Below, piece after piece: positions 1-64,000 of a stretch of DNA of 64,000 nt. The DNA is from Candidatus Parcubacteria bacterium. GTDB lineage: Bacteria; Patescibacteriota; Minisyncoccia; Phycocordibacterales; Zambryskibacteraceae. Where the stretch lies: NCBI GenBank assembly GCA_019661865.1, contig JAIFWJ010000003.1:15441-79440 (forward strand). Direction: 5' to 3'. The translations under genes were made by a program, and so were the position numbers. The notes under the pieces are model-generated. The model was not told the origin of the DNA and ran no database searches. It saw nothing but the letters and a program-made list of their open reading frames with translations. The stretch's first letter is position 1. Each line of letters opens with the position of its first letter.

Positions 1-459
1 AACTTCGGTTCTATGATTAATTGGGTCCTCAGAGATGAATCCCTCCACCTGAAGTTCGGCATGAACTTGGTCCACAACATCCTAGAAGAGAATCCAGATC
101 TTCTTACAGAAGCCTTCGCTAAAGAGATACGAGACATCGTCATAGAAGGAGTAAATCTTGAGACCGCATATAATAAAGATCTCTTCCCACAAGGAATCCT
201 CGGACTCAATGCAGAATATGTAAACCAATATGTGGAGTATGTGGCAGACAGAAGACTCGATGAACTTGGCCTACCTAAATATTATAATGCTACGAACCCA
301 GCCAAGTGGATGTCTGCAGCCACAGATGTGTATGAACTTGTAAACTTTTTCGAAGCACAGAACACTTCATACGAAGTGGACGGTCACTCAGCTACAGTGA
401 AGAAACATGAAGTGAAGCCAGAAGATGTACCCACAGTGCCTGCCGGAGTAGGGGAATAG
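1..459 (+). CDS. Ribonucleotide reductase class I beta (small) subunit, C-terminal part (5' truncated by window edge)
   Basis: RDESLH diiron ligand motif, EYVADRRL and C-terminal NFFE..NTSY; frame open from base 1. Confidence 0.9.
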   Translation, partial: NFGSMINWVLRDESLHLKFGMNLVHNILEENPDLLTEAFAKEIRDIVIEGVNLETAYNKDLFPQGILGLNAEYVNQYVEYVADRRLDELGLPKYYNATNPAKWMSAATDVYELVNFFEAQNTSYEVDGHSATVKKHEVKPEDVPTVPAGVGE

Positions 460-464
460 CAAAA

Positions 465-486
465 GCGCGCATGTTTTCATGCGCGC
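465..486. terminator. Intrinsic terminator between convergent genes
   Basis: GCGCGCATG-TTTT-CATGCGCGC hairpin; A run on the left gives a U tract on the minus strand. Confidence 0.7.
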
Positions 487-505
487 TCGGGTGAGCCTAG
501 CCGTG

Positions 506-721
506 TTAGGCTAGGATTCTAAGGTGGATACCAACCTGGATAAAGATCGCCACTGCGACGGAGAACGCCGCAATCGATCCATAGAATATCTTTTTCGCGC
601 GTATCACCCTTCTGTCTCCATCTGGTCTTACTCCCGGTGTCGTGAAGATGACCACCAGGATTACGCATAACCCTGGGCAGCCTAGTAGAACAGAGAGTAG
701 ATACCAAAGACTTTCATCCAT
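506..721 (-). CDS. Small orphan membrane protein (2 TM), stand-alone unit
   Basis: Two hydrophobic segments; GGAGGGG SD; own promoter; hairpin CCTAGCC/GGCTAGG at 496-515 encloses the stop codon. Confidence 0.65.
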   Translation of the reverse strand: MDESLWYLLSVLLGCPGLCVILVVIFTTPGVRPDGDRRVIRAKKIFYGSIAAFSVAVAIFIQVGIHLRILA

Positions 722-729
722 AACCCCTC

Positions 730-751
730 CTATGTTTAAGCTATGTTTAAG
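730..751 (+). repeat. Tandem 11-bp duplication CTATGTTTAAG x2
   Basis: Read directly from the sequence. Confidence 0.9.
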
Positions 752-766
752 ATCCTATCTTTTATA

Positions 767-796
767 ATTATATCATGATGTGTATCAGCTTGTCAA
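767..796 (-). promoter_or_regulatory. Sigma70-type promoter of the 506-721 gene
   Basis: TTGACA-N18-TATAAT with an extended -10 TG on the minus strand. Confidence 0.7.
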
Positions 797-844
797 GTGG
801 GGAAATCGGGGCTCAACTTAGCCTCAGAATGTTACAATAGAAGC

Positions 845-1882
845 ATGAAAAAAATTCGAGTAGCTGTTAATGGCGCCGGAAGGATCGGCAGAGCATTCTT
901 CAAAATCGCTAAGGAAACACACCCGGAGATTGAAGTTGTGGCATTTAATGACCTTGGTGATGCTGAAAATATTGCATATTTACTTAACTACGACTCTGTA
1001 TATGGTAAATCAGATTTCAAAGCTCGTGCTAAAGAAGATAAGTCTGCCATTGTAATTGACGGCCAAGAAATCAAATTTATTTCTGAGAAGGAACCAACCA
1101 AACTCCCATGGAAGGACCTCGACATCGATGTAGTAGTTGAGTCTACTGGTCTCTTCGTAAGTTATGAGAAGGCCAAGGTACATCTTGATGCTGGAGCCAA
1201 GCGGGTGGTGGTCACAGCCCCAATGAAAGATGATCCAGGTGAAGGTCTCTCTGGTGCGACAGTGCTTATGGGAGTAAATGACGAGAAACTCGAGACGTGT
1301 GTTATCACTTCAAATGCATCTTGTACCACGAATGCCGGCTCGCCTCTTATAGCCATACTAGATGAAGCCATAGGTATAGAGAAAGCAGTTTTAAATACCG
1401 TGCATGGCTACACTGCCACTCAAGCTCTTGTGGATGGTCCGTCTAAGAAGGGTTTCCGCGAGGGTCGTGCAGCAGCAGCAAACATTGTTCCAAGCTCAAC
1501 TGGTGCAGCTATTGCTGTGACTAAGGCATTTCCGAAGCTCGCCGGCCTCTTCGACGGTATCTCTATGCGCGTACCAGTCATTGCAGGATCCATGGTGGAC
1601 ATTACATTCATCGCTAAGCGTGACACCTCAGCAGAAGAAGTGAATGAAATTATGAAGAAGGCTAGTCAAGAAGACCGTTGGAAGAATATTTTCAACGTGA
1701 CAGAAGAAGAGCTAGTCTCTACAGACATACTTGGCTCCCCTTTCGGCTCTATTGCAGATCTTGCCCTAACAAGAGTCATTGGTGGTAACTTAGTTAAGGT
1801 CATGGCCTGGTATGACAACGAAATGGGCTATACTCACACACTTGTAGATCATGTAGCCAAGCTCGGTAAACACGTAAAGTAA
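845..1882 (+). CDS. gap: Type I glyceraldehyde-3-phosphate dehydrogenase
   Basis: NGAGRIGR Rossmann motif, SNASCTTN catalytic motif, WYDNE; start placed at ATG 845, 6 nt after TACAAT. Confidence 0.97.
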   Translation: MKKIRVAVNGAGRIGRAFFKIAKETHPEIEVVAFNDLGDAENIAYLLNYDSVYGKSDFKARAKEDKSAIVIDGQEIKFISEKEPTKLPWKDLDIDVVVESTGLFVSYEKAKVHLDAGAKRVVVTAPMKDDPGEGLSGATVLMGVNDEKLETCVITSNASCTTNAGSPLIAILDEAIGIEKAVLNTVHGYTATQALVDGPSKKGFREGRAAAANIVPSSTGAAIAVTKAFPKLAGLFDGISMRVPVIAGSMVDITFIAKRDTSAEEVNEIMKKASQEDRWKNIFNVTEEELVSTDILGSPFGSIADLALTRVIGGNLVKVMAWYDNEMGYTHTLVDHVAKLGKHVK

Positions 1883-1896
1883 ATTATAAATAAATT

Positions 1897-2370
1897 ATGA
1901 AAATATTTGTCGGAGCAGATCATGCGGGGTTCGGGATGAAGGAGGTTCTACTTCCATATCTTCAGAGTCTCGGACATGATGTAGTAGACAAGGGCGCATA
2001 TGAATACTCAGAAGAAGACGACTATCCGGATTTTATTATCCCCGTTGCACGTGAGGTCTCATTACATCCGAATGAAGTTAGAGGCATAGTTCTCGGTGGT
2101 TCCGGTCAGGGAGAAGCCATGTGTGCTAACAGATTCCACAATGTGCGGGCTGTAGTCTACTATGCTCCAGGTAACTCCCGTGTAGAAGAGTCGGACTCCA
2201 TAATCAAACTATCTCGTGAACATAACAACGGTAACATCCTCTCACTAGGAGCGAGGTTTATAACAGAAGATGAGATGAAGGAAGTGGTAAAGGAGTGGCT
2301 CAATACTCCGTTCTCAGAAGATGAGAGGCATAAGAGAAGACTAAATAAGGTAGACCGCATACATGAATAA
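1897..2370 (+). CDS. rpiB: Ribose-5-phosphate isomerase B
   Basis: GADHAG, DDYPD, GGSGQG, SREHNN, RHKRR motifs. Confidence 0.95.
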   Translation: MKIFVGADHAGFGMKEVLLPYLQSLGHDVVDKGAYEYSEEDDYPDFIIPVAREVSLHPNEVRGIVLGGSGQGEAMCANRFHNVRAVVYYAPGNSRVEESDSIIKLSREHNNGNILSLGARFITEDEMKEVVKEWLNTPFSEDERHKRRLNKVDRIHE

Positions 2371-3052
2371 CTATGAGGTCATTCCGGCAATCTTGCCAAA
2401 GGATTTCAAGGATTTAGAAGAAAAGATCAAGATGATAATAGGTGGAGTGCCAGTGGTGCATATAGACGCAACTGATGGGTCTATGACACCAGGGAAGACG
2501 TGGCCATATGCTCTAGGAGAGAAGGTTGAAGTGCCCTTCAAGGAAGAATTTAACTTCGAGGCACATCTCATGGTACTAAACCCTGGCAGAATCATAGATG
2601 ACTGGGTGAAAGCTGGAGCAGAAAGAGTCATTTTCCAAATAGAAGCATTCCAAGTTGAAGATAGTATAGATAAGCTCATTCAAACCTTGCGTGATAGAAG
2701 TGATGCGGGAAGTAGTTATCTTGGGCTCGAGATCGGACTAGCTGTTAACTTAAACACTCCGCTATCTAGAGTGATGCCGTACATAGATAGAGTCGACTTC
2801 TTGCATCTTATGTCTATCGCGGAGATCGGAAGACAGGGGAATCCGTTTGATAATAGGATTTATGAGAGGATAACCGAATTGAAGAAAGACAATCCAGAAC
2901 TTATAATAAGTATCGACGGAGGTGTAGGCTTGGATAATGCAGAAGAGCTTTTGCACTGTGGTGCGGATAGACTGATAGTCGGCTCGGCGATATTTAAAGC
3001 AGAGAATCCCGAGCAGGTCCTCGAAGATCTTAAAAATTTAGTTCATGTCTAG
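2363..3052 (+). CDS. rpe: Ribulose-phosphate 3-epimerase
   Basis: HID..DG, EAHLMV, IDGGV, GSAIF motifs; operon context. Confidence 0.9.
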   Translation: MNNYEVIPAILPKDFKDLEEKIKMIIGGVPVVHIDATDGSMTPGKTWPYALGEKVEVPFKEEFNFEAHLMVLNPGRIIDDWVKAGAERVIFQIEAFQVEDSIDKLIQTLRDRSDAGSSYLGLEIGLAVNLNTPLSRVMPYIDRVDFLHLMSIAEIGRQGNPFDNRIYERITELKKDNPELIISIDGGVGLDNAEELLHCGADRLIVGSAIFKAENPEQVLEDLKNLVHV

Positions 3053-3911
3053 ACTTAGAGAAGATGAGAAGCAAGAGCTCGAGATGCGGGCCAATGACAT
3101 CCGTATCTCTATTATAGATATGCTCCTTCAAGCAGGATCAGGTCACACAGCTGGCCCCTTGGGTATGGCAGACATATTTACTGTTCTCTACTTTCATACA
3201 CTTAAACATGACCCTAAAAACTCTTCATGGCCCGAGCGCGACAGAGTGGTCTTAAGTAATGGCCACATATGCCCGGTCCTTTATGCCACCATGGCGCACG
3301 CAGGATACTTCGCTCTCGAAGAACTTAAGACTCTTCGTAAGTTCGGTTCCCGCTTACAGGGACATCCTCACAGGGACTTCCTCCCAGCACTTGAGACTTC
3401 ATCAGGGCCACTTGCCTCTGGACTCGCACAAGCCACGGGTATGGCACTTGCAGACAAGATAGATGTGAAGGACGGTGATAGACAGATCTACTGCCTACTC
3501 TCTGATGGAGAACTCGAGTCTGGGGCTATATGGGAGGCCGCCATGCTTGCCGGGAAAAATAGACTCCGGAACTTAACTGCGGTAATTGACCGCAACAATA
3601 TACAAATAGATGGATACACTGAAGACATCATGCCACTCGAGTCACTCTCAGATAAGTGGCGAGCGTGGAACTGGCATGTCATAGAAGTAGATGGACATAA
3701 TATGGAGGAGATTAGTGACGCCTTCGATGAAGCTAAGGCTGTCTATGAGCACCCGACAGTCATCATTGCGCACACTATACCGGGGCGTGGTGTGAAGGAA
3801 TTTGAGCGCGACTATCGCTGGCACGGCAAGCCGCCAAATAAAGAAGAGGCTGAGATGGCACTGAATGAGCTGAGAACATTAGGAGGTAAAATAATAAGCG
3901 AACATGAATAA
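3045..3911 (+). CDS. Transketolase, N-terminal (TPP-binding) subunit
   Basis: GSGH, LSNGH, LQGHP, SDGE...N TPP motif, WHGK. Confidence 0.95.
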   Translation: MSRLREDEKQELEMRANDIRISIIDMLLQAGSGHTAGPLGMADIFTVLYFHTLKHDPKNSSWPERDRVVLSNGHICPVLYATMAHAGYFALEELKTLRKFGSRLQGHPHRDFLPALETSSGPLASGLAQATGMALADKIDVKDGDRQIYCLLSDGELESGAIWEAAMLAGKNRLRNLTAVIDRNNIQIDGYTEDIMPLESLSDKWRAWNWHVIEVDGHNMEEISDAFDEAKAVYEHPTVIIAHTIPGRGVKEFERDYRWHGKPPNKEEAEMALNELRTLGGKIISEHE

Positions 3912-4227
3912 CATAAAGACTTTATCTATCTTTGAAAAAATATATTTCTTTCTTGCCCTAGCCGCCTGGTTATTTTGTATTTATATTGCATTCCTATTCT
4001 TTAATCCCTCAACTAGTGAAGGCATCGGTTGGTTTACGCTCACTATCATAGCCTCTCCTCTTACATGGATTTTTGTAATATTGAGCTTAGTGATGGGCAT
4101 TAGATCGTTTAGTAATAAAGCTAAAACTACAAACCCAACTTGGTTTAAATGGTATTGCAGGATTACTGCTGCCCCAATTATCTATGTCCTTGTCAGGATA
4201 TTGGTAAACATTCTAATTAATGATTAA
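3904..4227 (+). CDS. AT-rich 3-TM membrane protein between the two transketolase genes
   Basis: Three hydrophobic helices; overlaps both neighbours by 8 nt. Confidence 0.7.
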   Translation: MNNIKTLSIFEKIYFFLALAAWLFCIYIAFLFFNPSTSEGIGWFTLTIIASPLTWIFVILSLVMGIRSFSNKAKTTNPTWFKWYCRITAAPIIYVLVRILVNILIND

Positions 4228-5200
4228 CAACGAATTAAAATTAAATACGAAAGTTTTCGACAAGGATGTCGAGCAAGTTCCTATACGCAAGGGCTTCGGT
4301 GAAGGTCTTCTCCAAGCTGGGATAGATAATCCGCAAGTGGTGGGACTCTGCGCAGATCTTACTGAGTCGACGCAGATGCATCTTTTTAAGGATAAGTTTC
4401 CAAACAGGTTTGTGGAGATTGGTGTAGCAGAACAGAACTTGGCGGCTGTAGCATCGGGCATGGCAGCAGCGGGGAAGATCCCGTTTATCACTTCTTATGC
4501 AATGTTTTCTCCAGGAAGAAACTGGGAACAGATCAGAACCACTATTTGTTATAACAACAGGCCGGTAAAGATTGCTGGGAGCCATGCGGGCGTATCTGTT
4601 GGGCCTGACGGAGGAACACATCAAGCAGTGGAGGACATGGCCATCATGAGAGTTATACCACGTATGATTGTTATCTCTCCGTGTGATGCAGTAGAGGCCA
4701 AGAAAGCGACGATGGAGGCAGCCAAGACTGGCACTCCAGTATATATAAGACTTGCTCGTGAGAAGACGCCTATTATGACGACTGTCGAGACTCCGTTTCA
4801 AATAGGAAAGGCCCAAACCTTCTGGGAATCGTCGAAGCCGAAGGTGGGTATCATTGCCACAGGTGCACTAGTACACAAGGCATTACTTGCAGCACAGGCA
4901 CTTAAAGAAGAGAAGATAGATGTGGAAGTTCTAAACCTTGCGACCATTAAGCCACTTGACGAAGAAGCGGTCATAAAACTTGCGAAAAAGACTAAGAGAA
5001 TTGTCACAGTGGAGGAGCACCAGGTACACGGGGGTATGGGAAGCGCTGTAGCGGAGTGCCTAGCCAAGGACTTTCCCGTACCAATGAGATTTATCGGAGT
5101 TCAGGATGAGTTCGGCCAGTCTGGGACTCCAGGGGAGCTTATAGAGCACTATGGTATGGGAGAAAAGAGCATTATAAAAGCAGTAAAAGAGCTCCTATAG
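4220..5200 (+). CDS. Transketolase, C-terminal subunit
   Basis: GVAEQN, GPDGGTHQ, VEEHQ..GGMGS motifs. Confidence 0.95.
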   Translation: MINNELKLNTKVFDKDVEQVPIRKGFGEGLLQAGIDNPQVVGLCADLTESTQMHLFKDKFPNRFVEIGVAEQNLAAVASGMAAAGKIPFITSYAMFSPGRNWEQIRTTICYNNRPVKIAGSHAGVSVGPDGGTHQAVEDMAIMRVIPRMIVISPCDAVEAKKATMEAAKTGTPVYIRLAREKTPIMTTVETPFQIGKAQTFWESSKPKVGIIATGALVHKALLAAQALKEEKIDVEVLNLATIKPLDEEAVIKLAKKTKRIVTVEEHQVHGGMGSAVAECLAKDFPVPMRFIGVQDEFGQSGTPGELIEHYGMGEKSIIKAVKELL

Positions 5201-5296
5201 CATCCCGACTTCATAGTTGTGGGGATAGCGGAGTAGCATTCCTTGCCACAGGCGATAGCATATAGATATACAAATAATCATTAATTTAAGTAATTT

Positions 5297-7423
5297 ATGA
5301 AGAGAATTCTTCCTGTGGCCTTGTTACTCTTGGTTCTTACTCCTGTATTCTCTAATGCTCAAAGCTCGAGCGCCTGTACTCCCCAGAGTTCTATAAGCGA
5401 CTCTGCATGTATAAGTCTTATCCAGGAACTTCTAGCCCAGATAGCAGTACTCCAAAAACTTATTCTGCAGATAATTTCTAATCAAGGTTTGACAGCCACA
5501 AAGCCCAACGATGTTAAACCCTCTATACCTATAGATACTTCAAACATTAATGCCTCCTTGCCTACAATAAATAATTACGGAAAGGATAGCATTGTATCAG
5601 GAGAATCAGCTACGTTCCAATTAGGCAAGTATCCGAAAACGGCAGCTAAATGGGTGCTTACAGTCTCATGTCCTGTAGGAATAAATATAAATCAGAAAGG
5701 AGGAGGTTGTTCGAGTGGCACAATGGATACCATAATCTTAACTAATGGGGATCCAACAATAGAAAATTGGTCTATTACTGCTACCAACCTTACCTCATAC
5801 AAGCAGACAGTAGTAGCGACATTTGGGGCTTTCGATAGTGTTGGCAAGAGTCTTGGTAAAAGTCAGGCCACTCTAACTGTTTTACCACCAAACACTGTAG
5901 TAGATGCAGCTCCAACAGTTGATATAAAAGTATCACAAACTACTTGGGATGGTCCTATAACTATCCCATACAACACAGCTGAATTTCTTGCATGGACGTC
6001 GACAAATGCTAGTTATTGCTATGGTTCTAAGACTGGCTCAGGAACTTGGGGTGGTTCTCTTCCATTATCTGGTACTCAAACCACTGGAAGCATAACGAGT
6101 AATACAACCTTTACCGTCACATGTCAGGATGCAAGTGGAAGGGTGGCCAGTGACAGTATTGTATTTAACGTTCAGAATGCTATTAGTAGTGGTCCTACAG
6201 TAGATCTAAAGGTTGGAGATTCAGACGGACCAATCACAGTTCCAAGCAACACAACTAAGAATCTAAGTTGGAATTCAACCAATGCATCACATTGTTCTGG
6301 ATATTCATCTGGTCCAGGTGTCTGGGGCGGGGTCATGGCACTCAGTGGCACTATAAGCACGGGTAACATTACAACCGGAACCACTTTCACCATAAATTGC
6401 CAAAACGCTACGGGGCAAAATGCTTCAGACAGCATAATAATAAACGTCGGTGCTGTTACTACCACCGGTTCCGGACCGATAGTCTCTCTGTATGCCAATA
6501 ATAGTTCTGTAAGTCCAGGTACACCTGTTACTCTCAACTGGAGCTCGAATGATACTAGTACTAATACTGCCTACTGTTACTCACAACAGTTCCAAACCAA
6601 TAACGCCCTTCGCGGACAAGTCATTGTATACCCTCAGACCACCACGCTTTATGAAGTGACATGCAATAACCAGTATGGTAGTTCTAAGGCAAGTGCAACA
6701 GTCTCTGTAAATTCGGTGTCAAATGCTCCAGTGAGTGTCTCTCTCTCAGCATCACCATCAACAATATCATTAGGACAGTCTACAAGACTTTCTTGGACAG
6801 TGTCAGACAATGCTACCTCATGTACCAAGAGCTGGGGAGGAAATACTAGTCCGATGACTGGATATCAAGATGTTTATCCAACCTCAGGCACTTCTTATAC
6901 CATCACCTGTTACAACGGCAACAGTAGCCAGAGCGCTTACACAACCGTTTCTCTTATACCTGCTTCGACCGTTGATGAATATACAGTAGGGTATAACCAA
7001 ACCTCTAGCATCTCACTCTCAAGCTCGGAGAAAACAGCTGTATACGAGTACCCATCGAGTCCATGTGGTACTCTAATGACCCAGTTCTTATACCCAGGAA
7101 GTGTTTCGGCAAGTGGTGGACCAGTATACAACGCAGCTGCTGCCCAATGCAGCACTACTGCCGGCAATACTCCTAACACCGCTACATTTAGAGTTTACTC
7201 TTGTCAGAACTTTAGCGACCCTTCGACCACAGCGGTCCGTGCTCGTGCCACGTTTGCCTTCCAGTGTTTGCTTCCATATATCTCTATACCTCCGTCTACT
7301 CCACCAACTACCAACACTAGTGGGGGAGTACATGTCTCGATGTCAGGAAATTCCGATATTGCAAATGTGCTAAGTGGAGTACAGGCGCTACTAAACAGTA
7401 TTTCTGCAGGATTGAATCAATAA
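5297..7423 (+). CDS. Secreted Ser/Thr-rich surface protein with repeated beta-sandwich-like modules
   Basis: Signal peptide; repeated PTVD..DGPIT..W.STNAS.C..WGG..TF...CQ modules with paired Cys. Confidence 0.8.
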   Translation: MKRILPVALLLLVLTPVFSNAQSSSACTPQSSISDSACISLIQELLAQIAVLQKLILQIISNQGLTATKPNDVKPSIPIDTSNINASLPTINNYGKDSIVSGESATFQLGKYPKTAAKWVLTVSCPVGININQKGGGCSSGTMDTIILTNGDPTIENWSITATNLTSYKQTVVATFGAFDSVGKSLGKSQATLTVLPPNTVVDAAPTVDIKVSQTTWDGPITIPYNTAEFLAWTSTNASYCYGSKTGSGTWGGSLPLSGTQTTGSITSNTTFTVTCQDASGRVASDSIVFNVQNAISSGPTVDLKVGDSDGPITVPSNTTKNLSWNSTNASHCSGYSSGPGVWGGVMALSGTISTGNITTGTTFTINCQNATGQNASDSIIINVGAVTTTGSGPIVSLYANNSSVSPGTPVTLNWSSNDTSTNTAYCYSQQFQTNNALRGQVIVYPQTTTLYEVTCNNQYGSSKASATVSVNSVSNAPVSVSLSASPSTISLGQSTRLSWTVSDNATSCTKSWGGNTSPMTGYQDVYPTSGTSYTITCYNGNSSQSAYTTVSLIPASTVDEYTVGYNQTSSISLSSSEKTAVYEYPSSPCGTLMTQFLYPGSVSASGGPVYNAAAAQCSTTAGNTPNTATFRVYSCQNFSDPSTTAVRARATFAFQCLLPYISIPPSTPPTTNTSGGVHVSMSGNSDIANVLSGVQALLNSISAGLNQ

Positions 7424-7433
7424 TTACTTAAAG

Positions 7434-8420
7434 TTATTTAAGAGGGGAGGGTCTGAAGTCCTCAGGGGCCTTCTTCAAGAGTGTCTCTAATTTCTTTCTA
7501 GAGAGTAAGCCTTTCTGTGCACCAACTTCTTGGACCACTGACATGGAGTTCACCGCACCCCATTGTAGAGCAGTAGGAAGATCTTTACCGAGTATGAGTG
7601 CTGCTACTGTGGTGGAAGCGAAAGCATCTCCAGCTCCTGTGCGTTCGAAGGCTGGTTTCTGATCTGGATAAGGGGGCACGAACCACATATCTCTACCATC
7701 GTGTGCGTATGCGCCTTTAGGGCCATCAGTTATGACCACCATGTCGGGGCCCAAATCTCGCATCCTCTTCAGAAGTTCACCTGTTCCAAGTGTATTAATA
7801 CCTAAGATTCTTTCAGCTTCTTCTACGTTACAAAAGAATATCTGACTCCTTTTATATATATCTTTAAGTTCATCAAGACCCAATTTCATTTGGAATGTCC
7901 CAGGCTGAAACGCAAGCTTAACTCCAGGATGCTTGTGGAGATATGCGGCGACTTCATGGTGATAGTCCTTGGTGTGATCAGCTAGAGAGGAAAGATAAAT
8001 CCATTTTGGCTCAGCGAGCTTGGGAAGTTTGTATTTATAAGCCTGATGCTTGACCAATATGGTTCTGTCGCTCTCGTACCATAGTACATAATGATAATTA
8101 GTTTCTTTACCTTTATGTATTTTTATATATTTTGTGTCTACCCTATTCTGCCTTAGTGTCTGTAGACACTCTTTGCCATTCTGGTCGGCTCCAATATTGG
8201 CCACCAGTGCTGAGGAGAGTCCAAGACGAGCAGCAGATACACTAGCATTCGAACTATTGCCCACAGCCCGGATAACCTCTACAGACTCATAAGGAATCTT
8301 GTCTCCGAACTTCATGGTAATGGTGCAGTGCTCCTCGTTTATATCGCAGTTCACGGTGGCCTCTCGGAGCTTGATGAAGGCGTCAGTAACTATATCTCCT
8401 ATGGCTACAAAATCATGCAT
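7434..8420 (-). CDS. PfkB-family carbohydrate kinase
   Basis: C-terminal RTGAGDAF anion-hole motif, ITDGPKGA; start placed at ATG 8420, 7 nt after TG-A-TACAAT. Confidence 0.9.
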   Translation of the reverse strand: MHDFVAIGDIVTDAFIKLREATVNCDINEEHCTITMKFGDKIPYESVEVIRAVGNSSNASVSAARLGLSSALVANIGADQNGKECLQTLRQNRVDTKYIKIHKGKETNYHYVLWYESDRTILVKHQAYKYKLPKLAEPKWIYLSSLADHTKDYHHEVAAYLHKHPGVKLAFQPGTFQMKLGLDELKDIYKRSQIFFCNVEEAERILGINTLGTGELLKRMRDLGPDMVVITDGPKGAYAHDGRDMWFVPPYPDQKPAFERTGAGDAFASTTVAALILGKDLPTALQWGAVNSMSVVQEVGAQKGLLSRKKLETLLKKAPEDFRPSPLK

Positions 8421-8475
8421 TTGAAATATTGTATCACGCCTGGTACTCTCTTGTGAGACTCGTTCCGGGGGAAAT

Positions 8476-9507
8476 ATGAATACCGAACTCATTACTGCAA
8501 TCAGAGAAAGACGAGGGTGTCTCAGTCATCTCCGCACACAAAGAGGAAGAAGGCGTTTCGATACTTCTCTAGATGATCCGTTCTACATGGAAGACGACTT
8601 TGTCTCCGACGAGGCGAAAATTCTCCTGAGTAAGACTTATCGACTGTTAGGTAAGAAAACCCAAGTGTTGACTCTGTCGTCAATCCCGTTTCTCAGAAAT
8701 CGAATTATTCATGTTGGTGAAGTGGTAGGAATCTCGGTAGTAATCGCAGAGATTCTGGGTCTCAATATAAGCCTGGTCAGATCCATTGCCCTCGGTCACG
8801 ATTTGGGGCATGTGCCCTATGGACATCCAGGTGAGGCCCATATGGCAAAGCGTATGAGGCTACCAGAGTTCTGCCACGAGGTAATGGGCCCAATTGTTCT
8901 CCAGAAGATTGAACGAAAGGGTAAAGGTCTCAATCTCACCTTCGAGACTCTTGATGGGATGATGCGGCACAGCGGGAACACTGAGCGTGAGGACATGACT
9001 CAGGAGGCCTGGGTGGTAAGGTTCGCTGACAAGTTCGCATATATTTTCGCGGACTACAGCGACTTAGTCCAACGCATGGTATTCCCAGTTTCTCATGAGC
9101 TCGTAAGTGCGATGGCAGAATTCGGACGCGACCATCGGACAAGGACTTCTACAGCCATTGCTGGGCTCATTATCGAATCTGCAGAGAAGGGCAAGGTGAG
9201 TTTTAAACATTCCGATCTCGCACACAAGTTCAACCACCTCCGCGACTTGATGATGAAGCTGTATGTCAGGGCTACAGAGCAAGATATGACCCCGATCCTT
9301 GACCCGGTGATCGAGTATCTAGGGAAACTCGAGATAGGCAACCCATATCTTCTCCTTGCTCTCATGACTGATGAAGACGTGGCCTTCCTAAACAGTAACC
9401 GAAGTAAGAATGTCACTTTGCTTCAGCATACTGCTCTTCGTGAGAGGTTACCTTATATAGAGGACCTCGGCGATATAGACCTCTGTAATCCAGATCTAGA
9501 CTGGTAG
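8476..9507 (+). CDS. HD-domain dNTP triphosphohydrolase (dGTPase-like), short form
   Basis: KTQV, R.R..H..EV, GHDLGHVPYGH.GE and AD..AY motifs of the dGTPase family. Confidence 0.85.
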   Translation: MNTELITAIRERRGCLSHLRTQRGRRRFDTSLDDPFYMEDDFVSDEAKILLSKTYRLLGKKTQVLTLSSIPFLRNRIIHVGEVVGISVVIAEILGLNISLVRSIALGHDLGHVPYGHPGEAHMAKRMRLPEFCHEVMGPIVLQKIERKGKGLNLTFETLDGMMRHSGNTEREDMTQEAWVVRFADKFAYIFADYSDLVQRMVFPVSHELVSAMAEFGRDHRTRTSTAIAGLIIESAEKGKVSFKHSDLAHKFNHLRDLMMKLYVRATEQDMTPILDPVIEYLGKLEIGNPYLLLALMTDEDVAFLNSNRSKNVTLLQHTALRERLPYIEDLGDIDLCNPDLDW

Positions 9508-9527
9508 CTCCCAAAGGGAGCTTTTTT
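9506..9527 (+). terminator. Intrinsic terminator of the dGTPase-like gene
   Basis: AGCTCCC-AAA-GGGAGCT followed by a T tract. Confidence 0.75.
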
Positions 9528-9556
9528 ATGTCAGGATAATTGATACAATTATGTGA

Positions 9557-10405
9557 ATGAAAAAATTAATCGAAGTTATAAATGATGCACGAGAGAGAGG
9601 AGTGGCAGTAGGACACTTTAATGTATCAGATTCAGAAGGATACAACGCGGTTACGGCTGCGGCAAAGGAGCTTGGGGTGCCGGTTATTGTGGGGGTCTCA
9701 GAGAAGGAGAGGACATTTCTCGGAGTGGCAGAGATCAGAGCTCTTGTGACTGTGGCTCAAGAGAGAGGGGATGCAGTTTATCTCAATGCAGATCATACAT
9801 ACTCTGTAGAGGCCTCTAAGGAAGCAGTAGATAATAAATATGATGCAGTAATCATAGATGGGGCCGAGAAGCCCTTTGTGGAGAATGTGATGATGACGAA
9901 GCAGGTGGTCGAATATGCACGAGAGCACCATCCGGGCATGCTTGTGGAGGGTGAACTTGGGTTTATCGGTACTGGTTCTACTATACGCGACGAGATCCCA
10001 GAAGGAGTATCAGAAGAGACTCAGACTAAGCCAGAGGATGCTGTCAGGTTTATAGAAGAAACTGGAGTAGATCTCTTCGCTCCATCCGTAGGTAACATAC
10101 ATGGTCTTATAAAGAGTGGAGAACCGAAATTAAATATTGAAAGAGTTAAAGCAATTGCAGATGCTGTCTCAGTGCCACTAGTTCTTCACGGTGCGTCAGG
10201 GAATACCGACAAGGAAGTAGGAGAGGCCATTGATGCTGGCATTGCTGTGGTCCACATAAACACAGAACTCCGAGCTGCTTATAAAGCAGGTATAGAGAAG
10301 GGAATGTCTAGTGACGAGCTTGCACCATATAAGTTTCTCGCAGAAGGAGTAAAAGAGATGAAAGAACTCGTACTGAAAAAACTCAAGGTCTTTAATAAGA
10401 TGTAA
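9557..10405 (+). CDS. fba: Class II fructose-bisphosphate aldolase
   Basis: ADH, VEGELG, VGNIHG, LVLHGASG, INTE motifs. Confidence 0.93.
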   Translation: MKKLIEVINDARERGVAVGHFNVSDSEGYNAVTAAAKELGVPVIVGVSEKERTFLGVAEIRALVTVAQERGDAVYLNADHTYSVEASKEAVDNKYDAVIIDGAEKPFVENVMMTKQVVEYAREHHPGMLVEGELGFIGTGSTIRDEIPEGVSEETQTKPEDAVRFIEETGVDLFAPSVGNIHGLIKSGEPKLNIERVKAIADAVSVPLVLHGASGNTDKEVGEAIDAGIAVVHINTELRAAYKAGIEKGMSSDELAPYKFLAEGVKEMKELVLKKLKVFNKM

Positions 10406-12054
10406 TGAATTTAAAGGAAGAAGTAAAACCTTTTTTTAAAGGAGAAGTACTGGACGATGAGGAGACGCTCAAGAGGTACTCTCACGATGCGTCGCTCTTC
10501 GAGGTGAGGCCCAAGCTCGTAGTTTATCCAGAGAACTCAGAAGATTTAAAGAGTCTTGTGAAGTGGGTGAGTGAGAATAAGGATAAAGATAACTCCCTCT
10601 CTGTTACTATCCGTGCAGCCGGATCCTGTATGTCTGGTGGTTCTCTCAATGAGTCCATCATCGCCGATGTCATGCCGCACATGAATCACTTCGGAGATGT
10701 AGGAGAGGTTACAGAAGTCGAGCCGGGAGTTTTCTATAGAGACTTCGAACCCAAGACTCTGGAGAAAAATCTTATACTCCCCTGCTACACAGCTTCTAAA
10801 AATTTAAATGCACTTGGTGGCATGATCGGTAACAACTCCGCTGGAGAGAAGACTCTCAAGTGGGGCAAGATGGAAAACTTCGTCCTAGAGTCTAATGTAG
10901 TCTTTAGTGATGGAAATGAATATACAGTAAAGCCTCTCAACAGAGCTGAGCTCGAGGATAAGATAAATCAAAATAATTTCGAAGGTAATGTATATAGGAG
11001 CCTATTTACTCTTATACAAGACAACAAGGATCTATTGGAAAAAGCCAAGCCTCATGTATCAAAGAATTCTGCGGGATATACTCTCTGGAATGTTTGGAAT
11101 GGAGAAAAGTTCGATCTCAATAAACTTCTCGTAGGTTCTCAAGGCACTTTAGGATTAATAACGAAAGCTAAGGTGAAGTTAGTTCCAGTAGAGCCAGTAT
11201 CAAAGCTCTTTGTAATCTTCATGCCGAGCCTTACTCAATTGGCTGATCTTATAAATGAGGTTTTGCCCACAAATCCAGAAAGCGTCGAGACTTATGATGA
11301 TGCCACGCTTAAACTTGCCTTCAAGTTTTTCCCCGAGATGATGAGGACAATGAAGACAAAGAATTTTTTACATCTCTTACTCTCATTCATCCCCGAAAGC
11401 TTCATGATGGTGCGAGAGAGAGGTCTTCCTAAGCTCGTAGTACTTGTGGAATATACCGGCAAGTCATTACAAGATGTAGATCAGAAGATGAAAAACTTAG
11501 AAGAGAAAATTAAGCATTTCGGACTGGTGATGCGAGCTACAGAAACTCAAGAAGAAGCAGATAAATACTGGACTATAAGACGTGAGAGCTTTAACTTACT
11601 CCGTAAACACATTCATGGATCACGCACAGCACCGTTTGTGGACGACGTAGTAGTAGAGCCTAAGTATATGCCAGAGTTTCTTCCTAAGATGCGGGAGATC
11701 TTGGACAAATACAAACTGGTCTACACCATAGCCGGCCATGCAGGTAATGGTAACTTCCATGTGATCCCACTTATGGATATGCATCATAAAGAGAATATTG
11801 ATGTTATAAAGAAAGTCGGTGAAGAAATTTATGATCTAGTAGGGCAGTATCATGGATCTATAACGGGTGAGCACAATGACGGCATAGTCCGGACTCCGTA
11901 TCTTGGCAAAATGTATTCCCAAGAAGTCTTGGAACTTTTCAAAAGAACTAAAGACATTTTCGATCCGAAAAACATATTTAATCCAGGTAAGAAAGTTAAC
12001 GGATCTATAGACTACATGTGCTCACATATAGCTATTGAAACAGAGGTAAAATAA
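10405..12054 (+). CDS. FAD-binding oxidoreductase (GlcD / D-lactate dehydrogenase family)
   Basis: GGMIGNNSAG, GSQGTLG, GHAGNGNFH, ITGEHNDG, DP.NIFNPGK. Confidence 0.9.
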   Translation: MNLKEEVKPFFKGEVLDDEETLKRYSHDASLFEVRPKLVVYPENSEDLKSLVKWVSENKDKDNSLSVTIRAAGSCMSGGSLNESIIADVMPHMNHFGDVGEVTEVEPGVFYRDFEPKTLEKNLILPCYTASKNLNALGGMIGNNSAGEKTLKWGKMENFVLESNVVFSDGNEYTVKPLNRAELEDKINQNNFEGNVYRSLFTLIQDNKDLLEKAKPHVSKNSAGYTLWNVWNGEKFDLNKLLVGSQGTLGLITKAKVKLVPVEPVSKLFVIFMPSLTQLADLINEVLPTNPESVETYDDATLKLAFKFFPEMMRTMKTKNFLHLLLSFIPESFMMVRERGLPKLVVLVEYTGKSLQDVDQKMKNLEEKIKHFGLVMRATETQEEADKYWTIRRESFNLLRKHIHGSRTAPFVDDVVVEPKYMPEFLPKMREILDKYKLVYTIAGHAGNGNFHVIPLMDMHHKENIDVIKKVGEEIYDLVGQYHGSITGEHNDGIVRTPYLGKMYSQEVLELFKRTKDIFDPKNIFNPGKKVNGSIDYMCSHIAIETEVK

Positions 12055-12076
12055 GCTAAATAAAATGCCGCTATAG

Positions 12077-12259
12077 TTAAGCGGCATGCTCGAGTCGTTT
12101 GAGCATGGTCAGACGGTATTTAATGTCGTCGATAATGCTTTGAAACTTCCTGCGGACAGGAGCGCCTCGTTTGTTGTTTTTAAGGCGCTCCTCATAATCC
12201 TTAAGTTCGGCTTCAAGTTGTTCTCTTACGGTTGGGGCTCTGTCCGGGTCCTTTTTCAT
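12077..12259 (-). CDS. Small helical orphan protein, stand-alone unit
   Basis: GGAGG SD, upstream TTGACG, terminator ATGCCGC/GCGGCAT at 12065-12087 with the stop in its loop. Confidence 0.6.
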   Translation of the reverse strand: MKKDPDRAPTVREQLEAELKDYEERLKNNKRGAPVRRKFQSIIDDIKYRLTMLKRLEHAA

Positions 12260-12398
12260 ACGCCCTCCGAAGATATGGTCTTTCCATATATTTCCATAAT
12301 CTCACCTCACGTCAATATGTGGATAGCCAGATATAGGGCTTAAACACGGTTATGGGTCGGAACCTTGATTTCGGCGCTTTTTTCAGTAAAATGGCAAC

Positions 12399-13049
12399 AT
12401 GCTTACCTTAAAGGCAGAACTGCGAGACAGGACACAAAAACCAGAAGGATTAAGAAAAGCGGGAAAGATCCCCGCCGTCTTTTACGGTAAGAAGACCCAA
12501 GCCACCTCTATATCTATCTCAGAAACAGAGTTCGAGAAGGTCTGGAAGAAGGCTGGTGAGTCTACAGTGGTAGAAATTAAGACCCCAGAGAGCTCTTTAG
12601 AGAGTCTTATCCACGAGGTAGACTTCGACCCCATCTCGGGTAAGCCGAGACACGCGGACTTCTATGTCTTCGAGAAGGGTCACAAGGTGTCTGTCGAAGT
12701 TCCAATCGAATTCGAAGGTGTCTCCTCTGCGGTTAAGGATCTGGGAGGCACTCTCGTGAAGGTCATGCATGCCCTTAAGGTCGAGGCCATGCCAAAGGAT
12801 CTTCCTTATAACATAGTCATTGATATTTCCCCACTGGTCAGTTTTGAAAGTCAGATTCTTGCTAAGGATATTAAAATTCCAGAAGGCGTCACTCTTCTTG
12901 AAAAGCCTGAGGAAGTAGTAGCTCTAGTCTCTGCTCCTCGTGAGGAGAAGGAAGAAGAGTCAGCACCAATAGACCTTACGGCTATTGAAGTAGAGAAGAA
13001 GGGTAAGGAAGAGACTGAAGAAGCTCCAGTAACTGAGGTAGCAGCCTAA
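12399..13049 (+). CDS. rplY: 50S ribosomal protein bL25 (Ctc form)
   Basis: LRKAGKIPAVFYG and HADFY, beta domain and acidic tail. Confidence 0.95.
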   Translation: MLTLKAELRDRTQKPEGLRKAGKIPAVFYGKKTQATSISISETEFEKVWKKAGESTVVEIKTPESSLESLIHEVDFDPISGKPRHADFYVFEKGHKVSVEVPIEFEGVSSAVKDLGGTLVKVMHALKVEAMPKDLPYNIVIDISPLVSFESQILAKDIKIPEGVTLLEKPEEVVALVSAPREEKEEESAPIDLTAIEVEKKGKEETEEAPVTEVAA

Positions 13050-13072
13050 AGCCTAATCTCAGGCTTTTGTTT

Positions 13073-14473
13073 ATGCGTTCTATCAAATTCCACGCGTTTT
13101 TAAATATATTTCTCTCTCTTACTTTAGTAATTGGCATATTGCCTAGTCTTACTTTTGCTCAGGACGGAGGAGCTTGTTCAGAAGAAACTACCGGTAAGTC
13201 GCAGGCCCAACTCCAAGCCGACCTTGACGCATGTACTAAGGAGATACAGCAGTGGACAGATATTTTAAATAATACTAAGAGTACTAGTGCATCATACGAG
13301 CGCGACATTGCAGCTCTTACAGCAAAGATTAATGCCGCTCAAGCCTCTATTAAAGCCAAGAACATTGCCATAGCCAATCTCTCCAAGAATATTACTGCGA
13401 AGACTAAAGCTATAGATGATTTAAATACTCGTTTAGAGAAAGGCAAGGAGACTCTAAGTGCGCTCTTAAGAAAGACTGGCCAGATAGATTCATTCACTAT
13501 TGCAGAAGCAATGCTTAGTAATAAGGATCTTTCAGAATTTTTCGTTGATGTAGATACTTATTCAGTTACTGAGAGATCCCTTAATGATGTTTTCGATGAG
13601 ATCCGTGGCATAAAGGCCCAAACAGAAGAAGAGAAGGCGAACTTAGACAAACAGCGAGCTGCAGAAGCAGATGCTAAAGCTGCTATAGAAGCTGCCAAGG
13701 CTGAAGTAGAGAAGAGTAAAGCAGAGAAGAATAGCTTACTGGCAGACAGTAAAAGCAAGGAGAAGACTTATGCTTCGGTACTTGCAGAGAGACAAGCCAA
13801 AGCTGCTCAGATCCGCTCAATACTATTTAATCTCCGTGACTCTGCTGCTATACCATTTGGCACTGCTCTCCAATACGCCCAAGCTGCAAGTGCAGCCACA
13901 GGTGTAAGACCTGCTTTCTTGCTCGCCATCCTTACTCAAGAGTCTAATCTTGGAGCGAATGTGGGTACATGTTATCTTACCAACACTCTTACTGGAGACG
14001 GTATAAGTGTAAATGGTGGAACTCCTAAACCCCGTGTGATGAGTCCGACTCGTGATGTGCCAGTCTTCTTAGACATATTACAAAATGTGGGAGGAGAGGT
14101 TTCTAACACTCGTGTCTCTTGTTGGCAGCCTATATATAGCTCAAGCGGAGCACCGATAGGATGGGGAGGCGCTATGGGCCCTGCACAATTTATACCTTCT
14201 ACTTGGAAGCTCTTTACCTCTCGCATAGCCACAATGACTGGTAACTCTTATCCTAACCCTTGGAATGCTAGAGATGCCTTCTTCGCCTCTGCTATCTACC
14301 TGGGAGACTTAGGAGCAAGTTCTGGTACTGCTACAGCAGAGAAGAATGCAGCGTGCAGGTATTACTCCGGTTCTACCTGTAAAACTTCGTATGCGAACTC
14401 CTACGGCAACTCTGTCCTAGCCAAGGCTACTACCATCCAGACCACCATGATCGACCCGTTGCAAGGACTCTAA
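13073..14473 (+). CDS. Secreted coiled-coil protein with C-terminal lytic transglycosylase (SLT-like) domain
   Basis: Signal peptide, long coiled coil, QESNLG catalytic Glu, GAMGPAQFIPSTW motif. Confidence 0.85.
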   Translation: MRSIKFHAFLNIFLSLTLVIGILPSLTFAQDGGACSEETTGKSQAQLQADLDACTKEIQQWTDILNNTKSTSASYERDIAALTAKINAAQASIKAKNIAIANLSKNITAKTKAIDDLNTRLEKGKETLSALLRKTGQIDSFTIAEAMLSNKDLSEFFVDVDTYSVTERSLNDVFDEIRGIKAQTEEEKANLDKQRAAEADAKAAIEAAKAEVEKSKAEKNSLLADSKSKEKTYASVLAERQAKAAQIRSILFNLRDSAAIPFGTALQYAQAASAATGVRPAFLLAILTQESNLGANVGTCYLTNTLTGDGISVNGGTPKPRVMSPTRDVPVFLDILQNVGGEVSNTRVSCWQPIYSSSGAPIGWGGAMGPAQFIPSTWKLFTSRIATMTGNSYPNPWNARDAFFASAIYLGDLGASSGTATAEKNAACRYYSGSTCKTSYANSYGNSVLAKATTIQTTMIDPLQGL

Positions 14474-14494
14474 AAGACTGGTATATTGGCCGAG

Positions 14495-14773
14495 ATGAAA
14501 AAAGATATACATCACAAGGAGTACCGACCAGTTCTCTTTATCGATAACTCTAACGGCGTTGAATATGTCATACCTTCTGCTGTCTCTACAAAGGAGAAGG
14601 GAACTCCCAAGTCAGGTGAGTGGAAGGGCAAGGAGCTTCCTGTATACCACGTGGAAATCTCTTCAAGTTCACATCCTTTTTATACTGGCCAGGAGAAGGT
14701 TCTCGACACTGCGGGTCGTGTGGAACGCTTCAAGCAGAAGCAGGCAAAAGCTAAAAGTAAAACAAAAAAGTAA
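14495..14773 (+). CDS. rpmE: 50S ribosomal protein bL31 type B (Zn-free)
   Basis: MKKDIH..., [18 protein letters not shown]. Confidence 0.95.
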
Positions 14774-14781
14774 GTTTCTTT

Positions 14782-14812
14782 AACCTCGAGGTACAATATA
14801 CTCGAGGTTTTT
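14782..14812 (+). terminator. Hairpin and T tract after rpmE, with a TACAAT hexamer in the loop
   Basis: AACCTCGAG-N10-CTCGAGGTT-TTT. Confidence 0.6.
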
Positions 14813-14825
14813 CCTATGGATTCCT

Positions 14826-15800
14826 ATGGATATAGACATAAAAAAGTACAAAGATAACCCTAAAACTCTCTACCTAGCAGAGTCTTTCGAGCGTCTTATT
14901 AAAGAAGAGGAAGATCTTAAGAAGATGGCCTCAGATGAAAGTATGGCGGAACTAGCTTCAGATGATCTGAAAAATATTTCTATACAGAAAGAAGAACTTT
15001 TAAACCAGATGAGAGAGATCCTAACCGAGGAGGAGAAGGAGGATGAATTCCCTAATGAAATCATTTTAGAAGTAAGAGCTGGTGCCGGTGGAGAAGAAGC
15101 ATCCCTTTTCGCCCATGAACTGGCAGAAATGTATATTAATTATGCTGGGTTTCAAGGTTGGGGAGTGAAGAAGGTTAATGAATCTTTTTCTGCACTTGGT
15201 GGATACAAAGAAGCATCTTTCGAAATACGCGGCGTAAATGTTTATAAGAAGTTAAGATTTGAAACTGGGGTGCATAGGATCCAGAGAGTGCCCGATACAG
15301 AGAAGTCCGGGAGGGTTCATACATCCACCGCGTCTGTCGCCATCCTACCGGTGCGTAAGAAGACTACCATCGAGATCAAGCCGACCGATCTCGAGATTGA
15401 AACTTCAAGGTCAGGTGGAGCGGGTGGCCAGAATGTGAATAAGGTTGAGACTGCCGTGCGCATTATACATAAGCCGAGTGGTATAGACGTACGATCGACA
15501 GCAGAAAGAAGTCAGTTGAAGAACAGAGAGAAGGCCATGAGTATTCTCATTGCGAAACTAGAACAGAAGAAGGAGGAAGAAGAAGCTGCTAAGTACTCTG
15601 CCGACAGAAAGAACCAAATAGGTACAGCCGACCGCTCAGAAAAAATCCGTACATATAATATTCTCCAGGACCGTATAACTGACCACCGTGTGAAGGAGTC
15701 CTGGCACAACATTGGCAAAATCTTCCAAGGGTATATGGACCCAATAATTGAGACTTTAGAGAACGCTAAGGAATTTGGCTCCGGTAAGGATGAGGAATAA
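14826..15800 (+). CDS. prfA: Peptide chain release factor 1
   Basis: GGQ motif, PxT (PDT) stop-recognition tripeptide, RSEKIRTYN. Confidence 0.95.
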
Positions 15801-15856
15801 TATTGCCAATTTGAGCCACTTTTGGTAGGATATCGAAGCACTAAATTAATGAAATA

Positions 15857-16573
15857 ATGGCAAATAAGACTACAAATACCAGTAACTCTGGATTGATTGA
15901 TGAGCTCTTCCAAGCGGGAGCTCATTTCGGCTTTGTGAAGTCGCGTCGTCACCCTTCTGCAAGGAACTTCATATTCGGATCTAAGAATAATGTCGAGATT
16001 TTCGATTTGGAGAAGACCGAAGCAGAGCTTAAGAAAGCGGTTGAGTTTATGGAAGTAAAGGGTAAGGAGGGCGCCATGGTCCTCTTCGTAGGTGGTAAGT
16101 CTGAAGCTCGTGAGGCCGTCAGGAAGGCGGGAGGTACGCTCAATATGCCATTCGTCGCTGGTCGCTGGATTGGTGGAACTCTAACTAACTTCGGTGAGAT
16201 AAAGAAGCGCATTGCTAAGCTCGAAGAACTTACAACTCAGCGCGAAAAAGGTGAACTCGGTAAGTACACTAAGAAAGAAAGACTCCTTATAGATCGTGAG
16301 ATTGGAAAGCTCGAACTCTTCTTCCGCGGACTTTCAACATTGAAGTCTCTCCCCAAGGCACTTGTGGTAGTGGATCCAAAGAAAGAACACATCGCTGTAG
16401 ATGAAGCTAAGAGACTTCATATCCCTGTGGTGGGTATAACAGGAAGTGATAATAATCTTTATGAAGTTAATTTAGCCATTCCCGCCAATGACGCTTCTCA
16501 GAAAAGTGTCTCACTCATAATCGAGAAGCTTGTTTTAGGTTACACCAAGGGAGTAGAGAGTAAGCAAGCTTAA
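15857..16573 (+). CDS. rpsB: 30S ribosomal protein uS2
   Basis: AGAHFG, RWIGGTLTN, IPAND. Confidence 0.97.
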   Translation: MANKTTNTSNSGLIDELFQAGAHFGFVKSRRHPSARNFIFGSKNNVEIFDLEKTEAELKKAVEFMEVKGKEGAMVLFVGGKSEAREAVRKAGGTLNMPFVAGRWIGGTLTNFGEIKKRIAKLEELTTQREKGELGKYTKKERLLIDREIGKLELFFRGLSTLKSLPKALVVVDPKKEHIAVDEAKRLHIPVVGITGSDNNLYEVNLAIPANDASQKSVSLIIEKLVLGYTKGVESKQA

Positions 16574-16590
16574 TCTGATATTATAAGGTA

Positions 16591-17049
16591 ATGGAAATTT
16601 CCACAGCAGAGATAAAAGCTCTTCGCGACGAAACAGGACTCTCCATTTCTGATATTCGTAATGCTTTAAGCGAGGCTAAGGGTGATAAAGGGGAAGCTCT
16701 CAAGATACTTCAGAAGCGCTCTGTCCTGGTTGCACAGAAGAAAGGTGAGAGAAACTTGGGTGCAGGAAGTGTGGCCTCCTATATACACGGAGGTGGAACT
16801 TCAGGTGTCTTAATCTATCTTGCCTGTGAGACTGACTTCGTCTCGAAGAATGAAGAGTTCAAGACTCTCGCTCGTGACATAGCCATGCACATTGCAGCTA
16901 TGAAGCCTGAGAATGCAGAGGAGCTTTTAGCGCAGCCTTTCATCAAGGATCCTTCTAAGACTATAGGAGATCTTGTGAATGGTGCGGTACAGAAGTTTGG
17001 AGAACGTACAGAAGTAGTAAGCTTCACTCGCTACTCAGTAGCGGATTAA
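16591..17049 (+). CDS. tsf: Elongation factor Ts (very short form)
   Basis: LRDETG N-terminal domain, CETDFV, IAMHIAA; follows rpsB. Confidence 0.93.
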   Translation: MEISTAEIKALRDETGLSISDIRNALSEAKGDKGEALKILQKRSVLVAQKKGERNLGAGSVASYIHGGGTSGVLIYLACETDFVSKNEEFKTLARDIAMHIAAMKPENAEELLAQPFIKDPSKTIGDLVNGAVQKFGERTEVVSFTRYSVAD

Positions 17050-17059
17050 CCTTGTCCTT

Positions 17060-17485
17060 ATGGTCTTTCAAATTTTATTTGTTATCTCAGGAGCAGTTAT
17101 AATACTCCTCATATCTGCCAAGGTATTCGAAATTAAGAAGAGAAAAAGTCTTCTCTTCTTGCGTCTTATATCACATGGAGACGAGCATTTGAGAGAGCTC
17201 TCTCATCAAGCAGCCCGCGAGTACTCTGAGTTCAAGGAAGATGCTGAATTCTTCATAAGTAAGCAGTTACCTCTCCATTCTAAGAATACTTATAATAAAC
17301 TTGTGTCTTTCCTCCAAGATAAAACACATAAGTACATGGGAGATATAAGAGGTTCGAAATATTTCCCCCAGAAGAGTGAGGGAATCTCTGAGTTCTTCCA
17401 GAGCCTTTCGGAGAAGGAATCTGGTAGGATAGATGACACTCTGGTAGATCCAGACGAGATAGACAGTGATACAGAATTAAAATAG
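17060..17485 (+). CDS. Hypothetical protein with N-terminal membrane anchor
   Basis: N-terminal TM segment; codirectional with tsf. Confidence 0.7.
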   Translation: MVFQILFVISGAVIILLISAKVFEIKKRKSLLFLRLISHGDEHLRELSHQAAREYSEFKEDAEFFISKQLPLHSKNTYNKLVSFLQDKTHKYMGDIRGSKYFPQKSEGISEFFQSLSEKESGRIDDTLVDPDEIDSDTELK

Positions 17486-17745
17486 TGCCGCACGTATATA
17501 TTCTTAAAACCGATTCTGGAAAATTGTACATTGGAAGCACTTCTAATCTTGAGAGAAGAATTACTCACCACAGTGGTGGTCATACTCCCTCAACAAAGAG
17601 ATTGGGAGATCCAAAGTTGATTTTCAAACAGGAATACTCTACTCTAATCGAGGCAAGGGCAGTTGAAAGGAAATTGAAAAAGTTGAAGAGAAGGGACTAC
17701 ATAGAAAAAATTATTAAGGAAGGTAAAATTAGAGTTCAACCATAA
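17485..17745 (+). CDS. Small GIY-YIG nuclease family protein
   Basis: VYIL...LYIGST.NLERRI..H and ARAVE..LK motifs; GTG start overlaps the upstream TAG. Confidence 0.88.
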   Translation: MPHVYILKTDSGKLYIGSTSNLERRITHHSGGHTPSTKRLGDPKLIFKQEYSTLIEARAVERKLKKLKRRDYIEKIIKEGKIRVQP

Positions 17746-17747
17746 TT

Positions 17748-17820
17748 GCCGGGATAGCTCAGTTGGTAGAGCAACGGTTTTGTAAACCGTAGGTCGGAGG
17801 TTCGAACCCTCTTCCCGGCT
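17748..17820 (+). tRNA. tRNA-Thr (anticodon UGU)
   Basis: Full cloverleaf: GCCGGGA/TCCCGGC acceptor stem, GCTC/GAGC D stem, ACGGT-TTTGTAA-ACCGT anticodon arm, TTCGAAC T loop; CCA not encoded. Confidence 0.95.
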
Positions 17821-17835
17821 CAAGTTTTCTCTCAG

Positions 17836-17877
17836 CCCCGACGCGCTTACGGTCGGGGAGCCGACCTTGCGTCGGCT
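17836..17877. repeat. Tandem CCGAC/GTCGG palindromic hairpins (REP-like)
   Basis: CCCCGAC-N9-GTCGGGG directly followed by AGCCGAC-N5-GTCGGCT. Confidence 0.8.
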
Positions 17878-17938
17878 TTGGTAGAGCAACGGTTTTGTAA
17901 ACCGTAGGTCCTCGGTTCAAGCCCGAGAGGTGGCTCCA
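17860..17938 (+). pseudogene. Second, 5'-degenerate tRNA-Thr(UGU)
   Basis: 17878-17910 is identical to 17763-17795; own T arm CTCGG-TTCAAGC-CCGAG, 3' acceptor strand AGGTGGC-T-CCA; 5' acceptor and D strands degenerate. Confidence 0.75.
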
Positions 17939-17942
17939 AGAA

Positions 17943-18644
17943 TTAGTGCCTTGTAGAAGTCGAAGTAGGAGTAGAAGAAGCCGCTTTAGCCTTGTCGTCG
18001 AGGGCCTTAATGCGAGCTAGGGCAGGAACATTGGCTAGTAGCTCATCTACAGTCTTCTCTCCATAATACGGATCACCGTTTATAATAAGGGCTGGGAGCT
18101 TGTTATCTACTTTATATATTTTCTCCAGGGTCTTTATAGCCGGTACATCGTAGTTGTAGTCGAAAGAGTAGACCCGAAGAGACGGGTAACGAGTACGAAG
18201 TTCAGTAAGAACTGCGCCCATGTTTTCACACTCTGGGCAATCTTCACTGGCATAGAAGTAGAGAATGAATGTCGGTTTGTCACCGCACTTCTCTGTCACT
18301 CTCTTCATAAGAAGATAATCCTTAATCTCGAGCAGGAAGTAAGAGCGCTTGAGAGATTCTAGATCTGTGTCTGAGAAGTTCTGATTCTCCGCGTAAGAAA
18401 GTTTCTCTCCCAAGGGCCCTAACTCGCTTGAGAGAAAGCCTGAAGGACTAACGTTTTTACATGTGGTTTCTTCAAGCAAGGAGAATTGAGTTTCTGAAGA
18501 AAGGATGTCTAGGCTTACCCTATTTTCTACATCTTTAACCTCTTGAAGCTTCTTTTTACTTAAGTAATTACTGACGGTTAAGGCTGTGCCGAAGATAAGC
18601 ACAGTGATAACGAAAGCGGCTATGTATTTGCGAGAATCGGGCAT
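17943..18644 (-). CDS. Membrane-anchored thioredoxin-fold protein
   Basis: N-terminal TM, coiled segment, YFY...CPEC motif, LPAL cis-Pro region. Confidence 0.75.
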   Translation of the reverse strand: MPDSRKYIAAFVITVLIFGTALTVSNYLSKKKLQEVKDVENRVSLDILSSETQFSLLEETTCKNVSPSGFLSSELGPLGEKLSYAENQNFSDTDLESLKRSYFLLEIKDYLLMKRVTEKCGDKPTFILYFYASEDCPECENMGAVLTELRTRYPSLRVYSFDYNYDVPAIKTLEKIYKVDNKLPALIINGDPYYGEKTVDELLANVPALARIKALDDKAKAASSTPTSTSTRH

Positions 18645-18656
18645 TAGATATCGGAA

Positions 18657-19910
18657 TTACTTCCAAGTAATGTTGCGACTAAAGATACTACTATAGACAG
18701 CACCTGAAAGCCAGATAGGAACTATAAACATATAAAGCAAGAAGTAGTACACAACTTCTCTACCTGGACGAGTCTTGTAAGCGATCTTGTAGGCATAGAA
18801 TAAGATAATCACCGAGAGGAGAAGAGCAGTTCCGCCTAGAAACATTACTGACCCAGTGTTCCAGAAATACCAGTCGAAATGGAAGCTGGGTAAGTGGAAA
18901 CTCCAATTAATAGCTTTGTATTTAGAAAATGTTTTTAAGATTTTATCTCCAATGCCCCAGACAAGATTTCCCGCAGCGAAGATGGTAGAGAAGATAGATA
19001 CAGTGGCGACAGGAAGGATAAATATTCCAATGTTTCCGTATTTATTATTGAAGTACATATCTTTATAGTCGACTGCATTTTTCAAGAAGCCATATGTCCA
19101 GCGACGACGCTGCTTGTAAAGCTCAGAGAGTTTCGGCGGAGTAATGGTGTACACTTGCGCAGCTACAGAGTTAACAATCTTGTATCCATTCTTCTGCATT
19201 CTGAGGGCAAGCTCCATGTCTTCTGTATTGTGAGCATGCTTATAACCGCCTAGCTCTCGAAAAACTCTTGTTCTAAATATTGAGAATGGTCCCGGAGTCA
19301 CATATAGGGCGTTTATCTTCGAGAGCATTCTGCGCATAAATATCCCCCAGCTGTATTCAGCTTTCTGCATTAGTTGTAAAAGGTTTTTTGGTTCATGAAC
19401 CTTTATGGACGGTGTGACAGCCATGATCTCAGAGTCGGTGAAGTAGGGTACGATTTTCAGAAGTGCTTGTGAGTCTACGAATGAGTCTGCATCAAGACAT
19501 CCTACTAGATCACTCTCGACATGAGTCAATGCGAAGTTAAGAGCTGTGTATTTACCGCCATTTTCTTTCTTAAAAATTCTTATTTGAGAGTTATCTCTGT
19601 AATTATCCAATGCTCCTTGGGTATTGTCTGTGGAACCATCATCTACCACTATGAGAGAGAATTTATCTCTCGGATAATCTAATGCGAGGAGTGAGTCTAG
19701 GGTAGCTTTAACGGTGATCTCTTCATTGAAACAAGGCACAATTACGGTAACAGTAGGAAAATCTTTTATATCGTGACCGAAGTGTTCTTCTTCAAACTTG
19801 AGCTCGTCACGGACCTCGAAGTAAGTGATAAGTAGAAAGACCTCGAAGAAGAGGGAGATGAAAAGTGAGGTATAAAGTATTACTTCTTGTAGGGCCATGA
19901 GTAGAGCCAT
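18657..19910 (-). CDS. Processive GT2 glycosyltransferase (PgaC/IcaA/cellulose-synthase-like)
   Basis: DDGSTD, DADS, TED and QRRRW motifs; TM helices on both sides. Confidence 0.9.
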   Translation of the reverse strand: MALLMALQEVILYTSLFISLFFEVFLLITYFEVRDELKFEEEHFGHDIKDFPTVTVIVPCFNEEITVKATLDSLLALDYPRDKFSLIVVDDGSTDNTQGALDNYRDNSQIRIFKKENGGKYTALNFALTHVESDLVGCLDADSFVDSQALLKIVPYFTDSEIMAVTPSIKVHEPKNLLQLMQKAEYSWGIFMRRMLSKINALYVTPGPFSIFRTRVFRELGGYKHAHNTEDMELALRMQKNGYKIVNSVAAQVYTITPPKLSELYKQRRRWTYGFLKNAVDYKDMYFNNKYGNIGIFILPVATVSIFSTIFAAGNLVWGIGDKILKTFSKYKAINWSFHLPSFHFDWYFWNTGSVMFLGGTALLLSVIILFYAYKIAYKTRPGREVVYYFLLYMFIVPIWLSGAVYSSIFSRNITWK

Positions 19911-19962
19911 ATAATAATGAATTTCTTAGACTTTTTCAAGATTTCTCGTATAATCAGTCTCT

Positions 19963-21108
19963 ATGACTAAGACGTATCTGGTGCCTCTAGACCAACAGGA
20001 GAAACTCCTAAGCGATCTTAAGAAGAGGACAGACCCTGAGGCTCCACGTATCAAGAGGTATCTTTCCATGCCCGACCTCTCTAGGACTTCTGGTAGTCCT
20101 ATTAGAGAAATGGTTACTAGAATCCTTGCTGAGCCAGAGTTTAAAGATTTCGATGTTATAAAGACACCAGAGGTAGTGCCGGCTGACATATCCTTCGACC
20201 TCTTCGACTTTCCAGCTGAACATCCAGCCAGGAGCAAGTCCGACACCTATTATGTAGACGATAAAAACATTCTCCGCACCCACACGACCGTAATGTGGTA
20301 CTACTATTTGAAAGAGCCTGAGGTCAAAGCTCGGATGGATAAGGGAGAGCCTGTTGGTTGTTTCTCTTTCGGCAAAGTTTATAGAAAGGATGAGATCGAT
20401 AGGAACCACATGAACGTCTTTCACCAGCTTGATGGTTGGTATTTGGCTCCTAAGGACAAAGAGAAAATTGGTACAGAAGAATTACAGAAAGTGCTCATGT
20501 CCATAGCCAAGGCTGTATTCGGTGACAATGTAAAGGGGAGATTTAACCCGGATACATTCCCATACACTGACCCGTCATTAGAAATGGAGGTGGACAAAGA
20601 TGGTAAGTGGGTTGAGGTTCTGGGTAGTGGAGTGGTGAAGGGGAGCGTCCTTCGGAAGTTTGGAGTGGATTCAAGCAAGTGGAATGGTTGGGCATTCGGC
20701 TTCGGACTTGAGAGACTTGCCATAGTCTCTATGGAGTTACCCGATATAAGACTTCTCTGGTCCGAAGATGAGCGCGTGAAGAAACAACTTCAGCTCGGAC
20801 ACAAGTACAAGGAAGTAAGTAAGTTCCCGCCAGTCATCCGAGACATTTCCTTCACTGTAGACAATCAGAGCTTCGTCTTGAATGACTACTTCGACGCTAT
20901 ACGAGATATCGGTGGAGACTTGGTGGAGGAAGTGGAGCTCTTGGACAAATATGAAAATAAAGAAAAGTTCGGAGATAAGACTAGTTACACTTTCCGCATT
21001 ACATACAGAAGCATACATAAAACTCTTACGAATGAAGAAGTAAATAAACTCCATGCCGATGTGGAAGAGATGACAAAGCAAGACTACAAAGGAGAAATAC
21101 GAATATGA
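19963..21108 (+). CDS. pheS: Single-chain phenylalanine--tRNA ligase (alpha catalytic domain fused to FDX-ACB anticodon-binding domain)
   Basis: HPARSKSDTYY, LRTHTT, YRKDEIDRNH, FPYTDPS.E, WAFGFGLERLA, then SKFPPVIRDISF...YRS..KTLTNEEV. Confidence 0.92.
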   Translation: MTKTYLVPLDQQEKLLSDLKKRTDPEAPRIKRYLSMPDLSRTSGSPIREMVTRILAEPEFKDFDVIKTPEVVPADISFDLFDFPAEHPARSKSDTYYVDDKNILRTHTTVMWYYYLKEPEVKARMDKGEPVGCFSFGKVYRKDEIDRNHMNVFHQLDGWYLAPKDKEKIGTEELQKVLMSIAKAVFGDNVKGRFNPDTFPYTDPSLEMEVDKDGKWVEVLGSGVVKGSVLRKFGVDSSKWNGWAFGFGLERLAIVSMELPDIRLLWSEDERVKKQLQLGHKYKEVSKFPPVIRDISFTVDNQSFVLNDYFDAIRDIGGDLVEEVELLDKYENKEKFGDKTSYTFRITYRSIHKTLTNEEVNKLHADVEEMTKQDYKGEIRI

Positions 21109-21698
21109 CCTGGATATATAGAGTAGGCTTAAGTACTGATGAGATTAGCGAAGAAGCCCTGAAAAGATCAGGGCTCCATTTCACTAGAGTTAATCCAAGA
21201 GAGATCATTGTCACACTAGCAAATGAGCTCATTGGAGTTCCATATAAGTTTGGGTCCTCTGTTCTGAAAGATAGTCCAAATTCTTTTGATTGTTCGTCGT
21301 TCGCGGCATACTTATACGTATGTGCGGGTATGGCAATACCCAGAATTTGCAATGATCAATATAATTTTGGAAAAGAGGTTTCTGAAGCCGAAGCACAGCC
21401 GGGAGATCTAGTGTTTTTCAAGGGGCAACGTACTGACATTCCTCCAAGTATTGTAGGCCATGAGGGTGTGTATATCGGCGATGGTGAAATGATACAAGCT
21501 GGTGGTTTCGACATGGGGTACGGAAAAGTTGTCAAAGAAAAGGTTCAAGAATCAAAGTACTTCTCGACAGGATTTTTAGGATATAGATGCTTGATTACTG
21601 ACAACAAAGAAAGATTTGTAATTGAGATTCCGGAAGATAGGCCAGAATTGAGAGAAAAGAAGAACCTTATTGCAGAACTTAGTAAAGTCAGGCTATGA
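21105..21698 (+). CDS. NlpC/P60 family cysteine peptidase
   Basis: PYKFG, FDCSSF, PGDLVFF, GHEGVYIG. Confidence 0.88.
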   Translation: MTWIYRVGLSTDEISEEALKRSGLHFTRVNPREIIVTLANELIGVPYKFGSSVLKDSPNSFDCSSFAAYLYVCAGMAIPRICNDQYNFGKEVSEAEAQPGDLVFFKGQRTDIPPSIVGHEGVYIGDGEMIQAGGFDMGYGKVVKEKVQESKYFSTGFLGYRCLITDNKERFVIEIPEDRPELREKKNLIAELSKVRL

Positions 21699-21705
21699 TT
21701 GAAAT

Positions 21706-22326
21706 ATGGAAGAGGATAGAAGAAAAAGGGAGGAGCATATGGTGACGGTGAAGACAATTCTCCCCGTACCATACGTCTCGCAATACTCCATAGGTCGTGA
21801 CTCAGACGGGCTCTCTAGAGCCTGTGGTGCTGCATGTGTGAAGATGGTTCTAGACTACCGCACAGGGCTCGATAACGACTTCCACTCGATCTTACGTGAG
21901 GGCCAGACCATACGCGGTGCTTATATATCTGGTATAGGTTGGTCACACATGGGACTAACTGCACTTCTTCGTAATCACAATGTGGGTTCATATGCGGAAG
22001 AGTTTAGGGCTATAGATGTAGATACTAGGAATCAGGAGTTTAGACCTTCTACGTTTGAACCGGGTCATGTGGAGAGAGGTATGCAGAAGATCGCGGGAAA
22101 AATCCTGGAGTGGAAGCAGCCAGTCATCGTCTCTGCTATTAAGAACTGGAAGGAGAAAGATAAACCACATGATGTAGTAGTGGTAGGGGTAGAGAAAGAT
22201 GGAGACAGGATCACGGGATTCTTCTATCATGACCCTGACGACGAGTCTGAGCCCGGAGCAAACAGATTTGTAGATAAAGAGACCTTCCGCACATACTGGC
22301 GCAAGTTTGCAATTTTCATAGATTAG
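21706..22326 (+). CDS. C39-like papain-fold cysteine peptidase
   Basis: VPYVSQ...ACGAAC.KM (Cys), PHDVVVVG (His), YHDP (Asp). Confidence 0.8.
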   Translation: MEEDRRKREEHMVTVKTILPVPYVSQYSIGRDSDGLSRACGAACVKMVLDYRTGLDNDFHSILREGQTIRGAYISGIGWSHMGLTALLRNHNVGSYAEEFRAIDVDTRNQEFRPSTFEPGHVERGMQKIAGKILEWKQPVIVSAIKNWKEKDKPHDVVVVGVEKDGDRITGFFYHDPDDESEPGANRFVDKETFRTYWRKFAIFID

Positions 22327-22415
22327 AGGTTAAAAAGTGGCTCTGTTAAGCCATTAAATGGGCACATTTCGGCTATCTTTTTAACCTTAAATTTGCTATA
22401 ATTATGAGTACAAAA

Positions 22416-24503
22416 ATGGCCAAAGAAGCAGAGAAAAAGCGAGAAAAGAAGGGTAGTAATCCTCACTCATACAACGCAGAATCCATCACCGTCCTGGAAG
22501 GACTAGACCCAGTCAGAAAGCGTCCAGGCATGTACATTGGTACCACTGGCCCTGAGGGTCTCCACCACTTAGTATGGGAGATTTTCGATAACTCCAGAGA
22601 CGAGGCCATGGGTGGATTCGCGAATGATATCGAAGTGGCACTCTTGCCAGACAATAAAATCCGCGTGGTAGATAATGGTCGAGGTATACCGGTAGATATC
22701 CATAAACAAACTAAAGTTTCTGCGCTCGAAACTATCATGACTACACTCCATGCTGGAGGTAAGTTCGGAGGTGAAGGATATAAAGTCTCCGGAGGTCTAC
22801 ACGGAGTGGGTGCATCTGTAGTGAATGCACTTTCTACATATGCTCGTGCAGAAGTACACAAGGACGGAGGAGTATATGTGCAAGAGTACTCCATAGGTAA
22901 GCGTAAATCCGCTGTGAAAAAAGTTGGTAATACCAAGCGGGAAGGAACCATAATTACATTCCAACCAGATCCTGGAATATTTCCAGATACAACATTCGAC
23001 TTCGAGCGTATAGTGAACCATCTACGCCAGCAGGCATACTTGGTGAAGAAAATGAGGATCACAATCATCGATGCTCGTGAGGCAGGAAAGTTAGATGACA
23101 CCGATACTTTCTATATCCGTGACCTTGAGCTAGAAGTGCCATCACAGACCTTCTACTTCGAGGGGGGTTTAGTTTCTCTAGTGCGCTTCGAGAACTCACA
23201 TGAGAAGCCGATACATAAAAATATTTTCTATGTGGAGAAGGCCACAAACGGCAATGAATATGAGACAGTAGAAGTGGCTCTTCAGTATGTAGACGACATT
23301 TCTTCAAGAGTGCTTCCATTTGCAAATAATATTTATAACTCTGAGGGTGGCACACATGTCACCGGGTTTAAGACTGCACTCACCAGAACCTTGAACTCGT
23401 ATGCTCGTAAGAATAACCTAGTCTCTGAGAAGGAAGACAATTTCACTGGAGATGATGCACTGGAGGGACTGACAGCAGTCATCTCTATCAAACTTCGTGA
23501 GATCCAGTTCGAAGGACAGACTAAGGGGAAACTCGGGAGCGTAGAAGCCCAGAGTATGGTAGCAACTATATTCGGTGATGCCTTCTCAACATTTCTTGAG
23601 GAGAATCCTGACGATGCTAAAGCAATTATAAATAAAGTTGTCCTTGCTCTTAAGGCGCGCAAGGCCGCTAAGGCTGCCAAGGACTCTGTGTTACGTAAGG
23701 GCGCACTTGAAGGTATGACTCTTCCGGGTAAGCTTGCAGATTGCGAGAGCAAGTCCGCAGAAGACTCGGAGCTCTTCATAGTGGAGGGAGACTCAGCAGG
23801 TGGTACTGCTAAACAAGGTAGAGACAGAAGGACTCAAGCCATACTGCCACTCCGAGGAAAAATATTAAACATCGAGCGTGCACGACTTGATAAAATGCTC
23901 GGCAGTGAACAGATTAAGAATCTTGTCATAGCTATGGGTACTGCCATAGGAGACACATTTGATATTGAGAAACTTCGTTACCATAAAATAATTCTTGCCA
24001 CCGATGCAGACGTTGACGGTGCGCACATCCGTACACTACTTCTTACACTTCTGTACAGACATTTCAGACCGATCATTGATGGTGGTTTCGTCTACATTGC
24101 GCAACCTCCACTCTATAAGATTAAGAAAGGTAAAGAGATTCTTTATGCATACTCTGATGAAGAGCGCGATAGGAAAGTCGGCAAGGATATGAAGATAGAA
24201 GATATTTCTGATGAGCCACAAGAAGATGTACAGAATGCAAACGAAGACCAGGTTGAAGGAGAGGTCAAGGAGAAGAGTAAAACCCAAAAGGTCTCTATCC
24301 AACGCTACAAAGGTCTAGGAGAGATGAACTCAGATGAGCTCTGGGAGACTACCATGGACCCCAAGGTGCGTCTCTTGAAGCAGGTAAATGTAGAAGATGC
24401 TCGTGAAGCGGACAAAGTCTTCGACATCCTCATGGGTACCGATGTGCCATCCAGAAAGTCCTTCATTCAGTCAAACGCCAAGAAAGCCACTCTTGACGTA
24501 TAA
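22416..24503 (+). CDS. gyrB: DNA gyrase subunit B
   Basis: VRKRPGMYIG, GGLHGVG, VEGDSAGG, TDADVDG, QRYKGLGEM; alternative start at 22404. Confidence 0.97.
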   Translation: MAKEAEKKREKKGSNPHSYNAESITVLEGLDPVRKRPGMYIGTTGPEGLHHLVWEIFDNSRDEAMGGFANDIEVALLPDNKIRVVDNGRGIPVDIHKQTKVSALETIMTTLHAGGKFGGEGYKVSGGLHGVGASVVNALSTYARAEVHKDGGVYVQEYSIGKRKSAVKKVGNTKREGTIITFQPDPGIFPDTTFDFERIVNHLRQQAYLVKKMRITIIDAREAGKLDDTDTFYIRDLELEVPSQTFYFEGGLVSLVRFENSHEKPIHKNIFYVEKATNGNEYETVEVALQYVDDISSRVLPFANNIYNSEGGTHVTGFKTALTRTLNSYARKNNLVSEKEDNFTGDDALEGLTAVISIKLREIQFEGQTKGKLGSVEAQSMVATIFGDAFSTFLEENPDDAKAIINKVVLALKARKAAKAAKDSVLRKGALEGMTLPGKLADCESKSAEDSELFIVEGDSAGGTAKQGRDRRTQAILPLRGKILNIERARLDKMLGSEQIKNLVIAMGTAIGDTFDIEKLRYHKIILATDADVDGAHIRTLLLTLLYRHFRPIIDGGFVYIAQPPLYKIKKGKEILYAYSDEERDRKVGKDMKIEDISDEPQEDVQNANEDQVEGEVKEKSKTQKVSIQRYKGLGEMNSDELWETTMDPKVRLLKQVNVEDAREADKVFDILMGTDVPSRKSFIQSNAKKATLDV

Positions 24504-24549
24504 GTTGTAGGTGTTAATAAGTATAGAGACCAAGTGCTAGAGAGGCCTT

Positions 24550-24738
24550 ATGCCTGGTAAATGCGAGCTGACATGCTCGATCTGTTTCCAGATCTTCCCA
24601 GTTCTTACCAACTTTCGGGAATGTAACACCATTGCATGCCCTATTCCAGAAGCGGTAAAGAGGCGAACTTTTCCATATACTTTTCCATATACGAAGGACT
24701 TCGCCACTATGGAGATCATTCCTCAAAACGAGCCATAA
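24550..24738 (+). CDS. Small Cys-rich orphan protein, stand-alone unit
   Basis: AGAGG SD; terminator AAAACGAGC/GCTCGTTTT at 24725-24751 with the stop in its loop; five Cys. Confidence 0.5.
   Translation: MPGKCELTCSICFQIFPVLTNFRECNTIACPIPEAVKRRTFPYTFPYTKDFATMEIIPQNEP
24667..24692 (+). repeat. Tandem 12-bp duplication ACTTTTCCATAT x2
   Basis: Read directly; in frame, giving TFPYTFPYT. Confidence 0.9.
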
Positions 24739-24750
24739 ATCAGCTCGTTT

Positions 24751-25980
24751 TTATTTTTTCTCTAAAATTTCTTTTTTTAATTTCGATATCAGTTCGTCTA
24801 CAGAGACAGTTTCTTTCTTATCATCACGGCTCTCTAGAGTAAGTTTCTTCTCCAGAACTTCCTTGTCACCAAGCACAACTGCATAAGGAACCTTCTCAGT
24901 CTTAAAGTTTCTAACTTTCTTTCCAAGGGTCTCATTTGAATCATCGAGTTCGAATCTAATACCTTCTTGTCGGAGTCTCTCGGAAACTTCTTTGGCATAT
25001 TCAAGATGCTTATCACTTATGGGTAAGATCTTTACCTGTACAGGTGAGAACCAAAGAGGGAAGGCGCCGGCATACTTCTCTATAAGAAATGCCATGATGC
25101 GCTCTATGGCACCGATTGAGGAGCGATGAATTACAAAGGCTCTGTGTTCCTTACCATCCTCGCCTATATATTTGAGGTCGAATCTATCTGGCATGCAGAA
25201 GTCATACTGGACGGTGAAAGCCGTGTCCTCCTTATCATTTACATTTTTCATCTGTACATCAATCTTGGGTCCATAGAATGCTGCTTCTCCCTTAGCTTCC
25301 TCAAACTCGCTACCGCGCTTCTTCATAAGTTTTCTCAATAGATCCTCACCCTTTTCCCATGCAGCATCATTCTTGTAATACTTTTCTGTATCACTTCTGT
25401 CTCCAAGTGAGAGTCTAAATCTATAATCCTCATTTAATTTAAGTCCGAAGACCCCGGCTATGTATTCTATAAGATCCAAGGCGTTACTGATCTCGTCCAT
25501 GGCCTGCTCTTCAGAAGCACAGATAATATGCGCATCGGCTAGACAGAATGTGCGGACACGCTGGAGTCCCATAAGTTCGCCCGACTGCTCGTATCGGTAG
25601 AGTTGGGCCAATTCTGCAATACGCATAGGAAGTTCTCTATACGAGCGAGGTTTCGACAGGTATAGCTCGAAGTGGTGCGGGCAGGTCATAGGACGGAGCA
25701 TAAACTCCTCGTCATCTATCACGATAGGCGCGTACATCGAGTCTTTGTAGTGTGGGTAATGCCCTGATTTCTTGTATAGGTCGAGCTTGGCAATGTCCGG
25801 AGTCTTCACATGGAGGTATCCACGCTTCAGCTCCTCATCGACAATAAATCTCTCAAGTTCTCGGCGCATTGTTGCGCCTTTAGGGAGAAATAGTGGGAGA
25901 CCTTTGCCTACGGTGTCTGAAAAAGTGAATAATTCTAGCTCACGTCCTAGTTTCTTATGGTCTCTTTCGTCTGGATTCAT
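24751..25980 (-). CDS. thrS: Threonine--tRNA ligase lacking the N-terminal editing domain
   Basis: Starts at RDHKKLG; RPMTCPHH, AFYGPKID, IHRS; 409 aa. Confidence 0.96.
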   Translation of the reverse strand: MNPDERDHKKLGRELELFTFSDTVGKGLPLFLPKGATMRRELERFIVDEELKRGYLHVKTPDIAKLDLYKKSGHYPHYKDSMYAPIVIDDEEFMLRPMTCPHHFELYLSKPRSYRELPMRIAELAQLYRYEQSGELMGLQRVRTFCLADAHIICASEEQAMDEISNALDLIEYIAGVFGLKLNEDYRFRLSLGDRSDTEKYYKNDAAWEKGEDLLRKLMKKRGSEFEEAKGEAAFYGPKIDVQMKNVNDKEDTAFTVQYDFCMPDRFDLKYIGEDGKEHRAFVIHRSSIGAIERIMAFLIEKYAGAFPLWFSPVQVKILPISDKHLEYAKEVSERLRQEGIRFELDDSNETLGKKVRNFKTEKVPYAVVLGDKEVLEKKLTLESRDDKKETVSVDELISKLKKEILEKK

Positions 25981-26065
25981 AAGGAGAGTTTATCAGCAAA
26001 ATTTATGGTTGACCACTACTTTGAGCCCGTGATTTAATGGAGAAAGACCACACATTTGAGGGAAA

Positions 26066-26524
26066 ATGCGCATAGATTACACGAGGTTCCCCAATGTGGA
26101 ACCGAAGGGTACATTCGTGGATCAAAGGGAGATCATCAAGATATTTGCTGACATCCTGGAGTATGAGCCATCGGTGCCCAATGGGTTCAAGGCATACATC
26201 ATGCTCGCTGAGGATAAAAATTCTCAAAGAACTGGAGTTTTACTCCTTCCCAACCAATGCAAAAAGCAGGATGAAGCACGTGAGTTTGAAGTCCAGATGA
26301 CACCAGCTCACATGGTTGAAAAATTGGTCCAATGGGAAAGTGAGCGGTGGATTCGGTTCGATCCATCAGTGAACAAGGGTCACATCAAGGCATGGGAGAT
26401 ATGGTCTGTAGAAATTCCAATCCCTGAATCTGCCATAGTCAGTCGTGGCGCTATCGTATGGACCGCCTGGATGCGAGATCGTCGTCATACTCCTCGCGAA
26501 GGAGATTTGTCACCGAGTTCATGA
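26066..26524 (+). CDS. Orphan hypothetical protein, stand-alone unit
   Basis: TTGACC-N18-TTTAAT promoter, GAGGG SD, 20-bp palindrome ACCGAGTTCATGAACTCGGT at 26512-26531 spanning the stop, followed by a T tract. Confidence 0.7.
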   Translation: MRIDYTRFPNVEPKGTFVDQREIIKIFADILEYEPSVPNGFKAYIMLAEDKNSQRTGVLLLPNQCKKQDEAREFEVQMTPAHMVEKLVQWESERWIRFDPSVNKGHIKAWEIWSVEIPIPESAIVSRGAIVWTAWMRDRRHTPREGDLSPSS

Positions 26525-26541
26525 ACTCGGTTTTTATTTTG

Positions 26542-29500
26542 TTAAAGTGCTTTTATTTTTTCACCGAGGAGGGAGGTCTCACCGTTACGCTTAGAAATTC
26601 TGCCCTTCACTGCTATACAGTTATCAAGCATTACAAGCGATTTAAATTCCTCAAAGACTTTAGGAAAGAGTACCACATCTGCATGCCCAGTTCTGTCCTC
26701 AAGTTTAAGAAAGACCATTCTTTCATTACCTTTAGTCATCACATCACGGACTTCAGTTATAAGTCCTGCAATGACGCATGGATCATCCTTGTTACAATCT
26801 GCGAGCTTACCAATCTTTTGGTTTATTTTAGAAAGTTTTTCTTCATGTTCTTCCAATGGGTGGCCAGAAATATAAAGTCCCAAGAGCTCTTTCTCCCATA
26901 GTAACTTTTCTTTCTGTGTGGCTACTGGTGCGTCGACTAACCTAAGTGTAGGAAGTGTAGAAGTATCAGACATGAGACCGAAGAGAGAAGTCTGATTAGT
27001 CGGAGCGGTAGCATGCTCGCGATGATACGCTAGAAGATTGTCTAGATTAGCGATGAGCATGCCACGGTCACCGAACTCGTCTAGTGCCCCGGTCTTTATA
27101 AGCGACTCGAGAGACTTCTTATTAAGATTTTTGTCTTTCACTCGGTCTAAGAAATCTACTAGTGAGGTGAATCTCCCACCAGTTTTTCTTTCTTCGATGA
27201 TTGCAGTTGACACCCCTTGACCGAAGTTTTTAATAGTTACTAATCCAAAACGGATTTTATATGGATTTGGAGGATCGTTCACTACCGTGAATTGCGAGAA
27301 TGATTCATTTACAGATGGAGGTAATACATCTATGCCCATGCGTCTGCATTCATTGACCATGAGACCAATGGTGTCTACGTCGCCAGACTCAGCGGTGAGT
27401 ACGGAAGACATATAAATCTCAGGGAAGTTCGCCTTCAAGTATGCAGTGACGTATGCGATGTGACCGTAACTTGCAGCATGAGCTTTATTGAATCCGTATC
27501 CCTGAAATGGTACGAAGAGATTCCAAAGCGCTTCTGCCTTATCTTTCTCCATACCACCGTGCCTAATGCAACCTTCGACAAACATGATGTGCTGCTTTTT
27601 CATCTCTTCTGGAATCTTCTTGCCCACAGCCTTACGGAACTTATCTACTTCACCCCACGAGTATCCTGCTACCTCTATAGCAGTCATAAGAAGATCATCT
27701 TGATAGACCAGTACACCATAAGTGGTGTCTAAGTAATTCTTCATCTTAGGATGCATATAAGTGATGGGTTTAAGGCCATGCTTACGCAGAATGTATTCCT
27801 GGATATTATCCATTGGTCCAGGACGGTAAAGTGCCACCATAACATTAATGTCGTGTATGGTGGTGGGCTTGAGCTCCATAAGTGACTTCGTCATGCCGTC
27901 TCCATTGAGCTGGAATGTTCCTTCAGTCTCACCACGTGCAAGCATCTCAAATGTCTTCTTGTCGTCTATAGGTATATCCTCGAGATGTATTTCCTTGCCC
28001 TCGATCTTCTTTATGCGCTCGAATGCATCGGCAATTATGGATAGGTTTCGTATTCCCAGGAAATCAAACTTCAAGAGACCTGCTTCTTCTATGGAGTACA
28101 TATCATATTGAGTGATAATTTTTTTCTCACCTTTAGTATCGAATTGCAGAGGAGTATAGTCTGTCAAATTTGTAGGTGATATAACCACGCCAGCTGCGTG
28201 CACAGAGATATGTCTAGCATTGCCCTCAATCTTCTCTGCCATGTCTAATACAGTTTTGGCATCAGGATCGCTCTCGTACAACTTCTTAAGATCGGGATTC
28301 TCTCTATAAGCACGCTCTATGGTCATGGGGAAGCCTTGCGCACCAAGCGGAATTAACTTTGCAATCTGATCGCCTAATGCATAAGAAAAGCCCATAGCTC
28401 GTGCTACATCACGCACTGCACCTCTGGCCATCATAGTACCGAAGGTACCGATCTGGGCTACATGGTCTTCCCCATACTTCTGTCTTGCGTATTCGATAAC
28501 TTCATCACGCCTGTCGTCTGCAAAGTCCATGTCTATATCTGGTGGGGAGGGTCTGTCTGGGTTTAGGAAACGTTCGAACGGAAGATTGTATTCAAGGGGA
28601 TTTATATTTGTGATGCCTGCAAGGTAAGTTACGAGCGATCCGGCCACTGAACCTCTAACATTTGTAAGTATTCCGCTTTCATGTGCGAAGCGTAAGAGAT
28701 CAGAAACAACCAAGAAATATTTTGGATATCCTTTATCCTTTATAATTTTTAATTCATATTCTAATCTCTCTGTCACTTCCTTGGTTTCCTCAAGCTTTCT
28801 TCTGTCTAAGCCCTCTGTCACTATTTTTCTTAAAGCTTCGTCAGGAGTTGGACTACCTAAATCAATATCAGGAAACACCCATTTGCCAAGTTCGAGTTTC
28901 AAATTGCACATATTTACAACTTTCTCCACATTCTTTAGTGCCTCGGGTAGATCTTTGAAATCTTTCAACATTTGTCTAGGAGATCTAAACGAGAGATCCT
29001 CTTCTTCATCGTTAAATGATGAATTATCACTGCTTAAGATGTGGGTCTGGATAGAGAGGAGAGTATCTCGAGCGGGCTTATCTTCTGGCTTTATATAATA
29101 GATGTCATGGCCAGCAATGATTGGTGTCTCAGTAGACCGGGCAAACTTAACTAGTGATTCCATCTTGTCATCATGCCCCGCAATCTCAGGATGGCGGGTG
29201 ATCTCCAGGTAGAAGTGATCAAGACCGAAAGTCTTTTTATACCATTCAAGAGTCTGTCCGGCTTTATCTGTATCCTCGAGCCCGAGGGACTTCACTACTT
29301 CGCCATTCATAGATGGCATGATAGCAATGAGACCTTCGTGGAATTTTTCCAATAGTTCTCTGTCTACTCTAGGACGGTAATAAAAACCTTCTATATATGA
29401 AGCAGTAACGAGTTTTAATAAATTTTTATAACCTATCTCATTTTCAACCAGAAGCACTAGGCGCGAGCGGATAGAGTCTATCCGGGCCTCCTTATCATGA

Positions 29501-29730
29501 CGTGTCCTAGCCGCTACGAATGTATCTACTCCGATGATAGGTTTAATCCCTGCCTCTATGCATTCCTTGTAGAACTCTATGGCTCCATAAAGGTTCCCAG
29601 AATCAGTAAGTGCCAAGGCCGAAGAGCCCATTTTCTTAGCCTCATTTACCAGGTCAGAAACCTTTGGAAGGGCCTCCAGGAGGGAATAGTGAGAGTGGGT
29701 ATGAAGGTGTGTGAACTTCGACATGGCCAT
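26542..29730 (-). CDS. dnaE: DNA polymerase III alpha subunit
   Basis: PHP motif HLHTHSHYSLL, PDIDMD catalytic motif, YGFNKAHA, C-terminal OB fold. Confidence 0.97.
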   Translation of the reverse strand: MAMSKFTHLHTHSHYSLLEALPKVSDLVNEAKKMGSSALALTDSGNLYGAIEFYKECIEAGIKPIIGVDTFVAARTRHDKEARIDSIRSRLVLLVENEIGYKNLLKLVTASYIEGFYYRPRVDRELLEKFHEGLIAIMPSMNGEVVKSLGLEDTDKAGQTLEWYKKTFGLDHFYLEITRHPEIAGHDDKMESLVKFARSTETPIIAGHDIYYIKPEDKPARDTLLSIQTHILSSDNSSFNDEEEDLSFRSPRQMLKDFKDLPEALKNVEKVVNMCNLKLELGKWVFPDIDLGSPTPDEALRKIVTEGLDRRKLEETKEVTERLEYELKIIKDKGYPKYFLVVSDLLRFAHESGILTNVRGSVAGSLVTYLAGITNINPLEYNLPFERFLNPDRPSPPDIDMDFADDRRDEVIEYARQKYGEDHVAQIGTFGTMMARGAVRDVARAMGFSYALGDQIAKLIPLGAQGFPMTIERAYRENPDLKKLYESDPDAKTVLDMAEKIEGNARHISVHAAGVVISPTNLTDYTPLQFDTKGEKKIITQYDMYSIEEAGLLKFDFLGIRNLSIIADAFERIKKIEGKEIHLEDIPIDDKKTFEMLARGETEGTFQLNGDGMTKSLMELKPTTIHDINVMVALYRPGPMDNIQEYILRKHGLKPITYMHPKMKNYLDTTYGVLVYQDDLLMTAIEVAGYSWGEVDKFRKAVGKKIPEEMKKQHIMFVEGCIRHGGMEKDKAEALWNLFVPFQGYGFNKAHAASYGHIAYVTAYLKANFPEIYMSSVLTAESGDVDTIGLMVNECRRMGIDVLPPSVNESFSQFTVVNDPPNPYKIRFGLVTIKNFGQGVSTAIIEERKTGGRFTSLVDFLDRVKDKNLNKKSLESLIKTGALDEFGDRGMLIANLDNLLAYHREHATAPTNQTSLFGLMSDTSTLPTLRLVDAPVATQKEKLLWEKELLGLYISGHPLEEHEEKLSKINQKIGKLADCNKDDPCVIAGLITEVRDVMTKGNERMVFLKLEDRTGHADVVLFPKVFEEFKSLVMLDNCIAVKGRISKRNGETSLLGEKIKAL

Positions 29731-29753
29731 AATTTCTTTAGTATAATACAGGT

Positions 29754-30359
29754 ATTACACCTAAACTCACTAGACAAATCGTAGGTATTGATGAGGCAGG
29801 TAGAGGTCCTCTGGCGGGCCCTGTCGCCGTCGGAGGAGTGGTCATAAAGGCAGGATTTAATAAAAAGTTTTTCAAAGGGATTAAAGATTCTAAGAAGCTT
29901 ACTCCAGAAGAAAGGGGACTCTGGTATCTTCTAGCACTTGAGGCCAAAAGGCAGGATAACTTGGACTTCGCTGTATCTCTTGTTTCTGAAAGGATCATAG
30001 ACAAGCATGGTATTGCGTATGCGATACGGCTGGGTATAAAGAGAGTGATAGAGAAATTAGGAATAGACACCCAGGCTCAAATTTTCTTAGACGGAGGTAT
30101 TAAAGCTCCTGAGAGATTCCCACATCAATTAACTGTCATACGCGGTGATGAAAAGATCCCCGTGGTCTCACTAGCGAGTATTTGTGCCAAGGTTACTCGT
30201 GACAAATACATGATAAAGCTCGGACAGAAGTATCCTGATTTCGACTTCCATGTACATAAGGGGTATGGCACTCTTTTACATAGAGAAAGGTTGAAGAAAT
30301 ATGGCCCCGTTGAGCCACATCGTAGAAGCTTCCTTCGCAACTTGACACTAAAGAAATAA
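29754..30359 (+). CDS. rnhB: Ribonuclease HII with an apparent non-canonical ATT start
   Basis: The catalytic GIDEAGRGPLAGPV motif lies in frame upstream of the tracked GTG at 29838; DSKKL, DGG, ASICAKVTRD, KGYGT. Confidence 0.9.
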   Translation: MTPKLTRQIVGIDEAGRGPLAGPVAVGGVVIKAGFNKKFFKGIKDSKKLTPEERGLWYLLALEAKRQDNLDFAVSLVSERIIDKHGIAYAIRLGIKRVIEKLGIDTQAQIFLDGGIKAPERFPHQLTVIRGDEKIPVVSLASICAKVTRDKYMIKLGQKYPDFDFHVHKGYGTLLHRERLKKYGPVEPHRRSFLRNLTLKK

Positions 30360-30381
30360 CTGTGCTATAATTAAGAAAGAC
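30342..30381 (+). promoter_or_regulatory. Promoter of the Nudix gene
   Basis: TTGACA-N18-TATAAT-N6-AGAC; the -35 lies inside the rnhB 3' end. Confidence 0.7.
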
Positions 30382-30404
30382 CAAAACATAGACCGCGAGG
30401 CCTC

Positions 30405-30896
30405 ATGGTTATCCCTATCGAGAGTTACAATTCTTCTGTCATTGAATGGCGGGAGAGAGAGGGGGTGATCGAGGTCCTGGTCTTGGACTCCACTCCCACG
30501 AACCCAGATTTTCCGGACGATGTCCAAACAAAGTTCCCTGGAGGTGGTGGTGAAGAGGGGGAGTCGCCAGAAGATACCGCTCGTCGAGAGTTCAAAGATG
30601 AGACCGGCCGCTCTATCCGTGAGGATGCAAAGTTAAAGCCGATCTACTCACGACTTGTCGCTGATCATCATAAGGTTGGGTTTCTCGTCCACGAGTCTGA
30701 CTGTGAAGGTCAACTGGATGAGGTGCCCAGACTTGAAGGAGATTCGATTATCAACAATCGGCGGTATCTCACCATCGATCAAGTGATTGCCGATATCTAT
30801 CAGCCAAGGCACAACCAGACTCAGCTACATCTTGTAAGAAACGCTAAACGGGAGATCGAAAAGATCCTCCTAACTCGGGCCCTGCAGAAGGTATAA
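30405..30896 (+). CDS. Nudix hydrolase, stand-alone unit
   Basis: Nudix box GGGEEGESPEDTARREFKDETG. Confidence 0.85.
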   Translation: MVIPIESYNSSVIEWREREGVIEVLVLDSTPTNPDFPDDVQTKFPGGGGEEGESPEDTARREFKDETGRSIREDAKLKPIYSRLVADHHKVGFLVHESDCEGQLDEVPRLEGDSIINNRRYLTIDQVIADIYQPRHNQTQLHLVRNAKREIEKILLTRALQKV

Positions 30897-30946
30897 AAAC
30901 CAAGCGGGGCCTTTCTTTTTTATGAATATTCTGGTAGAGTCGTTTT

Positions 30947-31165
30947 ATGACAGTTCGGATGCGCCATACGAGATCGCAGACAGCAAACCGCCGATCTCAC
31001 CATGCATTATCTAGCCCAACTTTAGTAAAGGAGGGAAATTCTACATACATGCGTCATCGCATGAACCCAGAGACCGGCACTTACAGAGGACGTAAGGTCA
31101 TTGATATGGGCGCTAAGGCAGTAAAACGAGCCGAGAGATCACGCGAGAAGGAGAACGCACGCTAA
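30947..31165 (+). CDS. rpmF: 50S ribosomal protein bL32 (Zn-free)
   Basis: RRSHHAL...RHR....G.YRGRKV. Confidence 0.9.
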
Positions 31166-31203
31166 TTCTTCTTCTCGCGTGTCTCAAACAGTTCTTTAAG
31201 ACC

Positions 31204-32130
31204 ATGTCACATAGACATCTTTCACGATCAGTTGTCCTCCAGACTCTTTTCGAGCTTGATTTTAATAAAAGTACAATTGGTAAAAAGAAAGTAGAAGTCA
31301 AACCAATTTTGGATAGAAATGTTCTCGAGTTTGCACCGGAGTCCAAGGACAGACCTTTCATGGACAACTTGACTCACACTGTAGTAGATAAGCAGAAAGA
31401 TCTCGACACTCTCATAGAGAAAGCCGCACCAGATTGGCCACTTGAGAAAATTTCTACAGTAGATAGAAATATTTTACGTATTGGATTGGCAGAATTACTT
31501 TTTGCAGATAGAAATGAAGTGCCTCCTAAGGTAGCTATCAATGAAGCAATCGAGCTTGCCAAGTCATATGGTGGAGAAACCTCAGGCAGATTCGTGAACG
31601 GAGTATTGGGTGCCGTGTATAAAGAAATGGGTGAGCCCGGTAAGGATGAGAAGCCTAGGCCTAAGAAGCGTTACGGCAATGTTCCTGATTCTGAACTTCC
31701 TGTAGAGCGTCTTGCCGGTGCCGTGGTCTTCTCTAAGCACCAGAGTGAAATCTATCTAGCGCTTGTGCATGACATCTTCGGACACTGGACTCTTACTAAA
31801 GGAAGGTTAGCCGAAGGAGAAGAAGAGAAGGATTGTCTTATCCGTAAGGTGCCTCTCGAGATTGGAGTACCAGTTAAGGTGGGTGAAAAGATTGGAGAAA
31901 ACTCATATTCCACATTTCACCCAGAAAGGGGGAAGATGAGAAAGCAGATTTCATATTACATGGCAGAAGCGCCTTTCCAGGAACTTACTCTCGATAACAA
32001 AGAGGAAAAAGGAGGGTTAGATGACGTCAGATGGTTTAAATTGAGTGACATACTTGACCTCAATTTCTACGACGATATACTGCCCATTGTGACAAGGGCT
32101 TTGCAGACCTTGGCAGAGGGAGGTGAATAA
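31204..32130 (+). CDS. nusB: Transcription antitermination factor NusB fused to a degenerate Nudix domain
   Basis: [37 protein letters not shown]; C-terminal WTLTKG...EIG Nudix-like fold. Confidence 0.9.
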
Positions 32131-32136
32131 AGATAT

Positions 32137-32826
32137 ATGGATTTTTCTAAATTTGAAGAGAAGGCAGGAGTGAACTTCCATGATAAGGCACTCCTCAAAC
32201 AGGCTTTTACCCATCGCTCATATATAAATGAGAATCGTTCTAGTGCCGGAGAACACAATGAAAGATTGGAGTTCTTAGGTGATGCGGTGCTTGAACTTGT
32301 GGTTACAGACTTTCTATATAAAAAGTTTACAGAAATGGACGAAGGCGAGCTCACTAGTCTACGTTCTGCATTAGTAAATGCAGATACATGTGCACTGGTA
32401 GCTAGCCGGCTCGGTGCTAATGATTATCTGTTACTCTCCAAGGGTGAGACCAAGGATCAAGGTCGGGCAAGACAGTACATATTGGCGAACACTTTAGAAG
32501 CTATCATCGGAGCAATCTATCTAGACCAAGGATTTGAATCTACTAAAGAATTTATCTTGCATAATATTACTTCTCTAACTGATGAGATTGTGAAGAGTGG
32601 TGCCTGGGTAGACTCTAAGAGCCTTTTCCAAGAAAGATCCCAAGAGCATGAAGGTATAACCCCAGTTTATAAGACTCTCAGAGAAAGCGGTCCAGATCAT
32701 GATAAACACTTCACTGTAGGGGTCTACCTGGAGAAAGAACTGATAGGTGAAGGAGACGGCAAGTCCAAGCAGGATGCCGAGCAAGCCGCGGCGCGAGAAG
32801 GTTTAAAAAGCAAAAATTGGCATTAG
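32137..32826 (+). CDS. rnc: Ribonuclease III
   Basis: NERLEFLGDAVL signature plus a dsRBD. Confidence 0.97.
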   Translation: MDFSKFEEKAGVNFHDKALLKQAFTHRSYINENRSSAGEHNERLEFLGDAVLELVVTDFLYKKFTEMDEGELTSLRSALVNADTCALVASRLGANDYLLLSKGETKDQGRARQYILANTLEAIIGAIYLDQGFESTKEFILHNITSLTDEIVKSGAWVDSKSLFQERSQEHEGITPVYKTLRESGPDHDKHFTVGVYLEKELIGEGDGKSKQDAEQAAAREGLKSKNWH

Positions 32827-32881
32827 ATTAGTGTCAATAAAGACTAGCTAATAAATATACTTAGGGTTTATAATTAAACCA

Positions 32882-33136
32882 ATGGTGCATTCACATAAAG
32901 TTGGCTGGATAACTAAATGGGTTTTAAAGAAAAGACTTGCTGGAACTATTGCTGGGGCTGAAAGATTTCTTCTTCTAACCTCGACGATATGCATAACTTT
33001 ATCCATTTCAATATTTGTTCGATATCAGCCACCGAAAAGTATTAGTTTAACACCGGAAGACAAGCAGAAGATTCTAGCCCTAATGTATCAAGTAGAGGCC
33101 AGACGGTCAGAGTATTTGAAAGGAATTTCTAATTAA
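32882..33136 (+). CDS. Small single-TM protein
   Basis: TM segment; ATG 7 nt after TATAAT; resembles 33711-33998. Confidence 0.6.
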   Translation: MVHSHKVGWITKWVLKKRLAGTIAGAERFLLLTSTICITLSISIFVRYQPPKSISLTPEDKQKILALMYQVEARRSEYLKGISN

Positions 33137-33140
33137 TATC

Positions 33141-33659
33141 TTAGAAACCTATATACTGATAACAGTACCAGTATACGGTATCTTCTATGCCGGAAGGGCC
33201 GTTACACTGAGAGTCATCCAAGGGATTTTCTTGCATCCACAAGAGCCACACGCTACCAGGTCCATTGGCATCATCGGGAGAGTACTCATACACAAGTCTG
33301 TTGTAGGCTATTGTGCCTGGTATAGCATTGTTTACGGGCAAGGTCCTCAGATAGGGTGCTAGGTTCGTTATGAGTAAATCGTCTCCATCCTTGACCCCTG
33401 CATAGCAAGTTTCGCCGGAAGGTGCCAGGCAGCGATAGTAAACATCAGCTGGATTGCCAGAATTTGGAAAATGACCGTAGTCATTGTAATAAAGGTTCAA
33501 GGCTGTAACCACCGAATCCTTGTTCTGTCTCCTCCTTGAGTCCTCGGCAGTTATTCTTGCTCGGGTTAGAGCGGCGAAGATGATTGAAGAGAGTAAACCA
33601 ATAATGGCGATAACTACTAAGAGTTCTATAAGGGTAAAGCCACGCTGGTCCTCTTTCAT
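33141..33659 (-). CDS. Type IV pilin / pseudopilin
   Basis: Class III signal QRG-FTLIELLVVIAIIGLL; Cys pairs. Confidence 0.92.
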   Translation of the reverse strand: MKEDQRGFTLIELLVVIAIIGLLSSIIFAALTRARITAEDSRRRQNKDSVVTALNLYYNDYGHFPNSGNPADVYYRCLAPSGETCYAGVKDGDDLLITNLAPYLRTLPVNNAIPGTIAYNRLVYEYSPDDANGPGSVWLLWMQENPLDDSQCNGPSGIEDTVYWYCYQYIGF

Positions 33660-33710
33660 TTGTGTCTAATTATTCTATAGAAGTTCCTAAAATGCTAGTA
33701 TAGTTATACA

Positions 33711-33998
33711 ATGTCAGTCCAGTTTGACGAGCAACCGGATCTTTACATTCCTCCAGCTTCAGCAAATGAGGTGGGAGGACTTGCCGGGCTCATAATGAAG
33801 ACCCATATAGTTACTACTCAAAGCCAAGCGGAGAAGGTACTTCTTGGGTTGGCTCTTGCAGTCTTCGCTACAGCTTCACTTATCTTTTTCACAATTTCGG
33901 GAGGAAAGAACTACAATCCTTCCGCAATAGAGAAGGCCCAGATTAAGGCTAAGTTCGATAATATAGAAGCCACTAGGAAACCACCTACTGGAACTTAA
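33711..33998 (+). CDS. Small single-TM protein
   Basis: TM segment; ATG 6 nt after TATAGT. Confidence 0.65.
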   Translation: MSVQFDEQPDLYIPPASANEVGGLAGLIMKTHIVTTQSQAEKVLLGLALAVFATASLIFFTISGGKNYNPSAIEKAQIKAKFDNIEATRKPPTGT

Positions 33999-34003
33999 GG
34001 TTT

Positions 34004-36238
34004 ATGCTTCATCTCAAGTCTATTGAATTGTCGGGATTCAAATCCTTCGCCAAGAAGAGTGTCTTAGAATTTACCACTCCAGTTTCTGCAATTGTTGGAC
34101 CCAACGGTTCTGGTAAGTCGAATGTAGCCGAGGCCTTTCGCTTTGTTTTAGGAGAGCAATCCATTAAATCTATGCGAGGCAAGAAGGGTGAAGATCTTAT
34201 ATTTAATGGAGCGGGTGGAGAATCCCGGGCCAACAGAGCCTTTGTGAAGGTGGTCTTCGACAACTCCAATAGACTTTTCTCTGTGGATTTCCCCGAAGTC
34301 ACTATAGAGAGAGTGGTCCATCGAGATGGAGTAAATGAATATCTTATAAATGGAAGTCAGGTGAGACTCCGAGATGTCTTGGAACTTCTAGCCAGAGCTC
34401 ATATTGGCGCATCAGGACACCACATTATCTCTCAGGGAGAGGCAGATAAGATCTTAAATGCCTCAACCCGCGAAAGAAAGAGTATGATCGAGGACGCACT
34501 GGGACTTAAGCTTTATCAGTATAAGAGAGCCGAGAGTGAGAAAAAGCTTGAAAAAACTTTTGAAAATATCCAGCAAGTTGAGTCATTAAGAAAGGAGATC
34601 GCTCCGCATATTAGATTTCTAAAGAAGCAGACAGAAAAGATAGAGAAAGCCGAGAGTGTTCGCCTTGAGCTCGAGACTCTAGGACAAGAGTATCTTCGAC
34701 GCGAGGAAGATTATTTAAATAAAGAGAGAGATTTAATACACACAGAGAAGAAACCGATACTGGCAAGACTAAAGGTCTTGGATGAGGAGCTCGGAAATGC
34801 TCGTAAAATCTTAGAGAATTTCGGTAAGAAAAATAAGAAAGATTTCGAAGTGCTTGATATAGAAGCTGAAATAGCCAGTGCAAGGGCGGAAAAGGACAGA
34901 CTAATGCGTGAACTGGGTAAGGTGGAGGGATCAGTGGAGGCCCAAGAAAGAATGTTAAGAAGTGAGAAGGATCGGATAACGAATGCTGAGGAGAAAACAG
35001 TGCGTCTCCGAGACGTAGAAGAACTACAGTCTGATATAGAAGATGAAATAAAATCTGCAGAAGGAGATTCGAATAATCTAATTAAAGTTTTATATAGAGT
35101 TCTCGATAAAATTAGCTCCTTTATAAAATCCAAGAAAGTGGATACAAACTCACCCGGGGTAAAAGAGGTCGAGAGAGCTCTTTCAGAACTCGGTAAGGAG
35201 AAAGAGAAACTGGAAAAAGAGCTCAAACGCTCGGATGAAAGAGAGAAGAGTCTACGAGAGAAATATGAAAATCTGAAAAAAGAAATTGAGAAGGACAAAG
35301 ATACTTCCCACGATGCGGAGAAGAAGGTCTTCACCATCATGTCGGAGGAAAATGAACTTCGTTCTAGAGAAGAATCTCTAAGAATAAGAGAGGAGCAATA
35401 CAAACACCTCTTTGAGAACTTCAAGCGCGACTTGGAAGAAATATCCAAGATCGCAGGACCAAGTATTTTAGGATTTAGGTCAGTCTCTGTTACTCATGAA
35501 GACAGATCGAAGCAGGAAGACAGAAGACATGATGTGGAGAGACTCAAAATTAGACTTGAGGAGTCTGGTGTCTCGGGAGCAGGGGACATTATGAAGGAGT
35601 TTAAAGAAGTTTCTGAGCGAGATGAGTTTCTTTCGCGTGAGCTCCTCGACTTGGAGAAGTCGGCTGAGAGTCTCAAGACCTTAATAAAGGAGCTTGAGGA
35701 GAGACTCAATGAAGAATTTAAGTCAGGACTCGAGAAAATAAATAAAGAATTTAATACACTCTTCACCATGATGTTCGGCGGTGGAGAAGCGCATCTGACT
35801 CTTACTAAAGAGAAGAAAAGACGAATAGGGGATCTAGAAATTGAAGAAGGTATAGATCAGGAAGTAGGAGAGGAGGTGATAGAGGAAGGATTAGATATTG
35901 CTGTAAATCTTCCAAGGAAAAAGATCAGAGGGCTAGCTATGCTCTCAGGCGGCGAGAGAGCTCTGACCTCCATTGCACTCCTCTTCGCCATTACAGAAGT
36001 AAATCCTCCACCATTCATCATTCTCGATGAGACCGATGCAGCATTAGATGAAGCCAATTCTAAAAAATATGGTGACATTGCCGAGAGGCTTTCCAAGCGC
36101 TCGCAACTTATCCTTATCACTCATAACAGAGAGACCATGAGTCGTGCTGGAGTTATATATGGTGTAACCATGTCTGGAACCGGTGTTTCTAAACTTCTAT
36201 CTATTGCCTTCGACCAAGCAGTAGAGGTTGCAAAATAG
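34004..36238 (+). CDS. smc: SMC-family ATPase, short form with no recognisable hinge
   Basis: GFKSFA, GPNGSGKSN Walker A, LSGGE signature, IILDETDAALD Walker B/D-loop, ITH; 744 aa. Confidence 0.88.
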   Translation: MLHLKSIELSGFKSFAKKSVLEFTTPVSAIVGPNGSGKSNVAEAFRFVLGEQSIKSMRGKKGEDLIFNGAGGESRANRAFVKVVFDNSNRLFSVDFPEVTIERVVHRDGVNEYLINGSQVRLRDVLELLARAHIGASGHHIISQGEADKILNASTRERKSMIEDALGLKLYQYKRAESEKKLEKTFENIQQVESLRKEIAPHIRFLKKQTEKIEKAESVRLELETLGQEYLRREEDYLNKERDLIHTEKKPILARLKVLDEELGNARKILENFGKKNKKDFEVLDIEAEIASARAEKDRLMRELGKVEGSVEAQERMLRSEKDRITNAEEKTVRLRDVEELQSDIEDEIKSAEGDSNNLIKVLYRVLDKISSFIKSKKVDTNSPGVKEVERALSELGKEKEKLEKELKRSDEREKSLREKYENLKKEIEKDKDTSHDAEKKVFTIMSEENELRSREESLRIREEQYKHLFENFKRDLEEISKIAGPSILGFRSVSVTHEDRSKQEDRRHDVERLKIRLEESGVSGAGDIMKEFKEVSERDEFLSRELLDLEKSAESLKTLIKELEERLNEEFKSGLEKINKEFNTLFTMMFGGGEAHLTLTKEKKRRIGDLEIEEGIDQEVGEEVIEEGLDIAVNLPRKKIRGLAMLSGGERALTSIALLFAITEVNPPPFIILDETDAALDEANSKKYGDIAERLSKRSQLILITHNRETMSRAGVIYGVTMSGTGVSKLLSIAFDQAVEVAK

Positions 36239-36289
36239 CTCTTGCTGAACTACTCTTTCCCTAGTCCGCACAACTGACATGGAGGACAT

Positions 36290-36595
36290 ATGGGTAAAAA
36301 GGGCTTTGGTACAATTAGCAAGGAGAGGCATCTACAGATCGCAAGTACTGGCGGCAAGGCAGCTCATGCCAAGGGTAGAGCTCACGAGTGGGACACTGAG
36401 GCAGCCCGTGAAGCAGGTAGAAAGGGAGGACAAAAGATCTCCAAGGATCGTGAATACATGCGTGAGCTTGGTCGCAAAGGCGGGCATGCTCGCAAAGGTG
36501 TCAAAAACCGTCCGAGGATCCGAGCCTCGCAGCCTGACAAGGTTATGTCAGACCTGGATCTCAGATCAAGTGAGTTCCAAACCGGCAATGCATAA
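36290..36595 (+). CDS. KGG-repeat stress protein (YciG/Con-10/GsiB-like)
   Basis: IASTGGKA, AREAGRKGG and MRELGRKGG repeats; GGAGG SD. Confidence 0.85.
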   Translation: MGKKGFGTISKERHLQIASTGGKAAHAKGRAHEWDTEAAREAGRKGGQKISKDREYMRELGRKGGHARKGVKNRPRIRASQPDKVMSDLDLRSSEFQTGNA

Positions 36596-36602
36596 GTGAT
36601 AT

Positions 36603-36624
36603 GAGCGACATAGTCGCTCTTTTT
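36603..36624 (+). terminator. Intrinsic terminator
   Basis: GAGCGAC-ATA-GTCGCTC-TTTTT. Confidence 0.75.
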
Positions 36625-36642
36625 ATATAAATTTTAAATAAA

Positions 36643-38556
36643 TTATATAAACTGGAAGTCTAAAGTTTTTCTTTCGTGATCTGCGTTTGTTAATTTCACT
36701 CTGACCCTGTCACCGAGGGAGTACTTTTTACCAGTGTTCTTGCCAATAACTGCATAGATCTTCTCATTTAATTCATAGTAGTCATCGGTCATGTCTTTCA
36801 AACGAACCATGCCTTCTGCTTTAGTATTAACTTCTTCCACATATATGCCCCACTCAGATACACCAGAGACGACAGCGTCGAAGTCTTCTCCCACATGAGT
36901 CTCCATGTACTCAACTTGTTTGTACTTGATGCTTGTACGTTCTGCATCGGCTGCTTCTATCTCACGCTCGGATGCTTCATCGGAAAGTCTCTGATACTTT
37001 ATCATTTCATCTTGTTCGATCATCCCTTTATCCAAGAATCTCTGAAGTAATCTGTGTACCAATAAGTCTGGGTATCTGCGGATAGGAGAAGTGAAATGAG
37101 TATAATACTCGAAGGCAAGACCGAAGTGTCCAATGTTTGAGGTCGAGTACACCGCCTTAGACATGGCGCGTATAGAAGCAGTCTTTATAAGCATCTCAGC
37201 AGGAGAACCTTCTACAGAACGGAGCATCTTGGCAATATTTTCTCCGGTGGTTTCTCCTTCTTTATTCTTAAGTTCGAAGCCGAGAGCCTTCACAAATGTA
37301 GCCAGATTTATAATTTTCTCTCGGTCTGGTGCATCGTGGATACGGTAAACAAATGCAGCTTTAGAGTTAGAAGTCTCTGCATGCATGTATGTAGCCACTT
37401 CACGGTTAGCAAGAAGCATGAAGTCCTCAACTAACTTGTGAGTATCTTTACGAACTTTCTTGAATACTTTGATTGGTCTGCCAGTATCATCGAGTTCGAA
37501 CTTCACTTCTTCAGTTTCGAAGTCTATAGCACCCATTTTGTATCTCTCTTCACGCAGTTTGTATGCCAATTCGTTAAGGAGTTTAAGTTCTTCATAAAAG
37601 ACACCGGACTTTTTATCCAAGATTTCTTGTGCTTCTTCGTATGTAAAACGTTTGTCGGAATTTATAAGTGTCTTCCCGAACCATCTGTGGGAGACCTCTC
37701 CTTCTTTATCTAATACGAACACGGAAGAGAATGCGTACTTGTCCTCATTTGCATTTAGTGAACAGAGATCGTTTGAGAGGATTTCAGGGAGCATCGGTAT
37801 GGTGCGGTCCACAAGGTATATGGAGGTGCCGCGCTTCTGTGCCTCATGATCAAGTTCAGACTTGGGGGTGACGAAGTGAGATACATCAGCTATGTGAATA
37901 CCAATTTCAAACTTCCCGTTATCTAAAATTTTTATTGATATGGCATCGTCGAAGTCCTTGGCATCGACTGGGTCTATGGTAAAGGTTGTTGTGTTTCTAA
38001 AATCTTTTCTGCCCTTAAGATGGTCCTCCTTTTCAAACTTTTTCTTCCAAGCTTCCGCTTCTTTCTCTACAGCTGGTGGGAAACCTACTTCGAACCCAGA
38101 TTCATAAACGATACCGAGCATCTCTGCATTATGCTCACCAGCACGGCCAATGATACGAAGTACACGGCCGTGTGGACTCTTGAGCGGATCTTCCCATTTA
38201 ATCAGCTCTGTCTGGACCTTGCTCCCAGATTCTGCACCTTGTGACTCGCCTTTAGGGATGAAAATATCTCTGTACATGCGCTTGTCGTCAGGTACCACGA
38301 AGCCGTCTCCCATAGTGTCATCAGCTTTTTCAAATGTGCCGACGAAGGCCGTCTTTCTACGACGTACGATTTCTACGACCTTGGCCTGTTTCCTACTAAA
38401 TCTCTCTGTACCCATGGGCACGACCTTAACAGTGTCGCCGTTAAGAGCAGTTTTAAGATTTTCAGGTTGTACTTCGAAGTCCTCCTCCATTTCCGGGATG
38501 GGGAAATAGCCTATACCCTTGCCTGTGACTCGTATAACGCCTTCCAGTGGATTCAT
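36643..38556 (-). CDS. rnr: Ribonuclease R (RNB family), no N-terminal HTH
   Basis: TIDPVDAKDFDDA, HIADVS, YTHFTSPIRRYPD, C-terminal S1 domain; alternative start at 38565. Confidence 0.95.
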   Translation of the reverse strand: MNPLEGVIRVTGKGIGYFPIPEMEEDFEVQPENLKTALNGDTVKVVPMGTERFSRKQAKVVEIVRRRKTAFVGTFEKADDTMGDGFVVPDDKRMYRDIFIPKGESQGAESGSKVQTELIKWEDPLKSPHGRVLRIIGRAGEHNAEMLGIVYESGFEVGFPPAVEKEAEAWKKKFEKEDHLKGRKDFRNTTTFTIDPVDAKDFDDAISIKILDNGKFEIGIHIADVSHFVTPKSELDHEAQKRGTSIYLVDRTIPMLPEILSNDLCSLNANEDKYAFSSVFVLDKEGEVSHRWFGKTLINSDKRFTYEEAQEILDKKSGVFYEELKLLNELAYKLREERYKMGAIDFETEEVKFELDDTGRPIKVFKKVRKDTHKLVEDFMLLANREVATYMHAETSNSKAAFVYRIHDAPDREKIINLATFVKALGFELKNKEGETTGENIAKMLRSVEGSPAEMLIKTASIRAMSKAVYSTSNIGHFGLAFEYYTHFTSPIRRYPDLLVHRLLQRFLDKGMIEQDEMIKYQRLSDEASEREIEAADAERTSIKYKQVEYMETHVGEDFDAVVSGVSEWGIYVEEVNTKAEGMVRLKDMTDDYYELNEKIYAVIGKNTGKKYSLGDRVRVKLTNADHERKTLDFQFI

Positions 38557-38614
38557 GATTTGCATACTATATCAGACGTTGACCAGAGCCCCAATCCTTG
38601 ATACTCTAAGGCCC

Positions 38615-38977
38615 ATGCTAAAAATGAGGTTACAGAGAGTGGGGAGGAAACACGAGCCTACATTCAGGCTTGTTTTAACTGACTCGAAGAACTCTACTAA
38701 GAGCGGCCGATTCAAGGAGATTCTTGGATCCTTCGATGCTAGGAAGACCACAGAGGCCTTCAAGACAGAGCGCATCAACCATTGGCTCTCCCAGGGTATT
38801 AGTCTTACTCCTACAGTTCACAATCTTTTCATTACCCACGGACTCATAAAGGGCACTAAGAAGAATGTCCTCCCTAGAAAGACTCCTATAGTTAAAGAAG
38901 TTAAGGAAACTCCAGTAGTAGAAACGCCTGTTGAGGCAGTAGCAGAGACTCCAGTATCTACAGAGACCGAGGCTTAA
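38615..38977 (+). CDS. rpsP: 30S ribosomal protein bS16
   Basis: MLKMRLQRVGRKH.P.FR; ATG 7 nt after the -10 of TTGACC-N17-TACTCT. Confidence 0.95.
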   Translation: MLKMRLQRVGRKHEPTFRLVLTDSKNSTKSGRFKEILGSFDARKTTEAFKTERINHWLSQGISLTPTVHNLFITHGLIKGTKKNVLPRKTPIVKEVKETPVVETPVEAVAETPVSTETEA

Positions 38978-39042
38978 CCATGTTACAATAGAGTAAGGCA
39001 GCGAGACGCTGCATGCACATTTATTCCACATAACTGACCAAC

Positions 39043-39366
39043 ATGACTGACGATACGCAATTTCTTGAATTCGTGGTGAAGGCGCTTGTCGACCATCCGA
39101 ACGATGTAAAGATACAAAGAACAGTAGATGAAATGGGAGTGCTTATGACTCTCGACGTCCATCCCGACGATATGGGCAAGGTTATCGGCCGCTCAGGTAA
39201 TACTGCCAAGGCCATCCGCATACTTTTGAGAGTGGTAGGTATGAAAAATAATGCCCGTGTGAATTTAAAAATAAATGAGCCTCAAGGCGGACCCTCACGT
39301 GATGAGCGTAATTCCTACGCAGGCAAGTCGCTCGACCAAGCGATGCAAGATTTAGATTTGGGATAA
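39043..39366 (+). CDS. khpA: KH-domain RNA-binding protein KhpA
   Basis: DMGKVIGRSGNTAKAIR; position between rpsP and trmD. Confidence 0.92.
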   Translation: MTDDTQFLEFVVKALVDHPNDVKIQRTVDEMGVLMTLDVHPDDMGKVIGRSGNTAKAIRILLRVVGMKNNARVNLKINEPQGGPSRDERNSYAGKSLDQAMQDLDLG

Positions 39367-39385
39367 ATTAGATAAAAAGATAAAA

Positions 39386-39414
39386 GAAACGCCGGCCCAT
39401 AGGGTCGGCGTTTC
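39386..39414. terminator. Terminator between khpA and the convergent orphan gene
   Basis: GAAACGCCGGCCC-ATA-GGGTCGGCGTTTC. Confidence 0.75.
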
Positions 39415-39441
39415 GCGTGTGGTTAGAGCGTGTGGTTAGAG
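39415..39441 (+). repeat. Tandem 13-bp duplication GCGTGTGGTTAGA x2
   Basis: Read directly; duplicates the stop-codon region of the 39436-39750 gene. Confidence 0.9.
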
Positions 39442-39750
39442 GTAGAGAATGGCGTCCTGGTGATTTCGACTGGGATGAGAAACCCTCCATGTGCGAAATC
39501 CCTTTCCAATCTCATTCATGCAGTGAAGCAGGAAGAGACAGAAGGAGATTATACAGATGATTGCCATGAGATCCATGCTGAATCCCAATACCTGGCATTC
39601 CCAGTTCGACATTGGAACGAGTGTTCTCCCACTTTTGAAGATGAGAGCCGCATCCTCGAACGACTTGGCACTAATCCCAAGAAGGGAAGAGCCGATGACG
39701 GTGAAGCTGAGCCACGACACGAAGCTGAAGAGGAACTTGATTTGACGCAT
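39436..39750 (-). CDS. Orphan 2-TM membrane protein, stand-alone unit
   Basis: Two hydrophobic segments; TTGACA-N18-TATACT promoter at 39793-39822; GGGAG SD. Confidence 0.6.
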   Translation of the reverse strand: MRQIKFLFSFVSWLSFTVIGSSLLGISAKSFEDAALIFKSGRTLVPMSNWECQVLGFSMDLMAIICIISFCLFLLHCMNEIGKGFRTWRVSHPSRNHQDAILYL

Positions 39751-39850
39751 ATCTCTCCCGGAAGAGAAGGTGATGCTGCGCTGACTGTTTGAAGTATATC
39801 ATACTATTGTGAGACTTGTCAAGTAGGTAGAAATAGGCTAGGGTAGGGGA

Positions 39851-40501
39851 ATGGAATTTCATATTATTAGCCTTTTTCCCAAGGCCTTCGACTCCTATCT
39901 CGGCGAGTCAATTTTGAAGCGTGCCATAGAAGATAAGAAGCTTAAGGTCTCTTTCTATAACCCTCGGGATTTTGCAAATAATAAATGGAGTCGCATCGAT
40001 CGTCCGCCATATGCTGGCGGTCCAGGTATGGTTATTCAGGCCGAGCCAGTCGTTAAAGCAATTGAAGCTGCGAAGAAAAAAATTGGTAATAAGAAATATA
40101 AAATAATTTTCTTGAGTCCGTCTGGTAAACAGTTTACGAATGAATATGCTAAGAAAGTAGCGAAGACTTATAAGCACATAATCATTGTCTCAGGTCGTTA
40201 TGAAGGTATAGATGCCAGAGTGAAAAAGGTTTTCAAAGTGGAAGATATATCTATAGGCCCTTTTGTACTCACTGGCGGTGAGTTACCAGCTGAGATTATC
40301 ATTGATGTAGTATCACGCCAGGTTCCGGGTATACTCGGAAACTTCGGTTCATTAGAAGAGTCTCGTACTACATCTCCAGATGTTTATACTCGCCCAGAAG
40401 TCTTCAGATATAAAGGTAAGAACTACAAAGTGCCGAAGGTGCTTCTCTCTGGAAACAGAGCTAAAATTGAATTATGGAGAAAGAAACGAGCTGGAAAATA
40501 A
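39851..40501 (+). CDS. trmD: tRNA (guanine37-N1)-methyltransferase
   Basis: PYAGGPGMV, GRYEGIDARV, SIG.FVLTGGE, YTRP. Confidence 0.96.
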   Translation: MEFHIISLFPKAFDSYLGESILKRAIEDKKLKVSFYNPRDFANNKWSRIDRPPYAGGPGMVIQAEPVVKAIEAAKKKIGNKKYKIIFLSPSGKQFTNEYAKKVAKTYKHIIIVSGRYEGIDARVKKVFKVEDISIGPFVLTGGELPAEIIIDVVSRQVPGILGNFGSLEESRTTSPDVYTRPEVFRYKGKNYKVPKVLLSGNRAKIELWRKKRAGK

Positions 40502-41505
40502 TTATCTTCGCTGCCTTGGTACTCTTGGTTCTTTCGCTTGTGTATCGCTCGAAGAGTGAGATAAAGTACTTCCAAAGTGTCAGCCAGAACATTGTACTTC
40601 CTCGAACCACAAGTGTTCTCTTCGTCGGTGACATAATGCTCGACAGAATGGTGAGACAGATCATTGACTCGAATGGATTCGAATCTATCGTGGAGAGTAT
40701 TCAGCCACTCTTCGCAAATCTTGATATGGCGGTAGGGAACCTGGAAGGAACCGTAACAGCTAATACCTCTCTTTCTGCCAAGAATTATAAAATTTTAAGA
40801 TTCACCTTCGCTTCGACTACCCTGCCAGCACTTAAGAGTCTGGGTTTCAATGTGCTCGGCCTAGCGAACAATCATGCACTCGACTTCGGTGCAGATGGAT
40901 ATGATGAAACTGTTAAGAATTTAGAGGCTGCAGGAATTTCTTTCTTCGGTTCCCCTCTTAATAATAAAAATTTATCTACCAAGGTCCGAGTGAATGATGA
41001 GGACATGTGTTTTATCGGTTTTCATGCACTTTATAATCCGGATGTATCTACAGTATTGGATGAGATAAATAAAGTTAAAGATGGTTGCAGCTTCCTGGTA
41101 GTCTTCGCTCATTGGGGAGTCGAATACAATCAGAAGGTCACAAATGCCCAGAGAGTATCTGCACACCAGTTTATAGATGTGGGGGCAGATCTAGTCTTGG
41201 GTGCACATCCACATGTCATAGAACCTGTGGAGGTTTATAAAGACAAGGCGATCTTCTACTCTCTAGGAAACTTCATCTTCGACCAGAACTTCTCTCTAGC
41301 CACTCGCCAGGGTCTCGCCGTAAGGATGGAGCTCTCGAAGTCGAAAGTTGACTACCACTTGATCGGTATTCAGATGGATAGAGACCACTTGGTATTTCCA
41401 GAAAAGGAAGCTTTCCAGCCCGAGACCAATATTCTTATTTCAGAGCTCTCAGAAGCTCTTAAACAGACAGTGGATATCGACTCTGTACTTGAGCTTTCTA
41501 GGTAG
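40474..41505 (+). CDS. CapA-family metallophosphoesterase
   Basis: VGDIML, GNLEG, LANNH..DFG, HWG.EY, GAHPHV, YSLGNF. Confidence 0.9.
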   Translation: MEKETSWKIIIFAALVLLVLSLVYRSKSEIKYFQSVSQNIVLPRTTSVLFVGDIMLDRMVRQIIDSNGFESIVESIQPLFANLDMAVGNLEGTVTANTSLSAKNYKILRFTFASTTLPALKSLGFNVLGLANNHALDFGADGYDETVKNLEAAGISFFGSPLNNKNLSTKVRVNDEDMCFIGFHALYNPDVSTVLDEINKVKDGCSFLVVFAHWGVEYNQKVTNAQRVSAHQFIDVGADLVLGAHPHVIEPVEVYKDKAIFYSLGNFIFDQNFSLATRQGLAVRMELSKSKVDYHLIGIQMDRDHLVFPEKEAFQPETNILISELSEALKQTVDIDSVLELSR

Positions 41506-41539
41506 TAGACTTATAAGTAGTTAATAGTCAATAAACAAT

Positions 41540-41959
41540 ATGAATTCACATTTTTGGGTTGCGGTTGTGGCTGCAATAGTTAACTTCGCTATAGGTTGGG
41601 CATGGTACTCGAAGCTCTTTGGCAAGACTTGGATGCATTATATGGGTATACAGAATATGCCAAGTCCTTCTGATCCTGAGATGAAGAAGATGATGACGAA
41701 GAGTATGATCATTAACTTCGTTACTACCTTCATTACCACTTACTTCTTCTACTCTATAGCTGTATCTATATACGGCGCTTCAGCAGGTCTCTCTAGCTTT
41801 ATCTTCCTGGCAATCATCATTTGGGTAGCATTCATGATGCCACTTGAGATAGGCAAGGTCTTATGGGAAAAGAAACCTTGGAAGCTTGTACTCTTAAACG
41901 GAGGCCAGCAACTTGTCTCCCTCATCGTCGCCGGTATCGTCTACGTCATCTGGTATTAA
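41540..41959 (+). CDS. DUF1761-like 4-TM membrane protein
   Basis: IGWAWYSKLFGKTW pattern, LWEKKPWKL..LNGG. Confidence 0.75.
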   Translation: MNSHFWVAVVAAIVNFAIGWAWYSKLFGKTWMHYMGIQNMPSPSDPEMKKMMTKSMIINFVTTFITTYFFYSIAVSIYGASAGLSSFIFLAIIIWVAFMMPLEIGKVLWEKKPWKLVLLNGGQQLVSLIVAGIVYVIWY

Positions 41960-41978
41960 TCTGCCTGTTCTGTCGTAA

Positions 41979-42010
41979 ACAAAGGCCCTAACTCTAGGGT
42001 CTTTGTTTGT
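41979..42010 (+). terminator. Intrinsic terminator
   Basis: ACAAAGGCCCT...AGGGTCTTTGT followed by TTGT. Confidence 0.65.
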
Positions 42011-42025
42011 AAAGTGGATAAGCAG

Positions 42026-42054
42026 TTGACACATTTTGGGACGTAATCTATACT
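42026..42054 (+). promoter_or_regulatory. Sigma70 promoter of the rpoBC operon
   Basis: TTGACA-N17-TATACT. Confidence 0.8.
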
Positions 42055-42196
42055 ATGTTTATCTTCAACTGATTGAGTAATGGCATGAAGAAGGTAGCTA
42101 GAACCGTTTCTTCATAGATAAGTGCGATTTTTATAAGTTTTATAAAGGTTTAAGAACTCCGGGGTAGCTCCTCGTGAGTTAATCATCGTTATATAG

Positions 42197-45100
42197 ATGC
42201 CTACAACTACCAAAAAAAGGGAGAAGAAGTCTTTCGGTCGCTTCCGTGAGCCTCTCACGGACATGCCGGATCTTGTAGTATCCCAGGTGGAAAGCTTCAA
42301 GTGGCTAATTGAGAAGGGTCTTAAGGAAGTGTTCGAGGAGTTCTCTTCCATAAAGGATTTCTCAGAGAGGAAGTTCCAGTTAGACTTCGTCGGATTCGAA
42401 CTAGACAAGCCTAAGTTAACTGAGTATGAGGCTAAGGACAGGAAGGTCTCCTACGAGGCTTCTCTTAAGGTGCGCATTCGTTTAAAGAATTTTATTCAGA
42501 AGTCTGAGAAGGAGCAGGAGCTCTTCATGGCAGATCTGCCCCTCATGACTAACCATGGTACCTTCATTATCTCGGGTATCGAACGCGTCATCGTGCCACA
42601 ACTAGCACGATCCTTCGGCGTATTCTTCACCTCTCAAGAAGTTAAGGGTAAGAAGACCTTCGGAGCCAAGATCATCCCTGGTCGCGGTGCTTGGATCGAG
42701 TTCGAGACCGACCATGATGGAGTTATAAATGTCCGCATAGATAGAAAGAGGAAGTTCCCTGTAACAGTTCTTCTCCGCGCCTTCGGTGCTACTACTAATG
42801 AGAAGATTCTAGCTCTCTTTAACGATAAGCCTGAAGTGAAGCATTACATTGAGAAGACTCTTGCCAAGGATCACACCGTAAGCGCAGACGAATCGGTTAT
42901 TGAAATTCATAAGAAGCTCCGTGACGGAGACCTGGCAGCAGCCGACAATGCTCGAGAGTTCGTAGATTCGATCTTTAATGCCGAACGGTATGACTTCTCA
43001 CGGGTCGGACGTTTCCGTTTCAACAACAGGTTCGGTCTTAAAATGAGTGAGAAAGAGATGGACAGAAGGACTCTCTCTATGGATGATCTTTCCATCATCG
43101 TTTCCCACATCGCTCACTTGAATGCTACCCCTGGAAGTCCGGCGGACGACATTGATCACCTCGGAAGTCGTCGTGTGCGATATGTAGGTGAACTTTTCCA
43201 GCAGAAGATCCGTGTCGGTATGGCTCAGATAAAGAGAAATATTCAGAACAGAATGTCTACCAACGATACTGATGTCACTCTCCCAGTGCAATTCATTTCT
43301 CCTAAACCTCTTCAAGCTCGTATTAAAGAATTTTTCACTACTAACCAGCTCTCGCAGTTTATGCAGCAAGAGAATGCGCTTACAGAGATAGAACACTTGC
43401 GCACTCTCTCTGCTCTTGGCCCTGGAGGACTTAACCGCGCTCGTGCTGGATACGAAGTCCGCGATGTGCACCCTTCTCACTACGGCAGACTCTGTCCAAT
43501 ACATACACCTGAAGGACCGAACATTGGTCTCATCTTACGTCTTGCATCTTATGCTCGGGTAAATGACTTCGGCATGATTGAAACTCCTTACTCGGTAGTA
43601 GAGAAGGGAGTAGTAACAGGAGAAATTAAATTTCTAAATGCACTTGAAGAAGAGCAGTGGAATATCGCCCATGCCGCAACCTTAGTGGAGAATAACAAAA
43701 TTGTAGAAAAGATCGTTGATGTCCGTCACAAGGGTGAGCCTCATAATGTACGCCGCGAGGACGTGCACTACATAGACGTGGCTACTAACCAGGCCTTCTC
43801 CATTGCTACTTCGATGATCCCGTTTCTTAACCACGATGATGCTAACCGCGCACTGATGGGTTCGAACATGCAGAAACAGGCTACTCCTTGTATCTTGCCC
43901 GAAGCACCACTTGTCGCCACAGGTATAGAAGAGAAGGCTGTGAGAGACACAGGCAGACTTGTCCTTGCTCCAGAAGCTGGAGTAGTGACATTTGTCGATG
44001 GTAAAAAGGTTGTGATGAAAGGTAACTCTGGTAAGGAGCATACATTCCCACTAGTAAACTTCTCCATGACAAATGGCTTCACAGTATTTCATCAGAGACC
44101 TTCAGTCGAAATCGATCAGAAAGTGAAGAAGGGTGAGGTGCTTGCAGACACATCAGCCTCGGATGGTGGACAGATGGCACTTGGACAGAACATCCTTGTA
44201 GCCTTCATGTCATGGTCAGGATCGAACTATGAAGACGCTATCATTCTTTCAGAAAGACTTGTAAAAGAGTCGAAGTTTACATCAATCCATATAGAAGACT
44301 TCATTGTTAACGTTCGCGACACCAAGCTTGGGCCTGAAATTACTACTTGCGATATTCCAAACGTGGGCGAGTCGAAGCTCAAAAACCTTGCAGAAGATGG
44401 TATCGTCCGTGTCGGTGCAGAAGTTCGTCCCGGAGACATATTGGTAGGTAAGATTACTCCTAAGGGTGAGTCACAGTTAACTCCGGAAGAGCGCCTCCTC
44501 CGCTCCCTCTTCGGTGAGAAAGCAAGAGATGTAAAGGATACTTCCAAGCGCATGGAAGGAGGCAAGCGTGGACGTGTCATATCGGTACAAGTATTCTCTC
44601 GAGAGAGAGGAGACAAACTTGAGTCTGGAATTTTGAAGCAGATTCACATTCAAGTTGCTCAACTTAGAAATGTTTCAGTGGGAGACAAGCTTGCAGGTCG
44701 TCACGGTAACAAGGGAGTTATCTCGAAGATTTTACCCGTAGAAGAAATGCCTTACATGGCAGATGGAACTCCTATAGACATTATTCTTACACCTCTCGGT
44801 GTGCCGTCACGTATGAACTTGGGTCAGATTCTGGAGATGCATCTTGGTCTTGCTGCACACACACTTAATTACCAAGCCATCGTTCCTCCATTCGCAGGTG
44901 CGACTGAAGATGAAATTAAATCTGAACTTGTAAAAGCAGGATTTAAGCAGAGCGGTAAAGTGAGACTCTATGACGGTCGCACAGGAGAGCAATTCGATCA
45001 GGAGATTGCGGTCGGATACATGTATATCTTGAAACTTCACCATATGGTTGAAGACAAGATCCACATGCGCTCCATAGGTCCATACTCACTCATCACTCAG

Positions 45101-45382
45101 CAACCTCTGGGAGGCAAGGCTCAGAACGGAGGTCAGCGCTTCGGAGAAATGGAAGTCTGGGCACTCTTGGGTCACGGAGTAGGACACACTCTACGCGAGA
45201 TGTTAACTATTAAGTCTGACGATATCCAAGGACGCTCAGCCACCTTCGATTCTATTGTGAAGGGCGAGAAGATTCAGGAACCAGGTACTCCCGCATCATT
45301 TAATGTGCTTGTTAATAACCTTCGTGGTCTTGCTCTCGATGTAGATGTTGAGAAGGATCATAAAGAACCAAATAACGAATAG
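42197..45382 (+). CDS. rpoB: RNA polymerase beta subunit
   Basis: TPEGPNIGL, RALMGSNMQ, GDKLAGRHGNKG, GGQRFGEMEVWAL. Confidence 0.98.
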   Translation: MPTTTKKREKKSFGRFREPLTDMPDLVVSQVESFKWLIEKGLKEVFEEFSSIKDFSERKFQLDFVGFELDKPKLTEYEAKDRKVSYEASLKVRIRLKNFIQKSEKEQELFMADLPLMTNHGTFIISGIERVIVPQLARSFGVFFTSQEVKGKKTFGAKIIPGRGAWIEFETDHDGVINVRIDRKRKFPVTVLLRAFGATTNEKILALFNDKPEVKHYIEKTLAKDHTVSADESVIEIHKKLRDGDLAAADNAREFVDSIFNAERYDFSRVGRFRFNNRFGLKMSEKEMDRRTLSMDDLSIIVSHIAHLNATPGSPADDIDHLGSRRVRYVGELFQQKIRVGMAQIKRNIQNRMSTNDTDVTLPVQFISPKPLQARIKEFFTTNQLSQFMQQENALTEIEHLRTLSALGPGGLNRARAGYEVRDVHPSHYGRLCPIHTPEGPNIGLILRLASYARVNDFGMIETPYSVVEKGVVTGEIKFLNALEEEQWNIAHAATLVENNKIVEKIVDVRHKGEPHNVRREDVHYIDVATNQAFSIATSMIPFLNHDDANRALMGSNMQKQATPCILPEAPLVATGIEEKAVRDTGRLVLAPEAGVVTFVDGKKVVMKGNSGKEHTFPLVNFSMTNGFTVFHQRPSVEIDQKVKKGEVLADTSASDGGQMALGQNILVAFMSWSGSNYEDAIILSERLVKESKFTSIHIEDFIVNVRDTKLGPEITTCDIPNVGESKLKNLAEDGIVRVGAEVRPGDILVGKITPKGESQLTPEERLLRSLFGEKARDVKDTSKRMEGGKRGRVISVQVFSRERGDKLESGILKQIHIQVAQLRNVSVGDKLAGRHGNKGVISKILPVEEMPYMADGTPIDIILTPLGVPSRMNLGQILEMHLGLAAHTLNYQAIVPPFAGATEDEIKSELVKAGFKQSGKVRLYDGRTGEQFDQEIAVGYMYILKLHHMVEDKIHMRSIGPYSLITQQPLGGKAQNGGQRFGEMEVWALLGHGVGHTLREMLTIKSDDIQGRSATFDSIVKGEKIQEPGTPASFNVLVNNLRGLALDVDVEKDHKEPNNE

Positions 45383-45386
45383 TCTT

Positions 45387-49043
<3,657 letters not shown>

Positions 49044-50599
49044 ATATAGCCGAAGTCATTGGCTCATACATTCCACTCCAAAAAGCGGGCGCAAATTTCA
49101 AAGCCAAGTGTCCATTCCACAACGAGAAAACAGCGTCGTTCTTCATCTCAGAATCTCGCCAAAGTTATTATTGCTTTGGTTGCGGAGTTAAGGGTGACAT
49201 CTTCACATTTGTTGAAGAACAAGAAGGTCTGGACTTTAAAGGTGCTCTGAAATTACTCGCAGATAAAGCCGGGATCCAACTCAAGTTTGAGAAAACTGAG
49301 TCTCGCAAAGCAGATGATAAGCTCATTGAAAGTTTAGAAGCAGCCACCAGCTTTTTCGAAGAAGAACTTGAAAAAAATAATAAAGCTCGAGAGTACCTTA
49401 AATCACGTGGAGTGAATAAAGAAAGCATCAAGCTCTGGCGTATTGGCTTCGCTCCGGATGAATGGCGATCGCTATTCTCTTATCTTACCCAGATTGGATT
49501 CGATGAAGCCACACTTCTTCGCGCAGGATTGGTTAAACGTGGAGAAGAGAAAGAGAGAACTCCATATGACGTCTTCAGAAATAGGATCATATTCCCACTG
49601 TTTGATCCCTCTGGAAAAGTTGTAGCATTCTCCGGCCGGGCGCTAGATCCCGAGACATTACCGAAGTATCTAAACAGTCCTGACACGCCTCTCTTCAAGA
49701 AGAGTGAATTGCTTTATGGTCTGGATAAGGCTAAGAGTGAAATAAGAAAGAAAAATTATTCTGTGCTTGTAGAAGGACAGATGGACTTGGTATTGTCACA
49801 CCAAGCTCTGGTTAAGAATACTGTAGCTACCTCTGGTACAGCATTTACAAACCTCCACCTCGAGCGCCTTAAAAGACTTTCTTCTAGAATTCTCCTGGCC
49901 TTCGATGCAGATCAGGCTGGGGAGAAGGCGTCAGAGAGAAGTGCCGAGCTAGCTATGAGCCTTGGACTTGAGGTAAAGATAGCCTCACTTCAAGAAGGAA
50001 AAGATCCTGCAGACTTGGTACGCGAGTCGGAAGATAAGTGGAAGGATAGTTTAAGAGCCTCGATACCAGCTATAGAGCACTTCTTGAATAAAATTGTCGA
50101 AAGGGAAAAGGATACTCGCAAGATTGGACAAGAGATAATAAAGAAAATTTTACCTCTAGTCTCGCTTCTAAGAAGCTCTATCGAACAATCTCATTTCGTC
50201 TCGCTCATAACTAAGAAAACTGGAATTAAGGAAGAAATTATCTGGGACGATTTGAAGAGAATAAAAGTCAGTGTAACTGTAGATAAGGAGAATACAGTAG
50301 ACAAGAAACAAGAAGCTGAAAGAAGAACCCTCAAAGAAAGAGTAGAAGACAAGTTAAATGAAGTTGTAGTCTGGATTGAAGATCTTCCAGAGGATAGCGA
50401 CGAGCGCAAAGATCTTAAGAAGGAAGCAGATGAACTTAGGGCTAGATTATCCCTCATATTAATGGAAGAAGAAATTGCCACTCTTAAGAGAAGCCTCTTG
50501 AGTGGAGAGGAGGATGCTCTTTTAAGAATCCAGCAGTTGAATAGTAGGCTGGATGAAGAGAAGAGGAAAATAGTGTAATATAAAAAGTTATAGAAATTA

Positions 50600-51808
50600 A
50601 TGGCAAAGTCCAAGAAACAAAAGAATAAGCTCAAAAAGGTAGGGAGAAAGAGCCCTGCCAAGAAGACCAAGAGCAAGCCAGTAGTTAAGGTAGTGAAGAA
50701 GGCCAAGAAGGTTATAAAGGCAAAACCGCTTTCTAAGAAAGCTCAAGAGTTAGAGACAAAGATGAATAGACTGATCGCGAGAGGCAAGGCTCGCGGCTTC
50801 GTGACGTATGATGAAATTTTAAAAGAATTTCCAACCATAGAAGACAACATTGCCTTCTTGGATGATTTATATGCGAAACTGCATCAACTTGGTATAGATA
50901 TTTTGGACAGTGGAGGACTTTTAGAAGTGGCAAGTGACGAAGTGGATAGTAAGTATCACTCCAAGGGAGACTCTGCATACGATTCTATCCAAATGTATTT
51001 GAAAGAGATTGGTCAGTACCCACTTATCTCGGGCTCTATGGAGAAGGAGCTCGCCAAGCGCATAGAAGCTGGTGATGATGATGCTAAGAGTTTACTCATG
51101 AAGGCGAACTTACGCCTTGTAGTATCTATTGCCAAGAAGTATGCAAACAGGAGCCCTGACCTCACACTCCTTGATCTTATACAAGAAGGAAATCTAGGAC
51201 TTCATAAAGCTGTAGAAAAGTTCGATTGGACTAAGGGGTATAAATTTTCTACTTATGCCACATGGTGGATTCGCCAGGCTATTACTCGTGCTCTTGCTGA
51301 CCAGTCACGCACTATCCGTGTACCAGTGCATATGGTAGAAACCATTGCTAAGTACAAGCAGGTCGTACGTCGCCTTACCCAAGACCTCGGTCGCGAGCCT
51401 CTGGCAGAAGAAGTGGCTATGGAGATGAACCTCGATGTCGATAAAATTTATCAGATTGAAAAGATTGACCAGTCTACAGTCTCACTTGAGTCTCCAGTAG
51501 GTGATGAAGGCGATGATGGCAAGTCGAAGCTAGGTGACTTCCTGGCTGATGATAAGATTCTTTCTCCTGCAGAAGAGTCATCGCGCAGAATTATTTCTGA
51601 CCAAGTGCGTGAGATATTAAATGATCTTCCACCAAAGGAAAGGAAAATCTTGGAGATGCGCCACGGACTCTTGGATGGTTATACCCATACACTCGAAGAA
51701 GTAGGAAAAGTTTTCGGTGTTACCCGTGAGCGTATCAGACAGATCGAAGCCAAGGCTCATGAGAAGATCCGCCAGCACGAGAAGATAAATAGACTAAGAG
51801 GATATTAA
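50600..51808 (+). CDS. rpoD: Primary sigma factor
   Basis: Region 1.1, [38 protein letters not shown]; Lys-rich N-terminal tail. Confidence 0.97.
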
Positions 51809-52031
51809 AATATGATAAGAAAAAACCGAACACTTGGGTGTCCGGTTTTGATTTGGAAGAGAGAATTACGCTAAGTGCTAAGATTATCGCCAGAAATGCC
51901 AGGATGGCGATCCGACGATTGCCCTTGTCACTTCTGTGACTCTCTAGATACAGGATAAAATTCTTGTAAAATGTCACAATTCCTGCTGCCATGAGAATCC
52001 AGGCTATGTATGTAATGTCGAAAGAAAACAC
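51735..52031 (-). CDS. Orphan 2-TM protein, apparently reading through its own terminator into rpoD
   Basis: Two TM segments; GTG start after GGGGGAG; terminator hairpin at 51822-51849 lies inside the ORF. Confidence 0.5.
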
Positions 52032-52122
52032 GACTCCCCCATTTGCAAATGGTGATTTCTCATAATATCAAATCACAAAATTTGCAAAATGCAAGTGAAG
52101 TCTAACGTTATATAATGAGCCT

Positions 52123-55083
52123 ATGGCAGGGGATACATTCGAAAGACTCTACAAGGGGCTTAATGTTGGACAGAAGAATGCTGTAGATACGGTAGAAGGT
52201 CCAGTGATGGTTGTAGCAGGCCCTGGGACGGGCAAGACTACAGTTCTCACCCTCCGTATAGCTAATATTCTCCGTACCACTGATACCCCGCCAGATGGCA
52301 TTCTGGCGCTTACATTTACCGAATCCGCAGTGGCATCCATGAGAAGGAAGCTTGTAGGGCTCATTGGTCCAAGGGCATACAGAGTAGGACTCTTCACCTT
52401 TCATGGCTTCGCAGAAGAAGTTATAAAAAAGTATCCGGAATATTTCCCACGTATTATTGGCGGAGACATCGCCACAGAAGCGGAGAAACTTTCAATAATT
52501 GAAGAGATTATTGAGAAAAATGATTTCGAATATATAAAACCATTTAGGGCACCCTTCTTCTACGTGCAATCAATTCTTCATACTATATCTGATCTTAAGC
52601 GAGATGCTGTCTCTCCAAGGGAGTTCTTAAAGGTCCTGGAGAAAGAAGAGAAAGATATTCTCTCTCATGAAGATGTTTACCACACTAAGGGTAAGTATAA
52701 GGGTGAGATGAAAACCCTTTATAAAAACACTCTCAGGAGCACTGAGAAAAATAGGGAGTTAACCAAGGTTTATACAGAATATGAGAAAGCTCTGGAGGTG
52801 AGAAGTCTCTACGACTTCGATGATCAGCTTCTGGAATTGTTGCGAGCTCTCAAGGAAGAGAAAGATCTTCTCCAAACCCTTCAAGAAGAGTTTCTATATT
52901 TCCTGGCAGACGAGCATCAGGATGCCAACAACGCTCAGAATCAGATACTAGAGCTTCTCTCAAGTTACTTTACAGAACCGAATCTCTTTATAGTGGGTGA
53001 TGAGAAGCAGGCTATATATAGGTTCCAGGGAGCGTCTCTGGAAAACTTTCTTTACTTCAGAACCAAGTTTCCTACTGCTAAGTTCATTTACTTGGATGAG
53101 AGCTATAGATCTACCCAGAACATTCTTGATGTTTCTTACTCACTTGCAGCTCTTTTACCGGGTGATCCTAAACTTCGTCCAGAGCTTAAATCACGCACAG
53201 AGAAGAAAGGGTTGATTAGCGTAATAGACTACAGGACAGAAAAAGACGAGTACGAGGGCTTGGTAGAGAATATATTGAAAAGAATTGAAAACGGAGAAGA
53301 TCCAGATGACATGGCAGTCCTGGTACGTACAAATAGAGAAATTGCAGATGTGGGTAGAGCGTTACTTGCGAAGAATATTTCGACCAATCTCTACCAAGAT
53401 GAAGATGTGCTCTCTGATAGAGAAATATTTAAGTTCATGCTCCTTCTGCGTGCAATCTCAGATCCTCAAAATGAGACAATAGTGGGAGAGACATTGTTTA
53501 TCGACTTCCTCAAGGTCGATTCCATACAAGTTATACAGATTCTAGATAAGGCCAAGAAAGAAAGAGTCCATGTGCTCGAAGCGCTTAAGAATATTAATTC
53601 TGAATTCTCTAACCTTTTCTCCAAATGGATAAAGGCAGCAAGAAACCAGAGTGCACTCGATGCATTTACTACCATTCTCGCTGAGTCACTCTTCACTGAG
53701 CATCTGCTTACACTACCTGAAAGTATTCAAAAAATGTCTCTTCTCTCAAGTCTTTACCAAGAAATAGCCACGCGACAAGCGCACGATAAGGATCTAACAC
53801 TACAGAAGTTTCTGGAGGATATTGATAGGCTTGAAGAACATGGTGGTAAGCTGCAGTTCAGTACCAGACTTCCTAAAGAGAAAAGTATTTCAGTTATGAC
53901 TGCCCACAAGTCTAAGGGAGCTGAATGGAGGACTGTATATATACCTCATGTGGTAGACGGTATATGGGGTAACAAACGTACAATGCTCGACTTCAGACTG
54001 CCTTTCCCTCTTGGCCGAGCTCATCAATCTGGTAAAGAAGAAGATGAGAGAAGGCTCTTTTACGTGGCCCTCACAAGGGCCAAGGAGAATGTAATACTCA
54101 CATACTCTCACATGCGAAGTGATGGCAGAGAACAAGTGGTCTCACGCTTTATACAAGAGTTGCCTCCTGCACTGCTTACTCGTGAACAAGGTAAAACTAC
54201 TCGAGATGGAGATGAGATCATATCCCAAGTAAAAAAGAAGATCACTCGTCACAGGACAGTTTGGGATAGAGAGTATCTTCTAAAGACTTTTAAAGAAGAG
54301 GAACTTTCTGCCACAGCGTTAAATAACTTTATAGAATGTCCATGGAAATACTTCTTCATAAATCTTATTAGAATTCCTGACATGCCGGATAAAGCTCAGA
54401 TGTTCGGAGTTGCTATACATGAAGCACTAAGCTTCCTTACTCGAGCTGTGCGAGAAAGTGGGAAGACTACCTTCGAGAAATTTTATGAGAGTTTCGAAAA
54501 ATGTCTAAGTCACCAACCTCTGACGGATAAAGAATATAAACAAGCTCTAAAGAAAGGTAAGGAAATGTTAAGAGTTTTTTGGGATAAGGAAATGCCAACT
54601 TGGCACAAGAATTCACTCGCAGAGTTTAATATTAGAAATGTATTTGTACCAGTAGGTGGTACTGAAGGTATAAGAATATGTGGAAGACTCGACAAGATGG
54701 AGATTCATGGAGACAGGGAAGTGAAGGTGGTGGATTATAAAACTGGAAGACCGAAGACCAGAAATGCAATCCTTGGTAAAACTGAGTCGAGTAGTGGTAA
54801 TGAGAAGCGCCAGCTCGACTTCTACAGACTCCTGCTTGAGTTATATGAAAAAGGCAAGTTCGAGATGACTCAAGGGTCCATATACTTTACCGAGCCAGAT
54901 GAGAAGAAGAGGTTGAAAGAAGAAGTATTCGAAATGTCACACGAAGATGCAGAAAGGGTAGAACAAGAAATTGTCAGGCTATATAGTGAAGTGACGACCT
55001 TTTCCTTCTGGAACTCTCATTGCAATGACAAAGATTGTGAGTACTGTCGCCTGCGGGATTTTTTAATTACAGAGACTATTTAA
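52123..55083 (+). CDS. UvrD/PcrA-type SF1 helicase fused to a C-terminal PD-(D/E)XK nuclease
   Basis: AGPGTGKT, DEHQD, VGDEKQAIYRFQGA, YRST, TAHKSKG.E, YVALTRA; GRLD..VVDYKTG..QL.FY; Cys in ECPW and CNDKDCEYC. Confidence 0.92.
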   Translation: MAGDTFERLYKGLNVGQKNAVDTVEGPVMVVAGPGTGKTTVLTLRIANILRTTDTPPDGILALTFTESAVASMRRKLVGLIGPRAYRVGLFTFHGFAEEVIKKYPEYFPRIIGGDIATEAEKLSIIEEIIEKNDFEYIKPFRAPFFYVQSILHTISDLKRDAVSPREFLKVLEKEEKDILSHEDVYHTKGKYKGEMKTLYKNTLRSTEKNRELTKVYTEYEKALEVRSLYDFDDQLLELLRALKEEKDLLQTLQEEFLYFLADEHQDANNAQNQILELLSSYFTEPNLFIVGDEKQAIYRFQGASLENFLYFRTKFPTAKFIYLDESYRSTQNILDVSYSLAALLPGDPKLRPELKSRTEKKGLISVIDYRTEKDEYEGLVENILKRIENGEDPDDMAVLVRTNREIADVGRALLAKNISTNLYQDEDVLSDREIFKFMLLLRAISDPQNETIVGETLFIDFLKVDSIQVIQILDKAKKERVHVLEALKNINSEFSNLFSKWIKAARNQSALDAFTTILAESLFTEHLLTLPESIQKMSLLSSLYQEIATRQAHDKDLTLQKFLEDIDRLEEHGGKLQFSTRLPKEKSISVMTAHKSKGAEWRTVYIPHVVDGIWGNKRTMLDFRLPFPLGRAHQSGKEEDERRLFYVALTRAKENVILTYSHMRSDGREQVVSRFIQELPPALLTREQGKTTRDGDEIISQVKKKITRHRTVWDREYLLKTFKEEELSATALNNFIECPWKYFFINLIRIPDMPDKAQMFGVAIHEALSFLTRAVRESGKTTFEKFYESFEKCLSHQPLTDKEYKQALKKGKEMLRVFWDKEMPTWHKNSLAEFNIRNVFVPVGGTEGIRICGRLDKMEIHGDREVKVVDYKTGRPKTRNAILGKTESSSGNEKRQLDFYRLLLELYEKGKFEMTQGSIYFTEPDEKKRLKEEVFEMSHEDAERVEQEIVRLYSEVTTFSFWNSHCNDKDCEYCRLRDFLITETI

Positions 55084-55780
55084 GGAGTAAGTCGATCTGG
55101 GCTTTAACTGAGTCGTAGGGCATGGCACCGTTTATAGGAACTTTCTTACCATCAGAAGTTAGGATGACCGAGTATGGAGTACCTTGGGCCCCTGCCTTAG
55201 TAGCGGCTAGAACATCGGCTTGAATTTCGGAGGTGTGTTTACCACTTGAAAGACAGGAGTTGAAGGCTGCAACATCCAAGCCAAGCGACCCAGCAATACG
55301 AGGAAGTTCGGAAGGGTTTAGAGTGTTGTTAGATCCGGTTGTAGCAAAAACTTGGTCAATAAATTTCCAGAATACTGTGTTGCCACCTTGATCAGCTGCA
55401 CATTCAGCGGCCTCAGCTTCCTTAGGAGCCTTGGAGTGGAGTTGAGCGATAGGAAAATGTCTAAAGACCCATGCGACATCTCCATGGTAGTTGTCTACAA
55501 TCTCGTGCATGGTGTCGTGGAAAACTTTACAAAATGGACACTCGAGATCTGAGTATTCTACCACTACGACTTTAGCATTTTTACTTCCGATAATATGATC
55601 TGTGTCTGTCACTTTCTCAATTGAACCCACACTTCCTGAAGCATTCGCCACGTTATTTGTACCAGCGGGGGCTGTGTGTCCGCCGCCGAAGTATATGGCA
55701 CCAGCTATGAGGGCTCCGGCTACGATTATGGCTAAGGGTATAGAGACTTTCTGACTTTGTGATGAATTTTGGCTCTCCAT
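55076..55780 (-). CDS. DsbA-family thiol-disulfide oxidoreductase
   Basis: EYSDLECPFC, RHFP, GTP; N-terminal TM. Confidence 0.92.
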   Translation of the reverse strand: MESQNSSQSQKVSIPLAIIVAGALIAGAIYFGGGHTAPAGTNNVANASGSVGSIEKVTDTDHIIGSKNAKVVVVEYSDLECPFCKVFHDTMHEIVDNYHGDVAWVFRHFPIAQLHSKAPKEAEAAECAADQGGNTVFWKFIDQVFATTGSNNTLNPSELPRIAGSLGLDVAAFNSCLSSGKHTSEIQADVLAATKAGAQGTPYSVILTSDGKKVPINGAMPYDSVKAQIDLLLK

Positions 55781-55818
55781 TGTGGGTCCATTCTATCATG
55801 CTCTGATATAATAAATAT

Positions 55819-56616
55819 ATGCTGACATACTTGCATGCCACAATTCTTGGAATTGTGGAAGGACTGACTGAATTCGTCCCTATTTCCTCCTCTGGGCATC
55901 TCATTTTAGCTAGAGATATCTTCCATATAAACAGCGGAGACGCACTCTCAGTCGATGCGGTGCTCCAAATGGGGGCAATACTCGCGGTGTTGGTATATTT
56001 CTTCGGAGACTTGTGGCATTTGCTTAATGCAGCATTTAGATGGGTTTCTAGAAAAATTGTTTCAGAAGAAGATAAGAAGATGATCCTAGCCGTCATACTT
56101 GGTACCATTCCTGGGGTTATCCTTGGATTTTTACTGGAGAAAAAGATGGACACTGTATTTAGAAGTGTGCACTTAGTGGCTTGGACGCTTATAGCCGGAT
56201 CAGTACTGATGTTCTTTGCAGAAAGAATAGCTAAGCAGAGTAAAGCAATAAACACCGTAAGGGGATTTATTATAGGGTTGTTCCAGGCTCTAGCTCTGGT
56301 ACCAGGTGTGTCTCGCTCAGGTGCTACTATCTCTGGAGGACTTATTACTGGGTTAACTCGTGAGGAAGCCACGCGCTTCAGCTTTATCTTGAGTTTTCCA
56401 ATTATCTTAGGAGCGGGGCTTAAAAAGTTTCTTGACCTTTATCATTCTGGGAGCATCGCACTACAAGGGTTACCACTAAGTCTTGGTTTCGTAATCACAT
56501 TTATTACAGCTTTGGGCTCCATACACTTCTTGATCAACTACCTTAGGAAACATAGCTTGGATCTTTTTATCTGGTACAGAGTAGTTCTGGCAATACTTAT
56601 ACTTATCCTACTTTAG
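55819..56616 (+). CDS. uppP: Undecaprenyl-diphosphatase (BacA)
   Basis: GIVEGLTEFVPISSSGH and PGVSRSGATI. Confidence 0.96.
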   Translation: MLTYLHATILGIVEGLTEFVPISSSGHLILARDIFHINSGDALSVDAVLQMGAILAVLVYFFGDLWHLLNAAFRWVSRKIVSEEDKKMILAVILGTIPGVILGFLLEKKMDTVFRSVHLVAWTLIAGSVLMFFAERIAKQSKAINTVRGFIIGLFQALALVPGVSRSGATISGGLITGLTREEATRFSFILSFPIILGAGLKKFLDLYHSGSIALQGLPLSLGFVITFITALGSIHFLINYLRKHSLDLFIWYRVVLAILILILL

Positions 56617-57188
56617 AAGGGTAAAGTAAAGGTTAATTTATTTTCTTGCGGCGTTTCCCATTCGCTACAGTCAAGTTTTATTTCAAAAATCTCATTACCT
56701 TCTTTAAAAATAAGCTTATTGTTTTGTATCGCGTAGTCATATAATTCTTTTGTTAGTCTAACATCATCTATACAGTATTTTCTTACTTTCTCTTTTTCTC
56801 CCCTTCTCCACCATTGCAGAGCGTGAAGTCCATGACCTGATTTCTTTTTACCCAGAGTTCCTTCTGCTAGTTGATCAAGTTTCATTCTCCTCCCATATGA
56901 CTTTTTTATTTCCTTAAGAATATCTAGACTTTTAATTTTGGACAGATCTCCTGGATAGTATTTATTTAAAAGTGGCAGATCGAAATGATCTGAATTAAAC
57001 CCTATGAGCATATCTGCTCGCTCCAAAATGGGCCAGAGTTTGGGTAGGTCTTCTTCAAAATAACTCGAGTAGGAATCGGTTTCTGAGTCATGTATAGCTA
57101 CCACAGCAATATCAAGAAGCGCTGGATCTCCTTTACCAACGTCAGAAAACACATTACGAGTTTCTATGTCGTATACAATCTTTCGCAT
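56613..57188 (-). CDS. DEDD / RNase H-like 3'-5' exonuclease (YprB-like)
   Basis: YDIET, GFN..HFD, YC..DV. Confidence 0.82.
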   Translation of the reverse strand: MRKIVYDIETRNVFSDVGKGDPALLDIAVVAIHDSETDSYSSYFEEDLPKLWPILERADMLIGFNSDHFDLPLLNKYYPGDLSKIKSLDILKEIKKSYGRRMKLDQLAEGTLGKKKSGHGLHALQWWRRGEKEKVRKYCIDDVRLTKELYDYAIQNNKLIFKEGNEIFEIKLDCSEWETPQENKLTFTLPF

Positions 57189-58267
57189 TACTGTTTAATT
57201 ATGTCGATGATCTCAGCCTTCGAAGCTTCAATTTCTTTACCAGTCTCCATTTTCTTCACAGAGTACATACCACTTTTCACTTCATCTTCACCTAGTACCA
57301 GTGCATAGGGGACCCGCTGCTTATTGGCAGACTTTACCTGATCGCTTACTTTTTTCCCAGACCAGTCTATGGCCACGTTTACATTATTCATTCTTAAGAA
57401 GTCTCCCAACTCTTCCGCTTTGGGTCCCAGGTCTAGAGATGTGAGAGCGATATAAAGGTCAGTGGTAGGACGAAATTTAGGAAGTAAATTGTGAGTTTGG
57501 AGGAAGTCTTTTGTCGTCACATCACCCATGCCGAAGCCTGCCGCAGAGAGCTTGTCCTCACCGAAAAGTGCCGTGATGTTGTCGAACCTACCTCCGCCAA
57601 GTATTGAGCGGGTATTCTCTTTGTTGGTATCAAAAAATTCGAAGACAACTCCAGTATAGTAAGCCTGACCGCGTTTAAGTGACGAGTCTATTTTAATATT
57701 TGTAATTCCAATGTCCTTCAGTCTATCTATCACTCTAGACAAGCTCTCACCTTCATCCTGGGCGTAGCTGTTTAATCTTATTTCGAAGTTCTCATCACTT
57801 GCACCGAAGGCGATGAGGATTCTATATGCCAATGTAATAATCTCTACATCGGCTTCTATACCATCTACACCGAAGATGTCCGCATTTAACTGCCAATGTT
57901 CACGGAGCCTACCCCTCTGTGGAGCCTCATAACGGAAGAGGTTAGGAATAGAGTACCAACGTAGTGGGAAGCCGAGCTCACGGCGCTTGGCAGCAACCAT
58001 ACGAGCTATGCTGGGTGTCATCTCCGGACGAAGAGTCACTTCACGATCTCCTCGATCCTTAAATGTATAAGTTTGGCTCTTGACTATCTCCTCGCCTGAC
58101 TTTTCTTTATAAATCTCGGAAGGCTCAAGGATAGAAGCTCCATACTCTTGGTAGCCGAAGCTCTCAAGTGTTTTCCGCCAGATTTTAAATATATAGTTCT
58201 GGATGGCTTGCTCTTCAGGGTAGAAGTCCCTAACCCCCTTATACGAGTCTGTACTGAGCTTAGACAT
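57188..58267 (-). CDS. hisS: Histidine--tRNA ligase (short form)
   Basis: GVRDFYP, LRPEMT, RYEAPQRGRLREH, RGQAYYTG, GGGRFD; ATG 58267 is 6 nt after TATAAT. Confidence 0.95.
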   Translation of the reverse strand: MSKLSTDSYKGVRDFYPEEQAIQNYIFKIWRKTLESFGYQEYGASILEPSEIYKEKSGEEIVKSQTYTFKDRGDREVTLRPEMTPSIARMVAAKRRELGFPLRWYSIPNLFRYEAPQRGRLREHWQLNADIFGVDGIEADVEIITLAYRILIAFGASDENFEIRLNSYAQDEGESLSRVIDRLKDIGITNIKIDSSLKRGQAYYTGVVFEFFDTNKENTRSILGGGRFDNITALFGEDKLSAAGFGMGDVTTKDFLQTHNLLPKFRPTTDLYIALTSLDLGPKAEELGDFLRMNNVNVAIDWSGKKVSDQVKSANKQRVPYALVLGEDEVKSGMYSVKKMETGKEIEASKAEIIDIIKQ

Positions 58268-58380
58268 GGGGAAATTATAGCTCAAAATAGGAAACAAATC
58301 TGCCTTTTTGTATGCTTGACTGAGCCCACTTCGAGTGATATTGTCCGAAGAGACAACGTTCAAAGCTACTAGGAGGTTCG

Positions 58381-59406
58381 ATGCTGTCACTGACTATGGT
58401 TTGTTGGACTCTGGTGATTCTCGGCCTCTTGTCTGGGTTCTATGCACTTACTCATCAAATATGGTGGGGGAGCGAGGGGGACAAGGGGCTTGTGAGGCAG
58501 AGGTACTACAAACATGGATGTTGGGTTCTGATCTTGCTTGGAGCTGGAGGATTGTGGTGGAATATCTCAAATGATAAGGGCATTCCATCCTACGGGCCTT
58601 CATTACCGGCAAATTCCAGGTCACAACAAAAAGTTGAACAGTTAACAAAACTAGCCGAGGGTGCTCCTATGGTAAATCGAGGAACACATTCTTCAGTTGC
58701 TTTAATCTTTCAGAAAGGGGTGCAGGCAACTAGTCACGTATCTGTCATCGGCTGGTTTCTCATCGGTTCGGGAGTACTATTAGGCCTCGGGTTGTTTCTC
58801 CTATTGTATTTGGGGAAGCGGGAGCCTAACGCGGCTGCTCCTAGAATGAGAAGGCTTCAGAGCAGACGAGATTGGGGCGTGAGTTCGAATTTCGGTGCTG
58901 CGGCTCTTCTCATCCTGGCTCTACTGTGGTGGGGGGTACCAAAGGTGATCCATTGGATGAGTCCAGAACCAGTCAAAAGTCCACAAAAGGTGGCCACAAC
59001 GGATACTCATGCAACAAAACCCGACACCCTGCCTACCTTGAGTCCTGTTCTGCCAGATACTTCTAATCCAGATACCCTCCCGCAGAAAACGACAAAGATG
59101 CCGGTGGTTAAAGACAAGCCAAAGAAGCCAGAGAAAAAGATCGAGGCTGGTGAAGTGGCTGCCGCCATACCACTGACTCTTCCGGACTCGCTCAAGGCAA
59201 GTATCGTGGAGAAGAATTGTCCGAAGTATTTGGACCGATTCATCACCATGAGAGACAAGGCCTATGACGGACCAGTGAAGGATTTCGGTCTTCTGGCTCG
59301 GGCGGTCATGGCTTGTAACGAGTGGCGAAAGAATACTAAGCCTGAACCTAAGCACCGAGAAGCTCTTGATCAAGCCCGACTAGTCGTGGCTGGTCTAGGG
59401 ATGTAA
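58381..59406 (+). CDS. Orphan multi-TM protein with Pro/Thr/Lys-rich linker and C-terminal helical domain, stand-alone unit
   Basis: About four TM segments; TTGACT-N17-TATTGT promoter; AGGAGG SD; terminator at 59405-59430. Confidence 0.7.
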   Translation: MLSLTMVCWTLVILGLLSGFYALTHQIWWGSEGDKGLVRQRYYKHGCWVLILLGAGGLWWNISNDKGIPSYGPSLPANSRSQQKVEQLTKLAEGAPMVNRGTHSSVALIFQKGVQATSHVSVIGWFLIGSGVLLGLGLFLLLYLGKREPNAAAPRMRRLQSRRDWGVSSNFGAAALLILALLWWGVPKVIHWMSPEPVKSPQKVATTDTHATKPDTLPTLSPVLPDTSNPDTLPQKTTKMPVVKDKPKKPEKKIEAGEVAAAIPLTLPDSLKASIVEKNCPKYLDRFITMRDKAYDGPVKDFGLLARAVMACNEWRKNTKPEPKHREALDQARLVVAGLGM

Positions 59407-59443
59407 CCCACGGCATGTCTGTGGGTTTTTATATACTAAATGT

Positions 59444-60193
59444 ATGAAAGAAGTAACAAAAGTAATAAAGCTTTATAAAAATCTTGGGGAAACTCCTTTG
59501 GAGTGTATATTAAGATTTCGACATGATAATCCAGATTTTGAGAAAATAAACATGACTTATCTGGGACGACTCGATCCTATGGCTGAAGGGTTACTACTTG
59601 TACTTGCAGGTAATACAAAGGAGAAAAATAAATATCTTGAATGGGATAAGACATATGAGTTCGAAGTTCTATGGGGCTTTGAGACTGATACATATGACGT
59701 GTTAGGAAAGATTACGAATATAAGTGACATACCACTTAAGAACTTCGACCGTCATATCGCTCCACTCCTGAAGAAAATATCCGAGAAAAAGACTCAAGGA
59801 TATCCTCCATATTCTTCTAAAACTGTTTTAGGTAAAGCACTTCATACATGGGCTAGGGAAGGGAAAATAGACGAGATAGATATACCCAGTAGAAGTGTAA
59901 AAATATTTTCTATTGAACACTTAGACACCCGTCTTGTAACTCAAGATGAAATTCTTGAGGAAATTATTAATAAAATAGATTTAGTGAAGGGTGACTTTAG
60001 ACAGGGAGAAATAATTAAACTCTGGAAGAAATCCATAAAACATGGAGAGCCGGCTCTCATCTCAGCCTTCCGAGCTAGTGTCTCCTCAGGCACATATATC
60101 CGCTCCATAGCGCACGAAATGGGCCATATATTAGGCACAAGTGCCCTGGCTTACTCCATAAGGCGCACAAGGGTCGGGGAATATAAGATGTAG
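59444..60193 (+). CDS. truB: TruB-family tRNA pseudouridine synthase (no PUA domain)
   Basis: GRLDPMAEGLL catalytic Asp, KTY, TDTYD.LG, PPYSS, SSGTYIRS. Confidence 0.85.
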   Translation: MKEVTKVIKLYKNLGETPLECILRFRHDNPDFEKINMTYLGRLDPMAEGLLLVLAGNTKEKNKYLEWDKTYEFEVLWGFETDTYDVLGKITNISDIPLKNFDRHIAPLLKKISEKKTQGYPPYSSKTVLGKALHTWAREGKIDEIDIPSRSVKIFSIEHLDTRLVTQDEILEEIINKIDLVKGDFRQGEIIKLWKKSIKHGEPALISAFRASVSSGTYIRSIAHEMGHILGTSALAYSIRRTRVGEYKM

Positions 60194-61984
60194 TTATTTC
60201 AGATCTTTTCTCTGAGACTTGGCGCGTTCTTGCTGAGTGAGAATTTGTTTACGGAGACGGACGGACTCTGGAGTGATCTCAATATATTCGTCATCTTTCA
60301 TAATCTCCATGGCACGCTCGATGTCGAGTTTGAATGCGGGAGTTAGATATATGCTGTCATCAGATCCAGAGGCACGCATGTTGGTGAGCTGTTTACCCTT
60401 GGTTGGGTTTACATACAGATCTTCGCCCTTGGAAGTATTGCCCACAACTTGTCCTTCATAAATCTCTGCACTTGGTTCTATATAAAGTGTGCCGCGTTGC
60501 TGTAGGTTGTCGAGTGAGAAGGCTAAAGCCTTCCCTTTCTCCATCGATATCATCGAACCCACATCATGATGGTCTATCACTCCGGCATATGGCTTGAATC
60601 CTATAAATCTCGAAGAGAATATTCCGAGTCCTCGGGTATCGACTACGAACTGATTTCTGTACCCTAGGAGTCCGCGAGTGGGTGCTTCAAAGGTGAGTCT
60701 CTGCTGTCCATTTTCACTTCTCATATCAAGTAGAGACGCCCTGCGAGAAGTAAGAGTAGATATGACTCCACCAGACATGCTCTCTGGTACATCTATTACC
60801 ACTTCTTCGAAAGGTTCCAGTTTCTCACCATTCTCTTCTTTAATAATTACATGTGGTTGAGATACTTGAACTTCGAATCCTTCTCTACGCATGTTCTCAA
60901 GTAGTATGGCGATGTGAAGTTCTCCACGGCCAAACACCGTTAGGTATTCACTTGATGAGAAATCTACTTTGAGTCCGACATTTACCTCTAACTCTCTTTC
61001 AAGTCTTTCTCGAATCTGTCTACCTGTTACGAACTTACCTTCACGACCAGCGAAGGGTGAGTCATTGACGAAGAAGTTAAGTGAGATAGTAGGCTCGTCC
61101 ACATTTATAGCTGGGAGTGCCTCTCCGTGCTCATCTCCTGAGATAGTATCTCCAATATATATATCTGGAAGCCCAGCGATCATAACGATATCTCCTGCAA
61201 GTGCCTGGTCTCGTTCCTTTCTAGAGAGTCCTTCAAATGTGTAGAGCTTGGTGATCTTACCTTGATACTTCTCCCCACTGTGCTTCGTAACCCAGACGCT
61301 CTGACCATTCTTAATGGTACCTTCATATATGCGAGCGAGTGCCAAGCGGCCTAGGAAGTTGTCATATGCAAGATTGAACGGCTGAAGACGCACTGGTACA
61401 TCGAGCCTTTGAGTCACTGGAGGAACTTTCTCAAGAATTACATCAAGAAGAGGTGTCAGATCTTTTGAATCATCTGTGAGATTCTTCTTTGCAATTCCTT
61501 CACGACCAATTGCATAAACAGTTGGGAAGTCGATCTGATGGTTGTCAGCCCCGAGCTCTAAGAAAAGTTCCAAGACCATTTCATGCACAGCCTCTGGTCT
61601 GGCGGCCGGCTTATCGATTTTATTTATAACTACAATTGGCTTGAGCCCAAGCTCCAGGGACTTCTTAAGTACGAAACGGGTCTGAGGCATAGGTCCTTCC
61701 TGAGCATCAACTACTAAGAGCACAGTGTCTATAGAACGGAGTACACGCTCGACCTCAGAACCGAAGTCCGCATGTCCAGGAGTGTCCACAATATTTATCT
61801 TCGTGTCCTTATAGAAGATAGAAGTGTTTTTAGAATATATGGTAATACCGCGCTCCTTCTCGAGAGCATTTGAGTCCATGGATACACCCTCCTCAACCAT
61901 GCCAGTCTGACGCATCAAAGCGTCGGTAAGAGTGGTCTTACCGTGGTCGACGTGAGCAATAATAGCGATATTTCTAATTTCCAT
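60194..61984 (-). CDS. typA: Translational GTPase TypA/BipA
   Basis: IAHVDHGKTTL, DTPGHADF, NKID, GRGELH, EITP..RLRK. Confidence 0.96.
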   Translation of the reverse strand: MEIRNIAIIAHVDHGKTTLTDALMRQTGMVEEGVSMDSNALEKERGITIYSKNTSIFYKDTKINIVDTPGHADFGSEVERVLRSIDTVLLVVDAQEGPMPQTRFVLKKSLELGLKPIVVINKIDKPAARPEAVHEMVLELFLELGADNHQIDFPTVYAIGREGIAKKNLTDDSKDLTPLLDVILEKVPPVTQRLDVPVRLQPFNLAYDNFLGRLALARIYEGTIKNGQSVWVTKHSGEKYQGKITKLYTFEGLSRKERDQALAGDIVMIAGLPDIYIGDTISGDEHGEALPAINVDEPTISLNFFVNDSPFAGREGKFVTGRQIRERLERELEVNVGLKVDFSSSEYLTVFGRGELHIAILLENMRREGFEVQVSQPHVIIKEENGEKLEPFEEVVIDVPESMSGGVISTLTSRRASLLDMRSENGQQRLTFEAPTRGLLGYRNQFVVDTRGLGIFSSRFIGFKPYAGVIDHHDVGSMISMEKGKALAFSLDNLQQRGTLYIEPSAEIYEGQVVGNTSKGEDLYVNPTKGKQLTNMRASGSDDSIYLTPAFKLDIERAMEIMKDDEYIEITPESVRLRKQILTQQERAKSQRKDLK

Positions 61985-62018
61985 ATTGGATAACCGAGTC
62001 GCTATTAAAGCACGAATT

Positions 62019-62564
62019 TTACTTCTCCTCAAGAGTACCTGCACGCACTACAAAGGTCCGATTGGTAAGTACTGTCGGCTCAGCTGCTAAGGGTTCGCCC
62101 GCATTTCTATCCAGGTAAGTAAGCTTTATAACACCATTAGATATTGAAATAGTTTTAGGAGTTACTCTGTCACCTATAAATACAGCATTTGAGCCTTTAT
62201 ACATTACTGTGCCAGAAAGGTATGCAGCGATGTAAACAAATACTCCAGAACCTCCACTGTCTTTAACTAAAAGTAGTGCAGTGTCGTTCTTGTCATCGCC
62301 ATTTAAGTCTCCATAAGCCAGATCGTTTGTAAGTGTGGTGTTATCTGTTATGGCAGAGCCAGGGATAACTTGAGTTTCTGCAGATCCTTTCTTAAGAGTT
62401 ACTGGACCATCCTCGAACTCAAATGTAGCGTTCGACGGATCTGGATGAGTAGAAGTGGGAGTAACTTTAACCTCTGGAGTACTGTTTGTCCCTGGTGTCT
62501 TCAAATATTTCCAACCGAAAAAGCCGAGAATTAGTACAACAATCAGTATTAAAATTTTCTTCAT
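62019..62564 (-). CDS. Membrane-anchored or secreted hypothetical protein
   Basis: N-terminal TM, GDLNGDDKND Ca-binding-like loop, GGSGVF, IGDRV. Confidence 0.75.
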   Translation of the reverse strand: MKKILILIVVLILGFFGWKYLKTPGTNSTPEVKVTPTSTHPDPSNATFEFEDGPVTLKKGSAETQVIPGSAITDNTTLTNDLAYGDLNGDDKNDTALLLVKDSGGSGVFVYIAAYLSGTVMYKGSNAVFIGDRVTPKTISISNGVIKLTYLDRNAGEPLAAEPTVLTNRTFVVRAGTLEEK

Positions 62565-62589
62565 TGCATTTATTATAACAAAAAAGCCC

Positions 62590-63378
62590 TTACACGATAG
62601 CAAGGGCTCGGCTTAAGATCTTCTCAGCCAGTCGGACATGGAGGTCTCTTCGGACCACAGTGATGAGAGTGAATTGTGATACTAGATGTTGATCCACCAG
62701 CTCATCTCGATTGTGGTGAGGATATTTGTGAGTGTATCCTACGGTGAGCGGATATACACCCTTCGCCCAAGTGGAAGGCGCAAGTCCCAGACTTCTCAAA
62801 GAACGAGAGATCGCATCATCCTGGAAGAGCTCAGTGAGCTTTTTCCTGCCCACTACAACGTCCTGTTCTTCTGGTCTGCCGGCGTGGTGACCTGTAACAG
62901 TTCCGAGCGTATTTCTTAGACCATTAATGATTCGAAAGTCTAAGAGATAAGCCACGTCGACATTCTTGGCCCAGTACTCGTTCAGTTCCTTGTCCTTACT
63001 CAGTCCGCGAAGCATGGAGACCTTGTTAGTGCGAGGACTGAAGCCTCTCGGTCTCTCTTCACCCTTATGGATAGAACGCCGACTTCTGTACGGGATCAAT
63101 GCATACAGAGTGTCACGAAGGTCCCTTGGTAGGTCCCACTCATAGCGTTCGATCTGACTCGTTCTAAGTCCGTGTGCGTTGCCATCACCTCTGGCTTTTA
63201 CTTCTACACGGATACCCAGCTCCCCCGAGTGGATATCACCGTAATCTGGTTGGCCTGGAGGCGAGAGTTCGCACCCAAGTGTAGCTGCCATGAGACGCTC
63301 GTAGAACGTGCCTGCCTTTCCCTGAATATTTTTGGCTCGCGATCGCAGCAAATTATACTCGGCGTGCGCATTAGCCAT
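62590..63378 (-). CDS. Putative PD-(D/E)XK restriction-endonuclease-like nuclease, stand-alone unit
   Basis: G.FYE helix, PDYGDI and VEVKAR motifs; GGGGGA SD; terminator at 62585-62608 overlaps the stop. Confidence 0.6.
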   Translation of the reverse strand: MANAHAEYNLLRSRAKNIQGKAGTFYERLMAATLGCELSPPGQPDYGDIHSGELGIRVEVKARGDGNAHGLRTSQIERYEWDLPRDLRDTLYALIPYRSRRSIHKGEERPRGFSPRTNKVSMLRGLSKDKELNEYWAKNVDVAYLLDFRIINGLRNTLGTVTGHHAGRPEEQDVVVGRKKLTELFQDDAISRSLRSLGLAPSTWAKGVYPLTVGYTHKYPHHNRDELVDQHLVSQFTLITVVRRDLHVRLAEKILSRALAIV

Positions 63379-63501
63379 AAATCCCCCAAAGATCAGTCTG
63401 GCGTGATTATAAGTTATGGGATAAGACACTTACCAGTGGACAATGGCACTCCGACACATATAATGCACTGAGACTACTTTGAACCTTAAAAAAGAGGATC
63501 T

Positions 63502-64000
63502 ATGGCCCAAGGACGCTATGTAGTAGACCATGAGCGCGCCGAGTGGGTCATAAAAACCCTCATCGACGCATGGAGGCAGAAGCTCCCTCCTTTCGACCAC
63601 GCCGTGCCTGTGCCCGAGTATCTTCCCAAGACTCTTGTGCCCGGAAGTGTGGAGCATGCGCTGTGGCTCATGGCAGGGTTGCCTTACATGAGAGGTCGGA
63701 TAGACAGCGCACAAGCTTATATCCGCCTTACTCACGTTTATGACCTTCACCCTTGGATGTTTGATCCAGAGACCTTCAGGCATTCAAGCATGAAGCATAT
63801 GAATGCTCGTGCCAAGATGCACAAGATCCTGAGAGAAAATGGTTTGGGATTTAATGTTCGAGAGACGATCAGGTTTTGGGATTTTAATTTCAAAAAACTT
63901 GCTCGCTTCTGGGATGGGAATCCCTTGAAGATCTTCAAGGAGGCAGGGGATTACGATGCGCTCTGTAAGCTTTTCATGGAAGGGAAGAAGGACCCCAATA
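63502..64000 (+). CDS. Partial ORF running off the window (missing from the ORF track); possible HhH-GPD / endonuclease III-like helical protein
   Basis: 166 open codons, MAQGRYVVDHERAEWV...YMRGRIDS...HPWMFDPE...FWDGNPLKIF; AGAGGA SD and TATAAT-N6-AGAC upstream; family assignment is tentative. Confidence 0.65.
   Translation, partial: MAQGRYVVDHERAEWVIKTLIDAWRQKLPPFDHAVPVPEYLPKTLVPGSVEHALWLMAGLPYMRGRIDSAQAYIRLTHVYDLHPWMFDPETFRHSSMKHMNARAKMHKILRENGLGFNVRETIRFWDFNFKKLARFWDGNPLKIFKEAGDYDALCKLFMEGKKDPN

Follow-up and report, generated by a model that had tools for sequence, protein, structure and literature searches.

Shine-Dalgarno-led genes with an AG(A) start in an anti-SD-less Paceibacteria genome: candidate mRNA effectors for a bacterial host

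The window, the whole 64,000-nt stretch of DNA analysed here, comes from a 599-kb Paceibacteria (CPR) genome and carries eleven single-gene units (Table 1) flanked by core genes; of the 51 window proteins outside the units, 44 fall in a Pfam family, and an Rfam search of the window found only tRNAs. A preliminary description of this DNA had listed a short start motif exactly 6 nt past a -10-like hexamer, and we recovered it at all 11 sites, as AGAC in eight, AGTC in two and AGAT in one. Its statements that GAAAGACCA precedes the 12259, 26066 and 30405 genes, and that the -10 boxes of the 12259 gene (AAATAT) and the 24550 gene (TAATAA) are weak, were also correct. TTGACG lies upstream of the weak -10 in both of these genes, and the -35 of the second is within the 3' end of gyrB. 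All eight hairpins listed earlier fold and seven are followed by a U-run; the exception spans the stop of the first gene, whose U-tailed terminator is a second hairpin. Used as a query, the 341-aa orphan had no match in 40 relatives. By eye, the 262-aa protein shows a PD-(D/E)XK-like motif; it has no Pfam hit. The gene divergent from it ends beyond the window, and its 378-aa product resembles CPR clusters with an AGOG/HhH-GPD lead.

Table 1. Single-gene units of the window and the state of the same site in the relatives G007 and G004 (TM, transmembrane segment)
Unit	Strand	Product	Gene	Promoter	Start motif	SD	Terminator	Site in relatives
463..796	-	71-aa two-TM orphan	506-721	TTGACA/TATAAT	AGAT, 760	present	463-488; further hairpin 496-515, no U-run	
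8421..9522	+	343-aa dGTPase	8476-9507		AGAC, 8456	GGGGG	9506-9522	empty in both
12065..12315	-	60-aa orphan	12077-12259	weak -10	AGAC, 12281	present	12065-12087, over stop	empty in both
24493..24751	+	62-aa Cys-rich orphan	24550-24738	weak -10	AGAC, 24527	present	24725-24751	G007: diverged gene, same Cys spacing, AGAC, SD; G004: empty
26009..26531	+	152-aa orphan	26066-26524		AGAC, 26045	present	26512-26531, over stop	empty in both
30342..30912	+	163-aa Nudix hydrolase	30405-30896	TTGACA/TATAAT	AGAC, 30378	present	30877-30912	both: diverged Nudix ortholog with promoter and SD
36228..36619	+	101-aa KGG-repeat protein	36290-36595		AGTC, 36263	present	36603-36619, downstream of stop	empty in both
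39386..39822	-	104-aa two-TM orphan	39436-39750	TTGACA/TATACT	AGTC, 39786	present	39386-39414, downstream of stop	empty in both
58316..59427	+	341-aa three-TM orphan	58381-59406		AGAC, 58351	AGGAGG	59405-59427	
62585..63411	-	262-aa protein	62590-63378	TATAAT	AGAC, 63399	present	62585-62608	
63437..64000	+	378-aa protein	63502-64638		AGAC, 63471	present	64637-64659	

A genome scan revealed about 70 such units, roughly 10% of the genes, scattered over all nine contigs. Each runs from a sigma-70 promoter through AG(A) at the predicted +1 and a Shine-Dalgarno (SD) site to an intrinsic terminator. The counts below refer to a class of 72 units defined blind to the +1 bases; the gene caller and promoter model were home-made, and a few of the 72 are false or mis-started. 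A consensus -35 was present in 37 of the 72 class promoters and in 3 of 111 leaderless core promoters, a difference that arises partly by definition, and a hairpin of -10 kcal/mol or lower was found 3' of 34/54 SD/AG units compared with 40/346 core genes. The earlier claim that most units end in a hairpin over the stop held for the AGAC subgroup (17/20) but not for the other AG units (14/32; p 0.004). We confirmed that the observation is real and genome-wide, and that the units make up a single class whose common expression design is absent from core genes. Literature searches found no published description of such a class.

Predicted starts in the 72 units read AG in 52, AGA in 40 and AGAC in 20, against genome backgrounds of 7.5%, 2.7% and 0.46% (p 2e-42, 2e-43 and 4e-30, respectively, for the class excess). 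Of the 38 units whose promoter scores at least 9, 25 have AGA exactly 6 nt past the -10 box, and leaderless start codons peak at the same offset (97 of 579 genes, compared with about 11 at other offsets). Because the base after AGA varies (AGAC 20, AGAA 10, AGAT 8, AGAG 2), the signature is AG(A), of which the AGAC first described is the commonest form. In 37 of the 52 predicted folds of AG-start units the first three nucleotides are unpaired. After strong promoters, AG occurred in 25/31 SD units versus 0/21 leadered core genes, and among leadered non-SD genes of three genomes it followed 1 of 66 strong promoters. Pattern matches numbered 287 AGA versus 4 ACA in 41 relatives and 72 AGA versus 59 ACA in 120 other CPR genomes, with no AGA excess elsewhere in the phylum. 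The predicted start sites thus indicate that the AG start is specific to the class and to the lineage; the initial caveat that RNA polymerase might simply prefer G at +2 is not supported by the 1/66 count or by the lack of a phylum-wide excess. Exceptions outside the class are the tmRNA region, which starts with AGAT, and khpA, which starts with AGGC. The AG signal was weak in genomes G025 (2/18) and G040 (2/15), and in the dGTPase family a blind promoter picker put AG at only 5 of 20 starts.

That neighbouring core genes mostly have no SD, as first noted, proved true of the genome: a strong SD precedes 1.5% of core genes, below the rate at random ATGs (p 4e-10), and core genes are leaderless or SD-free. 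All 18 genomes in the order with a readable 16S tail lack CCTCC there, as do 2 of 2 further genomes; the anti-SD has been lost across the order. With the cell's own 16S tail, class leaders pair at -1.2 kcal/mol, core leaders at -1.5 and random sequence at -1.6, whereas with a canonical anti-SD the class value is -8.7, partly by definition, and that of core genes -1.7. Class SD spacing peaks at 4-6 nt. The SD is kept while leaders diverge, both at the 12 closest dGTPase loci and among orthologs of a 189-aa protein. Over all dGTPase loci it was found in 20/31, compared with 15/74 neighbouring genes; several of the 11 loci without an SD still start with AGAA, and in one genome with such a locus (G444) the 16S also has no anti-SD. 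The SD is therefore not obligatory for the dGTPase gene, unless hosts there do not use SD.

Lipoproteins present a second conflict. Among 61 family genomes, none has Lgt above the cut-off (0/61) and none has an LspA match (0/61). In one lipoprotein family, the SD is intact in all 20 intact members at 24-39% identity, and these 20 genomes also retain the lipobox (19 recognised by pattern, one by eye); terminators occurred at only 6 of 18 lipoprotein loci in a 60-nt window. All five lipobox proteins of G000 are SD-led; across five genomes 4 of 15 lipobox calls are not, most of which look like false positives. Codon usage also sets the class apart. GC3s of the class, the ribosomal-protein set and the bulk was 0.52, 0.43 and 0.39 in G000, 0.62, 0.41 and 0.38 in G004, and 0.74, 0.44 and 0.40 in G007, so that class codons lean towards GC relative to ribosomal-protein genes; G025 showed no shift (n=2 in one analysis, n=7 in another). 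Class orthologs differ in GC3 by genome (0.61, 0.72 and 0.85), with the core near 0.40, and such joint shifts are not expected from passive decay of acquired genes. Leaders that fail to pair with the cell's 16S tail and codons unlike those of highly expressed genes are sequence-level evidence against translation by the cell's own ribosome, as occurs for T4SS protein effectors. The ribosome without an anti-SD and the cell without lipoprotein maturation enzymes, the key facts, had been missed in the preliminary description because they were not visible to its reader.

Since the class SD is unreadable by the cell's own 16S and the lipoboxes occur without Lgt or LspA, the mRNAs are likely meant for a host cell. 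We infer that the bacterium is a parasite of an attached bacterial host, and we give a probability of about 0.58 to the reading that class units are mRNAs exported for translation inside that cell. The wider proposal, of two translation codes in one anti-SD-less genome with about 10% of the genes serving as AGA-tagged mRNA effectors injected into a bacterial host, seems to us slightly better than an even bet. According to this export model, the parasite's own RNA polymerase would make short monocistronic RNAs whose 5'-pppAG(A) end sets them apart from housekeeping RNAs, with their AUG or AG-avoiding starts. That end may mark RNAs for export, label unexported copies for RppH/RNase J decay, or do both. 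The RNAs would cross the parasite-host contact, probably by a relaxase-less type IV system; a VirB4-type ATPase is present in the genome and its RNase J passes the cut-off. Host ribosomes, tRNAs and Lgt/LspA would then make the products. The predicted membrane proteins and lipoproteins may remodel the host envelope, and the predicted nucleotide enzymes (dGTPase, Nudix, a dihydroorotate dehydrogenase-like protein, transaldolase, and ThyX in G007) may redirect host metabolism. Without an anti-SD, the parasite would also fail to recognise ingested host mRNA. Some class members, namely the transaldolase, epimerase, M16 peptidase and SPFH proteins, could serve the cell itself.

Other explanations concern how the units arose. 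The preliminary description had proposed a pool of modular genes inserted or regulated by one mechanism, with no integrase or attC in view. Genome searches bear out that absence: the best match to the integron integrase model TIGR02249 scored 86 bits against a cut-off of 265, and the attC core-site pattern followed 0 of 72 units. Placement by one site-specific recombinase, as in integrons, would fit the uniform layout and clean empty sites, but is scarcely credible, as flanking repeats do not exceed those of shuffled pairs in length, no DNA similarity besides physical overlaps was seen among the 72 regions on either the upstream or the downstream side, and two sites hold vertical orthologs. 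Of the testable flank pairs, 6 of 8 in G007 and 6 of 7 in G004 enclosed an empty site, and only 5 of the 72 class proteins had tblastn hits in G007. Vertical conservation at the same loci, raised earlier as a possible refutation, applies in part: the 24493..24751 and 30342..30912 units are vertical, fast-evolving orthologs, and most sites are empty in relatives. Origins are mixed and include an old CPR family, a family-specific orphan and a Gemmatimonadota-like acquisition. The window dGTPase belongs to a CPR-resident family, and CPR supply 7 of the 8 named closest relatives; among the class lipoproteins, a subtilase shares 59-73% identity with Gemmatimonadota-named proteins (3 of 4 matches with an organism name). 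The empty sites, the few tblastn hits and this one gene clearly close to Gemmatimonadota would suit moron-like cassettes that were gained horizontally and still carry the SD, lipobox and GC content of their donors as slowly decaying relics. We regard this as very unlikely, given the lipoprotein family with SD and lipobox intact in 20/20 members, the CPR relatives of the dGTPase, ortholog GC3 that differs by genome, and a lineage-specific AGA start that unrelated donors would not have in common; for conserved families it is largely refuted.

A further set of alternatives accepts the class but changes who reads it. The cell's own ribosome might translate it, with a protein or small RNA reading GGAG and AGA acting as promoter or decay signal of an accessory regulon. 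In B. subtilis, RppH/RNase J decay depends on the 5' end and RppH strictly requires G at RNA position 2 (PMC7144940). The class resembles such substrates, with G at position 2 in 52/72 units and a mostly unpaired 5' end; the genome holds RNase J and six Nudix domains, and SD-less dGTPase genes with an AGA start exist. No RppH ortholog was identified among the Nudix proteins, and neither of the two set against solved structures matched an RppH. We nevertheless consider this unlikely: no CsrA above the cut-off and no bS21 were found in the genome, the GGAG element keeps ribosome-type spacing, class codons are unlike those of the cell's highly expressed genes, and a decay pathway leaves both the SD and the lipoboxes unexplained. 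Host ribosomes and tRNAs might instead enter the parasite on attachment and translate the class there, the SD being a contact-activated switch. In culture, one CPR parasite takes in RNA from its host and depletes the host's rRNA (10.64898/2026.06.21.733656), and SD and codon shift would be covered without an export step. We find this improbable because lipobox proteins need membrane-embedded Lgt and LspA (0/61 genomes), and because the available portion of that report treats the imported RNA as a food source and not as functioning ribosomes. Equally improbable is that the genes reach the host as DNA, by T-DNA-like or transient conjugative transfer, and are expressed by host RNA polymerase and ribosomes. 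DNA transfer explains SD, lipobox and codon shift just as well, and the consensus -35 excess, itself partly definitional, speaks for it. On the other side, the units are scattered over all contigs without borders or shared DNA, most CPR type IV systems are described as having no relaxase (PMC12102498), and a lineage-specific 5' AGA fits an RNA-level tag more easily.

Agrobacterium T-DNA consists of genes that are kept in a bacterium and written in the host's expression code, and it moves by a relaxase into a plant as one bordered DNA segment. The class is alike in that its signals misfit the carrier (SD without anti-SD, lipobox without Lgt or LspA, shifted codons), and differs in its roughly 70 dispersed units without borders and in a putative bacterial host and RNA cargo. 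Phage morons are lone genes set among conserved ones, each with a promoter and terminator of its own. The units share that arrangement, but they are part of a cellular chromosome, PHROG matches are limited to 6 of 69, none of them structural, and the signals of the units misfit the carrier cell. Near-identical upstream repeats, as in recombination-shuffled shared-promoter cassettes, were also considered and rejected, since the 72 upstream regions show no DNA similarity beyond physical overlaps.

A Parcubacteria subgroup without the 16S anti-SD has been described (Tsurumaki et al. 2022, PMC9297842). The loss is the same in our 18/18 genomes; mRNA signals, an SD-bearing class, the AGA start and the lipoprotein conflict are not treated in the accessible part of that report. 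The CPR parasite OT8, living on Chloroflexota, reaches the host cytoplasm through tubular links and absorbs RNA from it (Katayama et al., 10.64898/2026.06.21.733656). This too is an RNA-carrying cytoplasm-to-cytoplasm contact, and codon usage again shields the parasite from host mRNA, but OT8 belongs to another class (Microgenomatia), and RNA flows from host to parasite as food; the available main text does not contain 'Shine', 'anti-SD', 'effector' or 'lipoprotein'. The Patescibacteria type IV secretion system, mostly without relaxase (Quinonero-Coronel et al. 2025, PMC12102498), is a candidate conduit, to which the VirB4-type ATPase of the present genome may belong; mRNA cargo is not proposed in the part of that work at hand.

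CPR are estimated to make up 8-15% of bacterial diversity (Katayama et al., 10.64898/2026.06.21.733656). The export reading bears on how they manipulate hosts, on the cargo of the relaxase-less type IV system and on the reason for anti-SD loss. A sequence rule of strong promoter, AGA, SD and terminator picks likely host-acting genes from a genome alone, and may aid host prediction for uncultured lineages; the host of the present family is possibly a Gemmatimonadota, which is a lead to follow. Should the export reading fail, the cell must still have some reader of SD sites and some means of lipoprotein maturation, although it has the known machinery for neither. If the reading is true, mRNA delivery from bacterium to bacterium would be a novel form of interbacterial secretion, and the host of each uncultured lineage would be identifiable from the codon usage and signal peptides of its class genes.

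The window spans 15441-79440 of contig C7 of its source genome (598,658 bases, 9 contigs, completeness rating 97%). Where organism names are given, the nearest relatives of one window protein are Parcubacteria/Paceibacteria, which makes this a CPR genome. Genes were called with a home-made dicodon model, giving 581 and 563 genes in two callings. Promoter scores combined a -35 matrix with a -10 matrix that had been trained on the leaderless genes, and Shine-Dalgarno (SD) strength was taken as duplex energy against the canonical anti-SD. Using class criteria blind to the +1 position (SD, free upstream region, promoter and U-tailed hairpin), we obtained 72 class units from 242 SD-led candidates, a count that, like every class count here, hangs on home-made gene, promoter and SD scoring and contains a few false or mis-started calls. 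Of these units 52 start with AG, 40 with AGA and 20 with AGAC. The strict definition excluded the window units 24550 and 30405.

The preliminary description had reported an AGAC-like signature at 11 window sites, and each was found in place. Its eight hairpins were also located as described; the U-tailed terminator of one gene lies instead at another position. We found that start codons peak precisely 6 nt past the -10 box (97 of 579 genes, versus about 11 at other offsets), and that, among the 22 promoter-like sites with the highest scores, AGA occupies the 6-nt offset in 13 and never offset 5 or 7. The +1 assignment is thus supported by the genome's own start-codon peak and the AGA offset. 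Some 130 of the 563 genes appear to be leaderless. In a set of 54 units picked without the terminator criterion, 34 were followed by a hairpin of -10 kcal/mol or lower, versus 40 of 346 core genes. Within the AGAC subgroup leaders were shorter (median 22.5 versus 34 nt), and the terminator overlapped the coding end in 17 of 20 units versus 14 of 32 other AG units. No extra leader motif was established, 5-mers such as GAACC and GTTCA occurring in just 4 of 37 leaders. Three -35 boxes fall within the last codons of upstream gyrB, rnhB and smc, and the one in gyrB is kept in the related genome G007. An SD-led gene for a 566-aa lipoprotein is preceded by a strong AGAT-start promoter and a leader of some 385 nt that may form a structured RNA.

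After strong promoters, AG was found at 25/31 SD units in the source genome, 7/16 in its relative G004 and 11/22 in G007, versus 0/21, 0/21 and 1/24 leadered non-SD genes (pooled p 7e-16, the three genomes being kin). The signal was weak in the relatives G025 and G040. A -35/-10/AGA/GGAG pattern matched 287 times among the relatives, 36 of 41 having at least one match; 246 of these matches fell within the family, spread over 25 of 25 members. Without one unpublished genome, G018, the totals are 276 in 35 of 40 relatives; a few promoters are counted twice in these sums. With ACA swapped for AGA, four matches were left in the relatives and none within the family. In 120 genomes from elsewhere in the phylum, AGA and ACA gave 72 and 59 matches. 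Per 200 kb, two anti-SD-bearing CPR controls contained 1 and 2 units resembling the class, none with an AG start. The caveat that the motif might reflect a general RNA polymerase preference for G at +2 was therefore dismissed, since leadered non-SD promoters almost never start with AG and AGA is not in excess elsewhere in the phylum. AG starts outside the class occur at the tmRNA region and khpA.

The 16S tail of this lineage cannot base-pair with these SD sites. The anti-SD, CCTCC, is absent from the 16S tail of the source genome and from all 18 readable tails of the order (41 genomes searched). Elsewhere in the phylum it occurs in 27 of 27 readable tails from the 30 top-scoring 16S loci, top scorers leaning canonical. 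Anti-SD loss in a Parcubacteria subgroup has been reported before (PMC9297842). Across the order a conserved TTCAA word stands in place of the anti-SD (16S tails L001, L006, L007 and L016, for example), and within the source genus it is able to fold a small hairpin. SD sites are rarer in core genes than before random ATGs. An alternative SD suited to the cell's own 16S tail was rejected, since that tail pairs with the leaders of neither group, core or class, as was CsrA as a GGA reader, with just one weak match within a 365-aa frame; no CsrA or bS21 reached cut-off in the source genome. Intergenic CCTCC stretches, listed only, included no clear candidate for an anti-SD-bearing small RNA. The core gene rpsL of G007, an anti-SD-less genome, has GGAGG upstream, an SD-like site.

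Class codons also stood apart. GC3s of the class was 0.52 in the source genome, 0.62 in G004, 0.74 in G007 and 0.68 in G040; bulk genes had 0.38-0.40 and ribosomal-protein sets 0.41-0.44. G025 had no shift, on very few genes. Ortholog GC3 rose in step by genome (0.61, 0.72, 0.85 and 0.50, 0.57, 0.70), and this joint movement points to continuing tuning of class codons to something beyond the cell's own translation system. ARAGORN called tRNA-Ile(TAT), tRNA-Arg(GCG) and (TCG) and a 'Stop(TTA)' in the source genome; Lys(TTT) and Pro(TGG) were missing from its list. Of two neighbouring tRNA-Thr(TGT) calls in the window, the second has a low score (34 bits) and could be a relic.

Bacterial lipoproteins mature via Lgt and LspA. 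In 61 family genomes, no Lgt exceeded the cut-off and LspA had no match, and yet lipobox calls were SD-led in 5/5 cases in the source genome and 11/15 over five genomes. A 469-aa lipoprotein, with no match in a word search of 5.8 billion proteins, was found in 23 of the 61. Its 24 loci were reduced to 20 by leaving out a broken copy, a duplicate and two truncated at contig ends. Every one of the 20 had a signal of lipobox type, matched by pattern in 19 and recognised by eye in 1, together with an SD at least as strong as -7 kcal/mol; starts were chosen lipobox first. Another lipoprotein route, independent of Lgt and LspA, may exist. The class subtilase lipoprotein has 59-73% identity to its matches, the four organism-named ones among 120 being three Gemmatimonadota and one Acidobacteriaceae; signal peptides of orphan class proteins may also resemble Gemmatimonadota ones. 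An ESM Atlas search with a second lipoprotein gave no usable match.

We then considered conservation in single families. Organism names accompany 8 of the 120 matches listed for the window dGTPase, and 7 of the 8 are CPR, which places the protein in a CPR family. Of 79 loci returned, 34 CPR-group loci were analysed, three without an ORF. An SD was present at 20 of 31, including all 12 closest, versus 15 of 74 neighbouring genes; a terminator followed 20 of 30, and GC3 exceeded that of neighbours at 26 of 31. The flanks of the other loci are unlike those of the window gene. One subclade (L201-L209) retains a sigma-70 promoter and a terminator, frequently has an AGAA start, and carries no SD in its A/C-rich leaders; G444, a genome of this subclade, also lacks the anti-SD. 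This subclade may mark hosts not using SD. In 80 kb of G442, a genome with an SD-less dGTPase, we found five AG-start promoters, with SD mixed. Six genomes have a 189-aa family; in 5 of them promoter, SD and terminator are retained on leaders that are unrelated.

Class proteins are short (median 123 aa). A Pfam family was found for 12/59 scanned outside the window and 3/11 inside, and for 44/51 other window proteins. Among the named cargo are dGTPase, Nudix, transaldolase, a dihydroorotate dehydrogenase-like protein, subtilase, SPFH, PadR and KGG proteins. PHROG matches were few, and a phage origin was rejected. PADLOC matched 2 of 11 window unit proteins, the dGTPase and, weakly, Nudix; the dGTPase may have a role in defence. 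A divergent class pair, with back-to-back promoters 72 nt apart, encodes a PD-(D/E)XK-like nuclease and an AGOG/HhH-GPD-like protein, possibly a single module for DNA attack or repair. A NusB-Nudix fusion, full length in G004, G007 and G040 at 63-76% identity, is weakly similar to Ap4A hydrolases and Dcp2 and may act on the 5' ends of RNA. An M16-like peptidase is encoded twice, by a class gene with an SD and by a core paralog without one (25% identity). SD-led genes also include a ClpP-like gene in G004 and ThyX in G007.

Coordinates of individual features (G000, source genome; C, its contigs; L, extracted loci)
Feature	Sequence	Coordinates	Strand
U-tailed terminator of the 506-721 gene	window	463-488	
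Two tRNA-Thr(TGT) calls	window	17748-17938	
-35 box in gyrB end	window	24493-24498	
-35 box in rnhB end	window	30342-30347	
NusB-Nudix fusion	window	31204-32130	+
-35 box in smc end	window	36228-36233	
Divergent class pair	window	62590-64638	
566-aa lipoprotein gene	G000	C3:53448-55534 (L054:13448-15534)	
M16-like peptidase copies	G000	C4:9533-10792 and C4:97440-98708	
rpsL	G007	L076:18688-19101	
rpsL	G000	C8:18160-18573	
SD-less dGTPase subclade, example	L201	1690-1765	

The units had been proposed to be inserted or regulated by one mechanism. Of the flank pairs that could be tested, 6 of 8 have nothing between them in G007 and 6 of 7 in G004, with flanking core proteins mostly at 55-84% identity to their counterparts. 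The occupied pairs, two in G007 (diverged orthologs of the same layout) and one in G004, include vertical orthologs at two window sites, against insertion by one mechanism. Furthermore, tblastn at E 1e-4 overlooked two genuine positional orthologs, so absence in relatives undercounts vertical inheritance. Searches of the source genome and of the surroundings of the 72 units turned up neither an integron integrase nor attC sites, flanking repeats or DNA common to the units; integron, target-site duplication and shared repeats were rejected as origins, and integron-like placement is very improbable despite the empty sites. With orthologs in place and no recombinase traces, the layout is, as judged from sequence comparison, convergent and maintained, not one recombinase's footprint. 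Empty sites would also suit a reading of SD, lipobox and GC content as relics of acquired genes, which we consider quite doubtful beside the in-step ortholog GC3.

An SD without an anti-SD, a lipobox without Lgt and foreign codons are most simply read as translation in the host, and we put the probability that class units are mRNAs exported for this at about 0.58. Two dGTPase counts weigh against host translation: the SD is missing at 11 of 31 loci, and AG was picked at just 5 of 20 starts. That the cell's own ribosome reads these mRNAs would fit such loci and is still unlikely given its 16S tail; imported host ribosomes, which would supply an anti-SD and leave the lipobox unaccounted for, are slightly less likely. 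A cultured CPR parasite is reported to be joined to the cytoplasm of its host by tubular connections and to import RNA from it (bioRxiv 10.64898/2026.06.21.733656). A VirB4-type ATPase is encoded in the source genome. Transfer of the units to the host as DNA is about as improbable as ribosome import: CPR T4SS are mostly relaxase-less (PMC12102498), and RNA is favoured as cargo by a 5' end peculiar to the class, by the short, single-gene form of the units and by their terminator hairpin.

In the literature covered, with subscription journals mostly outside scope, we found no description of the class and no account of SD-led genes, host-translated mRNAs or Lgt-less lipoboxes in CPR. In the parts available, PMC12641261 deals with start elements and one Saccharibacteria dataset, and bioRxiv 10.64898/2026.10.21.760802 has no bearing on the class. 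RNase J is encoded in the source genome, and G at +2 is needed by B. subtilis RppH (PMC7144940). Under the export reading, the cargo crossing to the host would be RNA, the AG 5' end might mark the RNAs for export or for decay, and host ribosomes would translate the class mRNAs.
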